A DNA stretch of 64,000 nt. Origin: a virus. The stretch is from positions 1 through 64,000 of the IMG/VR virus record IMGVR_UViG_3300005534_000011; one strand, given 5' to 3'. Position numbers and translations under genes: made by a program. The notes below the pieces were generated by a model. It was given only the letters and a program-made list of their open reading frames with translations, did not search any database and was not told the origin of the DNA. This document shows, piece after piece, positions 1 through 64,000 of the stretch. Positions within the stretch are counted from its first letter, which is position 1. Each line of letters begins with the position of its first letter.

Positions 1-348
1 GATGCTGGTCGTGAACGTGAGAAGGCCGAAGTTGAAAAAGCAACTTCCCAGATCAAGTACGAACAAGCTCAAATTGATGCAAAGACCACGAAAGAGAAAG
101 CTGAAGCCGAAGCATATGCCAAGAAAGTGGTGATGCAGGCGGATGGTGCGCTGACTCAGAAACTGAATGCATGGGTTGAGAGCCAGAAGGTCTGGGCATC
201 TGCCGCACGCCATGCTCCGGTTCCACAACTCATCATGGGTGGTAGTAGTGAAGGTGCAGGTCGTCAGAGTGAAATCCAAACCATCGCTGGACTTGTTGGT
301 GTAAAAGCTGCCAAAGACCTGATGCTGGACCTGAACGTCAAGCAATAA
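1..348 (+). CDS. SPFH/band-7 family membrane protein, C-terminal part (5' truncated)
   Basis: Frame 1 is open from base 1. Coiled-coil KEKAEAEAYAKK followed by ADGALTQKL..W...VPQLIMGG, typical of phage SPFH C-termini. Confidence 0.6.
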   Translation, partial: DAGREREKAEVEKATSQIKYEQAQIDAKTTKEKAEAEAYAKKVVMQADGALTQKLNAWVESQKVWASAARHAPVPQLIMGGSSEGAGRQSEIQTIAGLVGVKAAKDLMLDLNVKQ

Positions 349-367
349 TTCAATCAATTGAATAAGG

Positions 368-390
368 AACCCGGTGAAAGCCGGGTTTTT
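368..390 (+). terminator. Rho-independent terminator
   Basis: AACCCGG-TGAAAG-CCGGGTT followed by a T-run. Confidence 0.8.
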
Positions 391-393
391 AAT

Positions 394-669
394 ATGAAAA
401 AGATACCAAATCTGTTCCTAAACGGTTATGTTGCAATTCGTAACCAAGATGCGTTTCAATATGGTCTTGTCGGTCATAGCACAGGTGTTGTCAAACGTCG
501 ATTTACCGATGGTATGAAATCCCATTACATCAAGTTCGATGCCCAGACCGACTTTGGATTGTATCAACCAATCAATCCGGTAGCCCTCAAGGGCTTTCTG
601 AACGATATGAAAGGCGTCAATGTCAGTTCGGATGAGCTGATTCGGTTGATGTTGGAAAACCTAGGTTGA
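394..669 (+). CDS. hypothetical protein
   Basis: ORF after the terminator, overlapping the next gene. Confidence 0.6.
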   Translation: MKKIPNLFLNGYVAIRNQDAFQYGLVGHSTGVVKRRFTDGMKSHYIKFDAQTDFGLYQPINPVALKGFLNDMKGVNVSSDELIRLMLENLG

Positions 670-1238
670 TCGTTACTGGAATTGGCTCTAGGGAAATTGA
701 TACAATCCAATTTGAGATTTGTCAGAACCTCGCTACAGTCCTCGCTAATAAAGGCTGGCATTTACGGTCTGGTGGTGCTAGAGGGGCAGATACTGCATGG
801 GAATTGGGGTTTACTGGATCTGATCGAAAAACGATCTATCTCCCAGAACGCAATTTCAATGGTCGTGGGAATGCCCCTTATTTCAAAGTTCCATCGGATT
901 GGCATGAGCTATGGTTCGAAGCTCAAGAAATTGCCCGTAAAATCCATCCAAGATTTGATGCAATGGCGGAATTTGGTCAGAACGCTCATACCCGGAATGT
1001 GTTTCAGGTACTCGGAGACGACCTAAAGACCAAGGCTGATTTGGTTATTGCATGCGCAGAACCAAACGGTCGGTCTGTTAAGGGTGGTACTGCTACAGCA
1101 TTCAATCTGGCAAAGGCGCTTGGTGTCACCACATTCAATGTATGGCTACCTCAAGACAGAGAAACCATCTATAAAATTTATGCACCCGAACTAGATGGTC
1201 AGGATCTTAGAACCGGGCAAGTCTCGTTATTAGATTGA
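666..1238 (+). CDS. DprA/SLOG-family nucleotide-binding protein
   Basis: GIGSRE, LRSGGARGAD, RNVFQVLG and GGTATA motifs. Confidence 0.8.
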   Translation: MIVTGIGSREIDTIQFEICQNLATVLANKGWHLRSGGARGADTAWELGFTGSDRKTIYLPERNFNGRGNAPYFKVPSDWHELWFEAQEIARKIHPRFDAMAEFGQNAHTRNVFQVLGDDLKTKADLVIACAEPNGRSVKGGTATAFNLAKALGVTTFNVWLPQDRETIYKIYAPELDGQDLRTGQVSLLD

Positions 1239-1273
1239 ACCTCACAAAACTAGATATCGACAAAATAAATCTC

Positions 1274-1309
1274 GATTCTGTTTATTAACTCCCAAAACTG
1301 ATATAGAAT
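1274..1309 (+). promoter_or_regulatory. early promoter, GATTCTGTTTA class
   Basis: GATTCTG-TTTATT-N17-TAGAAT. Confidence 0.6.
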
Positions 1310-1315
1310 AGGCTT

Positions 1316-1618
1316 ATGAGCACACAAATTACTTCGGCAATGATTCAATATTGGTCACTGACCGATGCACAAAAAGTCAAATTTCCAGCGGGTGAAATCC
1401 GGGATCTGATTGCCCGGAAAACCTTCTACGAAAGCTCTACAATCTCCGCGATTACCATCCTTGGCTGGATGGCGGATAACCTTCAAATTTCGTTTGAAGA
1501 ACGGAAAAACATTCTGTCTCTGATCGAAGCGGTAGAGAAAGAACCACGTTTAACCAAAACCGAGCTGACTGAACAGCTTAATACCCTGTTGACAATCGTC
1601 AACCATTATACCAAATAA
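1316..1618 (+). CDS. hypothetical protein
   Basis: ORF directly behind a promoter. Confidence 0.6.
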   Translation: MSTQITSAMIQYWSLTDAQKVKFPAGEIRDLIARKTFYESSTISAITILGWMADNLQISFEERKNILSLIEAVEKEPRLTKTELTEQLNTLLTIVNHYTK

Positions 1619-1624
1619 GGTAAT

Positions 1625-1987
1625 TTGATGAAATCTAAAAATTTCATGTCACCAATTGAAGTGATGATTTATAGTGCTGTACTGGTACTGATTCTTCTTT
1701 TTGGTGGTGCTAAAGCGATTCTGTACCTTTCCACCGGCAACGATGTGAACGTGACGGTGACCGACAAGGGCGAGCGTTGTAAATCGGTTGGGGACTGTAA
1801 GTACCTGATCTACACCGATAAAGGCACCTTCGAAGATCGCGATTCGTGGTTGAATTGGAAATTCAATTCCAGCGATATCTACGGCGATATCAAACGTGAC
1901 ACCAAGTACACCTTCCATACCAACGGGATTCGTGTTGCATTCCTGAGCTGGTATCCAAACATCGCATCGGTACAGGAAGTCAAGTAA
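1625..1987 (+). CDS. membrane-anchored/secreted protein (DUF1523-like)
   Basis: N-terminal TM helix; YLIYTDKGTFE..DS..WKFNSSD, G.R.FLSWYPNI. Confidence 0.55.
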   Translation: MMKSKNFMSPIEVMIYSAVLVLILLFGGAKAILYLSTGNDVNVTVTDKGERCKSVGDCKYLIYTDKGTFEDRDSWLNWKFNSSDIYGDIKRDTKYTFHTNGIRVAFLSWYPNIASVQEVK

Positions 1988-2469
1988 TGGGAACTTTTCT
2001 GGGTGGTATTTTCGCTGTATCTGCAATGGCTCATCAATTTGATATAGACAAGGGCGGTAAGGCATATTTCCTGCATTGCATCACGGTAATGGAAAATGCA
2101 CGAAAAATGGGCGTCACGAATGAAGTGAGTCTTGCACTCGCGGTTTCTCATGATGTCGGGGAAGATCACCCGGAAATGGTCAAGCATCTTTTGATGCATG
2201 CCAGAGCCCATGGTGTACTGGAAAAGTTCGAATCTGGGCTGGACTTGTTGACCAAGCGTATGGATGAGCCTTATGAGGATTTCATCAAACGCATCATCGA
2301 TTCTGGTCGGATTGATATTATCCGCATCAAAAAAGCTGACCTCAAGCACAACTCCTGTATCACAAGGCTCAAGGGCGTGCGTCCTAGCGACATTGCTCGG
2401 GTGCAGAAATACCACAAATCTTGGTTGGATCTGGAATTCGCGGAAGTCAATCTGAATGTTAGTGTCTGA
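1987..2469 (+). CDS. HD-domain phosphohydrolase (SpoT/Mesh1-like)
   Basis: AH..DKGG.AY.LH, HDVGED and KKADL.HN motifs. Confidence 0.8.
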   Translation: MGTFLGGIFAVSAMAHQFDIDKGGKAYFLHCITVMENARKMGVTNEVSLALAVSHDVGEDHPEMVKHLLMHARAHGVLEKFESGLDLLTKRMDEPYEDFIKRIIDSGRIDIIRIKKADLKHNSCITRLKGVRPSDIARVQKYHKSWLDLEFAEVNLNVSV

Positions 2470-2644
2470 ATATAAAAAACTGCTTGCAAGTCACGACTGG
2501 TTCTATCAGAATTCCGATGACCACGGGGAGTGGTCAGCCGGGAGGGCGGTGTTTTACACGCTTTGTCGGCAACAGGGGATTTTGGATCTAGACGCTTCGA
2601 TCTGGAACGAGTATTGCCCTGCGGAATTCAAGTTGTACAAATAA
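2456..2644 (+). CDS. hypothetical protein
   Basis: HDWFYQNSDD motif; overlaps the upstream gene. Confidence 0.55.
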   Translation: MLVSEYKKLLASHDWFYQNSDDHGEWSAGRAVFYTLCRQQGILDLDASIWNEYCPAEFKLYK

Positions 2645-2677
2645 TAACCAAAATAGGATATTGGGGGCAGGATCAAA

Positions 2678-3502
2678 ATGGGTGCAGTTGCAATTGTGGG
2701 TGATGTGGATAGTTCTTGCATTTCCTTTGCAGATGATGTAGTCAAATTTGATCTGTCCTACGACATTCTCGTACTTCAAGCAATCATCGAAGTCAAGAGT
2801 GTTCAGGGTGATACGCACAACTTGCCGAAGAATTTGATTAAAATTTTCGACAAGTATGCAACCAAGCAGGCGCTAGGGTGTGAGTTTACTCCGGTCGATG
2901 GCGTAGGGGATAGTGGGTACGACATCGAATTTATCTCCGAAGTGTTGGGTAAGTGCTTTACTTTCCTCGGGAATGGCTCGTTCGCAGAGGTGTTTAGCCT
3001 CGGTTCAGAGTGGGTTCTAAAAGTCAACTGTCGAGATACTTTTCATTCGCCGGTTGATGGTGGGTTTGGCTGGATGAAGACCTGCACCAAGCACCAAGGG
3101 AATCCATATATCCCTAACCTTTCGTCGATTGAACAGCGTGGACATTTGTACATTGCTGTGGTAGAGCATCTGCATCTTGGGGTCGGTCTGTCGTTCGAAG
3201 ATGGATCGCTTGGGGATCTGTCCGATGAATCCTACACCCCAGATTTTGATGTAATCACCTATATGGATGAGTCTGAGTTCACCTTCGGCCAGTTCATCAA
3301 ACACAGCCCAAAAGATGCAATTGCCGTGGCACGAGTGTATGAGTCACATCGCCGGGATGTACGCGGCTGCGACGACATCAGCCGAGACAATGTGATGCAT
3401 CGTGGTGGGTTTCCGGTCCTCACAGACCCAATCTGTGACACAAAGAGTGGATATACGCAATTGGAACAAGGTTCTTCGTTTTCATGGATGTCGCGGAATT
3501 AA
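2678..3502 (+). CDS. Ser/Thr protein kinase-like (T7 gp0.7-like)
   Basis: LGNGSFAEV glycine loop, VLKV lysine, GNPYIP, D..N and LTDP. Confidence 0.7.
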   Translation: MGAVAIVGDVDSSCISFADDVVKFDLSYDILVLQAIIEVKSVQGDTHNLPKNLIKIFDKYATKQALGCEFTPVDGVGDSGYDIEFISEVLGKCFTFLGNGSFAEVFSLGSEWVLKVNCRDTFHSPVDGGFGWMKTCTKHQGNPYIPNLSSIEQRGHLYIAVVEHLHLGVGLSFEDGSLGDLSDESYTPDFDVITYMDESEFTFGQFIKHSPKDAIAVARVYESHRRDVRGCDDISRDNVMHRGGFPVLTDPICDTKSGYTQLEQGSSFSWMSRN

Positions 3503-4098
3503 TCAAATGTCTAGGTGTTGGTGATTTGCGAGGGGCGATGGTTTATGCCCCTCGCGTTTTCCATGAAACCCTAGAATTGCAACGGCTATTGCCGGACGGT
3601 TGGAAATATCACGGGACAGGCTTCTATTCGCTGGTGATAGGTCCGACCGATTCAAATATGGTGTTCAAGCTATCGTGGAAGGGATCTGATCCATGGATTC
3701 AGTACGCAGAGCACGTAACCCAGCAACCAATGGACTCAAACCCATTGATGCCCAAAATTTACAATCTGTTTGTAGACGATGGTCGGGCAATTGCTGTCAT
3801 GGAACGTCTCTATGAATCCGAAATTGTCCATAGTGTTGGTATGTCGAATGTTGTAAAACTCTGTAGAAATCAATGGTTTAGCAATCAGTTTAAAACTCTG
3901 ACCGCCAAGCGAAAGAAAATTGCAGATTTTTTACGATATCAGTTTGACATGCGCGGGAACCGCAATTACAATACAAACAACCTAGCTGATATCGTGATTT
4001 GGATGGCTGGGTTACCGGATGCAAAAGTGGATTGTCACGGGTCAAACTGGATGATTCGCACAACCGGACAACTCGTACTTACCGATCCGATTGGATAA
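3484..4098 (+). CDS. Ser/Thr protein kinase-like (T7 gp0.7-like)
   Basis: GTGFYSLV, VFKL, MERL, DCHGSNWM and LTDP. Confidence 0.75.
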   Translation: MDVAELIKCLGVGDLRGAMVYAPRVFHETLELQRLLPDGWKYHGTGFYSLVIGPTDSNMVFKLSWKGSDPWIQYAEHVTQQPMDSNPLMPKIYNLFVDDGRAIAVMERLYESEIVHSVGMSNVVKLCRNQWFSNQFKTLTAKRKKIADFLRYQFDMRGNRNYNTNNLADIVIWMAGLPDAKVDCHGSNWMIRTTGQLVLTDPIG

Positions 4099-4109
4099 AA
4101 GGAAATATC

Positions 4110-4400
4110 ATGAAAACTTCTATGTTGGTTCTTGCACTCGCTCTTGGCACTCTGGCCGGTTGTGCATCGAAAGCTGATATCGATCACAGTGAAGCTCGTA
4201 CCGATGGTACGCGAGTCTTCTACAACTGTTCGTCGCTGATTCAGAAACAGTTGGTGATTCAACAGTTCAACCAGTGCTACCTGAATGGTCCGAAGACCAA
4301 GGAGAATCGGTTCGACTGTGAAGAAGTTGCCCGCTCCATGGCGTGTGACCGAATGGTCGAAGTCACCCAGCACGCTCCGGTTGCTGAAATCAAACCATAA
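4110..4400 (+). CDS. putative lipoprotein
   Basis: Lipobox LAGC after a hydrophobic signal; AAGGA RBS. Confidence 0.7.
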   Translation: MKTSMLVLALALGTLAGCASKADIDHSEARTDGTRVFYNCSSLIQKQLVIQQFNQCYLNGPKTKENRFDCEEVARSMACDRMVEVTQHAPVAEIKP

Positions 4401-4456
4401 TTTCACATCACCTCAAATGGGCGGCGATTGCCGCCTTTTTTATTGCTTGGAATAAA

Positions 4457-4744
4457 TTGATGAAACCAGTTCTAGATTACGCCGACCGTGAAATCATGGT
4501 TGGTAATTTCGTTGCCTACTCCACATCAACAGGTGGTATGGGCATTTACAAGGTAGCGAAACTCAATCAGAAAGACCCTGATTGGCCTAGTTTGTCTGCT
4601 ACGGAATATTTTCAAAAAAACATAGGCGAACCATTCTACCGTGGGAGTGATAAGACTGTGTGTCTCAAATTCCCGCATGCTGCCATTGTCCTACCTGATG
4701 GATTCTTCAATACCAGCGAAGAATTGTACTCGAATTTGGTTTGA
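4457..4744 (+). CDS. hypothetical protein
   Basis: ORF after a terminator hairpin. Confidence 0.55.
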   Translation: MMKPVLDYADREIMVGNFVAYSTSTGGMGIYKVAKLNQKDPDWPSLSATEYFQKNIGEPFYRGSDKTVCLKFPHAAIVLPDGFFNTSEELYSNLV

Positions 4745-4792
4745 TATTCTGTTTCGGTATGGTAAGATGGCTCTATCGAAACAGAATGGAAA

Positions 4793-5071
4793 TTGGCAAT
4801 GCTCATTGACCGATATGGTAAAGAAGTTTATCCGGGTGAATGGTTTATTCGGATGGATCAAAATAACGAAGGGCGGGTGTATCTCGTTGAAGGATACCCT
4901 AAAGAGGGTTATGTAGCTGTTCATGAACACAAGCCAATCTATGACACGGTGTCAATGTTGGTTATTCTGGAATTAATTCCAGCCCGTTTGAAACAAACCA
5001 TCAAACTCCCGTCCGGGGTACTTTGGTATCCTAAAGTGCTTCTGCCAAAGGTAGGTGCCCGTGAGCAATAG
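4793..5071 (+). CDS. hypothetical protein
   Basis: ORF in the + strand gene run. Confidence 0.55.
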   Translation: MAMLIDRYGKEVYPGEWFIRMDQNNEGRVYLVEGYPKEGYVAVHEHKPIYDTVSMLVILELIPARLKQTIKLPSGVLWYPKVLLPKVGAREQ

Positions 5072-5366
5072 CCGCCGCAAATTCCTCTGCATGGATTGTA
5101 AAGTGGATACCGGTAAAATCGGTGAACATTACATGCTGGCAGATTCAACGTGGAATTTGATCCATGATTCCAACAAAGGTATGCTCTGTATTGGTTGCGT
5201 CGAAACCCGATTGGGTCGGCAATTGATCAATACAGATTTCAACGATTCTCATGTTAACAAACCGTTTCCGGGGAAATTTTTCAGTGGACGACTCCACAAT
5301 CGAATTAACAATATCGAAATTGATGCAAATCGAACAGGGCGTCAGGGCACTCGATGCGCTGCATGA
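5061..5366 (+). CDS. Zn-finger hypothetical protein
   Basis: CMDC ... LCIGC.E.RLGR.L. Confidence 0.6.
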   Translation: MSNSRRKFLCMDCKVDTGKIGEHYMLADSTWNLIHDSNKGMLCIGCVETRLGRQLINTDFNDSHVNKPFPGKFFSGRLHNRINNIEIDANRTGRQGTRCAA

Positions 5367-5460
5367 ACTGCTGTCGTTGGGTAAACCTGTAGATCAGGAC
5401 CATATCGACCTGTTGGATGCTGCATTGTTCCGAATCAACAAAGGGTTGGAAAATTAAGTA

Positions 5461-5682
5461 ATGACTAAGATTTTTGGTGCTGCATGGTGTGGCAACTGTT
5501 CGACAGCTAAAAAAGCTCTCGATACCATTGGGTTTGTGTATGAGTACGTCGATATCGATACAGATATGGATCAAGCCCAAGCAAACAATATCCGTTCACT
5601 CCCAACGATGATTACCGAAGCCGGTGACCGTCTGATTGGCTCTGCGAAGATTATCGAATTTGTCAATTCTCAAAGCAATTGA
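5461..5682 (+). CDS. glutaredoxin/thioredoxin (NrdH-like)
   Basis: WCGNC active site and IRSLPT cis-Pro motif. Confidence 0.85.
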   Translation: MTKIFGAAWCGNCSTAKKALDTIGFVYEYVDIDTDMDQAQANNIRSLPTMITEAGDRLIGSAKIIEFVNSQSN

Positions 5683-6157
5683 TCGCGCTTACCGGGTTTC
5701 TCAAGAACGCAAATATGATCGTATCTACTGGTCGTTAGACCTGCATGGTACGGTCCTGCATGGGAACTATCTGGCTAACACATATGAATGGATTTCACCA
5801 GAGATTCCGGGACTTCTGAGAAAGCTCTCAGAATTTGATGAAACCCATTTCATTCTCTGGAGTTCTCTACACCCGGAAGAAATTCCGAATGTGTTGAGGT
5901 TCTTCCATGACGCTGGTATCCATGTATTCGCCGTCAATGGCAACCCACTGGAAGGTAACACCCAGACCGGGAACTTTGATGCAAAGTTCTATACCTCGAT
6001 CATCGTAGATGATAAAGCTGGGTTCGATCCTGCGGATTGGGATCAGGTTTACCGGGCTACGATTCACTACCGTGAACGCTACGGCTTTACCGGTGGGAAT
6101 TATTACCCACATCGATCAGATATTGAGAAATGGCCTCTAGGCTGGCAATACGTTTAA
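5660..6157 (+). CDS. HAD-superfamily hydrolase-like protein
   Basis: DLHGT motif I, LWSS motif II, DDKAG motif IV. Confidence 0.65.
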   Translation: MSILKAIDRAYRVSQERKYDRIYWSLDLHGTVLHGNYLANTYEWISPEIPGLLRKLSEFDETHFILWSSLHPEEIPNVLRFFHDAGIHVFAVNGNPLEGNTQTGNFDAKFYTSIIVDDKAGFDPADWDQVYRATIHYRERYGFTGGNYYPHRSDIEKWPLGWQYV

Positions 6158-6228
6158 TCAATAGCCCGGTATATCCGGGCTTTTTATTGCTTAGAGATTG
6201 ATTCGAAACAGAATTTTTGTTTTGAAAG

Positions 6229-6259
6229 TGTTTAGAATGCTCTGAAACTGATGTATGAT
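6229..6259 (+). promoter_or_regulatory. early promoter, GTTTAGA class
   Basis: TG-TTTAGA-N17-TATGAT, downstream of terminator AGCCCGG..CCGGGCTTTTT. Confidence 0.65.
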
Positions 6260-6295
6260 GACCACATAAGCAAATAATCAACAGAATAGGAGCAT

Positions 6296-6637
6296 ATGAT
6301 GTATTCAACCAATCAATTCAGTCGTGACCTCGCTATTGCTACCTATCGGGAATATCGTGACCCAAATCTGAGACGTACTAAAGTGAAATCCCTCTACGAT
6401 AAATTTGGGGTATCCGAAGTTCTGTTCGATGGCCGTATTATTGGTTGGAATGTTGGACAAAATCAGTTTGTATGTTTCAAGAAACGTTATGCCACCGAAG
6501 CCGATGCGAGACTGGTTACGTCTGTAGGTATGATCAAATCAAAAGGTCGATTCGCTGCCACTGGAGTCTATCACTGCAAGAACTGTGATGGTTGGCACGC
6601 GACCAGTAAGGGTCATATGGCCGGGAAGTATAAATGA
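6296..6637 (+). CDS. hypothetical protein with C-terminal Zn ribbon
   Basis: YHCKNCDGWH; AGGAG RBS. Confidence 0.6.
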   Translation: MMYSTNQFSRDLAIATYREYRDPNLRRTKVKSLYDKFGVSEVLFDGRIIGWNVGQNQFVCFKKRYATEADARLVTSVGMIKSKGRFAATGVYHCKNCDGWHATSKGHMAGKYK

Positions 6638-6834
6638 TTCTTTACCAAGAATTTGATACAATGATCGAATGCAATCCCTCCCGATCTGTAATGGAAGATT
6701 TTTCTGTTCGCTTGGGAGTTGCTGTAGAAGATTTGATGTTTTCTGACGTTCAATCCATGTGTCATGATATCGCGGGCATTATCGAACGCGCATTTGACTG
6801 GTCTGAACGCATTACTGATCGTATGGGAGAGTAA
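6634..6834 (+). CDS. hypothetical protein
   Basis: ATGA overlap with the upstream gene. Confidence 0.5.
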   Translation: MILYQEFDTMIECNPSRSVMEDFSVRLGVAVEDLMFSDVQSMCHDIAGIIERAFDWSERITDRMGE

Positions 6835-6839
6835 GAAGT

Positions 6840-7037
6840 ATGTTTGATATTCTGGCTAAAGCAGTTCGTATGAGCCTGTCCACTACTCCACATGGTCGTA
6901 AATTGATGTTGAGTTGGAAAGACTCTCAAATCAAAGCAGAATTGAAAGACCCATGCTTCTTTGGGGTAAAGAATCCCATCAAAGTAAAAGAACATGCTGT
7001 AAAGCATTTTGAGAAATTGGCGGAACTTCGAAAATAA
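6840..7037 (+). CDS. hypothetical protein
   Basis: GGAG RBS; coupled to the next gene. Confidence 0.5.
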   Translation: MFDILAKAVRMSLSTTPHGRKLMLSWKDSQIKAELKDPCFFGVKNPIKVKEHAVKHFEKLAELRK

Positions 7038-7669
7038 TGGAATACAAAGACTATTTGGGCATCCCAATTAACCCCGGTGATTTTGTAGTGGCGGCGACGA
7101 ATCGCGGCTCCCTTGAAAAGTGTATCGTAATTGGCTACACACCAACCATGGTTCGTACAAGTTGTGGGTTGTATGGGCCAAAATATTGCATGGTTGCAAA
7201 TGAACAGTTGCAGATATCCGGTCAACAGGTTTGGATGGATGCAGAACGCCTGAAATATCAAGACAAACTTGATCATAAGATAGAAAAGCCAAAAATCAGT
7301 TGGCGCTATCTGGTTGGGGTTTTTACTGATACCTCAACCGGAAACAAGGTTGGATGTGTCCTAAAGCTGGATGGGACCACGATTGATCGGTTTAAGTCTG
7401 CCCGACAGGAATGGGTTAAAAATCGTGGGTATAACCCGGATACTGCATATTATTTGCAGCATGTTTACAAAGGTTATAAAGCGGTTCCCAATGGGTACAT
7501 CGAAGAGTTTGATAGAGGATACAGTCGGTACGATAAAGGTGATTCATTAGCCACAATCAAAATCCACGGTATGCAAGATTGTATCGATAATCCAATGCCA
7601 CTGGACCAATTTATGGTGGCTTTCCCAACATTCAATTTGGATACGCTTCGCAAAGACGGTAAAATCTGA
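7037..7669 (+). CDS. hypothetical protein
   Basis: 210 aa ORF, translationally coupled. Confidence 0.65.
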   Translation: MEYKDYLGIPINPGDFVVAATNRGSLEKCIVIGYTPTMVRTSCGLYGPKYCMVANEQLQISGQQVWMDAERLKYQDKLDHKIEKPKISWRYLVGVFTDTSTGNKVGCVLKLDGTTIDRFKSARQEWVKNRGYNPDTAYYLQHVYKGYKAVPNGYIEEFDRGYSRYDKGDSLATIKIHGMQDCIDNPMPLDQFMVAFPTFNLDTLRKDGKI

Positions 7670-8358
7670 TGAGCAAACGAATTCGAACTAAAAGATACTG
7701 GTATTTTGTGACTCAAGATTTTATGGGTAACAAAATGGATTTGTATCCACGGCTGCCTCACTCCGCAGGTGAAGATGAACCGCGTGTTAAACGCATCTGT
7801 GTTGCGCCAACTGCTGGACATTGTATGTCGGCAATTGTGATGCACCCAAGTGATCCGATTTATGTATATCGGACTGCTAGGCGAGTGACAGCGGAAAAGG
7901 CATGGGATGTTGGTGATTCGCCAATTACCCAAGAACATTTCATACGCCGTAAAAGTAAGTTCGAATTCGTTTCCGCAATTTCGCCTGAATGGGTCCGCGT
8001 TTACTCAAATCGTGGGGCATTCGATGATCGGGGGTACAAGCCCGGAGACAACGGCTACAAGGAACAGAAACGCCAGAAGGAACAATTGATCAGGGCTGTT
8101 GTCAAACTAGATCGGAGATTAGGTATTATCGCCGAATCCAATGAACTATTCCGATTTGAAGGTGAGCGAAAGCTGTTGGGTGATGTCTGGCCCACTCAAT
8201 CACCTTGGAATGACATGAACACCCGTGATTATGTTCTGGAAGTGACTGGGCTCAAGCCACCTCAACCTCCTAAGCAACTTGATGTGAAAGGGATGCTTGA
8301 ACGCTTGAACTCACACATTTCGGCGAGCTTAGAAACAAAACTACAGAATTCTGTTTAG
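7669..8358 (+). CDS. hypothetical protein
   Basis: 229 aa ORF; PR.P...ED...KRICVAP...V.D..IT.EH phage motif. Confidence 0.65.
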   Translation: MSKRIRTKRYWYFVTQDFMGNKMDLYPRLPHSAGEDEPRVKRICVAPTAGHCMSAIVMHPSDPIYVYRTARRVTAEKAWDVGDSPITQEHFIRRKSKFEFVSAISPEWVRVYSNRGAFDDRGYKPGDNGYKEQKRQKEQLIRAVVKLDRRLGIIAESNELFRFEGERKLLGDVWPTQSPWNDMNTRDYVLEVTGLKPPQPPKQLDVKGMLERLNSHISASLETKLQNSV

Positions 8359-8382
8359 ATTTTTAGAAAACAGGTGTATGAT
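8347..8382 (+). promoter_or_regulatory. early promoter, GTTTAGA class
   Basis: AATTCTG-TTTAGA-N17-TATGAT. Confidence 0.65.
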
Positions 8383-8464
8383 GCACCTTAGCAACCCAAA
8401 GCGATAGACGATAATTTGGGTAAGGAATAATATCGGAATAAAATCAAACTAACGGTGAAGAAAG

Positions 8465-8674
8465 ATGAGCATTTATAAAAAGAGTTTGCATTACATCAAT
8501 ATGACCCTATCCATGATAGGCATCATGTTCAGTCTGTATATCATTGGGTGGGTGCAGGAAGACCATAATTTCATGATTGGTGCGTCGTGCTTCTTTCTGT
8601 TTTTGGGTTGTATGGTTGCCAGTACCCTTGGGTGGCTGAAATCTATACCCAAAAGAAATACACCGGGAGTTTGA
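8465..8674 (+). CDS. small membrane protein
   Basis: Two hydrophobic helices. Confidence 0.55.
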   Translation: MSIYKKSLHYINMTLSMIGIMFSLYIIGWVQEDHNFMIGASCFFLFLGCMVASTLGWLKSIPKRNTPGV

Positions 8675-8810
8675 TGTTATTAGCGCCTGCAACGAGCTAT
8701 AGCGCCGATACACAAGCTTTTAAAACAGACCCTATGCGTTGGTGTAGGGTATTTGATTAAATCGTCTATAGAGGCTCACAGAGCCTTATAGGCATTGTGA
8801 GAATTACATC

Positions 8811-9221
8811 ATGTTCAAACTAGAAGAAGTCTCCCAGAAAATCGCTGATCATTTGACCCGGCAGAAGGCTGTGTCTAAAAATATTGACGAACACTGCAAA
8901 TATCGCGGTGATAATGGTCTTATGTGCGCAGTCGGCTGCCTGATTACCGATACCGAATACAATTCAACCATCGAAGGACAAACCGTCATCGAACCCGGTG
9001 TTATGAAAATTGTATTGAGTTCAATCGCACCGGAACTTGGCGCAGCAGCAATGTACACAACCGGGGTTGATAAACTCACAGCTTTGCTGGGCATGTGGCA
9101 GGATTACCACGATAGCATTGATAGTGTTGAATACCAGCAATGGATCAAAACTCAAGATCCAGTCAACAGCCCTCAGACCTTCCATGAAACCCTGAAATCC
9201 AAAGGTTGCTTTGATGTCTAA
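8811..9221 (+). CDS. hypothetical protein, paralogue family A (CxYRG..GLxCAVGCLI)
   Basis: Motif shared with the ORFs at 9211 and 18535. Confidence 0.7.
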   Translation: MFKLEEVSQKIADHLTRQKAVSKNIDEHCKYRGDNGLMCAVGCLITDTEYNSTIEGQTVIEPGVMKIVLSSIAPELGAAAMYTTGVDKLTALLGMWQDYHDSIDSVEYQQWIKTQDPVNSPQTFHETLKSKGCFDV

Positions 9222-9606
9222 TTTGATCAAAATGTCGGAGACAATCCGCGACCACCTGACCAAGCAGCGGATGAAATCCATGGCAGCATATGGTGGAAAT
9301 ATGACACAGGATTGTGCATACCGTGGTGGAAACGGACTTATGTGCGCAGTCGGTTGTCTGATTACCGATGAAGCATATTTTGAAGGTTTGGAGGGCCATT
9401 GTGCAGACGATAACCGTGTCGTTGAAGCACTGTTCAATTCTCTTGGGTTTGAATTGACCGAAGATATGGTCAACCTGTGTATGGTCTGGCAAGGGTATCA
9501 TGATGACACTCATAATGGTTTTAGCTATCGTGGCTGGATTGACTACCAGCTTGACCGTACCAGTCCTGAAATGTTCCATATCCACATGATGGGATGTCAT
9601 TCCTAA
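9211..9606 (+). CDS. hypothetical protein, paralogue family A
   Basis: CAYRGGNGLMCAVGCLITD ... WQGYHD. Confidence 0.7.
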   Translation: MMSNLIKMSETIRDHLTKQRMKSMAAYGGNMTQDCAYRGGNGLMCAVGCLITDEAYFEGLEGHCADDNRVVEALFNSLGFELTEDMVNLCMVWQGYHDDTHNGFSYRGWIDYQLDRTSPEMFHIHMMGCHS

Positions 9607-9735
9607 TGAAGCTTCTGATCGGCAACAATCAATGGACAACTGTTTGTGATGGGTGTAATCGAACCATCCACACCGGAACCTATGTTGTCGATCAAGACCT
9701 TTGCACCTATTGCATCAATATGGGGAATATCCGAA

Positions 9736-10068
9736 ATGTCTTGGCTCAAGTGGCAATCCGGTCGGCAAGAGAGCGGCTACTCCAAACTCCTGCTATTGCA
9801 AGGTAAGAAATTCGATTTCTGGCTCCTTCGGTTCACGGAAGGTTCTTGCATCAATTGGCATGTAGATAAAGTCTATGCAGGTAGGCATTTCCGATTGAAT
9901 GTTTATGTCAAGAGTGCTGAGATTGGTGGTGAATTCCGAACCACCGGATCAATCATCAAGAACAGATTCTTCTGTTTGTTTCGCCCGGATATTCACCGAC
10001 ATTCTGTAACGATGGTCAATAAAGGCTCTCGTTATGTATTATCATTTGGTTTTGTTTTAAAAGAGTAG
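9736..10068 (+). CDS. 2OG-Fe(II) oxygenase
   Basis: HVD...H...R facial-triad pattern (WHVD, GGEF, HSVT, RYVLS). Confidence 0.75.
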   Translation: MSWLKWQSGRQESGYSKLLLLQGKKFDFWLLRFTEGSCINWHVDKVYAGRHFRLNVYVKSAEIGGEFRTTGSIIKNRFFCLFRPDIHRHSVTMVNKGSRYVLSFGFVLKE

Positions 10069-10071
10069 ATT

Positions 10072-10563
10072 ATGATAACAATTCGCAAAAAGACTCCCAG
10101 TAAATCGTGGAAATTGATTCGTCAGAAAAGTACCGGTAATATTTTGACCGATGATCATTGTCTGTATCAGCAAGATCCGGCATATATCAAAAAACTGATC
10201 ATCGAAGCTCATGATGCAATCGCCAACGGTGGTACTGCACCCAATCATAAATTTGGCGCTTATTACTACTCGTTTACTGGAACTTTCGAAGACTACGAAC
10301 AACTGGATCATATTCCGGTAATGCGTGGTGAATTCGAATTTGATAGTATTCACAACGGCACCAGTAGCATTCAGATTTACTTCAAATCTCGTGCCGGTGG
10401 GAAATATACCCTGAAAGGTAATGATGCGAACAATTTCTTTCAGAAAGTTGGTCAGGGCAAAATTCGGATGTCTGGTGATGGGTTCTATGAATTCAATTTC
10501 ACTTTCACCAAATCGTCTACCAAGGTTTTCATGATCCTTGAGCCAGATAATGCTCATATCTAA
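10072..10563 (+). CDS. hypothetical protein
   Basis: 163 aa ORF in the operon. Confidence 0.6.
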   Translation: MITIRKKTPSKSWKLIRQKSTGNILTDDHCLYQQDPAYIKKLIIEAHDAIANGGTAPNHKFGAYYYSFTGTFEDYEQLDHIPVMRGEFEFDSIHNGTSSIQIYFKSRAGGKYTLKGNDANNFFQKVGQGKIRMSGDGFYEFNFTFTKSSTKVFMILEPDNAHI

Positions 10564-10765
10564 ACCGACCTACGCCTACACAGGCACCGGGAAGAACAAG
10601 GGCGGCGTGTATGAATTGGTATTGGATTCCACGGAACACAATACCATCAAATGCGCCGGGACTCTGAAACACATAGAAGTGGTTATGTATCGAGATACCA
10701 CAACCCATCAGATTTATCTGAGGGAAAAATCCGACTTCCACAACAAAATGAAGCTCATTCAATGA
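10550..10765 (+). CDS. DUF1653-like protein
   Basis: KGGVY.....VVMYR....YLRE..DF pattern. Confidence 0.5.
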   Translation: MLISKPTYAYTGTGKNKGGVYELVLDSTEHNTIKCAGTLKHIEVVMYRDTTTHQIYLREKSDFHNKMKLIQ

Positions 10766-11337
10766 CTATATTAGTAGGTGGTATCGGTCGTTACGAAAAG
10801 GGCCGATACGCTGGGTGGTCGAGTGGTAAGAATACCAAAGAGTACAATTTGTGGGACTCAATGATCAAACGTTGTATCCCATGTGGTTCTGAGCAAATCC
10901 GCCATCCATCCTACATAGGATGTTCGGTTCATCTAGATTTTATCAAATTCCAAGACTTCGCTGAATGGTGCCAACATCAAATAGGATTTGGTAATGACGG
11001 CTGGGCATTGGATAAGGATATTCTCGTACCCGGTAACAAGGTCTACGGACCTGATACCTGTGCGTTTGTGCCACGGCAATTAAATCAATTGTTAACCCAC
11101 AAACGTTCGACTCAGGGTGAATATCCAACCGGTGTAGATCATCATAAACGCACTGGGAAGTATCGAGCTAGCATCGGGATCGACGGTGTGCAGACGCACA
11201 TTGGCTATTTTGAAACCCCAGAACAAGCAGAATGTGCTTATAAACAGGCCAAGCTATCGGATATCCGTAGACACGCTGAAATCTGGAAATCCAAATTGGA
11301 CCTTCGGGTCTATGAAAGGCTAATGAACTATGAATAA
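10762..11337 (+). CDS. HNH-type homing endonuclease with AP2-like domain
   Basis: W.SM..RC, Y.GCSV..DF..FQ.F, LDKDIL..GNKVYGPDTC; C-terminal AP2 motif IGYFETPEQA. Confidence 0.8.
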   Translation: MTILVGGIGRYEKGRYAGWSSGKNTKEYNLWDSMIKRCIPCGSEQIRHPSYIGCSVHLDFIKFQDFAEWCQHQIGFGNDGWALDKDILVPGNKVYGPDTCAFVPRQLNQLLTHKRSTQGEYPTGVDHHKRTGKYRASIGIDGVQTHIGYFETPEQAECAYKQAKLSDIRRHAEIWKSKLDLRVYERLMNYE

Positions 11338-11851
11338 AGTCACTACGAACACCGGACTGGAAATTTATGATATCCCAAAACTCGAACGATCCGATTGGGA
11401 ACATCTGGTCCCATTTGGATTTGCCTGCGGTGAATATATGTTTCGCTGCTCCGGCTGCAAGGAATGCTGGGAAGGTGTTGATAAGCGATCTTCTTATTGT
11501 TTTGAATGCGCCAAAACCAGACATGCCGAATATCGAGTCGAAATCGAAAATTTCGATCCGCTTGTTGAAATCCAGAAAGTCTCCCGAATCGTCGGGAACA
11601 CCCGAGAAAACCAGAAAGATGTTCTGGCTAGCGCCCTCGAAGAACTGGGAGAGCTTTCCGTTGAGGTTCGAATCGCCCACGGAACAAAACCCGGACCTGC
11701 CGGGGTTGATGGCATCGTAGGTGAAGCAATTGATGTTATCCTTTGCGGCTTCGACATGATCCATACCGAGCTTGGTGAATTGAACCCGGATGTCATCTAT
11801 CCGATCATGAAAAAGAAGCTCGCCAAGTGGCAGAGAAAATATTCGAAATAA
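11330..11851 (+). CDS. MazG-like nucleotide pyrophosphohydrolase with N-terminal Zn finger
   Basis: EELGEL...GEAIDV...KLAKW; CxxC pairs. Confidence 0.7.
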   Translation: MNKVTTNTGLEIYDIPKLERSDWEHLVPFGFACGEYMFRCSGCKECWEGVDKRSSYCFECAKTRHAEYRVEIENFDPLVEIQKVSRIVGNTRENQKDVLASALEELGELSVEVRIAHGTKPGPAGVDGIVGEAIDVILCGFDMIHTELGELNPDVIYPIMKKKLAKWQRKYSK

Positions 11852-11912
11852 AAAGCTTGCACCCGGAACAGAATGCTGTATTCTGATCGAAATCAAACAC
11901 AGCAAGGAATGA

Positions 11913-12248
11913 ATGATGACCTCGGTTACCCCAATCTTCGATGCATTTGTTGAATTCTGTTCCGGTCGGCCCATGGCTCAACCAATCGACCATAGCTCCT
12001 ATACCACCTGTGCGGTAGGCCAGTTCTGGGTCTATAACTACCCTGATGGGTCCAACCATGACAACATCAGTGCATCTAGGTTGATGTGGAGAATGGTAGA
12101 CGAAATCGGATCGATTTCGTTGGAATTGATGAAAACATTCAACCAGTACATCGGCAATGCTGCGATGACTGGAAATATCCCAACCTTCGGCCATCTGGCG
12201 GCATGGTTGCATCGATTTCAACATGATGTAAAAGAGGCTTCGCAATGA
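11913..12248 (+). CDS. hypothetical protein, paralogue family B (H..xxTCAVGQF)
   Basis: PIDH..YTTCAVGQF ... PTFGHLA. Confidence 0.65.
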   Translation: MMTSVTPIFDAFVEFCSGRPMAQPIDHSSYTTCAVGQFWVYNYPDGSNHDNISASRLMWRMVDEIGSISLELMKTFNQYIGNAAMTGNIPTFGHLAAWLHRFQHDVKEASQ

Positions 12249-12445
12249 TTATGTGGACAATTGGTTACCTCCTGATGTGGGTAGTTGTTATCTGGGTCGG
12301 GTGTGTTGGTGTATTCGCAGCATTGGTCGGTAGTCAATTCCAGAAGGAATTGGGTTGGGTTGGGATTGTAATGATCCTTATCAGTGCCGGATGTGGGTGG
12401 AAATTGATGCAATGTATCAACATCACAGTTAACCTGCCGGTTTAA
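12245..12445 (+). CDS. small membrane protein
   Basis: Two hydrophobic segments. Confidence 0.5.
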   Translation: MIMWTIGYLLMWVVVIWVGCVGVFAALVGSQFQKELGWVGIVMILISAGCGWKLMQCINITVNLPV

Positions 12446-12453
12446 GGAATTGT

Positions 12454-12891
12454 ATGAAAACCGTAAAAATCAAAGATTTTCGTCAAGGTAAAACCTTCTA
12501 CTCCGTGATGGCATTCCCTCTCGATGATCGGATGAGGGGAAATGCTGAAGTTCAGGTGTATAACATCGAATCGATTGCCCATAAACATCCAAGTCGCGGC
12601 CCATCTGATACTATTTCTAGTTTTCTGAGGGATACCCTCTGGTTTAACACTAGTGAGTGGCGTAAGGATTATTTCACGAAGGTTCCAACACTTCGGAAAA
12701 GTTATCATTCCATTACCGATTCTGGTGTTGGTGTTGGCAAGACCAATTACAACTTCCACCGGGTGTTTAATACCCGGAAACAGGCCCAGCGGTATGCAGA
12801 TCGGATGAACTCCGGCTGCCTCACTCATGAAGAACGTATTCACGCTGAACATTTGAATGATCGTCGTATGATGGTTAGTTGGTACGACTAA
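12454..12891 (+). CDS. hypothetical protein
   Basis: AAGGA RBS, 145 aa. Confidence 0.6.
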   Translation: MKTVKIKDFRQGKTFYSVMAFPLDDRMRGNAEVQVYNIESIAHKHPSRGPSDTISSFLRDTLWFNTSEWRKDYFTKVPTLRKSYHSITDSGVGVGKTNYNFHRVFNTRKQAQRYADRMNSGCLTHEERIHAEHLNDRRMMVSWYD

Positions 12892-13184
12892 TGCACGTTC
12901 CTTATTCGATGGATGATAGCGAACCAGATTTGGGGTGTGGGTTTGGCGGTATCACTCAAGATGACCACAAAATAGGTTGGCGGGATTATGAAACCGTTCA
13001 TATCCCACCGGAACCAAAGCCTGAATTTGTGTTCATGACTGAAATGGATTTGGTGAAATCGGATGTGTTTATGAAGCATATCCGAATGGCGCTGAAGGGC
13101 AAAGATCGACAGATCCATGAACTCCGGCTTGAAATTCTTGAATTATCGCAAAGTCTTGGGCGGAAAATTATTGATAAGGGATAA
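12891..13184 (+). CDS. hypothetical protein
   Basis: Coupled ORF. Confidence 0.5.
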   Translation: MHVPYSMDDSEPDLGCGFGGITQDDHKIGWRDYETVHIPPEPKPEFVFMTEMDLVKSDVFMKHIRMALKGKDRQIHELRLEILELSQSLGRKIIDKG

Positions 13185-13446
13185 TTGCGACGAATTCATA
13201 TTATTCGTTGAAGAATGCTCGTTTGATGGTGGTATTGACATATTCGAGCGGATCGCAGATGTAAACTGGAATAAACCAAATTCCGACCCTGATATCAGAA
13301 TCACTCGTATGTCATCTTATGGCCCTCAAACTCCGGGTGGTGAATATCATGGTGAATTTGATATAGGGAATATTACTTTCTGGTTTCATCTTGAATCCTC
13401 AAATATTCGGGGTGATGTAATGCACTCATGGGAAATGCACGAATGA
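13117..13446 (+). CDS. hypothetical protein (start uncertain)
   Basis: Fills a gap in the gene run. Confidence 0.45.
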   Translation: MNSGLKFLNYRKVLGGKLLIRDNCDEFILFVEECSFDGGIDIFERIADVNWNKPNSDPDIRITRMSSYGPQTPGGEYHGEFDIGNITFWFHLESSNIRGDVMHSWEMHE

Positions 13447-13664
13447 AAACTTGGTTGCGAAATCTGGTGGAACGTCCCCAGAATATGATGGAAATCGGAA
13501 ATGCTGCTATGATCGACCTCAATGAAGTGTCGGCTGTCTACAAAGAAGGGTTTTCACTGGTAATTCGAATCGGTGGTATGGGTGTGATCAAGCTCGAATC
13601 ACGCCAGTTGTACCAATCGGTTGATTACACCTATAAAGCTATTGCAGAAAGGTTGCTGAAATGA
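13443..13664 (+). CDS. hypothetical protein
   Basis: ATGA coupling. Confidence 0.5.
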   Translation: MKTWLRNLVERPQNMMEIGNAAMIDLNEVSAVYKEGFSLVIRIGGMGVIKLESRQLYQSVDYTYKAIAERLLK

Positions 13665-14062
13665 TCATCAATAAAAATTCGTGGCACTACAAATTGGTCT
13701 GCCATTTCAGTTCCGGTTGGGCTGTACCTGATAGTTTGTGCCCATATGTCCGGGCACTCATTCTGTACATGCTCCTGTGTGTGGTAATGGCCTTTGGTGC
13801 AATTGCATTGGTAGTTGTGTTTATTTGGGGTCCGATCCAAACTTGGTTGGGCTGGGCTGGTTTGATGCAACTGAACGAAAACCAATATACTGCCGGGATT
13901 GTAGTTCACGGCATTTATGTAATGGGGTTTCTCAGTTGGCTCACCAAGAAGTTTTGGATTGACAAACCAACCAAAACTTCACCGCCGAAGGAACCATCTA
14001 TTTTTATGGAATACCTCAAGGCCAAGAAACAAAAGCTGTGCCCGATGTTGACTTTCAAGTAA
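13661..14062 (+). CDS. membrane protein
   Basis: SWHY...LCPY...TM helices...YLKAKK.K.CP, a phage membrane-protein pattern. Confidence 0.65.
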   Translation: MIINKNSWHYKLVCHFSSGWAVPDSLCPYVRALILYMLLCVVMAFGAIALVVVFIWGPIQTWLGWAGLMQLNENQYTAGIVVHGIYVMGFLSWLTKKFWIDKPTKTSPPKEPSIFMEYLKAKKQKLCPMLTFK

Positions 14063-14079
14063 TTACAGGAAATTAGAGA

Positions 14080-14274
14080 ATGAGTACAATTTTTACAAAC
14101 CCAAAAGGTGAAGTTGTTTGGGAACATCACGAAACCTTTACCCCACAAGTCGGGACCATGTATCAACAAGATGGTTGGGTATTCAAGGTTGATCATGTGG
14201 AGCTGCGGGTTATCGAAGATACTTCCGGCCCAATGGTGTTCAAACAACTCAAATCGTTTGTCAAGTTGGTATAA
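14080..14274 (+). CDS. hypothetical protein
   Basis: Coupled ORF. Confidence 0.5.
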   Translation: MSTIFTNPKGEVVWEHHETFTPQVGTMYQQDGWVFKVDHVELRVIEDTSGPMVFKQLKSFVKLV

Positions 14275-14462
14275 TGAACCTTACCGGGAACACCCGCTAT
14301 CGAAGTAACTGGTTGGGTAAGTTGATCCTTCAGGTTGAATATACCTATGAAGAATCCGGTTGTTATGATATGGATTGGCGTACTGTTATTCTCTGGAGAG
14401 ACGCAAAGGTCGAAGACCTAACCGGTATTAAGGTATTTTTGAGTAATCAAAATGATCAATGA
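14274..14462 (+). CDS. hypothetical protein
   Basis: LTG.TRYR...KLILQVE...WRDA.VEDL. Confidence 0.55.
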   Translation: MNLTGNTRYRSNWLGKLILQVEYTYEESGCYDMDWRTVILWRDAKVEDLTGIKVFLSNQNDQ

Positions 14463-14991
14463 AACTCTGTACACCTGCCATGCATGCAACGGCCATAGTC
14501 GATTTGAATACGATTTGAACCAATCGATTGATTGTGCTGTGTGCAAAGGTGAAGGTTACGTTCCTCTCGAACTGCTGGACGTTAAACCAGTCAAAGAATC
14601 GATTGACGAAATGTTCCAATGCAAAGGTATTTTAGCGATGGCTGGGGTAACCGAATTCTCCCAAGGTATGAGAGGGTCGATCCCATTCAAGATTGGGGAT
14701 AAGTTCAAAACCCTGCGCGGAATTGAAGTCGAATGCATCCAGCTCAGTGATACCAAAGGCTATGAAACCGCCCGGTTCTCTGATGGTGGATGGCGATATA
14801 ATCGGGATAGTGATCGTGGACGGGCAACCGCCAGCCGCTGGGATGACCCATGGAACATTTTACCGAAATACCCGGAACCTACAGAACCTGTGTGGGGTCT
14901 ATGTCCACACAAAAAACAATCTGGTGGATGTAAATTCCACAACCTTCAATGTGGGTATCCAAAATGTGATACCACACCAACCGAGAAATAA
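14452..14991 (+). CDS. Cys-rich hypothetical protein (DnaJ-type CxxCxGxG motifs)
   Basis: CHACNG, CAVCKGEG and a C-terminal C/H cluster. Confidence 0.6.
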   Translation: MINETLYTCHACNGHSRFEYDLNQSIDCAVCKGEGYVPLELLDVKPVKESIDEMFQCKGILAMAGVTEFSQGMRGSIPFKIGDKFKTLRGIEVECIQLSDTKGYETARFSDGGWRYNRDSDRGRATASRWDDPWNILPKYPEPTEPVWGLCPHKKQSGGCKFHNLQCGYPKCDTTPTEK

Positions 14992-14994
14992 AGA

Positions 14995-15285
14995 ATGATT
15001 ATCGCCCTCGCAATTTGCACCGACAAACAACTGTTCCAATTCGTTCGTGAACTCCCATCTGATTATCCGACTGATGACGAAACTGCATCGGTGATTGCTG
15101 GATACGCCCTTGACAATCTCTCGAAGTCGTGCGACCAAACCGAAGTGTTTACCAACGCAATGGTTACCACTCTTCAGGTAGAAGATCAAGGATTTGCAAA
15201 TCTGATTCGGAATTGGATTTACAAACACCTCGAAGTCGAACCGACCAAGGTGTCCGCAGTTCATACAGCTCAACAAGCTGAGTGA
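14995..15285 (+). CDS. hypothetical protein
   Basis: ORF followed by a terminator. Confidence 0.55.
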   Translation: MIIALAICTDKQLFQFVRELPSDYPTDDETASVIAGYALDNLSKSCDQTEVFTNAMVTTLQVEDQGFANLIRNWIYKHLEVEPTKVSAVHTAQQAE

Positions 15286-15293
15286 TTTGATAA

Positions 15294-15320
15294 AAAAGCC
15301 TCGGGAAACCGGGGCTTTTT
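15294..15320 (+). terminator. Rho-independent terminator (identical core at 29146-29172)
   Basis: AAAGCCTCGG-GAAA-CCGGGGCTTTT. Confidence 0.8.
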
Positions 15321-15389
15321 ATTTTGTAAAAGTGTTTGTATTCCGAATCAATCGTGGTAGAATTCCCACATCGAATAGGAGATTCCAAT

Positions 15390-15785
15390 ATGGCAGTTAA
15401 TCAAATGCATCCTTGTATGTGGTGTCAATACCCACTGCATCAGATGCAAACAGATTGTCCAGAGTGTGATGCTCCAGAAAGCCCTGAACAAAAAGCTTTG
15501 GTTGACAAGGTGATTCGATCTGAAGCCGCTCTGCGCACCGTTCGCAATTTGAAGCTGAAACAAATGAGCATGGATAAAACCCGTGCGGAAAAGCTTCAAG
15601 GTACTTATCCATCGGATGGTGAATATCAACCCGAATTCGAGCTATGTGATGCTTGGGGTAATATCATCGTATGGGAAGTTAGTAGGCAGCGTTGGGCGAT
15701 TGTTTCTCTGACTCACTGGGATCTGTACAAGGTCTGTTATCCACATTGGGCATATCTGCCCCAAACCCCGGAAATAAAATTATGA
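15390..15785 (+). CDS. hypothetical protein with N-terminal Zn ribbon
   Basis: CMWC..CPEC; AGGAG RBS; upstream promoter TTTGTA-N17-TAGAAT. Confidence 0.6.
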   Translation: MAVNQMHPCMWCQYPLHQMQTDCPECDAPESPEQKALVDKVIRSEAALRTVRNLKLKQMSMDKTRAEKLQGTYPSDGEYQPEFELCDAWGNIIVWEVSRQRWAIVSLTHWDLYKVCYPHWAYLPQTPEIKL

Positions 15786-16381
15786 ACATCGACGGTTATG
15801 TAGTAATCAGCGGCGACGAATTGTCTACGAATGCTGCCAAAATGTTGGATCACTACCAGCATCGAAACGAACTCCGGGTGAAACTGGATCTTGACAATGA
15901 ATTGGCGTTCAAAGCCTCTCAGGATTCTCTGGCGATTGATTTGGATGATTACCGGGCATATGGCCGTGCATGGACTGATTACCTGATGGCAGTTGATCGT
16001 GCGACCATTTATGAGCCTATCAAGCTCTTTGGGTTCATCCCAGTTGGTCGCCGAGAAAAATTCAGTGCGGTTAAGTGTTACCAATCACTGAAAAATACCA
16101 ATGACAACTTCTGGCGACATATCAGCATTTTCAATCTTGAATATCTGACTGAGAATGAAGTTGCCAATTTCCGAGATTACTACCTCGGTAAACATCCTGC
16201 ATATACCAACAAGTTTAATCTTGAATTCCTTCAAGGTTTGATCGGACTGCCTAAAAAGGAAGTTGTGTATCTGAGTATCACCGATTACCAAACCTACAAG
16301 AAATGGTGGACTGGTTATCGTTCTGCCGGTGAAATTCAACCATGCGACCTGCTTGTTGAATCTAATGGTGACATTGTATGA
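15782..16381 (+). CDS. hypothetical protein
   Basis: 199 aa coupled ORF. Confidence 0.6.
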   Translation: MNIDGYVVISGDELSTNAAKMLDHYQHRNELRVKLDLDNELAFKASQDSLAIDLDDYRAYGRAWTDYLMAVDRATIYEPIKLFGFIPVGRREKFSAVKCYQSLKNTNDNFWRHISIFNLEYLTENEVANFRDYYLGKHPAYTNKFNLEFLQGLIGLPKKEVVYLSITDYQTYKKWWTGYRSAGEIQPCDLLVESNGDIV

Positions 16382-16632
16382 TTACAGCACAGGAAATTAA
16401 AAAAGAATTACAGGTGATCAACCAATGTCAAGGGTTGGATGTCTGGATTACCGGCACCATCAAGCCATTGTTCATCCGAAGTATGGGTACTCCTATTACG
16501 GTTGATACCAAATTGGTAAGTTGGCCGCCAAACCCATTCGAAGCTGCCATGCGTCTACGTGGGTTTAATGTGGCATGGGAATGTGCGGATCGACCTTGTT
16601 CCAGTCCATATTGGACTATTTCGTTAGATTAA
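16378..16632 (+). CDS. hypothetical protein
   Basis: ATGA coupling. Confidence 0.5.
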   Translation: MITAQEIKKELQVINQCQGLDVWITGTIKPLFIRSMGTPITVDTKLVSWPPNPFEAAMRLRGFNVAWECADRPCSSPYWTISLD

Positions 16633-16659
16633 CAGCGTTTTCATCAAATAGAGATTAGA

Positions 16660-16947
16660 ATGAATCAAGAACACCCAAAATATCCGGGCTTTTACTTTGT
16701 ACCTCTGGAAACAGATCCAGATTTGATCGAATTAACCTTGGCAGAACGTCAAGTAATGTTGTCCGAAGAAGGCAACTATGCGGTCATGCTGGCGGATATG
16801 TCCAATCCAAGTTATCAGACTGACGTACACTGTGCGTGTGATAACGCTCGAATCCCAACCCATCGTCACAAAGAAAATCTGGTTCACAAAACCGATGGTT
16901 TCAAAGATTACCTGCAACATCGGGTTGCTGCGGTATTGATGCATTGA
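16660..16947 (+). CDS. hypothetical protein
   Basis: ORF in the gene run. Confidence 0.5.
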   Translation: MNQEHPKYPGFYFVPLETDPDLIELTLAERQVMLSEEGNYAVMLADMSNPSYQTDVHCACDNARIPTHRHKENLVHKTDGFKDYLQHRVAAVLMH

Positions 16948-17234
16948 GTATATGTGACCATAAATCAGATGACTGCACATGCCCGTTTGCATTCACAATG
17001 GCATCTGAACAGGCTCAGAATTACGGATGTCTCCCAGAGCCGTGGGATATCCGTAATATGCGGTTTCATCATGGTAAGACATGGGCATGTCATTCAGACC
17101 CAACCAAACCTTGTATCGGTGGATTGGAGTTCCTGAAAGAACGTAATGAACCTTACAAGATCATTGATACCGTTCTTCTGACATTAGACGATGATTGGTC
17201 AAAATTTGTACAACCGGTGCCTAATGAACATTAA
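16944..17234 (+). CDS. Cys-rich hypothetical protein
   Basis: CPFA..SE..QNYGCLP...WACHS....C.G. Confidence 0.6.
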   Translation: MSICDHKSDDCTCPFAFTMASEQAQNYGCLPEPWDIRNMRFHHGKTWACHSDPTKPCIGGLEFLKERNEPYKIIDTVLLTLDDDWSKFVQPVPNEH

Positions 17235-17451
17235 AAATTTGCTGTCTTTGTTGGGTGAAGCCCCGGATGGTCAATTGGATCATTCGATGGCGAGCAAGTT
17301 CGCTGAAATGGCGAAGCGTGATACCAATCCAACCGCCAAAGAAGTTTGTGACATCTTGGATCAATCTGCATATGCCTCCTTGGCGAGTGGGTTTACCATG
17401 ATTGTTATGGACACTCTATGGAAACAGTTGTTGAAATTAGAGGCTGCGTAA
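17224..17451 (+). CDS. hypothetical protein
   Basis: Overlapping coupled ORF. Confidence 0.5.
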   Translation: MNIKNLLSLLGEAPDGQLDHSMASKFAEMAKRDTNPTAKEVCDILDQSAYASLASGFTMIVMDTLWKQLLKLEAA

Positions 17452-17694
17452 TGGGCTACGTCGAATGTACCCGATGTCCTTGGTGGGCTCATTGGAAATT
17501 CATGGGGCCGAACTACACATGCCCTAAATGTGGATCTGCTACAAGGAGTTTGGATTGATCCCATCATTCATGCTGCCTATGCCGCCTAGAAAATCCAAAG
17601 AACAATTACTTCAAATCGAAAAGGATTTGATGGCGGCTAAGATCATGGAGTCCTTGAAGAAATACCAACCAAAAAAGACCAAGAAGAAATCAAA

Positions 17695-18048
17695 ATGATC
17701 TATAAAATGTACCTAGACGATGTTAGAGATCCATATAACGACTATGTGTTGGTCCGATCTATGGATGCTGCCATCAAATACATCAAATCAAATGGGTTCC
17801 CGCAAGTGATTTCGTTTGACCATGATTTGGGTATGGTTGGATCTAAAACCGGAAATCTCTGGGTCGGTGCGGAAGTCGAAGCTCCAACAGGATATGACTT
17901 CGCCAAATGGTTGATCGAACAGGATATGAATGATCCGTGGATGCTGAAAAACAAATTCAGGTTCTATGTCCATTCCGCGAATCCGGTTGGTGCGGCCAAT
18001 ATCAAAGGGTTATTGGTGAATTACATCAATTACATCAACCGCCCATAA
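17695..18048 (+). CDS. cyclic-phosphate-processing receiver-like domain protein
   Basis: LDDVR.P, ISFDHDLG, TGYD and HSANPVG motifs. Confidence 0.75.
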   Translation: MIYKMYLDDVRDPYNDYVLVRSMDAAIKYIKSNGFPQVISFDHDLGMVGSKTGNLWVGAEVEAPTGYDFAKWLIEQDMNDPWMLKNKFRFYVHSANPVGAANIKGLLVNYINYINRP

Positions 18049-18132
18049 GAGCTGTAACGAAATCGTTACAGCAAAAAGTCTTGCACCCATCAGCGAATCG
18101 TGACAGAATTGGTCACATCAAAAGGAATCGTA

Positions 18133-18330
18133 ATGAATATCAAATTTCGTGAAAATCTGAATCGTTATCAAGTAGACGTGATCGTCAACGGTCAGGTTGT
18201 GTATTCCAATAACGAATATCGTGGGGCCGCTGAATGGGCCAAGCTTCGATATAATCTGAGTGACCGTGATCTGGAAATGATTTATCGCGATTACAAAGAA
18301 GACCTCGAATCCGACGATGATGAGGATTGA
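18133..18330 (+). CDS. hypothetical protein with acidic C-terminus
   Basis: AAGGA RBS after a promoter-like TTGCAC box. Confidence 0.55.
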   Translation: MNIKFRENLNRYQVDVIVNGQVVYSNNEYRGAAEWAKLRYNLSDRDLEMIYRDYKEDLESDDDED

Positions 18331-18557
18331 TTGTGGTGTACATGTCTTGTCATCAATTACGGGCTGAAGTCAAAAAACTTCAGATCCAGCTTCAAACGAT
18401 GACTGAGTTACACCAATCAGCAGTTGAACATATTGAACACCTTGACAAGAGGATTGCATCAATGACTTCAACTGCAACGGTAATCATCGAATTGAATGAT
18501 GAACCGAACTACAATATCACAGGTGGGTTTATCGATGATTACGTTAGCAACTCTTAA
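18327..18557 (+). CDS. hypothetical coiled-coil protein
   Basis: Coupled ORF. Confidence 0.45.
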   Translation: MIVVYMSCHQLRAEVKKLQIQLQTMTELHQSAVEHIEHLDKRIASMTSTATVIIELNDEPNYNITGGFIDDYVSNS

Positions 18558-18906
18558 AGATGCAACCGAGCAGCAAGTCTTTGATCAGGTTGCAATCCAT
18601 ATGATCAAACAAGGTAAGAAATCTCTCACCGGTGTTGGGAATTGCGCGTACCGTGGGGTTGATGGGTTGAAGTGTGCGGCTGGATGTTTAATTGCGGATG
18701 ATGAGTACAACCCCGCATTTGATATCGAAAATAATTCATGGTATAAACTGGTCGATAATGGTTATGTACCAGATTACCATAGTAAATTGATTATTCAGCT
18801 ACAAAGACTTCATGATAATTCCCCTGAGCGTCATTGGGAAAGTGAGTTGAGGGGTATGGCATTTGGTAGGGGTCTATCTGATGAGGTGTTGAATGATCCG
18901 GTATAA
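18535..18906 (+). CDS. hypothetical protein, paralogue family A
   Basis: CAYRGVDGLKCAAGCLIADDEY ... LQRLHD. Confidence 0.7.
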   Translation: MITLATLKDATEQQVFDQVAIHMIKQGKKSLTGVGNCAYRGVDGLKCAAGCLIADDEYNPAFDIENNSWYKLVDNGYVPDYHSKLIIQLQRLHDNSPERHWESELRGMAFGRGLSDEVLNDPV

Positions 18907-19126
18907 CATTTCAGCGTATGTCAATCACACTTATAGTTGGGGTGAACCATCCCAACAAGCCGTTATAGCAATTGACGAATCCGTTAAAGGTGATTGGGTA
19001 AAGTTTGGAGATGTTGAAAAATATATCCGGGCGGAACATTATCATCTAACTGAAATCTCGGAATTACGGGCTCAATTAGATCGTGCTAATGCAATGATTG
19101 CCCTATTCATGGAAAATGTTAAATGA
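18893..19126 (+). CDS. hypothetical protein
   Basis: GDWVKF.D motif; GAGG RBS. Confidence 0.5.
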   Translation: MIRYNISAYVNHTYSWGEPSQQAVIAIDESVKGDWVKFGDVEKYIRAEHYHLTEISELRAQLDRANAMIALFMENVK

Positions 19127-19223
19127 CATACATTCTTGTTGGCATTATCGTGATATTGGTATCGGTAATCTTTGTTGCTGGTTTTATGGTATGCAGATTC
19201 ATTAGCAAGTTCAAGGCATTCAA

Positions 19224-19481
19224 ATGAAAATTACGATTACTGATTTGGATCATCCAACTAATGCCGAAAAGGAAAGCAGGATTTCTGTCGGCGCTGGTAG
19301 TATTCAAAATGGCATGGTCGAACATGCTCTATTTTTCAAGAGCAACGGCCAAAGTCTAACCACGATTACCGACCGAGAATCGCTGGTAAAGCTTCGGGAT
19401 GGATTGGATCAATATTTGAGGGACCATCCAGAACCTAAACAACTCGGTGCAAGAACTGATGGTCTTTACACATGGTTCTAA
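19224..19481 (+). CDS. hypothetical protein
   Basis: ORF in the gene run. Confidence 0.5.
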   Translation: MKITITDLDHPTNAEKESRISVGAGSIQNGMVEHALFFKSNGQSLTTITDRESLVKLRDGLDQYLRDHPEPKQLGARTDGLYTWF

Positions 19482-19528
19482 TGGTCGGTGCATGCATCAA
19501 TTGTTATAAATTTCGAAGGTGAGTTTAA

Positions 19529-19753
19529 ATGAAATATATTTTGATTATAGCAGCACTTTTGATGCTAGGTGGTTGCGAAGGCAAATCCAATGCGGAAATC
19601 GCGATTCACTACTCGGAACATGGTCAGAAAATCATGGATCGGGCAGGTGAAGTTTGTAAGAATTGGGTTGTATATTACTTCGTTGCCTATGACCGTGGTG
19701 GAATGTTGGCACCCGCGTTTAATCAGGATTCCACTGTTAAAACCTGTAAATGA
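19529..19753 (+). CDS. putative lipoprotein
   Basis: Lipobox LGGC. Confidence 0.6.
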   Translation: MKYILIIAALLMLGGCEGKSNAEIAIHYSEHGQKIMDRAGEVCKNWVVYYFVAYDRGGMLAPAFNQDSTVKTCK

Positions 19754-19800
19754 TTGAATCAATCCATACCCTTGTTGAATAAAATTTTAGAGAATATAGA

Positions 19801-20307
19801 ATGAAAACCACTGTACAAGCTTTGCTGAACGTTCTGGTTGGCCGTGACCCAAATGAAGTTGTCATGATTGAAAATAACGAACTTCGAATTGTTGCTACCA
19901 TCAATTTGCTTGGTGCTCAAGAACCGACCCCACAAATCATCTGTAATGCGGATACCAAAACCGACCCGGTATTGCGAGCCGCAGTGAACCCAGAGCCGCC
20001 AGTAGGCGATGTTAAAGTTGAAACCCGTGGTCGTCCGCGTAAAGCCGAAGATGATCCAAAATCGCCGTATGTAAAACGAACCACCCAGAACGTTGCCAAT
20101 GGCAATCGTGCATGGCAGGTTGAAGATATCACCCTTATGGCTGGATTGCGTGCTAAAGGTGTGAGCTTCCATGACATCGGTAAAGTCTTTGGTCGCACTG
20201 CCAGAGCGATTGAATGCCAACTACATTACCTGCGTCACCCAGAAGCTCGCCCTACCCCAAAGCCACGGGTAGTTCCGGCTGATAGTAATTCTGTTCAATT
20301 GATGTAA
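19801..20307 (+). CDS. putative DNA-binding protein (AT-hook plus Myb/GcrA-like HTH)
   Basis: RGRPRK; W..ED..L..L...G.SF..IG..FGRT..AI. Confidence 0.65.
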   Translation: MKTTVQALLNVLVGRDPNEVVMIENNELRIVATINLLGAQEPTPQIICNADTKTDPVLRAAVNPEPPVGDVKVETRGRPRKAEDDPKSPYVKRTTQNVANGNRAWQVEDITLMAGLRAKGVSFHDIGKVFGRTARAIECQLHYLRHPEARPTPKPRVVPADSNSVQLM

Positions 20308-20319
20308 TAGGTAATAAAA

Positions 20320-20577
20320 ATGTACTATTACCAAAAAGCTATGGACCTTCTTCAAGAAATTTATGATAATTTCTCGGAAGAGGATAAAGTCTGGTTTCAA
20401 TCCGAGAAGCCAATTGCAATGCATTCGACCCTTGGGATGCATTTAAGAAACCACTGTAATATGTGGGACTATGTATGGGTTCCTGAATTGATTGATGGTG
20501 TAGATCATTCTCCTAATCATCCAGATGCCATCAGTCAAAAGGCTATCAAAGACTTTCAAGCAAAGGTGTTGGGATGA
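20320..20577 (+). CDS. hypothetical protein (DUF6794-like)
   Basis: H..LGM.LRN...W ... HPDAIS. Confidence 0.55.
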   Translation: MYYYQKAMDLLQEIYDNFSEEDKVWFQSEKPIAMHSTLGMHLRNHCNMWDYVWVPELIDGVDHSPNHPDAISQKAIKDFQAKVLG

Positions 20578-20810
20578 GTGATATTGAAGCCGGTGATATT
20601 GTCACCGGCTATCACACAGGCTATTGGAAAGTAATCAAGTCGTTTCAGAATCAAATTGAATATCAGCGAATTGACGTTGTATCCAAGAAACCTGTCATTA
20701 AATCCTGTCATGTTAACTATTGTACAAAAATCGATCCAGACGCATTACGCATTGAAATGATTGCCGAAGCTGATCGGATCTATGACCTAATCAAGAGGGC
20801 AACAAATTGA
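20574..20810 (+). CDS. hypothetical protein
   Basis: ATGA coupling. Confidence 0.5.
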   Translation: MSDIEAGDIVTGYHTGYWKVIKSFQNQIEYQRIDVVSKKPVIKSCHVNYCTKIDPDALRIEMIAEADRIYDLIKRATN

Positions 20811-21163
20811 TGGAAAGGACAAAAGAAGCCCTTGCGGCTAAAATCCGTGCATGGGAATTTAATGCCGGGGAAAGTTTCATTGACTATTACATGCACGATA
20901 ATGTCAAGAATGTTTCTTGGGCATTCTGGTTGCTTGGTAAAGGGTTTACCGAACGAGCCAATTTCTTGATCGATCTGATCCAAGCCGGTAACAAGTGCAT
21001 CGATCAAGAACTGTTGTACGAGCTTTATAACAACCCTGAAGATCCTGCTAACTGGTCCACAGCTTTGTATCTGAAAGATGTTCTGCTATGGGCGGAATTC
21101 CTTGTAGCATCTGATCGGTACTGGAAAGCCATTTGTGAATGGTTTGCAGAAAATGATGCATAA
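20807..21163 (+). CDS. hypothetical protein
   Basis: Coupled ORF. Confidence 0.55.
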   Translation: MMERTKEALAAKIRAWEFNAGESFIDYYMHDNVKNVSWAFWLLGKGFTERANFLIDLIQAGNKCIDQELLYELYNNPEDPANWSTALYLKDVLLWAEFLVASDRYWKAICEWFAENDA

Positions 21164-21488
21164 AGAACCAGTGGCGTATATATCCGAAGTGTCTTTATCG
21201 TTTTTGAATCAACGTAAAGACATCGGTAATATATCATGGCGTCTAAACTTGGCTACTAGCCCATCGGGTGATGAAACTGTTGGATTATACACCAACCCAA
21301 ATTTGATATTACCAGACCTACTCGATAAAATAGATGAGGTTTTGCGTCATGCCTCTGGGGTTGAACAATGCATCGGCCATATCAAATCTGGTGCCAATGT
21401 AACCCCAAGTGAATTGTGGTCTGCATGTGATTCATTGGATCAAGTTTTTGCCGCCATCAGAAAGGCGAAGGAACTCTTAAAATCATGA
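21153..21488 (+). CDS. hypothetical protein
   Basis: EPVAY...LYT.P phage motif. Confidence 0.5.
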   Translation: MMHKEPVAYISEVSLSFLNQRKDIGNISWRLNLATSPSGDETVGLYTNPNLILPDLLDKIDEVLRHASGVEQCIGHIKSGANVTPSELWSACDSLDQVFAAIRKAKELLKS

Positions 21489-21688
21489 GCCTAGAAGAAA
21501 TCGAGAAGCTGTACCCGGTTCTCCCTAAATGTCCATTCTGCAATTCCCCAGCGTCTCCTAATTCCCATTGGGGTAGATGTTGGGTGGAATGTCATGAATG
21601 CGGTGCAAGGGGTCCAAAGTTCTCAATGAAGTTCGATTCAAAACTTGCATATGAGCATGTTATTAAAGCATGGATGGTAAGATTATGA
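21485..21688 (+). CDS. Lar-like restriction-alleviation Zn-finger protein
   Basis: CPFC ... VECHECGARGP ... AW..R. Confidence 0.6.
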   Translation: MSLEEIEKLYPVLPKCPFCNSPASPNSHWGRCWVECHECGARGPKFSMKFDSKLAYEHVIKAWMVRL

Positions 21689-21879
21689 TCAAAATCGATT
21701 ATCAACTCTTGAAAGAAACCGCATTAGCCACATCAGGTGATATGCCAATCGATCCTCAAATTCTCTTGCAGATATTGTGTGAACTCCAAGAGAATTTGAG
21801 GATTCGTGATATAATGCGGGATCAGCTAATAGAAAAGACTTCCAAGATAACCAAAATTCAAAGGATATTGGGGAAATGA
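21685..21879 (+). CDS. hypothetical protein (Ea22-like N-terminus)
   Basis: KIDYQ.LKE.A.AT...P..LL. Confidence 0.45.
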   Translation: MIKIDYQLLKETALATSGDMPIDPQILLQILCELQENLRIRDIMRDQLIEKTSKITKIQRILGK

Positions 21880-22343
21880 TAGAAATCGAACGCAAGTTTT
21901 TGGTAGATGCATCAAAGCTGCCGGGATGTTTGATTCCTATCAGAATCGCCCAAGGTTATTTGAATCAAGATCCTGATAGAACGGTTCGAATTCGCATGGC
22001 CGGGGATAAAGGATTTCTTACCATCAAAGGTAGATCCAGCGACAATGGCTTATCCCGGTATGAATGGGAAAAGGAAATTGATTCAAATGATGCCAGAGAT
22101 TTGTTGGGGATGTGTTCCAATGTCCTTGACAAGTCCCGCTACCATATGATTCATCAAGGCAAGCTCTGGGAAATTGATGTATTCCACGGAATGAATGAAG
22201 GATTGGTTGTCGCTGAAATAGAATTGACATCCGAAACAGAATCCTTTAATCTACCTGAATGGATTACCCAAGAGGTAACCGGGGATTCGGATTACTACAA
22301 TTCGAACCTTTCAATCAATCCCTATAAGCTTTGGATCAAATAA
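21876..22343 (+). CDS. CYTH domain protein (triphosphate tunnel / class IV adenylate cyclase fold)
   Basis: EIERKFLV, QGYL, VRIR, LTIKG, R.EWE, WEIDVF, AEIEL and Y.NS.L. Confidence 0.9.
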   Translation: MIEIERKFLVDASKLPGCLIPIRIAQGYLNQDPDRTVRIRMAGDKGFLTIKGRSSDNGLSRYEWEKEIDSNDARDLLGMCSNVLDKSRYHMIHQGKLWEIDVFHGMNEGLVVAEIELTSETESFNLPEWITQEVTGDSDYYNSNLSINPYKLWIK

Positions 22344-22500
22344 TGAAACTTTATGTACTTGACACCGGTTGTGAAACAATCCAAGTGATTGCCAATTCCA
22401 AGGATCATGCGGTAGAGCTGACTAAAGAACAAACTGGAAATGATTACGGTCATATGCATTGGGATGAATATGAACCCGGTGTAGTGGTTGGTGGTTGGTA

Positions 22501-22710
22501 ATGGCAATCAGAAAATATCCAAGTGGTGCAACCCATTGTGTCTATCCGGGGCATCATTATGATGAAATCTATTTCCGAGTAGCCAACTCCGGGGAGTATC
22601 TTGAATACTTTAACATGAATCGGCATGAATGGGTTAGAAATGTCCTACATCCGATGTCATGGTTGAATACCATCCATAAACTCGAAGACCCTGATGCGGT
22701 GAACGAATGA
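22501..22710 (+). CDS. hypothetical protein
   Basis: P.GATH phage motif. Confidence 0.5.
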   Translation: MAIRKYPSGATHCVYPGHHYDEIYFRVANSGEYLEYFNMNRHEWVRNVLHPMSWLNTIHKLEDPDAVNE

Positions 22711-22884
22711 AAACCACTGTACAAGATTTGATGAACGTTCTGCGGGCGATGTTTGATGAAATGGTTTCCGAGGGTATGTCTAAGGAAGATTTCCAAGAAG
22801 CTATCAGCCAACTTGAATTGAATTGATCAATAATGGTAGCTCTAAGTTCATGATCAAATTGATTCGAGCACATTTGGAGAAATT

Positions 22885-23130
22885 ATGATCCATATACTAA
22901 CAGCAGCCGAGCGGATAGAATTCCTAAATGATATGATTAAGGATGACATGCGAAAAGAAGCGTCCAAGGATTGGATGATACAGGAATTCACCAACTATCG
23001 GTTCTATAATCCTGAATGCTATGGGCATGATACCGACGAAAAGATCCATGATTATATGAATCGATTTCATAAGAAAGTTCCTAAACAAGTAGCCACCGAG
23101 TTATGGGAACAATACAAGGTGTCTGAGTAA
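22885..23130 (+). CDS. hypothetical protein
   Basis: GGAG RBS. Confidence 0.5.
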   Translation: MIHILTAAERIEFLNDMIKDDMRKEASKDWMIQEFTNYRFYNPECYGHDTDEKIHDYMNRFHKKVPKQVATELWEQYKVSE

Positions 23131-23318
23131 TGGTCACAAAAGATTTGTTTGATAAGATCCTAGCAAGGATGGGCACCCCGGAAGAACGATTAGCCAATGC
23201 CAGAGCACGAACCAAAAAGATCAATGATGAAATCATCCGAAGAAATCGTTGCCCGGAATGTGGTGTGGATACCATCAATTATTCCCATACCTTCAGATGC
23301 TCATGGAGAGGAATGTAA
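23130..23318 (+). CDS. hypothetical protein
   Basis: Coupled ORF; CPEC. Confidence 0.45.
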   Translation: MVTKDLFDKILARMGTPEERLANARARTKKINDEIIRRNRCPECGVDTINYSHTFRCSWRGM

Positions 23319-23350
23319 TGAAATTGGAGAGTAGAATAGACTAATGAATA

Positions 23351-23995
23351 TTGTATAAGAATCTAGTTGCTGGAATAGGCATCTATGAGAAAGGTTTGTA
23401 TCCAAGAGAGTTGGCCGGTAAGCGGGTATATTCAACTTGGAGTGGGTTGTTAAATCGATGTTATGGGATTAAGACTGGGATTAAGAATCAATCCTATAAA
23501 GGTTGTTCAGTCCACCCAGATTTCATCAAATTCCAAGACTTCGCAGCGTGGGCGTGTAAGCAGGTAGGATTCGATAAAGAAGGTTGGCATCTGGATAAAG
23601 ACATTCTAGTACCGGGTAACAAGGTCTACGGGCCGGATACGTGTTGCTATGTACCAACCCAAATCAATTCCCTAATCATCAAACCCACACTACCCGACGA
23701 TTTACCAGTTGGGATTACATACTACAAACCAACTAATAGATATGTGGCGTCCATTGGTATATCTGGGACTCGAAAGTATCTTGGGTGTAGCAATTCCATA
23801 GATGAGCTTATGCCATTGTATCAAGCTGCAAAGTCTGAATACATTATTCAGGTGGCGAATCAATGGAAAGATCAGATTGGTTGGCGGGTATATGTGGCGT
23901 TGATTGAACTGGCTGATAACATTCTCGGGAAATATGTAGGAAGAAAGATCGTGGATTCTGAATTTTTACAGCAGCGATTTTTGATAAGACGGTAG
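23351..23995 (+). CDS. HNH-type homing endonuclease with AP2-like domain
   Basis: YKGCSVHPDF..FQDF, LDKDILVPGNKVYGPDTC; paralogue of 10762 and 57805. Confidence 0.8.
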   Translation: MYKNLVAGIGIYEKGLYPRELAGKRVYSTWSGLLNRCYGIKTGIKNQSYKGCSVHPDFIKFQDFAAWACKQVGFDKEGWHLDKDILVPGNKVYGPDTCCYVPTQINSLIIKPTLPDDLPVGITYYKPTNRYVASIGISGTRKYLGCSNSIDELMPLYQAAKSEYIIQVANQWKDQIGWRVYVALIELADNILGKYVGRKIVDSEFLQQRFLIRR

Positions 23996-24097
23996 GGAAA
24001 CTTTTTAGAGCAAAATTTGCTGTGAAAAATTTTTTGGAATCGACCATATGGAAAACTTTTTAGAAAAATCTGTATGGTGAAAATTTTTTTGGAATCG
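23996..24097. repeat. imperfect tandem repeat (2 x ~48 bp) with phased A/T tracts
   Basis: GGAAA(A)CTTTTTAGA...GTGAAAA(A)TTTTTT(T)GGAATCG occurs twice. Confidence 0.7.
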
Positions 24098-24518
24098 GGG
24101 GAGTGGTCTTATAATTCTCTCGATCCCACTAAACTGCCAAGGAAACCCCCAAAAAGGGACCCTGATTCACCCTCCCCCCGGCCCTCCCGGACACTACCCC
24201 CACCATCCATAATAGAACAGAATCACTAGTCACCCCAGTGTATCACAATCAATTCCGAAACACCATATAGTTTCGAACCATCCGCAATCGATTCCCAATC
24301 CTTTGCATCATATCCAACCCACTCTATAAGCTCCTACAAGGGCCATAGCAGCCGCGATAGCATCAAACCCTACCCAATGCATCAAATAGTATTCAATCAA
24401 TCTCCTATCAATCCTATATCGATTCCTATGTATTGAAACAAATTGATTGCATCAAATGCTTGACAACCTATCACAGTGGTATAGAATGATGATCATCCAA
24501 ACCAATAGGAGATACCAA

Positions 24519-24899
24519 ATGAGTTACAAGGATCTAGAAGCCGAGATAAAGGCGTGGGCGAATCTGGAGGCTTATGCTCATCAGCAGAAGCTAGAAGCCG
24601 AGGAAGCTAAGCGACAAGCGAAACGGGACAAGCGGGATAAGAAGTTGGGGAAACCGGGGAAAGGTCTGTTGGTAGCCAAGCTTCCCGCTCCGAAGTTAGA
24701 CCGACCGACCAAGATGTATAAACGCATTACGATTGAATGCAGGCCGATACAGCACAGGAAGTGGGGCGAACCGGTCGAGGTTACATATGAGGTTCAAGCC
24801 TTGACAGATGCGGTTGCCGAGGTGGCAGCGATCAAGCAAGCAAGGGTTGACGGTTATAGCTTTGATCGGGTTGTACATATAACCACGTTTGAAAAGTGA
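24519..24899 (+). CDS. basic hypothetical protein
   Basis: TTGACA promoter at 24460, AGGAG RBS, terminator downstream. Confidence 0.6.
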   Translation: MSYKDLEAEIKAWANLEAYAHQQKLEAEEAKRQAKRDKRDKKLGKPGKGLLVAKLPAPKLDRPTKMYKRITIECRPIQHRKWGEPVEVTYEVQALTDAVAEVAAIKQARVDGYSFDRVVHITTFEK

Positions 24900-25087
24900 A
24901 AGGATGTAGGTGTTTGAAAAGCCTTGAGAAATCAGGGCTTTTTGGTATAGGGTAGAATCGCTGGAAAAATAAATTGATTCTACCCCTTGACATCACAATA
25001 GAATCAGATAATCTTACCACAACAAAGCAACATTCATTCAACCACCCAAACGGGTTAAGGCTTTACTAATCGATCAAGGGGAATACC

Positions 25088-25552
25088 ATGCGCCAAGTAT
25101 CTAAAGCAGCTCAGGCAGAAACCATTTCTACTAACGTACTCGAAACCGCATCGACCGCCCTGTCACTGGCCGAAGATGCGTTGATCAAAGCAAAGGAAGC
25201 TTTGGCCGCTGCCGGTGGTTCTGGTGGGTCCAAGTCGGGAAGGGGATCGAAAGGTAAAGGTGGGGATCAAACCCCTGATAACGCTTCCAAGGGCTCGGCG
25301 GGTCGTAACCCTTCACCGGAACAGCTTGAGATTCGTTCCGCAATTATCGAAGCTTTGCAATCCGGTGAAATCAAGTTCTTTACCATCGCCGAAGTGACCG
25401 AAGCCATGAAAGCTGACCGTATCCAAACCCGGAACGCGGTCAACTATCTGGAAGCTCAGAACATGGTTGTTCGGTACGGTGAAAAACTCCCAGAAGGTCG
25501 CGGCCAGCGGGAATTGATCTACAAGGCCGGAGTAGTTCCAGTCCCGGCCTAA
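25088..25552 (+). CDS. winged-helix DNA-binding protein
   Basis: FTIAEVTEAMK...TRNAVNYLEAQNMVVR...GRGQRELIY; Gly/Ser linker; own promoter and terminator. Confidence 0.65.
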   Translation: MRQVSKAAQAETISTNVLETASTALSLAEDALIKAKEALAAAGGSGGSKSGRGSKGKGGDQTPDNASKGSAGRNPSPEQLEIRSAIIEALQSGEIKFFTIAEVTEAMKADRIQTRNAVNYLEAQNMVVRYGEKLPEGRGQRELIYKAGVVPVPA

Positions 25553-25807
25553 TGGGTTGGTAATGTATAAAGCCCCTTAACCGGGGCTTTTTGTTGTCTA
25601 GGGTTCTAGGGATTTGATATAAACCCATATAGCAACATTCCCCAGTAATCCACACCAATCATCAGATAGACTCCTAAACCCTCTCAAATCCCCTTAGAAT
25701 CAACCAAAACCATATAGCAACATTCTAACCCTAAACCCATTCCCACACTTGACATTCGGAATTGATGGTTTAAGGTATAGGAACATTCCAGAACATATAG
25801 GCATCAC

Positions 25808-26035
25808 ATGAAACTCTTCTATGTAGCAATCTTTCTGGTGGTAGCAAGTCTCCCTGTAGGCTTTATCGGTATCTATGCAGCTTGGGACAGAACACCACCT
25901 CAATACCGCTTATTGCAGTTGGATCAAATCATGCATACCGGTGGAATGGTCTATCTCGCCATGGTCGCCGGATCGGTTCTGCTGTTTCTGGTCTGGTTGT
26001 CCCTTCCACTGAATCGCAGGGATTATCGGGTTTGA
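25808..26035 (+). CDS. small membrane protein
   Basis: Two TM helices; TTGACA promoter at 25749. Confidence 0.55.
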   Translation: MKLFYVAIFLVVASLPVGFIGIYAAWDRTPPQYRLLQLDQIMHTGGMVYLAMVAGSVLLFLVWLSLPLNRRDYRV

Positions 26036-26219
26036 TTTGATTGGGTATTCAATAGGTGAAATATCCCTCAATTTGATGGAATACCAGTGAATTCTGCTGA
26101 ATGCTTTCGAGAGTGTTAGGGAATTTGTGTGGTATTTGATGGAATTACGGGATTTGATGGAATTTTTGTTGCATCAAATTTAGCGGACGAACTTGGACTA
26201 ACGAGAAAGTCTATCATTT

Positions 26220-26262
26220 AAGTGTAACGTTTTCATTCCACTGGAACGGTTTCGTTACACTT
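26220..26262. repeat. inverted repeat/hairpin in a non-coding region
   Basis: AAGTGTAACG ... CGTTACACTT with inner TTCC-ACT-GGAA. Confidence 0.7.
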
Positions 26263-26521
26263 CCCAGAATTCCCAAACCATTCAATATCTCTCAATCATC
26301 CCAATGATTCTATAAGGGTTTGGTTCTATTATCAATCCCCTTAATAGTATCTGCTAAAATATCAATTTGATTGATTTGATTATATTTTGATCAATCCCAA
26401 AACCCCCGCTAATTTATTTCAAAATCCCCCTTGATTAAAGCTTGATTCTGTTTCGATTCCTGCTATTCTATACCTATTACCACCTATCAACTATTACCTA
26501 CCAGCTTCTAAGGGGTTTCAC

Positions 26522-26842
26522 ATGGCTAGCATTATGGAACAATTCAAGGCTTGGGTTAACATTCAAGCCACCGATGATCCTGATCGAATCATTGACCATC
26601 ATTCATGGGTTTCCTGTGCTATTGGGGAGTTTGCTACTCACTTAGGTTATAATGGGTTTCCTGCCCATCAAGTGAGTGATGCTTTCAAGCGTCATTATGG
26701 AATTGATGCATGGAAATTATTGGGGAATGCTGGTTCTGTTTATAGTGGCTTCGGTTCCGGTTGGAAAATGGTTGTTGATATGACCACCTATAAGGATTTG
26801 GCGGATTGGTTGAATTCTTTGAATCCCTTGGAGCCATTCTAA
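26522..26842 (+). CDS. hypothetical protein, paralogue family B
   Basis: IDHHSWVSCAIGEF ... TYKDLA. Confidence 0.65.
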   Translation: MASIMEQFKAWVNIQATDDPDRIIDHHSWVSCAIGEFATHLGYNGFPAHQVSDAFKRHYGIDAWKLLGNAGSVYSGFGSGWKMVVDMTTYKDLADWLNSLNPLEPF

Positions 26843-27027
26843 TGCATTGGGTTGGTTCGCTGATTATTATAGGTCTTTTGATGGCCTGTACCGGAATGAT
26901 GGTAATTGGCTATGGTGATATGCCTAAGCATTCATTTTGGTATGTGATTGTTTTGGATTCATCTGTTGTCTTGATAGGGGTTTGTGTTCTATCATTGATT
27001 GGGCTGTTGGGTTTCTTGAAGGTATAG
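26842..27027 (+). CDS. small membrane protein
   Basis: Two hydrophobic helices; coupled. Confidence 0.5.
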   Translation: MHWVGSLIIIGLLMACTGMMVIGYGDMPKHSFWYVIVLDSSVVLIGVCVLSLIGLLGFLKV

Positions 27028-27522
27028 GGGAATTTTATGAAAGCATTATATCATGTAACCGCAAAATCTAAGGGGTTTGTAGTTCATACCTCTTTTCAAG
27101 TGGCTGATAGTGTGGAATCCGCTATTGAAATTATAAAGGAGTTTTATGCGGTTGTTCCGAAGGATTCCCAATGGTCTGCATATAAAAGGCGGGAATTATG
27201 ATATTGGTTGAATCCATTGTAATTGATGGTAAATTGATTGGGGCGATAATGATGGATTATAACGGTTATTTCTATCGTCCTAATCAATTAGGGGTTTTGG
27301 GTTGGTTGAAATATATGTTTTCCGATATCTATTACTTCGGATCTATCTCTGAGCTTAAAGAGTCCTTATTGAATTGATGTAAATGCTAATATTTTGATGC
27401 TTTGGGGCGATTTATACCAGAATATTAGCATTTACTATTTTGTTTTGATTCTTGCTTGAAATGGCTTGACTTTTGTTTTGATTCTGGTAAGCTTCTCCCA
27501 TTCCTTAATTGAGTGATACAAA

Positions 27523-27861
27523 ATGACTATCCAATCCGCCGATTTGAAATTGATCACCGAATTCCGCGACTTCTGTGCATCTAAAGGTAATGAGCCTATC
27601 CAGCATCGGGATGGCTGGGGCCATGCGAACTGGAATACCTGTGCTGTTGGACAATTCGCTAAGTTCAAAGATATTCCCAATATCGATGGTGACCGTATGG
27701 CCGGGATGTTGAAATCTGCGTTTAACATCATTCAAAATACCCCATATGGTTTCATGATTGATTTGGGTAGTGGTGACTCGGCAGAAGAACAATATCCGAC
27801 CTATGATAAGGTTGCGGATGCTGTAACTACCATCATCAATAAATTTCAGGGGGTTGTATGA
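27523..27861 (+). CDS. hypothetical protein, paralogue family B
   Basis: EFRDFC...PIQH...WNTCAVGQF...YPTYDKVA. Confidence 0.7.
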   Translation: MTIQSADLKLITEFRDFCASKGNEPIQHRDGWGHANWNTCAVGQFAKFKDIPNIDGDRMAGMLKSAFNIIQNTPYGFMIDLGSGDSAEEQYPTYDKVADAVTTIINKFQGVV

Positions 27862-28190
27862 TCCTTTCAGAAACCACTCGTGATGAGGCGTTGACCCTGA
27901 TCACTGAGTTCCGGGACTTCTGTTTGACCCGTGGTGATGCTCCTATTCAACATCTGAATAGACTGGGTTCCGGTTGGGATACCTGCGCAGTGGCCGAGTT
28001 TGCGGCAACCAAACAAATCCCCGCCCATTCTCCGGGTAATGTAATGGCTTGTATGTTGCGACATGCTTTTCGCACTATCGATAATACTTCGGTGTTTATG
28101 ATTGAATTGGGCTTGGTTTATAGTGCTCAATCCAAGTATCCAACCTTCGACAAGTTGGCCGCAGATTTGACCACTATTCTTAATCAATAA
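27858..28190 (+). CDS. hypothetical protein, paralogue family B
   Basis: EFRDFC...PIQH...WDTCAVAEF...YPTFDKLA. Confidence 0.7.
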   Translation: MILSETTRDEALTLITEFRDFCLTRGDAPIQHLNRLGSGWDTCAVAEFAATKQIPAHSPGNVMACMLRHAFRTIDNTSVFMIELGLVYSAQSKYPTFDKLAADLTTILNQ

Positions 28191-28204
28191 GGTATATCAT
28201 TAAC

Positions 28205-28576
28205 ATGAAACCACATAACGCTCTGAAATTGATTGAATCTTTCAGGGACTATTGCTTGACCCGTGGTAAAGATCAAATTGTCCACAAAGTACCGGGTGGT
28301 TGGGCAAGTTGGAATACCTGCGCTGTTGGTCAATTCGCCGATTACAAGAAGATCAAAAAGGGCGATGCCGGGCGTGGTAATAACATGTACGAAAAATTGC
28401 TTACAGCTTATAAAGCAGTGGGTATTTCGTATGGTATCGGGGTGCTGTTGTATAAATTGGGTGATACACGAACCGCCGAAAAACATTATCCAACCTTCGA
28501 CAAGCTCGCCAAAGCTTTGACCAAGGATATCAAAACCGGTATGGGTAACATCAAAGCCAATAAGGTGAAGGCATGA
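28205..28576 (+). CDS. hypothetical protein, paralogue family B
   Basis: FRDYC...IVH...WNTCAVGQF...YPTFDKLA. Confidence 0.7.
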   Translation: MKPHNALKLIESFRDYCLTRGKDQIVHKVPGGWASWNTCAVGQFADYKKIKKGDAGRGNNMYEKLLTAYKAVGISYGIGVLLYKLGDTRTAEKHYPTFDKLAKALTKDIKTGMGNIKANKVKA

Positions 28577-28698
28577 AAAGCAATCAAAAAGGTTTTACCG
28601 CTGTTGAATTGTGGATTTGCATCTGGGGTGTTATCTGTGTTGGTCTGATGGTTGGTGCTATCGGTATCGGCCTGCATTTCATCATGAAATTCTGGTAA
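28573..28698 (+). CDS. 41-aa mini-protein with a type IV prepilin-like N-terminus (not in ORF track)
   Basis: MKSNQKG/FTAVEL then a hydrophobic helix; ATGA overlap with the upstream gene; AAGG RBS. Confidence 0.65.
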   Translation: MKSNQKGFTAVELWICIWGVICVGLMVGAIGIGLHFIMKFW

Positions 28699-28765
28699 TT
28701 TCAAAAGTAATTTGACATTTGATGCAAAGGTGCTATCCTCTAACCATCACTAAGGGGATTGCATC

Positions 28766-29143
28766 ATGTTAGATATTCATGTTGGTTCTGATCTGTTCAA
28801 AGCTGGTGTTACCGAAGATGGTCAAGACTTCATAGGCGAACGCTGGTTTGTTCAAGCCGAAGCGGTCAACGGTCAACGTTGGGTGCATATAGCTCGCTTC
28901 GATTCAACCAAGGCGGTTGATGGTGAGGATTGTGACGGGATGGTGTTCTTCCCGGACAACCGTGTAGAGGCTCTGGGGCGTGCTGAATCCTTGGCGGCAA
29001 ATGTTCGATTGTTCCTGAATGCTGGTGGTAAGTTGACCCCAGAGTTTTGGATTGAGGTCGATCCTAGATATGGTTCGATTGCATATCAAACCCTTGACAA
29101 TCAAGGGTATTTCAAGGATCTAGAACGCAAAGCTGAATTTTGA
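28766..29143 (+). CDS. hypothetical protein
   Basis: Own promoter (TTGACA at 28711) and terminator; W....P.YGS.AY motif. Confidence 0.65.
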   Translation: MLDIHVGSDLFKAGVTEDGQDFIGERWFVQAEAVNGQRWVHIARFDSTKAVDGEDCDGMVFFPDNRVEALGRAESLAANVRLFLNAGGKLTPEFWIEVDPRYGSIAYQTLDNQGYFKDLERKAEF

Positions 29144-29242
29144 TGAAAAGCCTCGGGAAACCGGGGCTTTTTATTTGGGGTTGGGTATTGCATCAAATCC
29201 ATAGGGTGTTATACTGACCCTACACCAACCGAGGGGCAGACC

Positions 29243-29452
29243 ATGAACCGTAAAGAAGCATTCCTAAAGATCAAATCCGTAGCGGCGGATGATGGGTTTA
29301 CCAAACTGGATGTTCTGCCGATGTTCAAAGGTGTAGCACCTTCGGTTGTTAATGGCTATTTGAAAGCCGCGTATGAACTTGGGTTCATTACCCTGAATGC
29401 AGGCAACCCGCTGTGCATGTACCCGACCATCAATCTGCGCAACCTGAAATAA
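29243..29452 (+). CDS. small hypothetical protein, possible wHTH
   Basis: Cassette promoter and GAGG RBS; SVVNGYLKAAYELGFIT. Confidence 0.55.
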   Translation: MNRKEAFLKIKSVAADDGFTKLDVLPMFKGVAPSVVNGYLKAAYELGFITLNAGNPLCMYPTINLRNLK

Positions 29453-29465
29453 TTAGGAGGTAACC

Positions 29466-29783
29466 ATGGAAATTTTGGTTCATAACAGTATCAATTTCGT
29501 TAATGGTTTGGCGATGAATATCACCAACCCAGATACATTCTCGGTCCCAAGCCTTGACGAAAAGCTGGCGGTAAAACCGGGTGGTCATATCAAGATTGGG
29601 GTTAAGGTGAACTCCCATAACATCAATTGCGAACGGTTTTGGGGTCGGGTGGTTCAAAACGATACCGATAACCATATCATCACAGTGATGATTGACAATG
29701 ATTTGATTTGTACCGACATTCATGGGCTGCGTTATGATGATTGTATTCAAGTGCCCTATGATGTCGTGTTAGATGTAATTTGA
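29466..29783 (+). CDS. DUF2314-like protein
   Basis: G.HIKIG...ERFW..V...IDND; GGAGG RBS. Confidence 0.55.
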   Translation: MEILVHNSINFVNGLAMNITNPDTFSVPSLDEKLAVKPGGHIKIGVKVNSHNINCERFWGRVVQNDTDNHIITVMIDNDLICTDIHGLRYDDCIQVPYDVVLDVI

Positions 29784-29860
29784 TCAAATAGGGGTTTGCA
29801 TTTGATGTAAACCCTTGCTATACTGCTATCACACCAACCAAATCAAGGAATACCAAAATG
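29779..29860 (+). promoter_or_regulatory. palindromic cassette promoter
   Basis: GGGTTTGCAT-TTG-ATGTAAACCC, TGC-TATACT, CACACCAACCAAATCAAGGAATACCAAAATG. Confidence 0.8.
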
Positions 29861-30121
29861 GCTATCGTCAAAGCTGTTGCAAACACCCAAGACCTGAACA
29901 AAAACTGTGTTCTAATCTCAAAGGTTGTTAATCAGGTGGACGGCAACACGGTGCTGGTTTATATCCTGTTCATCAATAACAAGCCGGTCAACCACACTGC
30001 AAGCTTTGACCGCGCACTGGGTTGGTATGACAAGAATGTGACCGACGTTGTTAACCCGGTTGAAGTGGTTGAAATCGGCCATTATGCGTGTGGTACTATC
30101 CACATCAAAGAAACCCGATAA
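29858..30121 (+). CDS. hypothetical protein (single-gene cassette)
   Basis: Lies between two near-identical cassette heads. Confidence 0.65.
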   Translation: MAIVKAVANTQDLNKNCVLISKVVNQVDGNTVLVYILFINNKPVNHTASFDRALGWYDKNVTDVVNPVEVVEIGHYACGTIHIKETR

Positions 30122-30202
30122 ATTTGATCAAATAGGGGTTGCATTTGATGTAACCCCTGCTATACTAACCCCATACCAACCAAATCAAGGAATACCAAAA
30201 TG
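30122..30202 (+). promoter_or_regulatory. palindromic cassette promoter
   Basis: GGGGTTGCAT-TTG-ATGTAACCCC, TGC-TATACT; same leader as 29779. Confidence 0.8.
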
Positions 30203-30517
30203 TCTATCATCAAAGCAATCGAAATCAAAATCGTCAAAGCTGGCACTGAACATTTGGTCCACCATCAAGCGGCGATAACCCTTGAATTCGCCCCTCAGTT
30301 TGTAGGCGATATCATCAAGTCCATTTGTGGTTGCGAGCTGGACGATGACGACCACAACGATTTGAACGACTTGCATGTTTATGGCGTAATGGCGAGCCGG
30401 TTCGGTAAAGATTGGGAATTCTATGTAACTGCCAAGGTTACCTACCCCGATGATATCAATTTGGATTCCAACGTGGATTCGGATATGTTCGCCCGCAAAT
30501 ATAAGAACACTTTGTAA
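30200..30517 (+). CDS. acidic hypothetical protein
   Basis: Cassette head and RBS. Confidence 0.65.
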   Translation: MSIIKAIEIKIVKAGTEHLVHHQAAITLEFAPQFVGDIIKSICGCELDDDDHNDLNDLHVYGVMASRFGKDWEFYVTAKVTYPDDINLDSNVDSDMFARKYKNTL

Positions 30518-30786
30518 TGACCAAGCGAAAGAGGCTCTATAAGCTGTTGCGGAAGCTCTGGAAGTTTCTTTGATGGTATCCAACCCGGTCTAATCAGCCG
30601 GGTTTTATTTTGCCTAGACATCTTGACAACCATACAAAAAATATGAGAAAATGAATTGACGACCTATATTTGTGGTTGGCATGAAAATTTCCGTGAACTA
30701 TTTGATGCAAATAGCTTTAAACCGCTTGTATTGCATCAAATTAGGAGTATACTGACCCTACACCAACCGAAACAGGGAATTCAAAC

Positions 30787-31227
30787 ATGAACGCTTTCAC
30801 CCAAGCCCACACGATGACTAAAGAAATCATTCAAGCTGGTGATAACTACGCGGCCACGTTTGCCCTGTGCCTGAAACACATCAAGGGGTCTATCATGACA
30901 GAAGCTCAGAAGCTGGCAGCACAATTCATAGCCGATGCTAAAGCCCGCATAGTCGAGTTGGAAGCGTTCAAATCGACTAACCCAAGCGGTTATGTCGTAA
31001 TCACCGGGGAAGATGTTAAAATGTCCCTGCAATTTGATGCAGGTTCGGTAAAGGTTTGCAGGATCGAATCCGCTACCCGATACAGCGAACGCCGCATAGC
31101 AGACGCTATCGCTTCTCAAGTACGGAATGGTGCCAATTACAAGGCCAAATCCATTTGGTTGATTGATCAGATTGTAAATGATATCGAATGTCAACAAGAC
31201 CTGATCCGTCAATGTGAATCGATTTAA
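30787..31227 (+). CDS. hypothetical protein
   Basis: Cassette head GTATTGCATCAAAT..TATACT; AH.MTK..I..GDNY.ATF.LCLK motif. Confidence 0.65.
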   Translation: MNAFTQAHTMTKEIIQAGDNYAATFALCLKHIKGSIMTEAQKLAAQFIADAKARIVELEAFKSTNPSGYVVITGEDVKMSLQFDAGSVKVCRIESATRYSERRIADAIASQVRNGANYKAKSIWLIDQIVNDIECQQDLIRQCESI

Positions 31228-31245
31228 ATCGATTTAAAATAATCG

Positions 31246-31319
31246 AAATAGGGGTTGCAATTTGATGTAACCCCTAGTAAACTGCAATTACACCAATCGA
31301 AATGGAAGTTGGCAAAATG
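31246..31319 (+). promoter_or_regulatory. palindromic cassette promoter (near-identical to 40015-40090)
   Basis: AGGGGTTGCAATTTGATGTAACCCCTAGTAAACTGCAAT. Confidence 0.75.
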
Positions 31320-31556
31320 ATCATCATCAAAGACGAGTTCACTAGCGGCGCTCAGGTAAGCATGGAAATGGATAAGGACGCGGGCGAGCTGTTCGTTTTC
31401 CATTGCCCTGCCGGTCAAGGCTGCAAGGTCAATAAATGGCCTTTGGATAGCTATCATATGCCCATTGCGATGGCGTATTACACGGAATGCTGCACAATTG
31501 AACAGCCAGAACCAGACGACATCGATTCAACTTTTGCATGCATGTGTGACGAATAA
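31317..31556 (+). CDS. hypothetical protein (single-gene cassette)
   Basis: Lies between cassette heads. Confidence 0.6.
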   Translation: MIIIKDEFTSGAQVSMEMDKDAGELFVFHCPAGQGCKVNKWPLDSYHMPIAMAYYTECCTIEQPEPDDIDSTFACMCDE

Positions 31557-31566
31557 CCAGCGTCAA

Positions 31567-31639
31567 TATAGGGTTTGCATTTGATGTAAACCCTTGCTAG
31601 AATCTAATCACACCAACCAAATCAAGGATTATCGAAATG
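31567..31639 (+). promoter_or_regulatory. palindromic cassette promoter (near-identical to 39652-39729)
   Basis: GGGTTTGCATTTGATGTAAACCCTTGCTAGAATCTAATCACACCAACC. Confidence 0.75.
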
Positions 31640-31846
31640 GCTACCGAAACCCACCTGACCCGCGAAGTGTTCACCCTCAATAAGCAGTCTGTTGGCGTCA
31701 AAGTTGCTTATAATGGTTGGTGTGCCACCTATAACGGTGACGACTGTTCGTTGTCTGATATCCCGGCTCAGTACCACGAAACCATCCGTAAGGTGGTGAC
31801 CGTAATTTGCCTCGAAAATAACTGGGTTGATATGGGGGCGGTGTAA
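31637..31846 (+). CDS. hypothetical protein
   Basis: Cassette head and RBS. Confidence 0.6.
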   Translation: MATETHLTREVFTLNKQSVGVKVAYNGWCATYNGDDCSLSDIPAQYHETIRKVVTVICLENNWVDMGAV

Positions 31847-32061
31847 TGAGAGAACAATTAATCAAATTGATACAAGCGTGGCAAACTTTGGGGTTTATTA
31901 ATAGTACCCTAATGCGACCTGTCGATTATGATAGGCTGGTGTCGTCCAGACGTGCTATAGAAGTGGCTGTTAAAGCGCTCGCCGGGGTTAGCAGTTCGGC
32001 CAGCATCATTGAAGCTATGCAGGTCGTGGGTATTACCCATGATGACCTTGACCATCAATAA
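31846..32061 (+). CDS. hypothetical protein
   Basis: TAATG coupling. Confidence 0.5.
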   Translation: MREQLIKLIQAWQTLGFINSTLMRPVDYDRLVSSRRAIEVAVKALAGVSSSASIIEAMQVVGITHDDLDHQ

Positions 32062-32066
32062 GGGAT

Positions 32067-32306
32067 TTGATCATGGCAATCGGCGAACGCAAAAGCATCA
32101 AAGGGGCACCATCACTCAAGGTTTTTGAATCGGTGATGATTAACCCACACGGTCGGGCAATCCGGTTGGACATCTGGAAGACCGACCAGACCGATGTTAA
32201 TGATAGTATTTTCGTTTTCTGTGCCAATGATTTTATCCAGACCTACGACACCGACAAGACCCTTTTGCTTGTCGAGCTGGCCGCGTACATGGTGGATAAC
32301 CTGTAA
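32067..32306 (+). CDS. hypothetical protein
   Basis: AAGGGA RBS; ends at the next cassette head. Confidence 0.55.
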   Translation: MIMAIGERKSIKGAPSLKVFESVMINPHGRAIRLDIWKTDQTDVNDSIFVFCANDFIQTYDTDKTLLLVELAAYMVDNL

Positions 32307-32376
32307 TTTGATGCAAAAGGGGTTTGCATTTGATGCAACCCCTGTTATACTGGTATCACACAAGGGAGATACCACC

Positions 32377-32547
32377 ATGTTAGACAACAAGTTTTCAAAG
32401 GGCGACAAAGTTCAAGCCGATGGCCCTTTCTGGCTTACCGTCACCGAAGTGCGTGCTAATGGCTGGTATAGCTGCATTTTCGGTGCCATCGGCGGTTATG
32501 CTGGTTCTTTCCGTGAAACCCAACTTTCAAAATATACTGGAGCATAA
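32377..32547 (+). CDS. small hypothetical protein (YodC-like)
   Basis: F.KGD.V...GP..TV...Y.C.F; cassette head at 32307. Confidence 0.5.
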   Translation: MLDNKFSKGDKVQADGPFWLTVTEVRANGWYSCIFGAIGGYAGSFRETQLSKYTGA

Positions 32548-32912
32548 CATGGGCCTTCTCATTAGCGTTTACCGTTCGGCTGGCTGTGACTGCACTAACA
32601 ACGGTGTGTCGTCTCGTTATGATCAACTGACCCTAGTTAATGTGGGTGGTCCTTTCGAGCCATCCAATACCGCCCCGGCTGCGTGGTTGGTCAAACATCG
32701 TACAATGCCGGGTGTTGTGTATATCGTGTGTGAAGACCCGGCAACTAGCAAACGTGCCCATATGGCTGGTGGGAACTTCGGCGGTACGAGTGATTCCCGG
32801 TTTTCATCTGAAATGGCAAAACTTACCGGCTGTGCAAACTGGCACGGTGCTGCGAAGATTCACGACCGATACGAATAACCTACCACAACTTTCAAAATAT
32901 ACTGGAGCATAA
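32521..32912 (+). repeat. 27-bp direct repeats (32521-32547 and 32886-32912) flanking one gene
   Basis: CAACTTTCAAAATATACTGGAGCATAA twice. Confidence 0.85.
32549..32878 (+). CDS. hypothetical protein
   Basis: DCTNNGVS ... MAGGNF..TSDSRF ... IHDRYE. Confidence 0.65.
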   Translation: MGLLISVYRSAGCDCTNNGVSSRYDQLTLVNVGGPFEPSNTAPAAWLVKHRTMPGVVYIVCEDPATSKRAHMAGGNFGGTSDSRFSSEMAKLTGCANWHGAAKIHDRYE

Positions 32913-32915
32913 ACC

Positions 32916-33155
32916 ATGTGGTACGAAATCAATGTTTCACTAAAAGGTAAGCACTTTTTCGCAACCGCCAAACGTAGCATTACCGACCGGGAGCAACTGA
33001 AAAAAGCGTATACCGTGTTTGCGGAAAAGTTCCCGGCAAGTGAAGGCTATGAACTGACTGTTACCAACTATGCGGTATCGGGTTATACGGTTGACCCAAT
33101 GACAGGCGAGCCGCCACGGCAGACCATCGGCGATATGGAACTCGACAAGGATTGA
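32916..33155 (+). CDS. hypothetical protein
   Basis: YEINVS..G.HFFAT...KFP...GY. Confidence 0.6.
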   Translation: MWYEINVSLKGKHFFATAKRSITDREQLKKAYTVFAEKFPASEGYELTVTNYAVSGYTVDPMTGEPPRQTIGDMELDKD

Positions 33156-33156
33156 T

Positions 33157-33360
33157 ATGAAATGCCCAAACTGTAAACAAGAATTGATGTTAAATTCACC
33201 GGTAGAATACAACGTGGAAACCTACCGAAAACCCGCTGTAGGTGTTGCGTTATGTTGTGGGGTTGGTATCAGGCTTGAGGTTGTTACTACCTTTAAAGCT
33301 ACGGTATACACCGGTAAGGCCATCTTTGACGACTGGGGTTATGAAATCAAACCAGCGTAA
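33157..33360 (+). CDS. hypothetical protein
   Basis: CPNC...CC; followed by a terminator at 33368-33395. Confidence 0.5.
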   Translation: MKCPNCKQELMLNSPVEYNVETYRKPAVGVALCCGVGIRLEVVTTFKATVYTGKAIFDDWGYEIKPA

Positions 33361-33650
33361 TACAAATAAACCCGGCGAAAGTCGGGTTTATTTTTGCCTA
33401 TTACTTGCATTTGATGCAATACCTGCTATAATTTGATCATAACCCAGATAAGGAATATGATCATGAAAGCACTACTCAACCGGGACCGTTCAAACGTTGA
33501 TGATATCGGTTTGATTATGGTATCTGTTCTGGCGGTTGTCAGTATCCTATGGACCATCAGCTAATTTTGTTTCAGGGTTGCAATCTGGTTTGGATGTGCT
33601 ATTCTATAGTTACTGGGGCGGCTCAGAGGCAATCACCGAAGTACCCTTGA

Positions 33651-33692
33651 ATTTGAGTTGGCACGATTCTTGTCATAGCAATTACAATGCCA
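33651..33692. promoter_or_regulatory. convergent pair of sigma54-like (-24/-12) boxes
   Basis: + TGGCACG-ATTC-TTGT; - TGGCATT-GTAA-TTGCT. Confidence 0.4.
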
Positions 33693-33796
33693 GAATTGAA
33701 ACAAATTATTTTCAATTAATTGCATCAAATAGCTTGACCACGCTTCTAGATGCTGTAGACTGACCATATCGAAACAAAACATCAGGAGTAACAAAC

Positions 33797-34210
33797 ATGA
33801 AAGTAGTAGCCGATTATCCAGCTTATCAAATCATCGATATGGAACAGGATGTACTAGACTGGCCGGAAGATACCAAAATCAATATGGCGATTGCCTATGA
33901 ATCCCGGCAGTATGGCACCATGTACCGGATGTATTATATTTCTGGTGTGGCTGCATATGTTCGTAAGTCCAATAACGAAAGCCCGGAAGAGTATCACAGT
34001 GACCCGGAAGCCGCTGTAACTCGTGCAAAATCGATGGGTCAGGCCCTGTATTGGGTAAGTGAGTGCTCTACCAGTATCACCGCGTGGAACCGTCCTAAAG
34101 AAACCCATATTTTGGGTAAGGTCTGGCAGAAAATCCGGTTTGATGGTAAGTTGTTCGAACTGGTACACAATCGCGCCGAATTCTATAGCCTGAAAGAAAT
34201 TTCGGAATAG
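33797..34210 (+). CDS. hypothetical protein
   Basis: Cassette head at 33720 and AGGAG RBS. Confidence 0.65.
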   Translation: MKVVADYPAYQIIDMEQDVLDWPEDTKINMAIAYESRQYGTMYRMYYISGVAAYVRKSNNESPEEYHSDPEAAVTRAKSMGQALYWVSECSTSITAWNRPKETHILGKVWQKIRFDGKLFELVHNRAEFYSLKEISE

Positions 34211-34284
34211 CATCAAATAGGGGTTGCATCAATTGCAGCCCCTGCTATACTAACCCCACACCAACCAAATCAGGATTACATAAC

Positions 34285-34719
34285 ATGCAAATTTCTAAAG
34301 ACATAACCGCAAACGTTCTGGCCGGTGTAATAACCTCCGATGTTAAACGTGTAGAGGCTGCCCGTGTATTGGGTATGTTCCGGGTTGTTCTGGTCGAGGA
34401 TGAAACTTACAGTTTTGAAGACCTGTGCGGCGATATGTATAACCCGGAAGCTAACCCGGATGTTGATGTAACGGTGTTGGCTCGCCAGAAGCGTGCATAT
34501 CGTGCCAGAGTGAACCGCGACGGTGTGTATGGTTCATTGGCTCAGGTACGGAATACACCAACTGGGTTATGGGTCACGGTTGAATCAATCTGGGGTTTTG
34601 TGGGTGAAGATTTTATCGGTTCCGGTTATGAATCGGACTTTATCGAAAATGCAAGTGAGTGGTTGTTTACAAACCTCGATTTGCCGAAGCTTCAAGCGGC
34701 GTTCAAAGATTTGATGTAA
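34285..34719 (+). CDS. hypothetical protein (single-gene cassette)
   Basis: Palindromic head at 34210-34287; next head at 34710. Confidence 0.65.
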   Translation: MQISKDITANVLAGVITSDVKRVEAARVLGMFRVVLVEDETYSFEDLCGDMYNPEANPDVDVTVLARQKRAYRARVNRDGVYGSLAQVRNTPTGLWVTVESIWGFVGEDFIGSGYESDFIENASEWLFTNLDLPKLQAAFKDLM

Positions 34720-34791
34720 TTTGATCAAATAGGGGTTGTATATGATGCAACCCCTTGCTATAATTACCTCACACAAACCGGAGTACATAAC

Positions 34792-35046
34792 ATGCACAAC
34801 ATCCAAGCGGTCAACGACAAACTAACCGAAGGTAAAGCCACTGACCTACTGTTTACCGGGTTTCGTCAGGCCATGCGTGATGGCATGAACTATGCCCATT
34901 TCAATAGTGGGTGTGATGCGTTCGGGTTGGATGTTGTCGAAGTCCCAAGGGTCAACCAACTTAACGGCCAAAAATATTGGTCCCTTCGGTTGTATTGCGA
35001 TTGTAAATTGGTTGCAACCGCCTACGCGGATGAACATGATTTGTAA
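34792..35046 (+). CDS. hypothetical protein
   Basis: Palindromic head and GGAG RBS. Confidence 0.6.
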   Translation: MHNIQAVNDKLTEGKATDLLFTGFRQAMRDGMNYAHFNSGCDAFGLDVVEVPRVNQLNGQKYWSLRLYCDCKLVATAYADEHDL

Positions 35047-35106
35047 GGGCTTGACAATCCAGTTACACCTGATAGGCTGAATCACTTTTTACCTTGAGGC
35101 GTCACC

Positions 35107-35301
35107 ATGCAAACCACGACCGTATCTCAAACCGCCTATAACCCCTCTCAGGGCGTTGTAAGCAGCCAACCCATGCAACCGGCCTACCGTGCCGAGTACA
35201 ACCCACTGTCGGCCCGCTGGATGGTTCTGAGCGAGTTTGATGTATGTGTGCAGGCTGGTTTGAGCAAAGTTGCGGCTATTGCATTAGCCGAAAGCCTCTA
35301 A
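35107..35301 (+). CDS. hypothetical protein
   Basis: TTGACA promoter at 35051; terminator downstream. Confidence 0.5.
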   Translation: MQTTTVSQTAYNPSQGVVSSQPMQPAYRAEYNPLSARWMVLSEFDVCVQAGLSKVAAIALAESL

Positions 35302-35421
35302 AGATTTGAAAAGAGCCCCGAAAGGGGCTTTTTGTTGTCTAAAAATAATTTGATGTAATCATTGACATAACAATTCTGTTCTGTATAATTCAATCCATAC
35401 CAACCAATCGGATTAATCAAA

Positions 35422-35694
35422 ATGCTTACTCAAACCAGCCTGAAACATCCAGTAATGCAAGACCGCATCCTGTCCGGGTTGATCGAAGCCCAGACCAAGG
35501 CCGAAAACGCCGGTCATGGTCGCGCCTACGTGGCTAATTCGAAAGGTAACAACATCATGCGGGTGGACGTGTTCAAACCGGGCCAAGTCGATTGGCTGCC
35601 GAAGGGTGGTGTTATTGTGTACGGTGAAAGCTCCCGGACCATTACCAACATGGTGGAATCCGCGTTGGGTTCTAAGCTTTCCGACTTGATTTGA
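35422..35694 (+). CDS. hypothetical protein
   Basis: TTGACA-N17-TATAAT promoter; terminator downstream. Confidence 0.65.
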   Translation: MLTQTSLKHPVMQDRILSGLIEAQTKAENAGHGRAYVANSKGNNIMRVDVFKPGQVDWLPKGGVIVYGESSRTITNMVESALGSKLSDLI

Positions 35695-35698
35695 TCAT

Positions 35699-35757
35699 AA
35701 GCCCCTGATTCTAGGGGCTTTTTATTGTCAAAAAATATTTGCATCAAATGCTTGCAA
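35699..35757 (+). terminator. terminator plus promoter-head module (copies at 37212, 38822, 40699)
   Basis: AAGCCCCTGATTCTAGGGGCTTTTT..TGTC.AAAAATATTTGCATCAAATGCTTG. Confidence 0.8.
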
Positions 35758-35811
35758 TGGTCTGAAATGGGTGTAGACTACCTATATCGAAACCAAACAG
35801 AGGATTCAATC

Positions 35812-36042
35812 ATGGCCCGTCGCGAAATACAACTGACTTGGAAAGGCGAAGATGGTGTAGAATTCACCTCTAACACCGCTATCAATGGAACAGAAGACGA
35901 AATCATTGATTATTACATGAATAATCAATTTAACGTTGGTAAGGGTCCGAACGATTATATGGCGGTTTGTGTTGCACTGGATTTTACCGATGTTAAACCG
36001 GTTGATGTATTCGGAATTAATAACTCGTTTGGGGGTCTGTGA
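35812..36042 (+). CDS. acidic hypothetical protein
   Basis: T.INGT..EI..YY....FN motif; GAGGA RBS. Confidence 0.6.
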   Translation: MARREIQLTWKGEDGVEFTSNTAINGTEDEIIDYYMNNQFNVGKGPNDYMAVCVALDFTDVKPVDVFGINNSFGGL

Positions 36043-36374
36043 TGCTCTATACATTGCTTGGTTTGTACCTGATGACCGGTGCTACTAGCCCAACTGATAC
36101 TGTCGAGAAAATCGAGGGCATGCATTTGGAACAATCGGTTTGTGTTCAACGTGCCAAAATTCTGGCGGATGAATTGGGTGGGGCTCGCTGCCGACCAGAA
36201 GAGGAACTAGACGAAAACACACCGTATCGGAATACCCTCACAAAGATTCAATTGCCATCGGGTCGGGTTATTGAGTTGTGGTACACCCGTGGGGTTTGGT
36301 CTTATCCTGCTGATTTGGTTGATGAGGATCGGGAGCTTATCGAGCAATACACCCAATTCGAATACAGCCGCTGA
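36039..36374 (+). CDS. hypothetical protein with N-terminal signal/TM
   Basis: Coupled ORF. Confidence 0.5.
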   Translation: MMLYTLLGLYLMTGATSPTDTVEKIEGMHLEQSVCVQRAKILADELGGARCRPEEELDENTPYRNTLTKIQLPSGRVIELWYTRGVWSYPADLVDEDRELIEQYTQFEYSR

Positions 36375-36453
36375 AAATAAAATCGGAATAGGGGTTGTAT
36401 TGCATCAAATTGAGATTATACTAACCCCACACCAACCAAATCGAGTAAAGATC

Positions 36454-36699
36454 ATGAAAACCGCGACCAAGACCTACGCCATAGTTGACGTTAAAAAATG
36501 GTGGTTCTCGCACTTCACCATCAATGGCAATGGGGTTTATAGTTTCACCATCCAAACCGAAACCGGTGAAATCATCAGCGGCAAGACAGCTCCCGGCCTG
36601 AATCAACATCTGTCGATGAGTCCTGCTAAGCTGGCAGACGTGACCATCAGCACAACCCCGACCGGTCGTATCAAGATGACCAACGCCAACCGGGCCTAA
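36454..36699 (+). CDS. hypothetical protein (single-gene cassette)
   Basis: Between heads at 36387 and 36704. Confidence 0.6.
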   Translation: MKTATKTYAIVDVKKWWFSHFTINGNGVYSFTIQTETGEIISGKTAPGLNQHLSMSPAKLADVTISTTPTGRIKMTNANRA

Positions 36700-36778
36700 A
36701 GAATTTGATGTAAGGGGGTTGCTAATTGATGCAACCCTGTTATAATTCCAGCACACCAACCGAAATAGGGATTCAAAA

Positions 36779-36991
36779 ATGGCTATCGCACACGACATAA
36801 CCTGCAAGAACTCGACCAATCCTAAAGGCTTTCACGTTAGCTTTAATGGTCGCCGGGCTGGGGCGTTGGGTGTTACCTATGCCGTGCAAATCAACGTTTA
36901 CGCGGATACCGAAGAAATGGCACACACCGCCATCTATCAGGAATATGAACACCTGATGTTCGTCAAAATCACTCCTATCAATGGTGATTGA
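36779..36991 (+). CDS. hypothetical protein
   Basis: F.GR..GA.G..Y ... YEH motif. Confidence 0.6.
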   Translation: MAIAHDITCKNSTNPKGFHVSFNGRRAGALGVTYAVQINVYADTEEMAHTAIYQEYEHLMFVKITPINGD

Positions 36992-36992
36992 T

Positions 36993-37223
36993 ATGACCAC
37001 TAATCGGGTGTTCAAGAAGGGTGACACCGTAGGTTTAAAGGCATCGGTTCGTAAAGGTTGGAAGTGTCCAGAAGGCCGAGAGGACAACCAAACCGCCGAT
37101 ATCAGAGCGACCTACAGCGATAAAGGCGAATGCTGGTTAGACCATGATTTACACGGCTGCAAGTATTGGAATCAAGAGGATTTGATTTTGATTCAAGCGG
37201 TTGAAGACAAGACGCCCCAATAG
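36993..37223 (+). CDS. hypothetical protein
   Basis: L.G..YWN..DL motif. Confidence 0.55.
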   Translation: MTTNRVFKKGDTVGLKASVRKGWKCPEGREDNQTADIRATYSDKGECWLDHDLHGCKYWNQEDLILIQAVEDKTPQ

Positions 37224-37319
37224 GGGCTTTTTGTTGTTCAAAAATATTTGCATCAAATGCTTGCAATAGGTTGGAAACCGGTTATAATGAACCACACCAA
37301 CCAAATCAAGGATTCAAAA

Positions 37320-37727
37320 ATGAAAACCCAAGCCGAACTGATTCAAGAAGCTGTTACCAACGCCGCCGAAGGTTGTGCAATATTCAATGCAAAAATGGTC
37401 GAACTGTTTCCGGTGTATATTGCACTGGCACGCCCTCGTAAGTTGCTGGGTGATAACGTAGAAATCGAATTCGCCAACGTTTCCAACCGTTCCGAATGCT
37501 CTAGCGGGATTCTGATGAATGCTAGTGGTCATATGCGGTTTATGATGCAACTTAACGAAGGTGTTAATACCGTCGCAAATTCGTTTGATATTGACTTATT
37601 GACGTGGCATCATCAAGCACGTAGTGTTTTGAAGTTCCGTCGAATCAAAGGCAAGACCCCAGCCGAAGCCCTGCAAAAGTTGGCGGTCTGGTTTGAAAAG
37701 AATCAGGACATTATCAAGGCAATCTAA
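37320..37727 (+). CDS. hypothetical protein
   Basis: Cassette head at 37248 and AAGGA RBS. Confidence 0.65.
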   Translation: MKTQAELIQEAVTNAAEGCAIFNAKMVELFPVYIALARPRKLLGDNVEIEFANVSNRSECSSGILMNASGHMRFMMQLNEGVNTVANSFDIDLLTWHHQARSVLKFRRIKGKTPAEALQKLAVWFEKNQDIIKAI

Positions 37728-37732
37728 TTGGG

Positions 37733-38086
37733 GTGGCTATGGAAAAGGATTTGTTAGCACCGTGTGACAAGTGCCCCAGCATCACCGATAAGGAAGTGGG
37801 TTATATCGCTGGGGCTTCTGTAATGCTGTTTAAGACGTTCAACGGATCAAGCCGATATGTTTATCAGGTGCAAGGCCGTAACGTCGCTGTGATGCATATA
37901 GCGGCTGATATGAGCAAAGCTGCTAGGGTTGTGTCGGTGTATGCATTACCAGATTATAAAAATGCCGGGTTGTTCCGAAAGTTGTATTACAGTGCCATGA
38001 AAGATCATGGCCGGGTCAAGTTAGGTGATGAATTGTCTAACTGTACTCAAGTGCTCGACTTAATCCACGAAATCAAAAACATCTAA
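37733..38086 (+). CDS. GNAT-like acetyltransferase
   Basis: VSVYALPDYKNAGLFRKLY resembles acetyl-CoA binding motif A. Confidence 0.45.
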   Translation: MAMEKDLLAPCDKCPSITDKEVGYIAGASVMLFKTFNGSSRYVYQVQGRNVAVMHIAADMSKAARVVSVYALPDYKNAGLFRKLYYSAMKDHGRVKLGDELSNCTQVLDLIHEIKNI

Positions 38087-38096
38087 GGGCTTGATC

Positions 38097-38315
38097 ATGT
38101 GTCGCAAATTCATCAAAAATTCTGATATGCGGGAATTGGTCAACTTTGCCGAGGGGATCGGCTATAGTGTGGAACTAACCAAGGGTAAGCACCTAAAGTT
38201 TACCCTTCCCGGTGTGTCGCCGGTCTTCACAAGTTCAACCCCCAGTGATTACAGAAGCTGGGCTAACTGTCGAGCACGCTTGAAGCGGTTGGTGTCTGGG
38301 CTGATGGCGGCCTAA
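38097..38315 (+). CDS. HicA-like protein
   Basis: L..FA...GY.V...GKHLKF......V..SSTPSD.R. Confidence 0.55.
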   Translation: MCRKFIKNSDMRELVNFAEGIGYSVELTKGKHLKFTLPGVSPVFTSSTPSDYRSWANCRARLKRLVSGLMAA

Positions 38316-38391
38316 AAATAATTTGATGCAATCCCTTGACGGGGTGGTTAGGTTGCATCATACTGACTACACAATCAAAGGAGCTACACAA

Positions 38392-38610
38392 ATGAAACTT
38401 ACACCATTGCAAGCAAGTAAGAAAATCCGCGAACATCTGAATCAAGGTAACGGCATATACATTGATGGTCGTTACTATGATGTCAGGGTACATGCTGGAA
38501 TGTTGCAGGTTTCCGACTTTCGAAGCTGGTTTGTTGTGCAACCCGGTGCCGAGTTCCGTAACAGCCACGGTCGTACACTCTTCACCTATGAACCGATAGA
38601 AGGGGCTTGA
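38392..38610 (+). CDS. hypothetical protein
   Basis: TTGACG..CATACT promoter; AGGAG RBS. Confidence 0.6.
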   Translation: MKLTPLQASKKIREHLNQGNGIYIDGRYYDVRVHAGMLQVSDFRSWFVVQPGAEFRNSHGRTLFTYEPIEGA

Positions 38611-38611
38611 C

Positions 38612-38818
38612 ATGGCGAACCAAATCACCGCTATGCAAACTCAAGTTGATGAGCTTACAACCCGCATCAACTTAGCTGATGACAGCTTGCAATCATTCCG
38701 GGCGTATCTGTCAAGTCCGAAATTCACCGGGGACAGTGAGTTACAAGGTTACATATCAATTCAAGATGTTGAACACCATCTAGCCGCTATCTGGCGGGAG
38801 TTACACGGTTTGAATTGA
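38612..38818 (+). CDS. hypothetical protein
   Basis: YL.SPKF...GYI...DV motif. Confidence 0.55.
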   Translation: MANQITAMQTQVDELTTRINLADDSLQSFRAYLSSPKFTGDSELQGYISIQDVEHHLAAIWRELHGLN

Positions 38819-38934
38819 TCCAAGCCCCTGATTCTAGGGGCTTTTTATTGTCCAAAAATATTTGTATCAAATGCTTGCATTACATCAAATAGCTGTTAGA
38901 ATGAACTCACACCAACCGAAACAGGAATTCGAAA

Positions 38935-39147
38935 ATGGTCATGAAACTGGAACAAATAACCGAAGCTCTGAAAAACAAACATTTGGAAACTGTCAAGAAG
39001 GAACTATGTCGGTATGGTGATATCTTGGATGTGCAGGACTGGGAAGACCACCACGGGGCACATCGTTGTTATACCATTCAATACCAAAATGCAAGTTTCG
39101 ATATATCTATGTTGAACGGTGCAACCATCAATATCAAACAGGGTTGA
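38935..39147 (+). CDS. hypothetical protein
   Basis: Cassette head at 38861. Confidence 0.55.
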   Translation: MVMKLEQITEALKNKHLETVKKELCRYGDILDVQDWEDHHGAHRCYTIQYQNASFDISMLNGATINIKQG

Positions 39148-39151
39148 ACAT

Positions 39152-39328
39152 ATGAAATTTCAAGACACCTTTACAGACCGGCTGACCGGACAAAAGTTTA
39201 CGGTTGAAATTGAAATCAACCAAGGCGAAGTGTCGAAATTGTTAGCCGCTAGGGCATGGGGCAGCAAGTCCGGGAAAAGTCAAGCCCTGAATGGTGATAT
39301 CAAATGCAAAATTATTAAACGTGAATAG
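39152..39328 (+). CDS. hypothetical protein
   Basis: Ends at the next cassette head. Confidence 0.5.
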   Translation: MKFQDTFTDRLTGQKFTVEIEINQGEVSKLLAARAWGSKSGKSQALNGDIKCKIIKRE

Positions 39329-39403
39329 CATCAAATAGGGGTTGCATTTGATGCAACCCCTGCTATACTAACCCCATACCAACCAAATCGAGTAAACATC
39401 ATG
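39328..39403 (+). promoter_or_regulatory. palindromic cassette promoter (perfect 11-bp arms)
   Basis: AGGGGTTGCAT-TTG-ATGCAACCCCT, TGC-TATACT. Confidence 0.85.
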
Positions 39404-39646
39404 GCACGTCAAACCCGCTACACCGTACAGGCACTACGCGCAGATATCAAAGAATTGAACGAGACTTTGAAGGCAACCGGGTACTATCTGGGGGTTGAAT
39501 GCCGCAACGGTTACACCGGGTTGGACGAATACCGGGTTAGTACAGACCCGGCTAAGCGTGATACTTGCGTTCGCAATATCGAATGTGGGTCGCCCCGCGA
39601 TTGTTGGGAAGCGGCTCGCCTGTATACCCCACGCGATAACAGCTAA
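39401..39646 (+). CDS. hypothetical protein (single-gene cassette)
   Basis: RNGYTGLD motif. Confidence 0.6.
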   Translation: MARQTRYTVQALRADIKELNETLKATGYYLGVECRNGYTGLDEYRVSTDPAKRDTCVRNIECGSPRDCWEAARLYTPRDNS

Positions 39647-39726
39647 AATAGTTTGATAAAGGGTTTACATTTGATGTAAACCCTTGCTAGAATCTAATCA
39701 CACCAACCGCTTTAGGAGCTTTCAAA

Positions 39727-40017
39727 ATGAAAAATCTGATTCTTGGTATCGCACTGGTAACCGCATCCTTCGCCGCTGTTGCGGATGGTCAACAAAAATG
39801 CGCAGAATTGGTTCACACCAGAACTCTGGCCCCAATCTCCGAATTCTCCGACGCAACCGCCGCCACTCCTTATTACACCGTGGCTCGCCAAAAAGGCGGT
39901 TCGACCACTACCTATCAATGTGATGGGATGGGTAACTATCGGCAGTTGATGGATTACGGGTGGTCCATCTGGCGCACCGGTAACGAATGGAACGCTGTTC
40001 ACTGGATGCAGGGTTGA
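39727..40017 (+). CDS. secreted hypothetical protein (single-gene cassette)
   Basis: Sec signal peptide; AGGAG RBS. Confidence 0.6.
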   Translation: MKNLILGIALVTASFAAVADGQQKCAELVHTRTLAPISEFSDATAATPYYTVARQKGGSTTTYQCDGMGNYRQLMDYGWSIWRTGNEWNAVHWMQG

Positions 40018-40087
40018 TAAAAAGGGGTTGCAATTTGATGTAACCCCTAGTAAACTGCAATCACACCAACCGATAGAGGGTCCGAAC

Positions 40088-40354
40088 ATGTCTTACATCG
40101 TCGCCAAAGCAGCAAAGGCCCTCCTAGACAAAGCTCTGGATGAGGCGTCGGCGGAACTTCGACAATTCGATCAGTTCAAGGGTGCAATGGGCATGACCCC
40201 GGACCATATCAAAGCTACCCCGGAGTTTCGGAAAGCAAAACATGCATTTGATGTAGCTTTTCAGACTTCCCGGAATTTTAACGGGGACTTTAACAAACGG
40301 TACAAAAAAGAAATTGCCGCCGACCGTCGCGCACGCTACAATCAATCCATTTAA
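40088..40354 (+). CDS. hypothetical protein
   Basis: G.MG.TPD.IK..PEFR.AK ... R.FN motif. Confidence 0.65.
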   Translation: MSYIVAKAAKALLDKALDEASAELRQFDQFKGAMGMTPDHIKATPEFRKAKHAFDVAFQTSRNFNGDFNKRYKKEIAADRRARYNQSI

Positions 40355-40366
40355 GGAGTTACAACC

Positions 40367-40684
40367 ATGTCCGAATTGATCAAAGAACTATCCGCCGCTC
40401 TGGACTTCGCCACCGAAGTTTTGAATACGGCACCCCCGCAAATCTGTCAGGTCAAACTGACCGCCGAACCGGGTAAGGTTTGGATTCGTCTGGTGTATAC
40501 CGAATTGAACCGGGACGGAACTGTAAGCGACCGTAGCCGCTGCTGGGGGTTCATGGATGCAGACGGCAACCTCTGGAAGTCGGCAGGCTGGAAGGCCCCA
40601 GCCAAAAACAAACCACGCGGAACACTGGCGGATTTGCACGACCCCAAGAAGGTCGAAAGCTGGCGGTATGGTGGTGTGCAATAA
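40367..40684 (+). CDS. hypothetical protein
   Basis: G.L.K.A.WKAPAK..RG phage motif; AAGGAG RBS. Confidence 0.65.
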   Translation: MSELIKELSAALDFATEVLNTAPPQICQVKLTAEPGKVWIRLVYTELNRDGTVSDRSRCWGFMDADGNLWKSAGWKAPAKNKPRGTLADLHDPKKVESWRYGGVQ

Positions 40685-40824
40685 CCGAAATTGATGAAAA
40701 GCCCCTAGAATCAGGGGCTTTTTGTTGTCCAAAAATATTTGCATCAAATGCTTGACCGGCCCTCAAATTGATGTAAACTAACCATATCGAAAGGCAAAAC
40801 GCCTTTTCCAAGGGAGTCAAGACC

Positions 40825-41646
40825 ATGGCAGTAGTAGATAGCAAAGACCTGTACACCTTCATATCGACCGGCGACAAAGTGGCTATGTACACCCTGCGGG
40901 TTATGTGTCTGTGCCGGGTTCAGGTGGGTGATTCCGCATTCAATGAAATGCGTGACTATTACATTCAAAACCTGTCGAACGACAAGGCAACCGCCGAAGC
41001 GAAAGCGGCTGAAATGTCCGGCCTGATGAATCTGGAATTTAAAGGGAACGCGGATTTTGAATTGAATGAAATCCGTCGAATCCGTGACGAAATGGCATCC
41101 GAAAAACGTGAAGCGGCAGAACGGGCGCATCAAGAGCGTATCGCCGAATGGGCGGCAGAACGCGCAGAACAGATTCAAGCTGGTGTGTTCATCATGGGTA
41201 AACATACCGGTAAAACCGCCGCCGAAGTCGCTGTAGAGGATTTGGGGTATCTGTTCTGGCTGGCCGGTGAAGTGGAAGCAAACGGCAAACTAGGGATTTG
41301 TGCGAAAATCGCCGCTAATTACATCCAGTTGACCGGGGTTGAACTCCCCGGCTACATCGGTGAAGTTGATCAACCAATTGAAGTAACCGCAACCCTGAAG
41401 CGTGTGTTTTGGACCCAATCCCAATACCCTACATTGATGCACATTGCAACTACCGTACAGGGTAACGAGATTGTGTTTTTCAGCGTTGCTCAGGGCTTCA
41501 AGGAAATTGAAATCGGCCAGACCTTCACCATCACCGGCACCGTTAAAGAACAGAGAGAAGGCTGGGGCGGTACTAAACAGACTGTTATCGGCAAACCTAA
41601 GCTCCCTAAGCCAGCCAAAGCGGCAAAGGTTAAGAAGGTGGTTTGA
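40825..41646 (+). CDS. putative nucleic-acid-binding protein (GKH.G...YL.W module plus OB-like C-terminus)
   Basis: MGKHTGKT..EVA..D.GYLFW; G.TF.I.GTVKE..E..G.KQT.I. Confidence 0.55.
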   Translation: MAVVDSKDLYTFISTGDKVAMYTLRVMCLCRVQVGDSAFNEMRDYYIQNLSNDKATAEAKAAEMSGLMNLEFKGNADFELNEIRRIRDEMASEKREAAERAHQERIAEWAAERAEQIQAGVFIMGKHTGKTAAEVAVEDLGYLFWLAGEVEANGKLGICAKIAANYIQLTGVELPGYIGEVDQPIEVTATLKRVFWTQSQYPTLMHIATTVQGNEIVFFSVAQGFKEIEIGQTFTITGTVKEQREGWGGTKQTVIGKPKLPKPAKAAKVKKVV

Positions 41647-41677
41647 CAGGACATCAAAGCGGGTCTAAGGTGGTGTT

Positions 41678-41767
41678 AAGCGTACACGGATGTATGCGGT
41701 TGTTGGGCGTCCACTCCCAACCGCCAGCCCCTTGCCCGCAAGTCTAAAAGCTTCGCGGGCATTTTTA
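41678..41767 (+). ncRNA. candidate ~90-nt small RNA with a CsrA/RsmA-type GGA hairpin
   Basis: TTGACA-N17-TAAGGT promoter; hairpin GCGTACA-CGGA-TGTATGC; second hairpin; terminator GCCCGC..GCGGGC-ATTTTT. Confidence 0.5.
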
Positions 41768-41953
41768 TGTCAATTTTTAGAGTATCGAAATGAAATATCA
41801 TCAAAATTTGATGTTGCATTGCATCAAAACCTATGGCAAAATGATAGTAATCGGAGCATATACCCCATTTCTGGCGGTCATGATCTGGTCTGAAATCAAA
41901 AACATTTTGGGTTGATTTTAAAAAGGAGTTTGATAGAATAGGAAGGGTAAGAC

Positions 41954-42313
41954 ATGAAAGCCAAGAATTTGATACATGAATTGATTCCAGCGGAAAAACG
42001 GCTGGCTAAGATTGATGAAATCGACCGGGAGTTAGAGCGGCGGTTAGCAGCTCAGGAAATCACCCTTGTCGAGTATTTCGAAACCAAACAACCCTTGACA
42101 GTCAAGCGGTTTAAAGAGTTTCGGTTAGTTGCACGGGCTCGCGGTTGGAACCTGAGCGAAAACCTTGATGTACCCGAGGTGTCAGAAGCTCTAGAAGAAC
42201 CCGAGGTGTTAGAGGTTCTGGAACCAGCCAAGCCGGTGCCCATTCGTCAAAGGCTGTTAGGCTTCTTGATTGTATTACTGATGATGTGTGCTGTTTCGTG
42301 GGTTTGGCGGTGA
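41954..42313 (+). CDS. C-terminally anchored membrane protein
   Basis: PEV.E.LE repeat and a C-terminal TM. Confidence 0.55.
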   Translation: MKAKNLIHELIPAEKRLAKIDEIDRELERRLAAQEITLVEYFETKQPLTVKRFKEFRLVARARGWNLSENLDVPEVSEALEEPEVLEVLEPAKPVPIRQRLLGFLIVLLMMCAVSWVWR

Positions 42314-42392
42314 TACATCAAACCCAAAAATGATGCAAAAGTGCTTTACAACCCAACTGGGTTTGATATAATCAACCTACTTACTTAAAAGG

Positions 42393-42917
42393 ATGTACAT
42401 CATGACCAAATCGACCGCTACCCAAGCCGCCAAACCAGCTAAAGCCAAAACCACTGCTGTGTCGGCACCCAATCTAACAACCGTGGGTCCGGTTGTGGAC
42501 AAGACCCCGCCGAAGCGTGTACGCAAGCCAGCCGCACCCAAGGCGGTCCCAACCACACCGGTTCAAGTTGCCCCAGTTGTTCCTGTAACGCCTGTAGCAC
42601 CTGTGATCGTTATCCCGGTCAAAACCGGTGCAGGCCGTCCAATCTCGGCAGAAGCCGCGAAAGTTCGTCGTCGGGTGGTGGGTGTGTGGTTCAAACTGGT
42701 CGCGGCTGGTGAAACCGAGGTGACGGTTAAGGCAACCGCCAAAATTGTCAAGCTCAAAAAGGTCACTGTATCCAACACTATCCGTTGGGCTGAATCGGTT
42801 GGACTCATTACCCGAATCGGTTACAAGTTGAAAGCCGGTCCCGGTCGTAAAGAAGTGTTCTATACCGTCAACCCGGCCAAGCTGACCGAAATGGTAGCGA
42901 TTCCAGAGGCGGCGTGA
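42393..42917 (+). CDS. winged-helix DNA-binding protein with Pro/Lys/Ala-rich N-terminus
   Basis: VTVKATAKIVK...VSNTIRWAESVGLITR...GPGRKEVFY; resembles 25088. Confidence 0.6.
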   Translation: MYIMTKSTATQAAKPAKAKTTAVSAPNLTTVGPVVDKTPPKRVRKPAAPKAVPTTPVQVAPVVPVTPVAPVIVIPVKTGAGRPISAEAAKVRRRVVGVWFKLVAAGETEVTVKATAKIVKLKKVTVSNTIRWAESVGLITRIGYKLKAGPGRKEVFYTVNPAKLTEMVAIPEAA

Positions 42918-43134
42918 TGTTCTGTCGCATTTGTGGGGCTCGCCTGTACGTGAAGGGGGTTTGCACCATCTTTTGCCCTAACCGTAAGTGTGGGGTTGGA
43001 CCACCCTTTACATAAGACACCTGAAACCAAATCAAAGCCCCTTAACCGGGGTTTTTTGTTGTCTGTAGAAAAGTGGTTGACCTAGTGACAGATTCGTGTA
43101 TAGTGCCGCCCATTCTGTTTTGAATAGGTGACCC

Positions 43135-43788
43135 ATGAATCAAAATACAATCCTAGACCTGTTCCGACATCATCAGGACCGCAACCTAACCGATTACAGG
43201 GCGCTCAAGTTGGCTTTCTGGTATGACATGCAACAAGCCGGGGCCGAGCTGTTAGGGGCCGGATGGTATAGCACGGTGTGGGCAATTGGTGGGCGAGTGT
43301 ACAAGATCAATTCGGGATCGAACGGCGGGCGTGATGGGTTTGTGCATTGGGTTGATGGTATCCGTGGGTTTGATTCCAACCCCCACTTGCCTAGGGTTGG
43401 TTCAATCGCTGTGGATTATGAGAGGTATTGCATCGAATTAGAGCCCCTGACCCCTTTGCAGCCTAGCGACTTCGAATTGATGGGGTTTGCTGGATTTGAT
43501 ACAACTGTTAAAGGGCTGGCTGATTATGTCCGGGGATTGCCTGATTTGGTCGAGGCTATCGAGCTGGCGTATGGGATCGTACAACGGGTGAACCCCGAAC
43601 ATGACTATGGCCCTAACCCTGATTTGTTCTGTAAGCTGTCGTCTATTGACTTTTCGAACGGTTCACGGTTCCCTAATTTGATGAAACGCGGGGATACACT
43701 GGTACTTAACGATCCGGTTGCCTATAGTGCTGAATCAATCGAGCCCTATAACATCAAATTGCGTCAAAGTCTAGGTCTAGCGGCCTGA
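43135..43788 (+). CDS. Ser/Thr protein kinase-like (T7 gp0.7-like)
   Basis: LGAGWYSTV, VYKI, NPHLP, NLMKRG..LVLNDP; own promoter TTGACC-N17-TATAGT. Confidence 0.65.
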   Translation: MNQNTILDLFRHHQDRNLTDYRALKLAFWYDMQQAGAELLGAGWYSTVWAIGGRVYKINSGSNGGRDGFVHWVDGIRGFDSNPHLPRVGSIAVDYERYCIELEPLTPLQPSDFELMGFAGFDTTVKGLADYVRGLPDLVEAIELAYGIVQRVNPEHDYGPNPDLFCKLSSIDFSNGSRFPNLMKRGDTLVLNDPVAYSAESIEPYNIKLRQSLGLAA

Positions 43789-43893
43789 TCTTTATTTGAT
43801 GAAACCTATTGACCCCGGTGAAAGCTGGGGTTATAATTTGATCATGAAGTAGCGGGGTTGTGAACCCGGAGATAATCAAGGAGGGTGGACGTC

Positions 43894-43934
43894 ATTTGAG
43901 TTGGCATGATTTTTGACTTGCGAGATTCATGCCA
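43894..43934. promoter_or_regulatory. convergent pair of sigma54-like boxes
   Basis: + TGGCATG-ATTT-TTGA; - TGGCATG-AATC-TCGCA; shares ATTTGAGTTGGCA with 33651. Confidence 0.35.
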
Positions 43935-44139
43935 GTTTTCTCGAAAATATTTTCAAAAATCGTGAAAATAGTGGTTGACACGGATCTTGGGGTATGCTAT
44001 TCTGAGGGGTTGACCCGACGCCCCCTTCTGAAAATTTTTCCGCCCTCCCCTCTCGATTTTTGCGTTTTTCGAGAATTTTTCTCATTTGGATGTTTTCAGG
44101 CCCCCTTCTGATGGAATTCTGTTCAATCCTATGAATTTT

Positions 44140-44480
44140 CTTCTATATAGTAGCTGCCCTTCGGGTCACATCCGCAAAGCGTCTGTGATTTGTGATAGAA
44201 TTGATTTGTACTATATAGAAAGGATTAGAAATACAGGCGAGCCGTAGGCGAGTCTGTATCCCCGAAGGGGTGGTAGGAGGCTTGGAAGGGTTTGTATTAT
44301 ATATTCGGTTTGGCAGAATTAGTTCTAGGGTATCACACTTTTCAGGAATTCTAAACACCTTGGCAAAAAACTCGACCGGAAACTACCTCGACGGATACTT
44401 GCTCGACCGAAAAAGACCACCACCGGCAAAAAGCTCGACCGATTCTGTTTAGATTCTGAGTCGGTGCCTATATAGTAGCT
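44140..44480. other. structured non-coding region, possible replication origin
   Basis: 4x CTCGAC(C)G, 2x CTATATAGTAGCT, hairpins ATACAG..GCC-GTA-GGC..CTGTAT and CCCC-GAA-GGGG. Confidence 0.35.
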
Positions 44481-44518
44481 ACTCAACCACACCGGAACGG
44501 GTTCAAAATAAAATCATC

Positions 44519-44554
44519 GATTCTGTTTAGAATGACCTGAAACCGTGCAATAAT
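44519..44554 (+). promoter_or_regulatory. early promoter, GATTCTGTTTAGA class (second copy at 44441-44476)
   Basis: GATTCTG-TTTAGA-N17-AATAAT. Confidence 0.65.
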
Positions 44555-44595
44555 AGCTCCACTGAAACAAACAAACCCAAACAAACATTGTGAGA

Positions 44596-45282
44596 ATGAA
44601 ATTGAGCGCGATTAAACAACTGAAAGCCCAAGCAACCACCCAAAACGCAGCCACTCCAGTAGTGGACCTGAGCATCCGCCACCTGCTCGCCAAGGCGCTG
44701 ACCGATTCCGGTAAGTTCGAGGCAGTGAACTCGAAGATGGATAGCCGTCGCGCTTCCCTGTCGATGAAAATCCGTGGTGCCCGTTCCGTTCGTAACTCCG
44801 AAACTCTGGTAGCAATCGCCGCCAAGGCTGGTTTGACCATCCAAGCCCGTCTGACCTCTTCGGATTATTCCGAAACCACTTTCAAAATCGAACAACTGGT
44901 GATTACCAGCGATCTGAAAGCCGCTGCACCGGTCAAGACCCCAACCACCAACGCACTGGTAGCCGGTCTGGCGCTGGGCTCGGTTTATAACGGTTCGGTT
45001 TCGGTTACTCTGGCCGGTGTGTCCCTCGGTTATGTTTCGCAAGAAGTTGCCAACCGAATCAAAGCTCTGGTTGCCGAAGATCAGAAACCAAAAGATCAAT
45101 CGGTTACTCTGGTGAATCTGAACACCAACAAACCGGAAAACGTCATGCTGCCAAATGCCGTGGCCGGTGCCATCAAAGGCAAGGTGCCGAGTTACAATGC
45201 CGGTGAATGGTCGGTGAAAGCCACCGCTGGTATCGTTATTGTTCGACACTCGAAGACCAACGGTCACTGGGTTTCGATCTAA
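44596..45282 (+). CDS. hypothetical protein, probably highly expressed
   Basis: Strong codon bias, tandem promoters, AAAC-repeat leader, own terminator. Confidence 0.7.
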   Translation: MKLSAIKQLKAQATTQNAATPVVDLSIRHLLAKALTDSGKFEAVNSKMDSRRASLSMKIRGARSVRNSETLVAIAAKAGLTIQARLTSSDYSETTFKIEQLVITSDLKAAAPVKTPTTNALVAGLALGSVYNGSVSVTLAGVSLGYVSQEVANRIKALVAEDQKPKDQSVTLVNLNTNKPENVMLPNAVAGAIKGKVPSYNAGEWSVKATAGIVIVRHSKTNGHWVSI

Positions 45283-45333
45283 TCGAAATTGATTCAATAA
45301 GGGGGCGAAAGCCTCCTTTTCTTTTAGAGGTAT

Positions 45334-45807
45334 ATGATGCAATACAAAACTGTTTACGGCAACCTGTTTGATTTTATGAAATCAGGTGATGCCATGATGC
45401 ACGGTTGCAATGACCAAGGTGTGATGGGTTCGGGTATTGCGTTGGAAGTGAAGACCCGATATCCCGGTGCCTATGCCACGTATCGACACGCCTATGAAAA
45501 TGGTGGGTTGGTATTGGGTGATATCATCCCACATTTTGATAAATCTGGTGTGATCATATTGAATGCCATAACTCAAAATTTCTATGGCAAAGATGGAAAA
45601 CGATACGTCAAATATGATGCAGTAGCCGAATGCTGCCGTCAAATCCGTGGCGCGTTCAAAATCATGCTAGAACCACCAAAAACCCTCTATTTTCCATTGA
45701 TTGGTGCTGGATTGGGTGGTGGTAGTTGGGCTGTCATTTCTGAAATCATCAAATCCGAATTTGATGGAATGGATGGGACCGATTTTGTTCTGGTGGTGTA
45801 TAAATGA
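45334..45807 (+). CDS. macro domain (ADP-ribose processing) protein, T4 Tk.4-like
   Basis: GNLF, HGCN..G.MGSGIA, NAITQ and FPLIGAGLGGG.W. Confidence 0.9.
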   Translation: MMQYKTVYGNLFDFMKSGDAMMHGCNDQGVMGSGIALEVKTRYPGAYATYRHAYENGGLVLGDIIPHFDKSGVIILNAITQNFYGKDGKRYVKYDAVAECCRQIRGAFKIMLEPPKTLYFPLIGAGLGGGSWAVISEIIKSEFDGMDGTDFVLVVYK

Positions 45808-46103
45808 TTACCGATTTGATGTATAGGGTAAAAGAGCTGACCGAAACCGTTACCAAATTGCAAGCTGAAATCAAGGAATTGCAGGATGTCACCGGTGTGA
45901 CCTTCACCAGATGGAAAGCTGCAAGAAAAGAACAGAATTTGCTTTACATCCAAAACAGAATTGAATATCATCGTTCCCAAGGTGAAGGGCTGATGGGTGC
46001 CAATAAGCTGGCATTTCAAGACCTGAAAGACCTTCATCAAAAGGAACTATTTGATCAGTTTGTAACCGATCAATCTAAAAAATCTGAGGATTGTGGGAAA
46101 TGA
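45804..46103 (+). CDS. hypothetical coiled-coil protein
   Basis: ATGA coupling. Confidence 0.5.
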   Translation: MITDLMYRVKELTETVTKLQAEIKELQDVTGVTFTRWKAARKEQNLLYIQNRIEYHRSQGEGLMGANKLAFQDLKDLHQKELFDQFVTDQSKKSEDCGK

Positions 46104-47029
46104 AAAAGACGTTAATCGCGTGCCTGATTGTATCCATTTTCACTGCCGGGTTGACCGGTTGCGGGAAAAGTGATAAGGAATTGAAACAGGAAGCCGCCGC
46201 CCAACATTGGCAAGATGAACAGGTTGCAAAGGCTCAACAAGCTCAAGCCGATCTGCAATCCCAACAAGCGGCTGCCGCTCAACAGGCCAACGATGACCAA
46301 GAACTGCGGGATATCGTCACGGAACTGAAAAAGGGCGACCCACTGGTCAAAGATGCCTATTACGGTTACAACGAAAAAGGTGATCGGGTGTTGCATGTTG
46401 TGCGTGATAATCCACCACAAACCCAACCACAAGCTGGTTATGGTCAACCCCAGTATCAAAACGCCTCTGGTCAACCGGTGATCATCAATAACCAACCGGC
46501 TCAACAAGCCTCTAGCGGCGTGTCTGAGGCTATCTGGCCTCTGGCCGCTGGTGTTGGTGCGGGTATGTTGCTGGCGCACGCTATGAACAGCGGTGGGGGC
46601 TACAACAGCTATTCCAGCTATCATCAACCGTATAGCACCCACAACTATTCGGATTCGGACTATCGTCGGGAACGAACCTCGGTTGTGAATAACTATCATA
46701 CAACCGTCGTGAACAACACTCGGACGACCTACAAGGCTCAAGCTACGCCTGTCCAACCAACATCGAAGGTTGCACCGGGTTCGTCGAGCTACGCCCAGAC
46801 TAAAGCCTTGTCGAGTCCGGTTGTATCGAAACCTGACGTTCAACCAACTGCTAAGCCTCTGGTAAATGCCCCGGTAAACTCCTATTGGAGCCAACCGAAG
46901 TCCGAACCAGCTAAGACTGCATCGGCAAGTTCGTATAGCCGACCATCCAGCTCTAGTTCCAGTTTTGGTTCTAGCAGTTCTCGGTCTAGCTCCAGTTTCA
47001 GTTCGTCGCGTTCCAGCTCTCGGCGGTAA
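46100..47029 (+). CDS. lipoprotein with Gln-rich and Ser/Arg-rich disordered regions
   Basis: Lipobox LTGC; glycine-zipper AAGVGAGMLL; SSSR tail. Confidence 0.7.
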   Translation: MKKTLIACLIVSIFTAGLTGCGKSDKELKQEAAAQHWQDEQVAKAQQAQADLQSQQAAAAQQANDDQELRDIVTELKKGDPLVKDAYYGYNEKGDRVLHVVRDNPPQTQPQAGYGQPQYQNASGQPVIINNQPAQQASSGVSEAIWPLAAGVGAGMLLAHAMNSGGGYNSYSSYHQPYSTHNYSDSDYRRERTSVVNNYHTTVVNNTRTTYKAQATPVQPTSKVAPGSSSYAQTKALSSPVVSKPDVQPTAKPLVNAPVNSYWSQPKSEPAKTASASSYSRPSSSSSSFGSSSSRSSSSFSSSRSSSRR

Positions 47030-47031
47030 TC

Positions 47032-47502
47032 ATGAACATCGAACGCTTGCAATTGATGTCTGATATGTTAAGTGAAGTTATTGCCGGTACTTGGCAACCA
47101 ACTTCGGATAATTTACCGAAGTTGCGCGATCATATTCCAGTGCGAAATATTGCGTTCGAGTTGCGAAGTTGGTTCGGGGTAACCCCAGATTATTGTGGAT
47201 ATTCAGCTTGTGCAATCGGTCATGCCTGTATGGATGACCGATTCAACCAACAAGGGTTGGTATTTGGGTTGATCGGACCTGAATATATTACCGATGAAGG
47301 TTATAAAACTTCTTGGCAAAGTGTTGAAGCTTTCTTTGATATCAGCAATGATATGGCAAGGGGACTGTTTAATAGTTCGTCCTACTTTGATCTAGCAACC
47401 TCACACCTCATACAATGGCAGAGGGACGGCTCTCAACCACCAGTATCACCGGCTCAAGTGAAAGCGCGTGTTGACCAATTAATTTTGAAGGGTGTTGCAT
47501 GA
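47032..47502 (+). CDS. hypothetical protein, paralogue family C (CGYSACAxGHA)
   Basis: Tandem paralogue of 47499. Confidence 0.7.
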   Translation: MNIERLQLMSDMLSEVIAGTWQPTSDNLPKLRDHIPVRNIAFELRSWFGVTPDYCGYSACAIGHACMDDRFNQQGLVFGLIGPEYITDEGYKTSWQSVEAFFDISNDMARGLFNSSSYFDLATSHLIQWQRDGSQPPVSPAQVKARVDQLILKGVA

Positions 47503-47927
47503 ATATCAAACGTTTGGAATTGATGGTAACTATGCTGACCGAAGTTGTCCTTGATAAATGGACACCTGACCAAAAAGCTATGGTGGTATTCACTGGTAAT
47601 AGCTCTAATAAGCCTAGTTTCAATCTCAGTTATTGGGGTCAGGATGATTGTGGTTATTCCGCATGTGCATGTGGTCATGCTGGGTTAGATCCTCGGTTCA
47701 TTGAACAGGGGTTGACCATGCGGAATAACACCATTTACTACAAAGATTTCCGGGATTGGAGAGCTGTAGAAGAATTCTTTGGGGTCAACAGTGCAGTTGC
47801 AGAACTGTTATTCATGAAGAATTCAGGTAAAGATATTGGTTACTTCACCCAAAGTCATGTGATTCGCCGAATTTTGTTGTTACTTGAAGTCGGTGAGAAA
47901 AAATTTATTAAACAACTTGGATATTAA
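47499..47927 (+). CDS. hypothetical protein, paralogue family C
   Basis: MNI.RL.LM..ML.EV, CGYSACACGHA, RF..QGL. Confidence 0.7.
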   Translation: MNIKRLELMVTMLTEVVLDKWTPDQKAMVVFTGNSSNKPSFNLSYWGQDDCGYSACACGHAGLDPRFIEQGLTMRNNTIYYKDFRDWRAVEEFFGVNSAVAELLFMKNSGKDIGYFTQSHVIRRILLLLEVGEKKFIKQLGY

Positions 47928-47929
47928 GA

Positions 47930-48394
47930 ATGAACGTTACCCCAAAGCAAGTTAAAGCACAACGTGAACTTCTGATTAAGAAGTTGAAGGATTATGTCCC
48001 CGAAAGTTTAAGTGACCGAGTGGTTCATTGTATTGTAGGGTTTGGGTTATTTGCACTGTTTCCGGTGCTGGCCGCATCCTATCCAAGTTGCATGTTCATG
48101 GCATACATGGTGTTGTCAATCCTGTTGTGCCTTCAAGTGACTATCGTAGGTGTCATGTCATTCAGTATTCAGATTATGAAACAAATGCCGATTGATATTC
48201 GGAAGATGCAATACACCCTTCTGGGAAATGCTGATCATCGGATTGTCAATATGATCATCGGTCCTATCTTCTGTTGGGCGGTCTTTAATGCAGGGTTTCA
48301 GGCACTCGCAGTGGCAATCTGCCTGTTATCGATTCTGTTGTTTATCATCAACACCCAATATCGAGCTGTATGCAATTCAACTGAAAAGTTTTAA
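47930..48394 (+). CDS. multi-pass membrane protein
   Basis: About 4 hydrophobic helices. Confidence 0.6.
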   Translation: MNVTPKQVKAQRELLIKKLKDYVPESLSDRVVHCIVGFGLFALFPVLAASYPSCMFMAYMVLSILLCLQVTIVGVMSFSIQIMKQMPIDIRKMQYTLLGNADHRIVNMIIGPIFCWAVFNAGFQALAVAICLLSILLFIINTQYRAVCNSTEKF

Positions 48395-48529
48395 TGCATA
48401 TCGTTAAAATCAATCGGAAACAAACTCTTCGGTCAAGGCTTAAAAAGCTTTGGTCGAAGTTGTTCCCGCAAAAACCGCGACCGAAATCGGTCATTAAATT
48501 AAAAGAGCTTGACCGAAAGGACTTGTATT

Positions 48530-48748
48530 ATGACCCAAGACAATTCAGGAAGTAAGCCAATAGAATTTACACCCCGCGAAATACTCAGGATGGCTGAAAA
48601 CCCGGATGTTCTCCGGGCGTTAGCAAATGGACATGATTGTTGGGCAATGGAAGCAGAGTCTATGGGGTTTGATGATACATTTCATATAAATCGTGCAGCT
48701 CAATTGAACAAAGAAGCCGACCGACTGGATGAATTGTATGGGTGTTAA
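48530..48748 (+). CDS. hypothetical protein
   Basis: AAGGA RBS; terminator at 48792-48816. Confidence 0.5.
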   Translation: MTQDNSGSKPIEFTPREILRMAENPDVLRALANGHDCWAMEAESMGFDDTFHINRAAQLNKEADRLDELYGC

Positions 48749-48829
48749 GCTGACCCGGTTAAATAGAGTTAACAATGATTCCATATGAACACGCCTCGGT
48801 ATGACCGGGGCTTTTTATTTGAGCTAATT

Positions 48830-49606
48830 ATGACAGAACATGAAACTAAACCTACCAAAGTAATATTAGGCGGTCAGCGTATGCTAGAGCCTGAGATTCC
48901 TGTTAAAAAGCCTAGAGGACGACCAAAGGGTGGGTCCAATAAAAAACGGGTAAGGCGATCCGAAATCCAATTGGCATTGGATGAAATTGGCAAGAAATCT
49001 CCTAATATCGCTCAAGCGTTGATTGATTCAATATCACAGTTTCAAGTTGATAATGAAAGAATGCGTTTTCTTACCAATGAATATGCACGATCATTTGCCG
49101 AGCGGAAACAATCCACCAGACTATTAACTAATGCGATCCAGCAAATGGCCGAGCAAAAACCTCCATCGAAATCTGATAAGATTGGTATTCACATCTTCAT
49201 TCCAGTCGATTTGCATCATGAATTTCAGAATATCTTGGATAATACCCCACTCAACCGTAACGAAATCCTAACCAATTTGATTCTAAATTACATCAAAGCG
49301 CACAAGGGATTCTCCAATACTATCTTGAGGGATATCAACAGCGATTTGAGCCGGTTGGAGAAGCAAGAGTACCGGAACACTAAGATTGCCGCTGAAATGC
49401 TTGAGAACGCACCATACGACGCTGTAAGGACCGCTGGGAAGAGTTCCGGGGCACCCAAGAAGACCGGTATCCTTGTAGAAGATACAGCGGATCAACAATA
49501 CATGCGAAAGGTGGATCAACCCTATACAGAAGAAGGCGTGACCAAAGCCATGAGAAAATCCAAAGGTCCGACCGTTGATATGTCAGAGTTGTTCAAAAAA
49601 GATTAA
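48830..49606 (+). CDS. putative DNA-binding protein (AT-hook plus ribbon-helix-helix-like)
   Basis: KPRGRPKG; IHIFIPVDLHHEF...NRNEIL..LI.NY. Confidence 0.55.
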   Translation: MTEHETKPTKVILGGQRMLEPEIPVKKPRGRPKGGSNKKRVRRSEIQLALDEIGKKSPNIAQALIDSISQFQVDNERMRFLTNEYARSFAERKQSTRLLTNAIQQMAEQKPPSKSDKIGIHIFIPVDLHHEFQNILDNTPLNRNEILTNLILNYIKAHKGFSNTILRDINSDLSRLEKQEYRNTKIAAEMLENAPYDAVRTAGKSSGAPKKTGILVEDTADQQYMRKVDQPYTEEGVTKAMRKSKGPTVDMSELFKKD

Positions 49607-49636
49607 TAAAAAAGGGAGCCAATGGCTCCCTTTTTG
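49607..49636. terminator. bidirectional terminator between convergent operons
   Basis: AAAAAGGGAGCC-AAT-GGCTCCCTTTTT. Confidence 0.85.
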
Positions 49637-49643
49637 TTTTCTA

Positions 49644-49817
49644 TCAATGACGGCTTTGTGAGCGCAGACATTGAAGTTCGTTTGCTACGATTGTGTACTT
49701 AGAGCAATCTGGTGTAACACCAGCGGCTGGTTGGTATGTTTCTGGAACTACTGGACCACCACACGCACTAAGCAAGGCAGCGGTCATCAAGACCATGCCA
49801 ATAACTACTGTTTTCAT
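49644..49817 (-). CDS. 57-aa lipoprotein (not in ORF track)
   Basis: MKTVVIGMVLMTAALLSAC lipobox; two further Cys; AGGG RBS. Confidence 0.65.
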   Translation of the reverse strand: MKTVVIGMVLMTAALLSACGGPVVPETYQPAAGVTPDCSKYTIVANELQCLRSQSRH

Positions 49818-49839
49818 TCGATATAACCCTTAATTATAA

Positions 49840-50589
49840 TCACCAGATATCATACGAGAAATATTTATCGCTGATATTCTTCCATACACCATTGGCACGA
49901 ATTGTATCAATGGCGCTATTCATTGCGGTCAGTTGTTGAGGATCAGTTTTACGAACTGCCATCCCAATTCCATGCCCGTAGTATTTAGAATCGTGAATCT
50001 GTCCACCTACGCAGCTAAACCCTTTACCTTGTGGAGTTTGAAGGAATCCAAAATCAACTTCGATCAATGGTCCCATCACACCATCTAGGCGAGTGTTAGC
50101 AGCTTCTAGGAAGGCTTCTTGTTGGCTTGTATATGATACAACCTTGACACCTTGCGGTTTCAGTACACCATTGGCATATGATTCGTCGGTTGACCCGCGC
50201 AACACACCAATGGTTTTACCAATCGGACTAACACCATCCCGCATTACTGTGCAAGATGCTTCGTGGTAATAGCTTTTGGTAAAGTCAATTACTTTCATCC
50301 GGGCGTCTGTAATAGACATCGCGGTGATGATTGTATCAATTTTCTTGGACTGTAGAGCCGGGATCAACCCATCCCAATCCATTGGCACGAACTCACAGGT
50401 TTTATGCATTTCCGCACAAACTGCAAGTGCAATGTCCACATCAAATCCCTTTACAACACCATCATTACCCATTGATACAAATGGGGGGAGGGTTGTATCA
50501 ACGCCCACTTTCAGGGTGTCACCAGCGCTCGCTGTAAAAGATACCATCAATGCGGCAGCAGCCATCAAACCAACAAAAATCTTATTCAT
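49840..50589 (-). CDS. polar amino-acid ABC transporter substrate-binding protein (HisJ/ArgT-like, SBP family 3)
   Basis: Signal peptide; PPF, GFDVD, WDGLIPAL...KID, MSIT..R...DFT, G.G.AVRK, I..KYF. Confidence 0.9.
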   Translation of the reverse strand: MNKIFVGLMAAAALMVSFTASAGDTLKVGVDTTLPPFVSMGNDGVVKGFDVDIALAVCAEMHKTCEFVPMDWDGLIPALQSKKIDTIITAMSITDARMKVIDFTKSYYHEASCTVMRDGVSPIGKTIGVLRGSTDESYANGVLKPQGVKVVSYTSQQEAFLEAANTRLDGVMGPLIEVDFGFLQTPQGKGFSCVGGQIHDSKYYGHGIGMAVRKTDPQQLTAMNSAIDTIRANGVWKNISDKYFSYDIW

Positions 50590-50604
50590 TCTCAATTCTC
50601 AAAA

Positions 50605-50895
50605 TTAGTTAATATTACAAACAACACCGATCAGACTTGTTAGAGCCTGTGGTTTTGGGGTAGGAGGCGGATATAATGCATCCAATTCACGTTTAACCAA
50701 TGTACCAATCGAAATTTGTAACATGGTTGCAGAAGCGTTGCTATCCGGTGCGATAGATTCCATATGATATGTACGTTGAATGGTGTATGGGGATACATCC
50801 ATCAAGGTAATATCAATTGCATGGGGATCGACGTTGATATCAACGTTAACAATCCCGAGCGTAAAATCAACCGAAGTTATTTTAAATGTATTCAT
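50605..50895 (-). CDS. hypothetical protein (possible tail-associated)
   Basis: Coupled within the late tail operon. Confidence 0.55.
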   Translation of the reverse strand: MNTFKITSVDFTLGIVNVDINVDPHAIDITLMDVSPYTIQRTYHMESIAPDSNASATMLQISIGTLVKRELDALYPPPTPKPQALTSLIGVVCNIN

Positions 50896-51854
50896 TTCCA
50901 AACAATTTCCCAATTTGCGGATATAGAACTTACCCTATGGAAATCATAGGTGGTTGTACATACCTGATCGTTCATTGCCGTGAACCGGGTTTTACCGGGC
51001 CAGATAGGCTCAAACTTGAGGATGTCAGCGATCAGTTCCTTGTACTGATATTTATACTGGTCAATTCCAACCCCAGCTTTTTCGCTAGCGTCTTTCTGTG
51101 ACCATCCCTCAAATTCTGGGGTATTGAAGAATGCAATATAGCCTTTACCGGGTGGTTGCATGCCCAATTGGACCATAAATTCCAATTCGTCACGGTCCCA
51201 TAGACAGCTAAAATCAATCCACCATGCAAGATTTGCAGCGGTCATAGCTACCGGTATACTATCGGTTAACGGTTTCAGCTTTTTTAACTGAACATCGGCC
51301 CAGTGCTCAGTATTTCCGGTATACCTAGCAATCAATTCTTGTGGGGTCATATCCCAAATATCGGTATAAATTTGTGGATCTTTCATATCATCCAAAAATT
51401 CCCCAACCAATATTGAATCCGCATGAGTTCCGGTGATAACCATCCCACCTCTTTCAGTGACCGAATGAAGAGATTCTAAAGTAATGTCTTCAAATTCGGC
51501 ATACTGTTGAATCCACTCAATAACTTTTGGATCAGCATCAATATCTGATTGTTCCGATCTGGTAAGAGTAATCTTCTGAGTGGTTTTCATACTGCATAGG
51601 TATACCGCAACCAATGTTGAATCCACCCCACCGGAAAACATGATATGAATATCATCGTAATTGGCTAAAATCCATTTTGCTCTGTTCAAACAAGCTTGAT
51701 GGAACGATATATCAGATTTAGGTGCAATTGGTGTATGAATGTATGGATATATTCCGGCGATTCTTGGAATTACGATTGCATTGTTGGTGACATCGGAAAT
51801 TGCCAATCCGAATGAAGATGATTTTACCCATCTGTTATGATATCTGTATGTCAT
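50892..51854 (-). CDS. PP-loop ATP pyrophosphatase, asparagine-synthetase C-domain-like
   Basis: IMFSGGVDST and VITGTHAD motifs; no glutaminase domain. Confidence 0.7.
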   Translation of the reverse strand: MTYRYHNRWVKSSSFGLAISDVTNNAIVIPRIAGIYPYIHTPIAPKSDISFHQACLNRAKWILANYDDIHIMFSGGVDSTLVAVYLCSMKTTQKITLTRSEQSDIDADPKVIEWIQQYAEFEDITLESLHSVTERGGMVITGTHADSILVGEFLDDMKDPQIYTDIWDMTPQELIARYTGNTEHWADVQLKKLKPLTDSIPVAMTAANLAWWIDFSCLWDRDELEFMVQLGMQPPGKGYIAFFNTPEFEGWSQKDASEKAGVGIDQYKYQYKELIADILKFEPIWPGKTRFTAMNDQVCTTTYDFHRVSSISANWEIVWK

Positions 51855-51855
51855 A

Positions 51856-52728
51856 TTACGCCACCGACCCTGAATAATTACTTGTATTACCAATATAGCT
51901 ACTTACATTACCCCAACCGAGATACGCATATCCAGCGGCACCCCCACCACCAGCCGGACCCGCCACGCTCCAACTACATGTAGAGCCATCATAAGAACCT
52001 GCACCACCGGGAGCACCAGCAGCACCCCAACCACCGCCCCAACCACCCCAACCACCGGCACCAGAAACACCGGGTGCAGTTCCACCGGATTGGGCAATAG
52101 CAAATCCTTGGCCGTTACCGCCGTTACCGCCCCCTGATATTAAGCAAATCGGACCACGGTCACCACCGCCGCTACTGGCATAACCACCAGCACCGCCACC
52201 ACCGCCACCACCGCCGCCGCCATATACCCAACCACCGTTGATATACATGGTAATAGAGCCACCGGCAATAGCAAAAAACTGTAAAGCGTAGCCACCGGCA
52301 CCACCGGCACTACCACCCCACCCAGCATTAGCAGATGCACCAGCAGCACCTAAGCCGCCATATGCTTGAATAGTCCCACGTAGTTCAATTGTGAGTGCAG
52401 TTCCAGTCGGCCATGATCCTATAACACATGCTGGATTCCCTGTAGCGTAAGAATACATGGTCCCAGATAGGATTAGATAAACTTTTGGTTGGTTGTTGTA
52501 TCCATATGCGTTAGCAATTGATCGGAGATTACCATTTTGGGCATCCCCGATAGTTAGTGTAAATGTATTTGACTTGCTTTGTAGATTTGACATTGAAATC
52601 TGACCGGACGGTACTAATGCCAGAGTACGCACCGCAGTATCATTTAAACTTGAATTAGCCCGATTGTAGGCTAACCCAAGTTCGGCGTTAACATCCGAAA
52701 TGGCGATTTGGCCTGATGGTGTTGTCAT
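51856..52728 (-). CDS. 38: tail fibre adhesin (T2/T6 gp38-like receptor-recognition protein)
   Basis: N-terminal SGQIAISDVNAELG..VR.LA..PSG.IS attachment domain; poly-Gly motifs (YGGGGGGG); directly after the fibre gene. Confidence 0.75.
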   Translation of the reverse strand: MTTPSGQIAISDVNAELGLAYNRANSSLNDTAVRTLALVPSGQISMSNLQSKSNTFTLTIGDAQNGNLRSIANAYGYNNQPKVYLILSGTMYSYATGNPACVIGSWPTGTALTIELRGTIQAYGGLGAAGASANAGWGGSAGGAGGYALQFFAIAGGSITMYINGGWVYGGGGGGGGGGAGGYASSGGGDRGPICLISGGGNGGNGQGFAIAQSGGTAPGVSGAGGWGGWGGGWGAAGAPGGAGSYDGSTCSWSVAGPAGGGGAAGYAYLGWGNVSSYIGNTSNYSGSVA

Positions 52729-52772
52729 GTTTGTTACTCAATAGGTTGAATTTTCTAATGGTATTTATCAAA

Positions 52773-52797
52773 TAAAAAAGGGGCCAATTGGCCCCTT
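52773..52797 (-). terminator. Rho-independent terminator after the tail fibre gene
   Basis: AAGGGGCC-AATT-GGCCCCTT plus a T-run on the - strand; GATAAATA late-like promoter follows (52762-52769). Confidence 0.75.
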
Positions 52798-52802
52798 ATG
52801 AA

Positions 52803-55800
52803 TTACTTGCTAATTGCCTCGATCAATGCCGCGACTTGTTGTTTTAGAGCCTGAATTTCCTTATCCTGCTCTTTAATTGCTTCGACCAATACCGGCACCA
52901 ATCTCTCATATTTCAGAGTTAGATAATGTTCACCTGATTTGGATTCACCTTTAACATCGGTAACATCAAAGGGTGCCTGTTCAACCGCTTGTGGGGTTGT
53001 TGCTTGGATATCCTGTGCCAACAGACCAATTTCTTCTTTGGTTGGATCATATCCGAATGTAGCAGCCAATGCGTTAGCGTTGTAGCTATACCCAGTCCAA
53101 GATTTAACAGTTTCCAATGCGTTAGCAATTGGTTTCAGATTTTCTTTCAGACGTTTGTCAGAGTAATATGCGGTTACGTTACCGGTTGCCGCAATATCGG
53201 ATGCTACATAAAACGCTTTACCACCGTAAACACGAACCCATGTAGTATCCTGCATGAAGATACCACCGCCGTAATCGTTGTTGTACCATCCTGTAGCCCC
53301 TGTAGACCTCCACCAGCTACTATTGATGGTTGTACCACTAAAGGTATGAGTACCGGTATAAGACCCTGTACCACTAGCTGTGAACGCCCCTGCAACAGAT
53401 ACGCTGGAGTTGAATGTCCAAGCTGAACCTGATGCAATCGCACCAGTCGCCAATGTCATGATCAATGGGCGGTTGGTGTTATATGAACCATACTGATCAG
53501 CAGATGCTGTTTGCATCAGATATAGGTTTGTACCATCATTTCGCCAGAATGTTCCGTAGTTGCCTTGAACCATTCTATAGCTGTTGATTGCACTTGATTG
53601 CACTTCACCCGCAAACAGGTTGTTTCTATCCAATTTCGCGGTGTTACTATCAATACCAGCCGTCGATGTAACAGTTAACCCAGTTTCACTGGTGATGATC
53701 GATGCATCCCATGTGCCGGTATCCCACCCGGTGGCTGTGGCCCCAGTCCATGCAAGATTTACATCTTTAACGAATACCGTAGGGTACGACCATACCGAAG
53801 TAGCAGTACCAATCAGAATACAGTTGTTAGTACCATCATGAGCAAATCTAACAGATTGACCAATCGCATTTGCATTACCGTTGTTGGTTGATGCGGATGT
53901 GTATAACCATGTTGCAGGTGCTACCGAATAGTTATACCCGGCTACAATCAACTCACTATTACTTCTACCAACCGCACCCTCATTAATACCAACCGCCATT
54001 TTCAGCATGGTGTTGTTATAACCAACCGGTAACACAATTTTCAGAGTACCTGTAATTGTTGCACTACCACCACCAACAAACTTGGATAATACCATGTCGT
54101 AAGTTTTGGTATTGGCTACCTGATGTGAAATCGGACCTGTAAGAAGTCCGCCAGTTGTTGGAAGCTTAGTCGAATCTGTTACCGTGATGTTAGCAGTCCC
54201 ATCAAATGGAACACCATTGATGGTCCGTGGGATGTTAAGTTTACTTGCAGCAGTTGATAGTCCGTTGATATTGATACTGTAAGTCGATCCCGGAATAATA
54301 GCAGAAATGCTAATCCAGCTCGACCAAACACCTACACCCGGATCATATTGTCTAAATTGAACCGATGGGTTACCACTGTACAAATACGCAAATTGGAATC
54401 TAGCCGATGTATTCGAAATAGACTGCGACCAGACGGTACTGATATACCAATATGATGCACCACCATCCGGGGTATTCACATGGTTGGTTACGATCAGGTT
54501 TAATGCAGTTACGTTCGGGTCATCACCAACTAATGCAACAGCGGTATTCTGTGACATCTGAGCGGCGATTACACCACCTACTTTGTATGTATCTAATGCT
54601 TTATCAACGGTAGTGCCATAAATCTGCAAGAACTTTGCATCAGCTTCGGCTTTACTGTAAACACTCAACGAACCACGAGCGGCAACAGGGTCTGCAATAT
54701 CTGCCAAGTTCTGAGTCTTTTTCAGATACGCGGAACCATGGTTAAGCGTTTCCCAAACATATTTCGCACCGATGTATCCACGATAAATGAAAGTTACCAC
54801 CATACCGTTATCTGTGGTCGCATATGTAGCAGATGTTAGACCATCCAACAACATATTTGAGGTGTTTGGAACTGTGATTGTTACCGGGAATGATGCTGTA
54901 CTAATAGCCGCTGTTACAATATCACCAATCTTAACTTGATCTACTGGCGGTAGCAGAATATTAGATGAAACCACACCGGATAGGGTTACCAAGGTGTTTG
55001 GAACCATTGAGCCCGAAGTCATTACAGGTACGGATTTGGTATCATTGAGATTGATAACCGCCCATTCCCCACCTTTGTACATGAATAGGGTTCTACCACG
55101 CTGCTTTATTCGGAAGGTGGTGGTGTTTTGTAACGCACCGTTAACCCGGAAATAAGCACTACCTGTTGCAGTTACTACCAACGACCCTGATGTAACAGTA
55201 TCTTGATATCTGGTATTAACCTCAACCCAATCACCATCATACATAGTGGCGTTGTTAGGCAGGTTCAAGACTTTGTTGGTTGTATCCAATGTAACAAATA
55301 CAGATTGGTTTGTTAATGGAGCCAACGTCTCTGTCATACGACCTGATTGGGCATTTGAATATGCCATCCATGAACCGGATACCGAATCATAGATCAGGGT
55401 AACCATTGCAGCAGTTCTGGTCATAACAATGGATGGGCTACCATTGATGTTTTTACCGTTACCGTTGATGGTGATGTTAAAGTTAGAACATTGACCCAAT
55501 CCATCAGCAACTACTACCCATTGACCCTGAACCGGGTTAATAGGAAGAATAACAGTTACAGGGGATGTTGAAAGTTGAACGTTGTTCCAAGTGTTCGGGG
55601 CCACAACTGTGTTGACCGAAACCAATTGATATTGAGGTTTGGTTACACGAATAACTCTCCAAGTACCACCCAAGAATACCAATTGAGTTGTATCAGATGA
55701 GTTGATCTGATAGTTAGAAACCCCTGTGTTGTTGAATGTGTTAGTACCGGCACTCAAGATGATAGGGTTGGTTGAAGCTGTCCCTTCATCAATGATGTAA

Positions 55801-56192
55801 ACCATATCCCCTTCTTTGGCATAAATTGGAAGGGTAACTGTCACGGATGTTGCTGCGGTGTTTAGCAATAGGCAATCGCCGGGCTCTGCTGTATACGCAC
55901 CGGTAATTCTCTGCCATAGATTGAATGCGTGAATTTCCTGCCACGCTGTTAGATCAAATGGGCCTAATACTGTAGCAATCTTGGACTTGTATAAACGGTT
56001 TGATCGTTCAACGACAAATCCAATCGGATATGTTCTGGTTGGATCATAGGTTTGTACTGTGTTCTTTGCGATCAAATATTCAATATTGACTGCATCCATC
56101 GGATTGATTGGGTCACCTACGTTGATGACCTGTGCGCCGTTTGCATCAACGCCCAATCTTGCTTTAAATGGTTTTGCTTGTGGTCCGCTCAT
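52803..56192 (-). CDS. 34: long tail fibre protein: gp34-like N-terminus, gp37-like distal part, C-terminal peptidase S74 chaperone
   Basis: F.A..G.DA.G..VINV....DAVN..YL...NTVQ.YDPTR.Y (T4 gp34 N-terminus); YGTFWRNDG.NLYL (gp37/H-type); SDKRLKEN...GL.AQD...L.Y..LV..L.EAIKE (S74); GAGGT RBS before ATG 56192. Confidence 0.85.
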   Translation of the reverse strand: MSGPQAKPFKARLGVDANGAQVINVGDPINPMDAVNIEYLIAKNTVQTYDPTRTYPIGFVVERSNRLYKSKIATVLGPFDLTAWQEIHAFNLWQRITGAYTAEPGDCLLLNTAATSVTVTLPIYAKEGDMVYIIDEGTASTNPIILSAGTNTFNNTGVSNYQINSSDTTQLVFLGGTWRVIRVTKPQYQLVSVNTVVAPNTWNNVQLSTSPVTVILPINPVQGQWVVVADGLGQCSNFNITINGNGKNINGSPSIVMTRTAAMVTLIYDSVSGSWMAYSNAQSGRMTETLAPLTNQSVFVTLDTTNKVLNLPNNATMYDGDWVEVNTRYQDTVTSGSLVVTATGSAYFRVNGALQNTTTFRIKQRGRTLFMYKGGEWAVINLNDTKSVPVMTSGSMVPNTLVTLSGVVSSNILLPPVDQVKIGDIVTAAISTASFPVTITVPNTSNMLLDGLTSATYATTDNGMVVTFIYRGYIGAKYVWETLNHGSAYLKKTQNLADIADPVAARGSLSVYSKAEADAKFLQIYGTTVDKALDTYKVGGVIAAQMSQNTAVALVGDDPNVTALNLIVTNHVNTPDGGASYWYISTVWSQSISNTSARFQFAYLYSGNPSVQFRQYDPGVGVWSSWISISAIIPGSTYSININGLSTAASKLNIPRTINGVPFDGTANITVTDSTKLPTTGGLLTGPISHQVANTKTYDMVLSKFVGGGSATITGTLKIVLPVGYNNTMLKMAVGINEGAVGRSNSELIVAGYNYSVAPATWLYTSASTNNGNANAIGQSVRFAHDGTNNCILIGTATSVWSYPTVFVKDVNLAWTGATATGWDTGTWDASIITSETGLTVTSTAGIDSNTAKLDRNNLFAGEVQSSAINSYRMVQGNYGTFWRNDGTNLYLMQTASADQYGSYNTNRPLIMTLATGAIASGSAWTFNSSVSVAGAFTASGTGSYTGTHTFSGTTINSSWWRSTGATGWYNNDYGGGIFMQDTTWVRVYGGKAFYVASDIAATGNVTAYYSDKRLKENLKPIANALETVKSWTGYSYNANALAATFGYDPTKEEIGLLAQDIQATTPQAVEQAPFDVTDVKGESKSGEHYLTLKYERLVPVLVEAIKEQDKEIQALKQQVAALIEAISK

Positions 56193-56257
56193 TATTACCT
56201 CGGTGTCACTTTCGACCGGTTTGTTTAGAAGCAGACGATAATCTGCTATGATATGTA

Positions 56258-56265
56258 TATTTATA
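56258..56265 (-). promoter_or_regulatory. T4-type late promoter
   Basis: TATAAATA upstream of the tail fibre gene. Confidence 0.75.
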
Positions 56266-56307
56266 GGGGAGAATTTGATGGAAAAGGATTCGAAACAAAA
56301 TTTCATC

Positions 56308-56343
56308 GATTCTGTTTAGAATCCACTGATCATGTGGTAAAGT
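56308..56343 (+). promoter_or_regulatory. early promoter, GATTCTGTTTAGA class
   Basis: GATTCTG-TTTAGA-N17-TAAAGT; 20 bp identical to 44514. Confidence 0.65.
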
Positions 56344-56387
56344 GGCACCAAATGAACGAACCCAAACCAGTATTTAGTAAGGTGTCT

Positions 56388-56603
56388 ATGACCTATAAAT
56401 TTTCAGAGAGCCAGCACGTCACCTTCAACTACTCCGGGATGACAGGGGTTGGCTACATCCGTGGGGTTTCGACCACTGAGTTGCCTATCGTCGGGTGTAC
56501 CTACATCATCGAGGTGTCTCGCTCGAATATGGACCTACCGACCGATGAGTATCCATTCAGCACATTGTGCATACCAGAGATTGGCATCAAGGAATTAGAA
56601 TGA
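56388..56603 (+). CDS. hypothetical protein
   Basis: AAGG RBS. Confidence 0.5.
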   Translation: MTYKFSESQHVTFNYSGMTGVGYIRGVSTTELPIVGCTYIIEVSRSNMDLPTDEYPFSTLCIPEIGIKELE

Positions 56604-56893
56604 AAAAATCAAAATCATCCAAGCCTGTCACACCAGCGGTAGACACGGTTTGGTATCAAATCGGCGATGAGGAAGGGGTCGGGGTCTTCAAAGGCATTCA
56701 GGATCAAACCGTAGGGTTTTGCATGGTTGACATCACTGCGCACATTCATCGGAAAACTGATGCATTCGCAAAATTTGATGTAACCAATTTGATTCAACCA
56801 ATTCCAATTGCGAATGTTCGACACGTATCCAATGCATATGTGTATGGGTGGATTCAGATGCAGAAAAATTTGATACAATATCGAAAAAGGTAA
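56600..56893 (+). CDS. hypothetical protein
   Basis: ATGA coupling. Confidence 0.5.
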   Translation: MKKSKSSKPVTPAVDTVWYQIGDEEGVGVFKGIQDQTVGFCMVDITAHIHRKTDAFAKFDVTNLIQPIPIANVRHVSNAYVYGWIQMQKNLIQYRKR

Positions 56894-56902
56894 AAATACA
56901 GA

Positions 56903-57808
56903 GTGAGTTTAGCGGAATTTCTTGGTGAAGAAGAACGAAAATCGGGTTTGATGATCGTTGACTTCTCCCAAATCATCATCAGTACAATCAACGCGACATT
57001 CCGACCAACCGAAGAATTATCGGTAGACCTGATTCGTCATGTTGCATTGAACTCGATTCGTTTCAATGTCCTTTCCAACAAAGCTATCTACCCGGATATC
57101 GTTCTGGCGTGTGACCGTGGGCCATATTGGCGGAAAGAGATTGCACCATATTACAAAGCCCACCGAAAAGACCAACGGGATGAATCCGGTTGGGATTGGA
57201 AAGTCATATTTGAAGCAATGAATCAGGTGCGTGAAGAACTGCATTTGATCTTTCCTTATAGGACTATCCAGATTCAAGGAATTGAAGCGGATGACATTGC
57301 CGGGGTTCTGACCCATCAGCTATGGCACAAATATGATAGAATCCTTCTGGTTTCGTCTGATAGTGACTGGGCTCAGTTGTCCAAATTCAAGAACGTCAAG
57401 CAATGGTCACCGATTCAGAAAAAGTGGGTCGAACCTAAGCATGGGTCTGCGCATTTGCATTTGATGGAAAAGGTTATCAAGGGTGATTCTAAGGATTGTA
57501 TTGCCAGCATCAAATCTGTTTCAGACCATTTGATGAATTTCCGGGATACCAGACAGAAATCCATCATGCAAAAAGAGCTTGATATCTGGTTACATAATCC
57601 GGTCGAGGACTGGGCCACCGATGAGTTCACAATCAATCGATACTATGAGAATTTGAAATTGTTGGATTTGGGTCTAATCCCCCAAGAGATTCAGGACAAA
57701 ATAATGGCTGCATTTAACGAACCACGTCCAAACGGGGCTAAAATTTTTGATTATTTTGTTAAGCATCGACTAAAGGAAATGATCGGTCGAATAGGTGAAT
57801 TCGTGTGA
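56903..57808 (+). CDS. rnh: T4 RNase H (5'-3' flap exonuclease)
   Basis: DFSQI, YWRK....YK..R, EADDI, SSD.D..QL, KGD.KD. Confidence 0.95.
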   Translation: MSLAEFLGEEERKSGLMIVDFSQIIISTINATFRPTEELSVDLIRHVALNSIRFNVLSNKAIYPDIVLACDRGPYWRKEIAPYYKAHRKDQRDESGWDWKVIFEAMNQVREELHLIFPYRTIQIQGIEADDIAGVLTHQLWHKYDRILLVSSDSDWAQLSKFKNVKQWSPIQKKWVEPKHGSAHLHLMEKVIKGDSKDCIASIKSVSDHLMNFRDTRQKSIMQKELDIWLHNPVEDWATDEFTINRYYENLKLLDLGLIPQEIQDKIMAAFNEPRPNGAKIFDYFVKHRLKEMIGRIGEFV

Positions 57809-58383
57809 CCAAATTGGTTTATGGAATTGGTATATCAGATCCGGGTCAATATTTTAGTAGGGTTGATGGTAAACACACGGATGAATACCAATTATGGGTC
57901 CGGGTGCTTCAGCGTTGCCAATCTGGTGGGTTGTTTCAGACCAAACAGCCAGCTTATATAGGCTGTTCGGTTCACCCTGATTTTATCAGATTCCAATGGT
58001 TCGCGGAATGGTGTAACAACCAGATTGGATTTGGATTGAAAGGGTGGGCCTTGGATAAAGACATTTTGATCCAAAGCAACAGGGTGTATGGTCCTGATAC
58101 GTGTTGTTTTGTACCGAAGCAATTAAATCAGTTGTTGGCCCACAAACGATCGAATCAAGGATTGCACCCAACCGGTGTTAGCTATTTCAGAAATCGTGGA
58201 AATTATATAGCTCAGATAGGTATTGACGGTAAAAATAAAACTCTTGGATATTTCGAAACCCCAGAGTTGGCCGAAGCTGCTTATAAAATAGCTAAAACAA
58301 ATGACATTCGTAGACAAGCTGAACTCTGGAAAACGCAGATTGATCCTAGAGTTTATGTTGCCCTTCTAAAATATGAGGTGTGA
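57805..58383 (+). CDS. HNH-type homing endonuclease with AP2-like domain
   Basis: YIGCSVHPDF..FQ.F, LDKDIL....VYGPDTC, LGYFETPE.A. Confidence 0.8.
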   Translation: MTKLVYGIGISDPGQYFSRVDGKHTDEYQLWVRVLQRCQSGGLFQTKQPAYIGCSVHPDFIRFQWFAEWCNNQIGFGLKGWALDKDILIQSNRVYGPDTCCFVPKQLNQLLAHKRSNQGLHPTGVSYFRNRGNYIAQIGIDGKNKTLGYFETPELAEAAYKIAKTNDIRRQAELWKTQIDPRVYVALLKYEV

Positions 58384-58386
58384 GGT

Positions 58387-58914
58387 ATGAGAACAACGCA
58401 AGAATGGTGGGATGCGGTATCTAACGATCCTGATAAAATGATTGAATGGCTCAAAGCTCAATATCATGGGGAAGTCACCGCATCTAACAGGATTCGCGAG
58501 CTGTTGACCCAATACCCGGAAATGACAAAGTTCGAACGTGATTTGATCGAAATGATTGCGCAAGATGAAACCAATCATGCTGAATGGGTCAAAACTTTGT
58601 TGACCACTCGGGGTATTCCGGCAGAAGTCCTGACCAAAGAAGAACGGTATTGGGATCAGACCCTTCCAAAAGGTAATGCTACATTTTCTCAAATGTGTGC
58701 AATCGGTTATCATGCCGAAACCATGCGGCTTGAAAGGATCAAATTGCTGGCAAAATCTCGAAAATTTGATGATATTGCAGAAGTTTTTCTGCGCATTCTA
58801 CCAGAGGAACGCTTTCATACCAAAGCTTTCATGGTGATGTCAACCCCAGAAGACATCGCGGCTGCGTTACCCGCACACAATGAAGGCTTAAATGCTTTGG
58901 GCTTGGTAGCCTAA
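58387..58914 (+). CDS. ferritin-like di-iron protein
   Basis: E...DETNH ... E...EERFH ligand pattern. Confidence 0.7.
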   Translation: MRTTQEWWDAVSNDPDKMIEWLKAQYHGEVTASNRIRELLTQYPEMTKFERDLIEMIAQDETNHAEWVKTLLTTRGIPAEVLTKEERYWDQTLPKGNATFSQMCAIGYHAETMRLERIKLLAKSRKFDDIAEVFLRILPEERFHTKAFMVMSTPEDIAAALPAHNEGLNALGLVA

Positions 58915-58923
58915 AATTTTTGA

Positions 58924-58969
58924 ATTCTGGTTTGATTCTGTTTAGATCAAACCAGAATCATGATAGAAT
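58924..58969 (+). promoter_or_regulatory. rIIA promoter with the -35 inside a 13-bp inverted repeat
   Basis: ATTCTGGTTTGAT..ATCAAACCAGAAT; TTTAGA-N17-TAGAAT. Confidence 0.65.
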
Positions 58970-59002
58970 TTACACATCAACACATAGTGAGTAATTAATT
59001 TA

Positions 59003-61147
59003 ATGATTGTAACTCAAGGCACGAATGCAATAAGCAACATTGACGACCGTCACGCATTCACCATCAAAGCTAACGCAAAAGCATTCAAACTGTTGTCCAG
59101 CAACCTGTATTCTAACAAACCACTTGCAATCCTACGTGAAATCGGCTGTAACGCACTCGATTCGCATAAGGCTGCGGGTAAAGAAGATGCACCGTTCAAA
59201 CTGGTACTACCATCCGATATGCATCCATGGTTGGAGATTATCGACTTTGGTACTGGTCTGGATGACGATCAGGTCAAGAACATTTTCACAACCTATTTCG
59301 AATCTACCAAAACCACCAGTAACGATTACATTGGTGCTATGGGTCTTGGATCGAAATCACCGTTCTCGTATACCGATGCATTCGAAGTGTATGCCCGCCA
59401 GAACGGCGTACAGAACACTTACACCTGTTTCCTGAACAAGTCTGGGGCACCTGAGCTATTCCTGCTAGAAACGAATTATGATGACTCTCAGAAGGGTATC
59501 AAGTTCGAAGACGGCGTGACCATCAAGGTTCCTATCAAAGCGAATGATTATCAACTGTTCCGTACCGCTGCACTACAAGCATATAAGTTCTTCCCTGTTA
59601 AACCGGTAGTTGGTGTGACCGGTAAAAACTTCGAATGGGATGAGCCGGTTTATGGGTTTGAAGGTAGCAATTTCAAGGTACTAACCGGGTCGAAACAATG
59701 TTTTGCTCTGATGGGTCCGGTTGCATATCCTCTGGATTTGAACCAATTCACTACAGACGGTTTCATGAAACGCCATATCGATGCCGGTCTTGGTGGGTTT
59801 GTGATCGACTTTGGCATTGGTAAATTGGATGTAAACGCCGGTCGTGAAGGTCTGTCGTATGACGAAGACACTATCGCCAATTTGATTGAAGGCGTGAAAA
59901 ACATTCGACCAGAAATGGCCGCAAAGTTGGAAGCTGATATCGAGAAGTGTGAAACCGTTTATACTGCAATGCGATTCCGTTCGAAAAACGATTCGAAAAA
60001 CCTGTTCCACCTGCAATACAAAGGTAAATCGGTTGGTGAAACCCTTCACTATCGTTTTGTAGATGATAAAACGTCGCTACCTGAATGGCAGTGTAAGGAA
60101 ATCAATTCTCGATACAAAGAGAAATTGAAAGATCGCCGGGCTCATGACATCGCAATTTCACCTGCGGTTGGTGGTAATTTCGTTTTAATTGACGTGAAAC
60201 GTAAGTATCAGAAGAAAATTCGATTCACCAGTGAAGATATGTCGAAAACTATCTTCCTGCAAGCATTGGATGCGGCTGAAGGTCAGGATCAATTTGATGC
60301 AGTGATTGCACGGTTGAACGTGGATGGTACTCCATACAAGTTCATTTCCGATATCGTTGATGAATCTCCGGTTATTAGTCGTGTACCGGGTGATCCTGCA
60401 ACTACAGCGGCTCGGGCAAAGATTACTTACTCTGGTTTCTATAAATACCAGAAGGCGCGAGGGATTATTGCGGTTGGTCAACATACCAACACAAATGGTC
60501 TGGAAATGGATGATCCCGATACCTTTTACATCAAATGGGATACCACTGCAAAACGCTACATCTTCGGTAACCATCAGGTAGCCGGTGATGAGATTTCGGG
60601 TGTGATTTGGGGCATTATTGACGACATTCTTACCACCACCAATCGACCATTGGTAATTGCAACTCAAAAGGTCTATGACAAGATCCCAGAAGATTGGGAA
60701 GACATTACCACATTGATTGCTCCAAAACTGGCCGGTGTGATGTCGCAACAGTCCTTCGTAGAAACTCAACCAAAATGGGCTTCTACCGCGTTGGGCCTTG
60801 TACAAGCTAAATATGATGCATTGGTAGCCGACCCACTGGTTGACCCATTGTTCAAAGAATATTTCGATGCAATTAGAAGTATCAAATTCGGTACATCGTA
60901 TGACTATACCACCCTACAATTTATCAGAAATGTGTATGGTGAGAAGGAAGTCGCGAACCCGTTTGGTTTTGTCTCGAAATTTGCAACAGAAATTTTCAGT
61001 ATGAGTATGCTGAAAACTCTGGCGAGCCGCCACTATAGCAGTTGGCCTGACACAGAATTCAAAGAGTCTTTGATTGTGTTTAGTTCGATGTTGAAATGTG
61101 GTATTATTAACGAACAAAAGCTGAAAAGCATTCTGATGAAGAAATAA
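59003..61147 (+). CDS. rIIA: rIIA protector from prophage-induced early lysis
   Basis: F.LLSS.LYSNK..A..RE...NA.D.H, DFGTG, STK..SN..IG..GLGSKSPFSYT (GHKL ATPase). Confidence 0.95.
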   Translation: MIVTQGTNAISNIDDRHAFTIKANAKAFKLLSSNLYSNKPLAILREIGCNALDSHKAAGKEDAPFKLVLPSDMHPWLEIIDFGTGLDDDQVKNIFTTYFESTKTTSNDYIGAMGLGSKSPFSYTDAFEVYARQNGVQNTYTCFLNKSGAPELFLLETNYDDSQKGIKFEDGVTIKVPIKANDYQLFRTAALQAYKFFPVKPVVGVTGKNFEWDEPVYGFEGSNFKVLTGSKQCFALMGPVAYPLDLNQFTTDGFMKRHIDAGLGGFVIDFGIGKLDVNAGREGLSYDEDTIANLIEGVKNIRPEMAAKLEADIEKCETVYTAMRFRSKNDSKNLFHLQYKGKSVGETLHYRFVDDKTSLPEWQCKEINSRYKEKLKDRRAHDIAISPAVGGNFVLIDVKRKYQKKIRFTSEDMSKTIFLQALDAAEGQDQFDAVIARLNVDGTPYKFISDIVDESPVISRVPGDPATTAARAKITYSGFYKYQKARGIIAVGQHTNTNGLEMDDPDTFYIKWDTTAKRYIFGNHQVAGDEISGVIWGIIDDILTTTNRPLVIATQKVYDKIPEDWEDITTLIAPKLAGVMSQQSFVETQPKWASTALGLVQAKYDALVADPLVDPLFKEYFDAIRSIKFGTSYDYTTLQFIRNVYGEKEVANPFGFVSKFATEIFSMSMLKTLASRHYSSWPDTEFKESLIVFSSMLKCGIINEQKLKSILMKK

Positions 61148-62019
61148 TGACGAAACTAGAACTACGGTTTATTATCAACGAACAAACGATTTATGTTTGG
61201 TTGAATACCGAGAAGGGCCAGAAAATGTCTGGCACCTTCCTCCGCGCAGAAGATCCACAAGCGTTTGAAACACTTGCAAAAGCACTAAAAGAAGACAACA
61301 AAAAGAAAATCAAAGAACTTGTTTCGATGAAATTCGATCTGATCCAAGCTATCAATAGCTTTGGTGATGGTAAAGTTGGTTTCACTGATGGCGATCTGTT
61401 CTACGTTACCGAAGATGGTGAAAAGAACCCAATCGATACCAAGCTGACCGCGAAAATCAAGGAATTGATTCGTACCGGGGCTGATGCTGGTGTATTGGTT
61501 AAGTTCCTAGACAATCTGTTGGATAACCCAAATCCACGGTCTATCAAGGATTTCTATGATTTCCTGATCGTGAACAACTTGGCAATGACCGAAGACGGCC
61601 ATTTCTTAGCGTATAAGATCGTTGGGCCGAACTTCCTTGATCTGTATACCCGTACCATGGATAACTCCCCCGGTACGGTCGTTAGAATGGATCGTAGCAA
61701 GGTAAACGACAACCCATCACAGACCTGCTCGCATGGCCTGCATATCTGTTCTAAAGACTACCTACCTAGTTATGGTGGTGGTTGGAAGTATGGTGGTAAT
61801 AACAATGGCAACAAGATTGTCGTTGTGAAGGTCAACCCGCGTGATGTTGTTGCGTTCCCGAAAGATTATGCGAACGCCAAAGCCAGAGTATGTGAATATT
61901 CGGTAGTCGGTGAATTTGTGGTGAAAGAAACTCTCAAAGAGCAAATCGCCAAGATTGAAGCCGGTGTGACGGTTAATATTGATGTAGTCAAGAAATTGAT
62001 TGCGGAAACAATGGCCTAA
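61147..62019 (+). CDS. rIIB: rIIB protein
   Basis: L.NP......Y.FL, T.DG.F.AYK, DNSPG..V.M.R..V.D....TCS.GLH, VKVNPRDVV..P.DY...K.R.CEY. Confidence 0.95.
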   Translation: MTKLELRFIINEQTIYVWLNTEKGQKMSGTFLRAEDPQAFETLAKALKEDNKKKIKELVSMKFDLIQAINSFGDGKVGFTDGDLFYVTEDGEKNPIDTKLTAKIKELIRTGADAGVLVKFLDNLLDNPNPRSIKDFYDFLIVNNLAMTEDGHFLAYKIVGPNFLDLYTRTMDNSPGTVVRMDRSKVNDNPSQTCSHGLHICSKDYLPSYGGGWKYGGNNNGNKIVVVKVNPRDVVAFPKDYANAKARVCEYSVVGEFVVKETLKEQIAKIEAGVTVNIDVVKKLIAETMA

Positions 62020-62083
62020 TTGATTAATAATGGGTTGGGTGTAATAGCCCAACTTCATTGAAGTTTAATTGTGAGAGAAATTT

Positions 62084-62395
62084 ATGAGCGTTATCGAGAC
62101 AGGCAACCACGACCACCTTTCCCCTACCGAACTGAAAGCAGTTCAAGATGCTGCCAAAGAAGCGGCTAAATCCCTGATGCGTTCCGATGCCGAAAAAGAT
62201 GTTCGAAACGGTATTAGTGCGATGGTCAAGGAAGAATTCAATATCAAGAAATCCGACTTCAACGATCTGGTAAACCGTTACCATCGTCAGGACAAAGAAG
62301 CCGTGACAGCCAAGCGTGAAAACCAGAACGCATTGTTCGACAAGGTTTTCCCGGACGGCCCTACCCCGCTGAATGATGACGAAGCCGATGAGTAA
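62084..62395 (+). CDS. dsbA: double-stranded DNA-binding protein DsbA
   Basis: Synteny before gene 33; K.EF....DFN.L...YH.Q. Confidence 0.75.
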   Translation: MSVIETGNHDHLSPTELKAVQDAAKEAAKSLMRSDAEKDVRNGISAMVKEEFNIKKSDFNDLVNRYHRQDKEAVTAKRENQNALFDKVFPDGPTPLNDDEADE

Positions 62396-62618
62396 AATCA
62401 TTCAGTTCAGTACAGCAGTTGAAATTCACGCCCGTGATACAGCATGCAGCTATATTCAGGCGTGTTTAGAAATTGCAGACCAACAGGAAATTGATGAAGA
62501 TCGAATCTCAAAATACATTTCCGAATCCCTTAAACAAAAGATCGAAATTGAAGCAGTTCGAGAAAACACTTTGCGTGGAAAATCGGCTGGGTCTAATCCG
62601 CTAACCGACTTTATTTGA
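62388..62618 (+). CDS. 33: late transcription coactivator gp33
   Basis: FS..VE......SY..A......IDE..I.K.IS.SL..KIE.EA...N.L. Confidence 0.85.
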   Translation: MSKIIQFSTAVEIHARDTACSYIQACLEIADQQEIDEDRISKYISESLKQKIEIEAVRENTLRGKSAGSNPLTDFI

Positions 62619-62628
62619 TGGAATACTG

Positions 62629-63252
62629 ATGTCCAGTTTGATTCATTTAGATCCCACTTCGATCCCGACTGGATATCGCAACGGGTTTGAAGCATATCGT
62701 CTGTACAAGGCGATCACTACGCATCTGACCACACAGAAATACGATGCATCAAAATATAGATGGCGCGGGTATATCAGCAAAGATCATACCCCCGATTCAT
62801 ACCCAGACAAATTCCTATTCGAGAAGATCGCAAGGCGCTATACCCGTGAGGATTGGCCGTTGTTGTTTGGTCGAATTGGTCTTAATACCGGGTGGATTCG
62901 AGACATTTTAAACGATGAGTCGGAATCAAGATTCTTGGAAGCCCGTGGGTTTATCGAGGATGCCGAAAATAAATTCGGCAATCTGTTTAGATCATACCTC
63001 ATTTCGTTGCATAATAAGGATATGAAGTTTGCCGATTCACTAACAGGCCAGACCCCTTGGATATTCAATCAATTGCAACAGAAAGTGTATCCGATTGAGT
63101 TTGCGGTGCTGTTAGATGCCATATCACCGTTCCTTCATAGACAAAATTCAATCGTTTATGGTGGGATATCTTGGAAAATTCACAAATACAGTATGTTGTT
63201 CTGTATTGATAAAAAGATATTGTCGAATGTTGTTAAATCCGCATGTAGTTAA
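62629..63252 (+). CDS. 59: helicase loader gp59
   Basis: Y.LY.A...H....YD..KY.W; synteny between 33 and 32. Confidence 0.85.
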   Translation: MSSLIHLDPTSIPTGYRNGFEAYRLYKAITTHLTTQKYDASKYRWRGYISKDHTPDSYPDKFLFEKIARRYTREDWPLLFGRIGLNTGWIRDILNDESESRFLEARGFIEDAENKFGNLFRSYLISLHNKDMKFADSLTGQTPWIFNQLQQKVYPIEFAVLLDAISPFLHRQNSIVYGGISWKIHKYSMLFCIDKKILSNVVKSACS

Positions 63253-63444
63253 CATTTGCTTAGGAACTTGTCAGACCCCATTCAGATTTAATCCCACCAA
63301 AGTTCATGACATCTACGCCAAAGAAAGCTTCTTGTATATTGAACTACTGGTCGATTCCAGTTTTTTGGTGGCATATGAGTTTGAATATCTTGAACTAGAT
63401 GATCTTTGGAAAGACTTTCGGACATTATCTGATTTTTTGACTGA

Positions 63445-63530
63445 TATAAATACTATGCCACATGAGTGGCCGAAGCAAAACTAAACAAATAATCAAATCT
63501 AAACAAATTAAACAAACGAGAATTTAACGA
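63445..63530 (+). promoter_or_regulatory. late promoter and gene 32 autoregulatory leader
   Basis: TATAAATA at 63445; hairpin GCCAC-ATGA-GTGGC; unstructured TAAACAAA x3 before the ATG. Confidence 0.7.
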
Positions 63531-64000
63531 ATGTTCAAGCGTAATCAAAAATCTGCCGCCCAACTTCAAGAACAACTGAAAGAACTGTCCGGTTCCCAGA
63601 AGTTTGAGAAAGACCCTACAGAATGGACCATGACTGTTGATAAAGCAGGTAATGGCTCGGCGGTCATTCGATTCCTGCCAGCAACTGGCGAAGGCGAGGA
63701 AGTAATTCCATTCGTCAAAATGTATTCCCACAGTTTCAAAGATCCGAAGACCAACAAGTGGTACATCGAAAACTGCCCGACTACCATCGGTAAGCCATAC
63801 GATGACTGCCCAGTGTGTTCTACCAACGGTCCTCTTTTTGAAGCTGGTAAAACCAACAAAGAAATGAAAGACCTTGCATCTTCGCGCAGCCGTAAACTGT
63901 CCTACTGGGCAAACATCGTTGTTGTCAAAGATGAAGCGAATCCCGAAGCTGTTGGTGGTACTTTCAAATTCCGTTTCGGTAAAAAAATCTTCGAGAAAAT
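63531..64000 (+). CDS. 32: single-stranded DNA-binding protein gp32 (3' truncated; not in ORF track)
   Basis: MFKR...DKAGNGSAVIRFLP, H.F...KWYIENCP.T.G...CPVC, RKLSYWANI.V.KD, F.FGKKI. Confidence 0.95.
   Translation, partial: MFKRNQKSAAQLQEQLKELSGSQKFEKDPTEWTMTVDKAGNGSAVIRFLPATGEGEEVIPFVKMYSHSFKDPKTNKWYIENCPTTIGKPYDDCPVCSTNGPLFEAGKTNKEMKDLASSRSRKLSYWANIVVVKDEANPEAVGGTFKFRFGKKIFEK

Follow-up and report, generated by a model that had tools for sequence, protein, structure and literature searches.

Repeated promoter-hairpin heads in the small-gene array of a T4-like phage have the sequence features of PeSL elements

Promoter-early stem-loops (PeSLs) have been described in the T4-type coliphages RB49 and phi1, where their promoter activity, their terminator activity and the formation of minicircles have been proven (Arbiol 2010, PMC2839356). 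Throughout the T4-like phages, each lineage has a PeSL consensus of its own (PMC2839356, PMC4122927). When T4 is compared with PST, and KVP40 with nt-1, indels, replacements and displacements cluster at PeSLs and PmSLs, and degraded or half elements are common (Comeau 2014, PMC4122927). The elements of RB49 and phi1 are concentrated where small ORFans form a hyperplastic region, and ~100 nt is conserved overall. They contain an AT-rich stretch that includes the stop codon of the preceding gene, -35 and -10 boxes close to the sigma70 consensus, a GGGG...CCCC stem-loop with G-T pairs that is located between, or overlaps, the promoter boxes, and a Shine-Dalgarno (SD) sequence and ATG at the 3' end. 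Cassette differences between relatives leave one chimeric element in place of two, and the crossovers are found either within the stem-loop or close to it, or else between the -10 box and the ATG (PMC2839356).

We analyzed a stretch of 64,000 nucleotides, hereafter the window, belonging to a 75.9-kb contig of an uncultured T4-like phage (an IMG/VR virus, 44%-complete) in which rIIA, rIIB, long tail fibre and exonuclease genes were found. Its nearest isolates are the Pseudomonas phages Milchi and Astolliot, and it is syntenic with Milchi. These two phages were included in the comparisons, together with the IMG/VR genomes G001 (97% complete) and G002 (100% complete, 183,070 bp) and a fourth IMG/VR genome. 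The window contains a block of small genes preceded by repeated intergenic sequences, which we refer to as heads. With a probability of about 0.8, this block is the early hyperplastic region of a T4-like phage and its heads are composite elements of the PeSL type. The lineage carrying them is an undescribed, Pseudomonas-phage-like one.

A consensus was derived from 70 anchored heads of three genomes. Starting from the 5' end, a head consists of an AAATAA-type AT-rich stretch that includes the stop codon of the preceding gene, a hairpin with an 8-15 bp stem (GGGGTTGCAT-TTG-ATGCAACCCC) that holds the -35 box TTG(C/T)AT, a spacer of 16-17 nt, an extended -10 box (TGnTATACT), a leader, an SD sequence (GGGA, AGGA or GGAG) and an ATG. 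The -10 box is TATACT in 49 of the 70 heads, and the TG extension is present in 40. The leader is conserved, C/A-rich and G-poor, and has the sequence ACACCAACC or, in a longer form, ACACCAACC(G/A)AAAC; it begins 6 nt past the -10 box, at the predicted +1, in 52/70 heads. The distance from the -10 box to the ATG is 31-34 nt in 54/70 heads.

Stems of 8-15 bp, with GGGG/CCCC clamps and overlapping the -35 box, were found in 45 of 76 heads (-13 to -22 kcal/mol). Heads without such a stem mostly follow a canonical terminator or are hairpin-less; the latter, class II, make up about one third of the heads and contain the 9-mer box TTTGATGYA (TRCATCAAA in the other orientation) as direct repeats. Among the non-Watson-Crick pairs of the stems, G.T outnumbers A.C by 59 to 21 (symmetric scoring, p = 2.5e-5), and by 25 to 2 in the stems of Milchi. 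Because of this excess of G.T, the hairpin is selected on the + strand. Judging from the sequence, it most likely acts as RNA that ends the upstream transcript. A canonical U-tract was not found at the head hairpins, and only one of them passed a simple terminator scan.

The sequence CACACCAACC, allowing at most one mismatch, occurs 31 times where 4.3 matches are expected, most of these sites being on the + strand between 29.2 and 40.1 kb, and the 9-mer TTTGATGYA occurs 45 times where 2.5 are expected. A search with an nhmmer profile made from 11 seeds detected 17 strong heads at positions 29171-40087, exclusively on the + strand and each closed by an ATG. The repeated heads reported in the preliminary description are therefore real, but their number and extent had to be revised: the full layout is present in 17-18 heads spanning 11 kb (29.2-40.1 kb), and the reported figure of about 30 heads over 20 kb is reached only when some 12 looser sigma70-like promoters are added. 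Some of these have the box or a partial leader, and they widen the block to 24460-43837. That heads do not occur outside the block is essentially right, as elsewhere on the 75.9-kb contig the profile matched only weakly, at 15321 and 71812. Likewise, all 37 + strand head matches in the complete G002 genome are located in one region of 21.5 kb (47.8-69.3 kb). Heads were also found in G001, the fourth IMG/VR genome, Milchi and Astolliot, those of the last two phages sharing the architecture but not the leader; heads are common to the whole lineage.

According to the nhmmer matches and the gene/head map, the core array of full heads and their cassettes extends over 29176..40091; all features given below are on the + strand. 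Its first head (29176..29233, 31 bits), which contains TTGCAT-N16-TATACT and the leader TACACCAACC, is preceded by an intrinsic terminator at 29146-29176. The class I head at 29776..29861 (65 bits, -15.7 kcal/mol) has the hairpin GGGTTTGCAT-TTG-ATGTAAACCC with the -35 box, followed by TGCTATACT, CACACCAACC and the ATG at 29858. Other class I heads matching the profile are located at 30119..30203 (also by fold), 31235..31319, 31563..31640, 32304..32363 (full leader missing; four ORFs downstream on the gene map, 32377-33360), 34213..34283 (loop TCAAT), 34720..34783, 36696..36782 (terminator-like in the terminator scan too), 39331..39403 (by fold the perfect palindrome GGGGTTGCAT-TTG-ATGCAACCCC), 39645..39730 and 40014..40091, the final full head. 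The class II heads detected by the profile are those at 30706..30789, with an inverted box pair (TTTGATGCAAAT ... TTGCATCAAAT) across the -35 box; 35732..35815 (15 bits), with a terminator at 35699-35720, the box GCATCAAATGC and TTGCAA-N16-TAGACT; 37241..37322, preceded by a terminator that the scan placed at 37214-37227; and 38855..38938, preceded by a terminator at 38822-38843. The profile also matched a head with its spacer box in reversed orientation (36372..36446) and a weak head (33404..33465, 26 bits; TTGCATTTGATGCAA, TGCTATAAT), and the terminator scan placed a terminator-like hairpin (33374-33398) before the latter. The leftmost of the looser heads, at 24460..24521, has the box TGCATCAAA, TTGACA-N16-TAGAAT and the partial leader CCAAACCAA; its homologue in G002 has a full leader. 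The looser head at 40732..40827 (box and TTGACC-N16-TAAACT) precedes a conserved gene for a 273-aa protein (40825-41646). A TG-extended sigma70-like promoter, TTTACA-N16-TATAAT, is located at 42345..42404, and the rightmost one of the block, TTGACC-N17-TATAAT, at 43809..43837.

All near-identical pairs of heads named in the preliminary description were confirmed by alignment: 30127/39330 (63/66 nt, 95%), 31246/40019 (52/55 nt, 95%), 31566/39656 (51/53 nt, 96%), 29185/30728 (42/43 nt), 35686/38810 (66/70 nt) and 35691/40691 (86/100 nt). Such pairs within one genome are 94-98% identical over 43-70 nt despite unrelated flanking genes, whereas orthologous genes of different genomes are only 70-80% identical.

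All the sequence-level features of the RB49 and phi1 PeSLs set out above were found in the heads, which agrees with the PeSL-like character already attributed to them. As in T4/PST and KVP40/nt-1, the lineage has its own consensus, indels occur at the elements and there are one-head events. The claim that the heads are sequence-distinct also held up, since a weak match in Milchi was the only similarity detected among 50,697 phage records; the heads have no detectable similarity to the RB49/phi1 elements either. The proposal that they form a separate system is rejected, however, given that lineage-specific consensus sequences had already been described (PMC2839356, PMC4122927), and a system "larger" than the known ones was not established. 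The differences are of another kind. Window heads use a TTG(C/T)AT -35 box and a TG-extended TATACT -10 box, and they have one dominant geometry, with the -35 box in the 5' arm, instead of the five subclasses of RB49/phi1. They add a conserved C/A-rich leader at +1 and a 9-mer box that is over-represented genome-wide too; moreover, they are all in one genome region. In T4/PST and KVP40/nt-1 a more AT-rich stem-loop precedes the promoter, whereas that of the window heads is G/C-clamped and overlaps the -35 box, and no Mot-box variant was seen among them (compare PMC4122927).

Each head precedes 1-4 small ORFs. The ORFs are indeed mutually unrelated, except that the 50 proteins of the block include three small paralogue families. 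Fifteen of the 50 have PHROG matches, all without an assigned function, and the only Pfam match among the 50, to ExoX-like_C by the 273-aa protein encoded at 40825, was below threshold; the cargo is thus ORFan-like, and the host-takeover or anti-defence roles suggested for it in the preliminary description are putative. The array is bracketed by two paralogues predicted to be winged-helix proteins, one of 154 aa on its left (25088..25552, +) and one of 171 aa on its right (42402..42917, +), recognized by its alignment to the first and preceded by the promoter at 42345..42404. The AF2 model of the first has an H-b-H-H-b-b topology (pLDDT 70-88), and its best Foldseek matches are winged helices of the ROK, MarR, ArsR and PadR types, with weak E-values (0.006-0.03). 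Such paralogues bracket the array likewise in relatives B and C, and Milchi has one.

Comparison of the relatives, which differ by inserted, deleted and replaced cassettes, shows small genes to be gained, lost and swapped by recombination within heads. Of the 72 indel ends in the comparison of relatives B and C, 42 are located within heads, against 21% expected (p = 4e-12), and for six segments all four ends are in heads. In seven triplet alignments, the lone hybrid head of one genome matches both heads around the extra cassette of the other, corresponding on its 5' side to the upstream head and on its 3' side to the downstream one. Such hybrids are the signature of PeSLs (Arbiol 2010, Comeau 2014). 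The head at 38855..38938 likewise aligns with both of the heads between which relatives B and C carry three additional cassettes. Half-heads are co-inherited with genes: the 5' half goes with the gene before it and the 3' half with the gene after it, with the switch point between hairpin and leader. Milchi and Astolliot, whose aligned blocks in the region are mostly 82-95% identical (76% in the leftmost 2.8 kb), have 19/44 indel ends within heads. The claim that cassettes are reshuffled via heads thus stands for part of the turnover, because clear events also occurred at tight head-less junctions (the fam13/14 boundary, the fam25 move and fam45), and heads play no part in 3-4 of the 11 indels between Milchi and Astolliot. 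When each gene junction is taken as one count, Fisher tests show no significant excess of synteny breaks at junctions with a head over those without one; as about two thirds of the core junctions carry a head, the enrichment relative to any gene boundary is modest.

In the mechanism that we propose, a head would be a strong early promoter of the sigma70 type, with TTG(C/T)AT, a 16-17 nt spacer and an extended TGnTATACT. The -35 box and spacer sit in the G/C-clamped hairpin, which would form as RNA only when transcription enters from upstream and could then end, attenuate or protect the message of the upstream cassette. Transcripts of the head itself would begin ~7 nt past the -10 box, at the C/A-rich leader, with the SD/ATG 31-34 nt from the -10 box, and this standard spacing would make every cassette an identical insulated expression unit. 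A search for RNA runs containing this DNA found none. Recurring every 300-1000 bp, the heads are also near-identical direct repeats of ~75-85 nt between which the homologous recombination machinery of the phage, which has a UvsX/RecA-like ORF, could cross over. Such a crossover would delete, insert, replace or move cassettes and leave one intact hybrid head. Circular intermediates may arise in the process; neither circles nor deletion joints were seen in ~10x contig-level data from one run.

An alternative, possibly superimposed on a PeSL, is that TTTGATGYA/TRCATCAAA is the binding site of a phage protein which co-regulates the early promoters, for instance by shutting them off, and that the heads are kept similar mainly for binding. 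The candidate binder would be the winged-helix pair, and the candidate target DNA containing TTTGATGCA. The box can point either way but its places are fixed, namely the promoter spacer and ~-75 from the ATG, with one or two copies per head, and in class II it forms direct repeats where no hairpin exists; outside the head region, G002 has 60 copies where ~4 are expected, facing either direction and falling in several reading frames, and in each of the three genomes the paralogues stand on the two sides of the array. In class I, however, the box is merely the loop and 3' arm of the hairpin and its variable Y is the partner in a G.U pair, while the G.T bias indicates selection on one strand and not of a duplex palindrome. 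Besides, the heads of Milchi retain hairpin and promoter but mostly lack the box, although Milchi has a paralogue, and the structural matches of the candidate binder are weak. We regard this alternative as rather unlikely. It is less probable still that heads are conserved expression signals and nothing else, their coincidence with breakpoints reflecting that surviving indels respect gene boundaries. The non-significant junction-level tests and the turnover at head-less junctions agree with this view, but illegitimate events would rarely rebuild a head in register, yet there are seven clean hybrid heads; co-inheritance of half-heads places the exchange within the head, and head pairs of one genome are more alike than orthologous genes.

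Integron arrays resemble this one in their small, unrelated cassettes of the same orientation and in having, as attC sites, imperfect palindromes constrained on one strand. On an integron-like reading, a recombinase specific to the hairpins would cut and rejoin them after they had folded in single-stranded DNA. This is very improbable here. In agreement with the preliminary description, no integrase is encoded with the array: Phage_integrase (PF00589) and Resolvase (PF00239) domains were absent from G000, G001 and G002, and thus from two complete or nearly complete genomes. Each cassette has its own promoter, the stems are without extrahelical bases, and the hairpin-less third of the heads still joins in exchanges (hybrid-head cases 1, 5 and 6). 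Crossover zones range from the -35 box to the SD instead of converging on a single point, a spread that is in keeping with homologous and not with site-specific recombination. The least probable explanation of all is an artefact of metagenome assembly, in which cassettes of different strains present together were wrongly joined because of the repeated heads. The k=31 unitigs of the source run do break exactly at the longest head repeats, but the repeats (30-70 nt) are shorter than the reads, unitig depth varies modestly over the block (8.4-13.7), and the architecture and colinear backbone recur in three other assemblies and in two finished genomes of cultured phages.

While we favor PeSL-type elements exchanged by homologous recombination, we also considered whether heads are more than passive patches of homology. 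TTTGATGYA is built into them and is ~15-fold over-represented genome-wide, and a phage protein, with the winged-helix pair as candidate, might read it to time the expression of all cassettes together or to steer recombination to the cassette junctions; we think this doubtful. If true, a protein reading TTTGATGYA would mean that a lytic phage has a dedicated, protein-guided system for the exchange or regulation of cassettes.

The window forms bases 1-64000 of a 75,886-bp IMG/VR virus contig whose completeness is estimated at 44%. Its genes include those for RIIA, RIIB, a long tail fibre and an exonuclease, and its nearest cultured relatives, judged by RIIA (45% amino-acid identity), are the Pseudomonas phages Milchi, which infects P. 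poae, and Astolliot, which infects P. syringae; both have the same gene order around the region studied here. The window therefore belongs to a T4-like phage of a little-studied lineage, and the flagged block is an early region of small genes, every one located on the plus strand. A megablast search with 12 kb against 50,697 phage records gave no matches, two scans of metagenome contigs with the cassette proteins did not find relatives, no Rfam family reached the gathering threshold within the window, and a tRNA scan of the window detected none.

The small-gene cassettes of this block are preceded by a repeated intergenic promoter-hairpin unit, which we refer to as a head. CACACCAACC with at most one mismatch occurs 31 times (4.3 expected), and the 9-mer box TTTGATGYA (TRCATCAAA in the other orientation) 45 times (2.5 expected). 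A profile derived from 11 repeat copies identified 17 strong heads, on the plus strand only, between 29171 and 40087, and an iterated profile identified 18; the rest of the contig contains only weak matches, at 15321 and 71812. With motif counts so far above expectation, the repeated heads reported in the preliminary description exist, and every near-identical pair named there holds, at 86-98% identity across 43-100 nt. Its figure of about 30 heads is correct only loosely, because about 12 of them, in the block outside 29.2-40.1 kb, are less strict sigma70-like promoters, of which some include a box or part of the leader; full heads number 17-18. CACACCAACC is also present on its own at 14973-14995, at the end of the preceding ORF and 13 nt before an ATG, where no promoter is recognisable; this copy may represent either a half head left over as a remnant or a stand-alone translation signal.

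The layout of the head was established from 70 heads of this genome and two relatives, anchored on the -10 element. At the 5' end is an AT-rich stretch of the AAATAA type, which contains the stop codon of the upstream gene, followed by AAAGGGG-TTG(C/T)AT-TTG-ATG(C/T)AA-CCCC and an extended -10, TG-n-TATACT (TATACT in 49/70 heads, the TG extension in 40/70). Six variable bases then precede the leader ACACCAACC(G/A)AAAC, which starts 6 nt past the -10 in 52/70 heads. The Shine-Dalgarno sequence is GGGA, AGGA or GGAG, and the ATG lies 31-34 nt past the -10 in 54/70. The box constitutes the loop and 3' arm of a palindrome that has the -35 within its 5' arm, with a stem of 8-15 bp in 45/76 heads (class I). 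The two orientations of the box are explained in part by the loop, which is more often TTG than CAA. Heads outside class I (class II) either follow a canonical terminator or contain direct repeats of the box and no hairpin; reverse-orientation boxes without any palindrome also occur among them. Two known elements were considered as parts of the head and rejected. MotA boxes sit 11-13 bp from the -10, and TGCTTG in class II heads lies about 19 bp from it (manual count), which does not fit a MotA-type middle promoter; the putative IHF site ATCAANNNNTTG fits class II heads only.

The palindrome over the -35 could be read either as a dimer-bound duplex site or as a structure formed by one strand. 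Non-Watson-Crick positions in the stems are G.T in 59 cases and A.C in 21 (p = 2.5e-5; both were scored equally), and in the Milchi stems the corresponding numbers are 25 and 2. This bias is expected for a plus-strand structure and not for a dimer-bound palindrome, and thus points to a clear strand-specific constraint on the hairpin. The hairpin is located upstream of its own predicted start site, so only transcripts that read through from the preceding cassette would contain it. The simplest interpretation of the sequences is that it would serve as a terminator, attenuator or 3'-end protector of the upstream message, overlapping the next promoter. A clear U-tract is missing from the hairpins, of which a single one was recognised by a simple terminator scan. 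Such a role of the stem-loop on the upstream message has been shown experimentally for the PeSLs (promoter-early stem-loops) of phages RB49 and phi1 (PMC2839356).

A pattern scan of IMG/VR identified two genomes with the same head, and a protein scan added a third. In the complete relative G002 (183,070 bp), all 37 plus-strand profile matches are located at 47.8-69.3 kb, and the syntenic region of the 97% complete relative G001 contains 35 heads. The same architecture is present in the syntenic region of Milchi (24 heads) and Astolliot (20 heads), where the heads read GGGGTTGTAT-loop-TACA(A/G)CCCC followed by TGTATACT, and the leader differs. Heads are therefore a trait of the lineage, restricted to one region of the genome. 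The Milchi paper makes no mention of them (PMC11780129), and a BLAST search of the 50,697 phage records with the head as query gave nothing significant beyond a weak match in Milchi. The fourth uncultured genome, a relative of 182.9 kb (IMGVR_UViG_3300042013_000056), has 14 more-diverged heads in the 10 kb (1-10000) upstream of the conserved 273-aa gene, which in the window is located at 40825-41646, to the right of the core array; its fam96-homologue cassette is placed differently than in G001.

The three uncultured genomes share a colinear backbone at 65-88% identity (about 75-88% for the closest pairs), which is broken by many cassette insertions, deletions and replacements and by a few moves. 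In the closest pair, the non-homologous segments have 72 ends, of which 42 lie within heads, compared with 21% expected (p = 4e-12), and for six segments all four ends do so. In seven cases, a head that is single in one genome aligns to both heads on either side of a cassette that only the other genome has. Triplet alignments identified this head as a hybrid, in which the 5' side and the preceding gene match the upstream head, and the 3' side and the following gene match the downstream head, the topology drawn for ORF192 in the comparison of RB49 and phi1 (PMC2839356). Across all heads, pairs that have only the upstream gene in common are alike above background over a part that begins with the AT-rich stretch and includes the hairpin, and pairs with only the downstream gene in common over the part from the hairpin loop onward. 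These comparisons map the switch, and with it the exchange zone, to the interval that separates hairpin and leader. The aligned blocks of the region in Milchi and Astolliot are mostly 82-95% identical, with 76% in the leftmost 2.8 kb. Heads contain 19 of the 44 indel ends in this pair, and one replacement is bounded by heads at all four ends.

The proposal that relatives gain and lose genes at heads thus stands as regards breakpoint enrichment and hybrid heads, but does not extend to all events. No head takes part in three or four of the 11 events between Milchi and Astolliot, and several cassette events occurred at tight head-less junctions. Per-junction Fisher tests gave no significant excess of synteny breaks at heads over head-less junctions, since the genomes are too diverged and the gene calls too noisy; as two thirds of the core junctions carry a head, the enrichment over any gene boundary is modest. 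The main support for recombination therefore comes from the hybrid heads, which are in register, and from the co-inheritance of half heads. There was no sign of concerted evolution by genome, head identities within and between genomes being about equal. Among the sequencing runs searched, the DNA of the window was found in one run only, the probable source (contigs of about 10x), and in no RNA run. Alignment of the contigs of this run to the window revealed no joints, only unitigs interrupted at the longest head repeats and loose contig ends that are explained by an exactly duplicated 31-nt intrinsic terminator (15294-15324 and 29146-29176, 14 kb apart).

As previously described for the window, no integrase was found: Phage_integrase and Resolvase domains were found neither on its contig nor in G001 or G002. 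Together with the presence of a RecA/UvsX-like ORF and the scattered crossover positions, this fits homologous rather than site-specific exchange. Searches with the 50 cassette proteins gave matches to 15 PHROG families, none with a known function, and a single sub-threshold Pfam match; assigning this cargo to host takeover or anti-defence is therefore conjecture based on analogy.

TTTGATGYA is also over-represented beyond the array, about 15-fold in G002 (60 copies, about 4 expected), where copies occur in both orientations and several reading frames, mostly within genes, which suggests a DNA-level signal. Several G002 copies are located in spacers of the tRNA gene cluster at 158-173 kb, and copies outside the array in the window span 954-62753 (e.g., 954, 2190, 3245, 5975, 13861, 45815 and 60293). 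The array is flanked by a paralogous gene pair (25088-25552 and 42402-42917), as it is in G001 and G002; Milchi has one homologue, just upstream of the 273-aa gene. Both proteins have a low-complexity, basic, Ala/Pro/Lys-rich N-terminus and a C-terminal domain predicted to be a winged helix (AF2 topology H-b-H-H-b-b, pLDDT 70-88). Its top Foldseek matches are ROK, MarR, ArsR and PadR, with weak E-values (0.006-0.03); Pfam gave only noise, and a PDB sequence search was merely suggestive (E = 0.26). The paralogues, or the Milchi homologue, may be candidate binders of TTTGATGCA-containing DNA, and a box-reading regulator may coexist with a PeSL role of the heads.

Other features of the window lie outside the core array. 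The non-coding gap of about 480 nt at 26040-26520 contains three close copies of ATTTGATGGAAT (26071, 26134 and 26152) and one TGCATCAAAT, followed by C/T-rich sequence up to the next gene; the nearby gaps at 24100-24440 and 25590-25800 are unusually C-rich and also non-coding. A GGN-repeat-rich ORF on the minus strand (51856-52728), Gly-rich with a collagen-like 9-nt periodicity, adjoins the long tail fibre gene. A 233-nt segment is present three times in separate genes (10903-11135, 23486-23718 and 57946-58178; 62-73% identical), which suggests that a paralogous gene family is dispersed outside the array.

To our knowledge, PeSLs are the sole mechanism proposed for the integrase-free shuffling of the large pool of small accessory genes of T4-type phages, and their published support comes from three phage pairs. 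The preliminary description was right in kind in placing the heads with PeSLs, but overstated their distinctness, PeSLs being described as already lineage-specific in sequence across T4-like phages (PMC4122927). The heads of this lineage are unusually regular and closely packed (37 within 21.5 kb, in a single region), and the lineage contributes hybrid heads from multiple genomes, a mapped exchange zone and a strand-specific hairpin constraint. Useful additions to what is known of PeSLs are the conserved leader at the predicted +1, the constant placement of the hairpin over the -35, the restriction of heads to a single region and the occurrence of the box throughout the genome. As two cultured members with known hosts are available, minicircle, transcription-start and terminator experiments are directly feasible, and the heads provide a ready rule to delimit early accessory cassettes in related metagenomic phages.

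Follow-up and report, generated by a model that had tools for sequence, protein, structure and literature searches.

The locus and its genes

What use would a phage have for a stand-alone relative of asparagine synthetase whose gene begins directly behind that of an adhesin-like protein of the fibre tip? The question is raised by a window of 64,000 nucleotides, the whole stretch of DNA analysed here, which covers positions 1 to 64,000 of the IMG/VR virus record IMGVR_UViG_3300005534_000011. The record itself is 75.9 kb long and is rated 44% complete, and the sole sequencing run that holds the entire stretch is a soil metagenome. The presence of rIIA, rIIB, a gp59-type helicase loader and an exonuclease indicates that the window comes from a T4-like phage. 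The genes that concern us here are all encoded on the minus strand, in the following order:

52803 to 56192, minus strand: long tail fibre of about 1129 aa, counted from the ATG at 56192, with a gp34-like N-terminus, Gp34_trimer and a C-terminal Peptidase_S74 intramolecular chaperone (Pfam and PHROGs)
51856 to 52728, minus strand: gp38-family adhesin-like gene of 290 aa, Gly-rich (about 30% Gly), with about 125 conserved residues forming an N-terminal domain and the Gly-rich portion at the C-terminal end
50892 to 51854, minus strand: predicted AsnB-type PP-loop adenylating enzyme of 320 aa, stand-alone and divergent, PP1 type (ORF, motifs, profile and structure searches)
50605 to 50895, minus strand: 96-aa partner gene joined to the enzyme gene by an ATGA overlap, known only in the close clade and in Pseudomonas phage Cygsa01
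49840 to 50589, minus strand: orphan periplasmic solute-binding protein, SBP_bac_3 (Pfam and PHROGs), also found in the relative L004
49644 to 49817, minus-strand unit: 57-aa ORF after the solute-binding protein gene

The start of the fibre gene at 56192 is supported by its homologues, whose alignments begin at residue 39 of the longest ORF. An earlier sequence-only reading had placed the enzyme gene at 50892-51854, and these coordinates are correct; the gene lies on the minus strand, running from an ATG at 51854-51852 to a TGA at 50894-50892 and encoding 320 aa with the N-terminus MTYRYH, and the interval is open on that strand only, the plus-strand frame being riddled with stops. Both motifs singled out in that reading were recovered, SGGVDST at residues 74-80 and the TGxxAD motif, in the form TGTHADS, at residues 141-147. 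The reported lack of a glutaminase domain also holds: the protein is only 320 aa long and has no N-terminal Cys, and neither it nor its neighbors show a GATase match. The gene junctions are tight on both sides. The gp38-like gene ends in a TAA at 51858-51856, leaving the 1-bp gap to the enzyme ATG that had been claimed, and at the other end the enzyme stop and the start of the 96-aa gene share an ATGA overlap (TGA at 50894-50892, ATG at 50895-50893). The dN/dS of the enzyme gene is 0.06-0.17 against relatives at 58-89% identity, with the catalytic motifs invariant. This shows a working gene under purifying selection.

Fold and family of the enzyme

Searches with the single sequence yield little. 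Pfam returned nothing above cutoff for the enzyme, the only hit being DUF7411 at 13.5 bits, and PF00733 (Asn_synthase) was not matched. Among the NCBIfam models, TIGR01536 (AsnB) reached 12.9 bits against a cutoff of 267 and the LarE model TIGR00268 reached 19.9 bits against a cutoff of 150, in both cases over the PP-loop region only, and the catalytic Cys of LarE has no conserved counterpart in the family. The enzyme also fails the curated NadE and QueC models, belongs to no PHROGs family and has only noise-level matches in PADLOC (CARF3 at 18.7 bits and QatC at 13.6 bits, the latter for a paralogue in Cygsa01). A search of the PDB with the enzyme sequence gave no match.

When 1.84 billion representatives were searched exhaustively with HMMER, 206 homologues were recovered at E <= 1e-3, 16 of them at <= 1e-30, and nearly all of them are 300-400 aa long. 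PF00733 is weakly matched by 12 of 71 relatives (best 2.5e-6), and when a profile of the 71 sequences was compared with the PDB, human asparagine synthetase was retrieved as the top match (1e-4), followed by LarE, NadE, TilS and GMP synthetase. An AF2 model of the enzyme (pLDDT 67, pTM 0.69) was superposed by VIA-align on the C-domain of human ASNS (9b6c) with a Z of 11.7 and an rmsd of 3.8 over 189 aligned residues; beta-lactam synthetase (Z 10.6), carbapenam synthetase (10.6) and TsnB9 (10.1) came next and then LarE, with E. coli AsnB (1ct9) at 8.8. Nearly all of the top 30 structures are PP-loop enzymes, among which TilS and NcsA are weaker matches (Z 6-8). Foldseek matches to the same model were weak, with E-values of 1e-3 or worse, and the VIA-align results were clearer. 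In the ESM Atlas the enzyme groups with viral clusters that comprise 804, 95 and 61 members. One of these is automatically named 'Asparagine synthase family protein', and the next structural neighbors are cellular Asn_synthase clusters at a TM of 0.55-0.63. The family as a whole is large (about 200 clusters at 50% identity), almost purely viral and uncharacterised.

The enzyme combines an SGGxDS loop with a Rossmann-like alpha/beta fold, the defining features of the PP-loop ATP pyrophosphatase superfamily. Together, the profile searches and the modeled structure support its assignment as a highly divergent PP-loop ATP-pyrophosphatase, predicted to be nearest to the synthetase domain of class-II asparagine synthetases; the AsnB-type adenylating fold without a glutaminase that had been proposed from the sequence thus finds support. 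Conservation follows the presumptive active site. Residues S74, G76, D78, D146 and K268 are invariant over 71 sequences, down to about 20% identity, and the closer 22 sequences additionally hold R31, H144, W212, W219, D222 and W251 invariant. No cysteine is conserved in either the 22 or the 71 aligned relatives. In the profile alignment, TGTHAD sits on the SGEGSD of AsnB, with the Glu position taken by Thr143; residue 143 varies across the family (T, V, M, H, Y, S, N), in contrast to His144 and Asp146, which do not vary within the subfamily. In asparagine synthetase-like enzymes that act on peptides, the SGEG Glu is reported to be conserved along with a Tyr and to be needed for carboxylate activation (PMC13060819). 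The absence of this Glu suggests that the chemistry may differ from that of textbook AsnB. Hence, the enzyme is an AsnB-class fold in which the ATP site is probably intact and the acceptor site has been re-tooled.

The neighboring adhesin-like and small proteins

The identification of the upstream neighbor as a gp38-like adhesin, also made in the sequence-only reading, is supported through its relatives. An hmmscan of the 290-aa protein of the window gave no match to PF05268 (GP38), although the precomputed database table does list PF05268 for it, and the silence of hmmscan is probably due to composition filters. Two relatives, P0176 and P0181, which are about 42-43% identical to it overall, match PF05268 at 37.7 and 32.8 bits (cutoff 25) over model positions 10-216 of 218, and its database relatives bear precomputed PF05268 annotations. 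Three phages, each of a different family, encode the N-terminal domain directly 3' of their long fibre gene: Pelagibacter phage HTVC008M, Vibrio phage PhiImVa-1 and Rhizobium phage Pasto. This recurrence after fibre genes, together with the relatives that pass the GP38 cutoff, makes 'adhesin-like fibre-tip protein' a fair label. A single-sequence search of the PDB with the window's protein found no match. These same three phages and a further relative, L165, carry gp38-family proteins with the same N-terminal domain and no such enzyme, indicating that the adhesin fold does not need the enzyme.

The 96-aa protein encoded downstream of the enzyme is modeled (pLDDT 86) as a beta-beta-beta-alpha unit in which three strands precede a long helix, with a conserved PPPxPKP motif after it. 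It has no counterpart among solved folds at Z >= 5 (best Z 4.9), an RRE-like or ubiquitin-like role being conceivable, and no PHROGs family, and hhalign found it unrelated both to the adhesin N-domain and to the helical partner of the wider enzyme family described below. Pfam and PHROGs recognised no leader protease or precursor peptide among the enzyme's neighbors, nor was there a recognisable RRE, and no leader-like or recognition element was identified.

Linkage of the enzyme to the fibre-tip genes

The order of fibre, gp38-like gene, enzyme and small gene is kept in the four non-redundant IMG/VR relatives (L002, L003/L005 and L004; 58-72% identity). In L004 the enzyme is represented by tandem paralogues, PP2 followed by PP1, and the junctions from adhesin to PP2, PP1 and small gene are all 4-nt overlaps; the PP2 motif is intact. 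The gene for SBP_bac_3 is present in L004 and absent from L003 and L005, a patchy distribution that marks it as an accessory part of the unit.

Among 50,697 GenBank phage records, the enzyme family was found only in Pseudomonas phage Cygsa01, an unrelated myovirus of 166 kb. Here, the genes lie 3' of the baseplate genes in the order 531-aa protein, 278-aa Gly-rich protein, PP2, 90-aa protein and PP1. Compared with the window, PP1 is 41% identical, the adhesin N-domain 40%, the small protein (90 aa) 28%, and the fibre C-terminus, in the 531-aa protein, 29%. The similar divergence of all four parts argues for their movement and retention as one module. The second Cygsa01 paralogue has degenerate motifs (SGGVDC and GCFGD). 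In GenBank the Cygsa01 homologues are labeled as tRNA-specific 2-thiouridylase MnmA, an annotation that we reject on account of the lack of a conserved Cys and of any match to an MnmA model.

The wider family, at about 25% identity, comprises at least 199 IMG/VR loci, of which 118 non-redundant ones were analysed. The neighborhood counts refer to these 118; about 30 intermediate clusters (P0012-P0042), at 30-45% identity, are located on contigs of 26-266 kb. In 47 of the 118 loci, the gene directly 5' of the enzyme encodes a helical protein of about 210-250 aa, in two sequence groups that hhalign relates with a probability of 95%, and in 20 loci a cupin is encoded directly 3'. Further neighbors include 2OG-oxygenase-like, FA_desaturase-like, radical SAM and GNAT proteins, ThyX, ribonucleotide reductase and sometimes the large terminase, and solute-binding proteins of the DctP or TctC type are found within 4 genes of the enzyme in about 25 loci. 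Gly-rich adhesin-like proteins occur 2-5 genes 5' in six distant loci, two of them directly after a tail fibre gene. Counted over all genes near distant family members, Gly-rich proteins number 14 of 1961, which is not clearly above chance; since this is about the expectation for a protein present once per genome, we discarded the enrichment as support.

The link between adhesin and enzyme at the heart of the sequence-only reading is therefore borne out in part. In the close clade and in Cygsa01 the enzyme always lies directly 3' of a gp38-like gene, but most members of the wider family, at about 25% identity, are found elsewhere, and gp38-like relatives without the enzyme exist. For the PP1/PP2 subfamily the adhesin link is solid; for the family in its full breadth it is unproven. 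The gene set shared by the window's clade and the unrelated Cygsa01 suggests that the assembly or upkeep of the receptor-binding tip includes a step that depends on ATP, with the qualification that the conservation of the module is seen in no more than two independent lineages and may go back to one transfer event.

Transcription signals

Several signals flank the genes described above:

56258 to 56265, minus strand: T4-type late-promoter-like box TATAAATA, 66 nt 5' of the fibre start codon (motif scan)
52778 to 52797, minus strand: intrinsic-terminator-like hairpin GGGGCC...GGCCCC with a T run, 3' of the fibre gene, conserved in relatives
52762 to 52769, minus strand: late-promoter-like element GATAAATA, about 34 nt 5' of the gp38-like start, with a TAAATA core invariant in five relatives; promoter function putative
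49609 to 49635, no strand assigned: bidirectional terminator-like hairpin after the 57-aa ORF, closing the minus-strand unit (hairpin prediction)

Boxes of the TATAAATA type occur only 4 times in the window, where 2.4 would be expected, and the position of the box before the fibre gene is accordingly suggestive and not significant. In front of the gp38-like gene, a terminator followed by a (G/C)ATAAATA element is kept in 5 of 5 relatives. From these sequence elements we infer a unit consisting of a late promoter, the gp38-like gene, the enzyme, the 96-aa gene, in some cases the solute-binding protein gene and the 57-aa ORF, and a terminator; the 'late operon' named in the sequence-only reading would be this unit. 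Contigs about 90% identical to the window were found in peat metatranscriptomes (four runs of one study), and one piece of 2340 nt, corresponding to 49680-51980, covers the solute-binding protein gene, the small gene, the enzyme and the 3' end of the adhesin gene. Being strandless and open to DNA carry-over, this contig is compatible with one transcript and is weak evidence for it; gaps in the metatranscriptome coverage, such as that over the Gly-rich repeat region, carry no meaning.

Proposed function and alternatives

On the basis of motifs and gene context, we infer the reaction, the kind of substrate and the product as follows. Mg-ATP would be bound by SGGVDST and Asp146, and a carboxylate would be adenylated with release of PPi; attack of ammonia or an amine on the acyl-AMP would then yield an amide or an isopeptide, with no glutaminase involved. 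The substrate may be a protein of the receptor-binding tip, namely the adhesin, the new C-terminus of the fibre exposed after self-cleavage by Peptidase_S74, or the 96-aa partner. Translational coupling to the adhesin gene and co-inheritance of the module with the adhesin and the fibre tip make a tip protein the most likely substrate. Enzymes of the asparagine synthetase-like type that act on peptide carboxylates are known (PesC, TsrC, ScdTA and AsnO; PMC13060819), a precedent that counts toward a protein carboxylate. We tentatively prefer this reading, according to which the enzyme adenylates a carboxylate of a receptor-binding-tip protein and forms an amide or isopeptide, at clearly less than even confidence. 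A larger proposal, that the enzyme, with the 96-aa protein and in some phages the second paralogue, carries out an ATP-dependent covalent maturation by which the adhesin is capped, cyclised or welded to the fibre, is a more doubtful possibility.

One alternative is that the enzyme is a small-molecule amide synthetase, an auxiliary metabolic gene that amidates a free carboxylate (aspartate or an imported acid) with ammonia and that owes its position to a hot spot of moron insertion at the end of the fibre operon. The nearest solved folds do work on small molecules, an orphan periplasmic amino-acid-binding protein is encoded later in the same unit, and the wider family offers both DctP/TctC carboxylate binders in about a fifth of its analysed loci and neighbors of metabolic appearance (ThyX, ribonucleotide reductase, cupin and FA_desaturase-like). 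However, the enzyme fails every curated AsnB, NadE and QueC model and is missing the SGEG Glu. Moreover, the solute-binding protein is lost from L003 and L005, while adhesin, enzyme and small protein remain together, and both the coupling to adhesin and small-protein genes and the co-transfer into Cygsa01 would be unexpected for a free-standing metabolic gene. We consider this alternative possible but rather improbable.

Co-inheritance with a receptor-binding module across unrelated phages could also arise if the enzyme modified the receptor rather than the adhesin, as the sequence-only reading had also entertained. It would then amidate a carboxylated precursor of the host envelope (a uronic acid, the peptidoglycan stem peptide or the LPS core), acting against trapping on debris or superinfection, and travel with the adhesin to match its receptor. 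AsnB homologues amidate O-antigen uronic acids (WbpS) and the mDAP of peptidoglycan (AsnB1, LtsA), and in T5 the gene for a receptor-blocking lipoprotein adjoins the receptor-binding gene; the exported solute-binding protein encoded in the enzyme's unit is also in keeping with an envelope role. Yet, the WbpS, AsnB1 and LtsA type of enzyme retains its glutaminase and passes Asn_synthase models, neither of which is true of the window's enzyme. The promoter-like elements suggest late expression, which would leave little time for remodeling of the cell surface, and no glycosyltransferase, flippase or cell-wall gene is encoded nearby. An envelope modifier is therefore unlikely.

The two remaining alternatives are far weaker. 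A PP-loop enzyme modifying tRNA or another nucleic acid in the manner of MnmA, TilS or TtcA is brought to mind by the PP-loop motif, the GenBank label of the Cygsa01 homologues and the structural matches to TilS and NcsA, but it is highly improbable, given that AsnB-class folds score clearly higher, that NCBIfam and Pfam yield no match to MnmA, TilS or TtcA, that the family has no conserved Cys when thiolation needs a catalytic Cys or Fe-S ligands, that an RNA-binding domain is absent, and that no tRNA gene occurs in the window. A non-catalytic assembly chaperone that merely retains a nucleotide-binding fold might be suspected from the degenerate second paralogue of Cygsa01 and from the dependence of T-even fibres on dedicated chaperones (gp38 in T4, gp57A), but it is hardly credible in view of the family-wide invariance of the PP-loop Ser/Gly/Asp, Asp146 and Lys268, the intact PP2 motif of L004 and the fibre's own Peptidase_S74 intramolecular chaperone.

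To return to modification of a tip protein, its interest lies in the fact that host range is set by the tips of tail fibres, whose assembly is thought to require only chaperones and self-cleavage. If it is true, virion maturation and the engineering of host range would both gain a new layer, in the form of an enzyme that spends ATP on the adhesin or fibre, and the wider viral family, whose neighbors include a helical partner, a cupin, oxygenases and radical SAM proteins, would represent a phage-borne toolkit for protein or peptide tailoring. Even with another substrate, this is a large viral family with conserved catalytic residues and no characterised member. Cygsa01, which is essentially its sole cultured representative, offers an experimental handle in Pseudomonas syringae.

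Comparison with known systems

Literature searches returned no account of an enzyme of this type next to a fibre gene. The class to which the enzyme belongs is known; what the searched literature does not describe is the stand-alone viral family, the alteration of its second motif, its partners and the location in a fibre-tip cassette. With class-II asparagine synthetases (E. coli AsnB, 1CT9; human ASNS) the enzyme shares the PP-loop SGGxDS, the Mg-binding Asp of the second motif and the alpha/beta fold. Unlike them, it lacks the Ntn glutaminase, is only about 12-15% identical, falls below the Pfam and NCBIfam cutoffs, replaces the Glu of SGEG by Thr143, followed by an invariant His144, and has a family-specific, conserved, Trp-rich C-terminal half. 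Beta-lactam synthetase, carbapenam synthetase and TsnB9 resemble it in fold (Z 10.1-10.6), and the same logic of adenylation followed by amine attack is expected. These enzymes, however, keep the N-terminal domain, dead or live, and act on small molecules within biosynthetic clusters, whereas the window's enzyme is a single domain of 320 aa in a phage structural operon. Some similarity may also be seen to the defence-associated, QueC-like Cap9 and QatC, PP-loop enzymes whose target is a partner protein, although the matches to Cap9 (Z 6.0) and, for the Cygsa01 paralogue, to QatC (13.6 bits) are weak and at noise level; unlike these, the enzyme has no Zn-binding cysteines, lacks TGT or nuclease partners and is phage-encoded.

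On the side of the fibre, the closest parallel is the gp38 module of the T2/S16 type in the Straboviridae: the neighbor of the enzyme belongs, via its relatives, to the GP38 family and is likewise encoded 3' of the distal fibre gene. Such gp38 modules are not known to include an ATP-dependent enzyme, whereas one is present here, and the fibre bears a self-cleaving Peptidase_S74 chaperone. On the side of the chemistry, the precedent comes from the lasso cyclases, TsrC, ScdTA, AsnO and PesC, in which a carboxylate of a ribosomal peptide undergoes AsnB-type adenylation (PMC13060819). The similarity extends to gene context, in that the wide viral family adjoins tailoring enzymes of the oxygenase type. 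The two groups differ in that the peptide enzymes are reported to have a conserved Glu-Tyr dyad (PMC13060819), the Glu of which is not conserved in the family of the window's enzyme, and in that the putative substrate here is a folded virion protein.

Solute-binding proteins beside the enzyme

The adhesin unit, which includes the gp38-like gene and the 320-aa AsnB-type PP-loop enzyme (PP1), closes with two further genes:

49840-50589, (-), orphan SBP_bac_3 gene, encoding a periplasmic amino-acid-binding protein
49644-49817, (-), 57-aa ORF

No permease or ATPase genes were found near the SBP_bac_3 gene of the window. Among the related IMG/VR loci, L004 also carries this protein, there with a clear signal peptide, and L003 and L005 lack it. 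In the wide family of distant viral enzyme homologues, DctP and TctC solute-binding proteins recur within four genes of the enzyme (L135:8895-9920, L067:1244-2209, and about 25 other loci). One enzyme family is adjoined by three unrelated families of solute-binding proteins, namely DctP, TctC, and SBP_bac_3.

The fibre gene and its surroundings

Upstream of the gp38-like gene lie the following:

52803-56306, (-), longest fibre ORF, starting at 56306
57805-58383, (+), HNH homing-endonuclease-like gene between the exonuclease gene and rIIA

The real fibre gene is likely a shorter version starting from ATG 56192, because homologues begin at the corresponding residue 39 of the longest ORF and a TATAAATA box falls within its extra 5' portion. 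At its N-terminus the protein is of gp34 type, and its other end is an S74 chaperone. Four runs of one peat metatranscriptome study yielded long contigs for the fibre gene and for the block of SBP, small gene and enzyme (49680-56252); their source is a relative with ~90% identity to the window, and therefore related phages occur in peat as well as soil.

Paralogues and the wide viral family

The window phage encodes PP1 alone, without the second paralogue, PP2. The two stand in tandem in L004 (PP2, L004:9081-10004) and in Pseudomonas phage Cygsa01 (PP2, L001:7799-8707), and may form a heterodimer. The PP2 loop is intact in L004 and degenerate in Cygsa01 (SGGVDC, GCFGD). The sole cultured-phage members of the enzyme family are these Cygsa01 products:

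PP179332.1, 11421-13570, mnmA and mnmA_2, GenBank product "tRNA-specific 2-thiouridylase MnmA"

Neither sequence nor fold supports the MnmA label.

Across the wide family (IMG/VR loci L006-L139; examples, L012:5007-5846, L135:7036-7773, L140:8906-9757), a constant helical partner lies immediately upstream of the enzyme and a cupin immediately downstream. Around these genes are others of 2OG-oxygenase-like, FA_desaturase-like, radical SAM, and GNAT types. Together they appear to form a conserved cluster of tailoring enzymes in phages.
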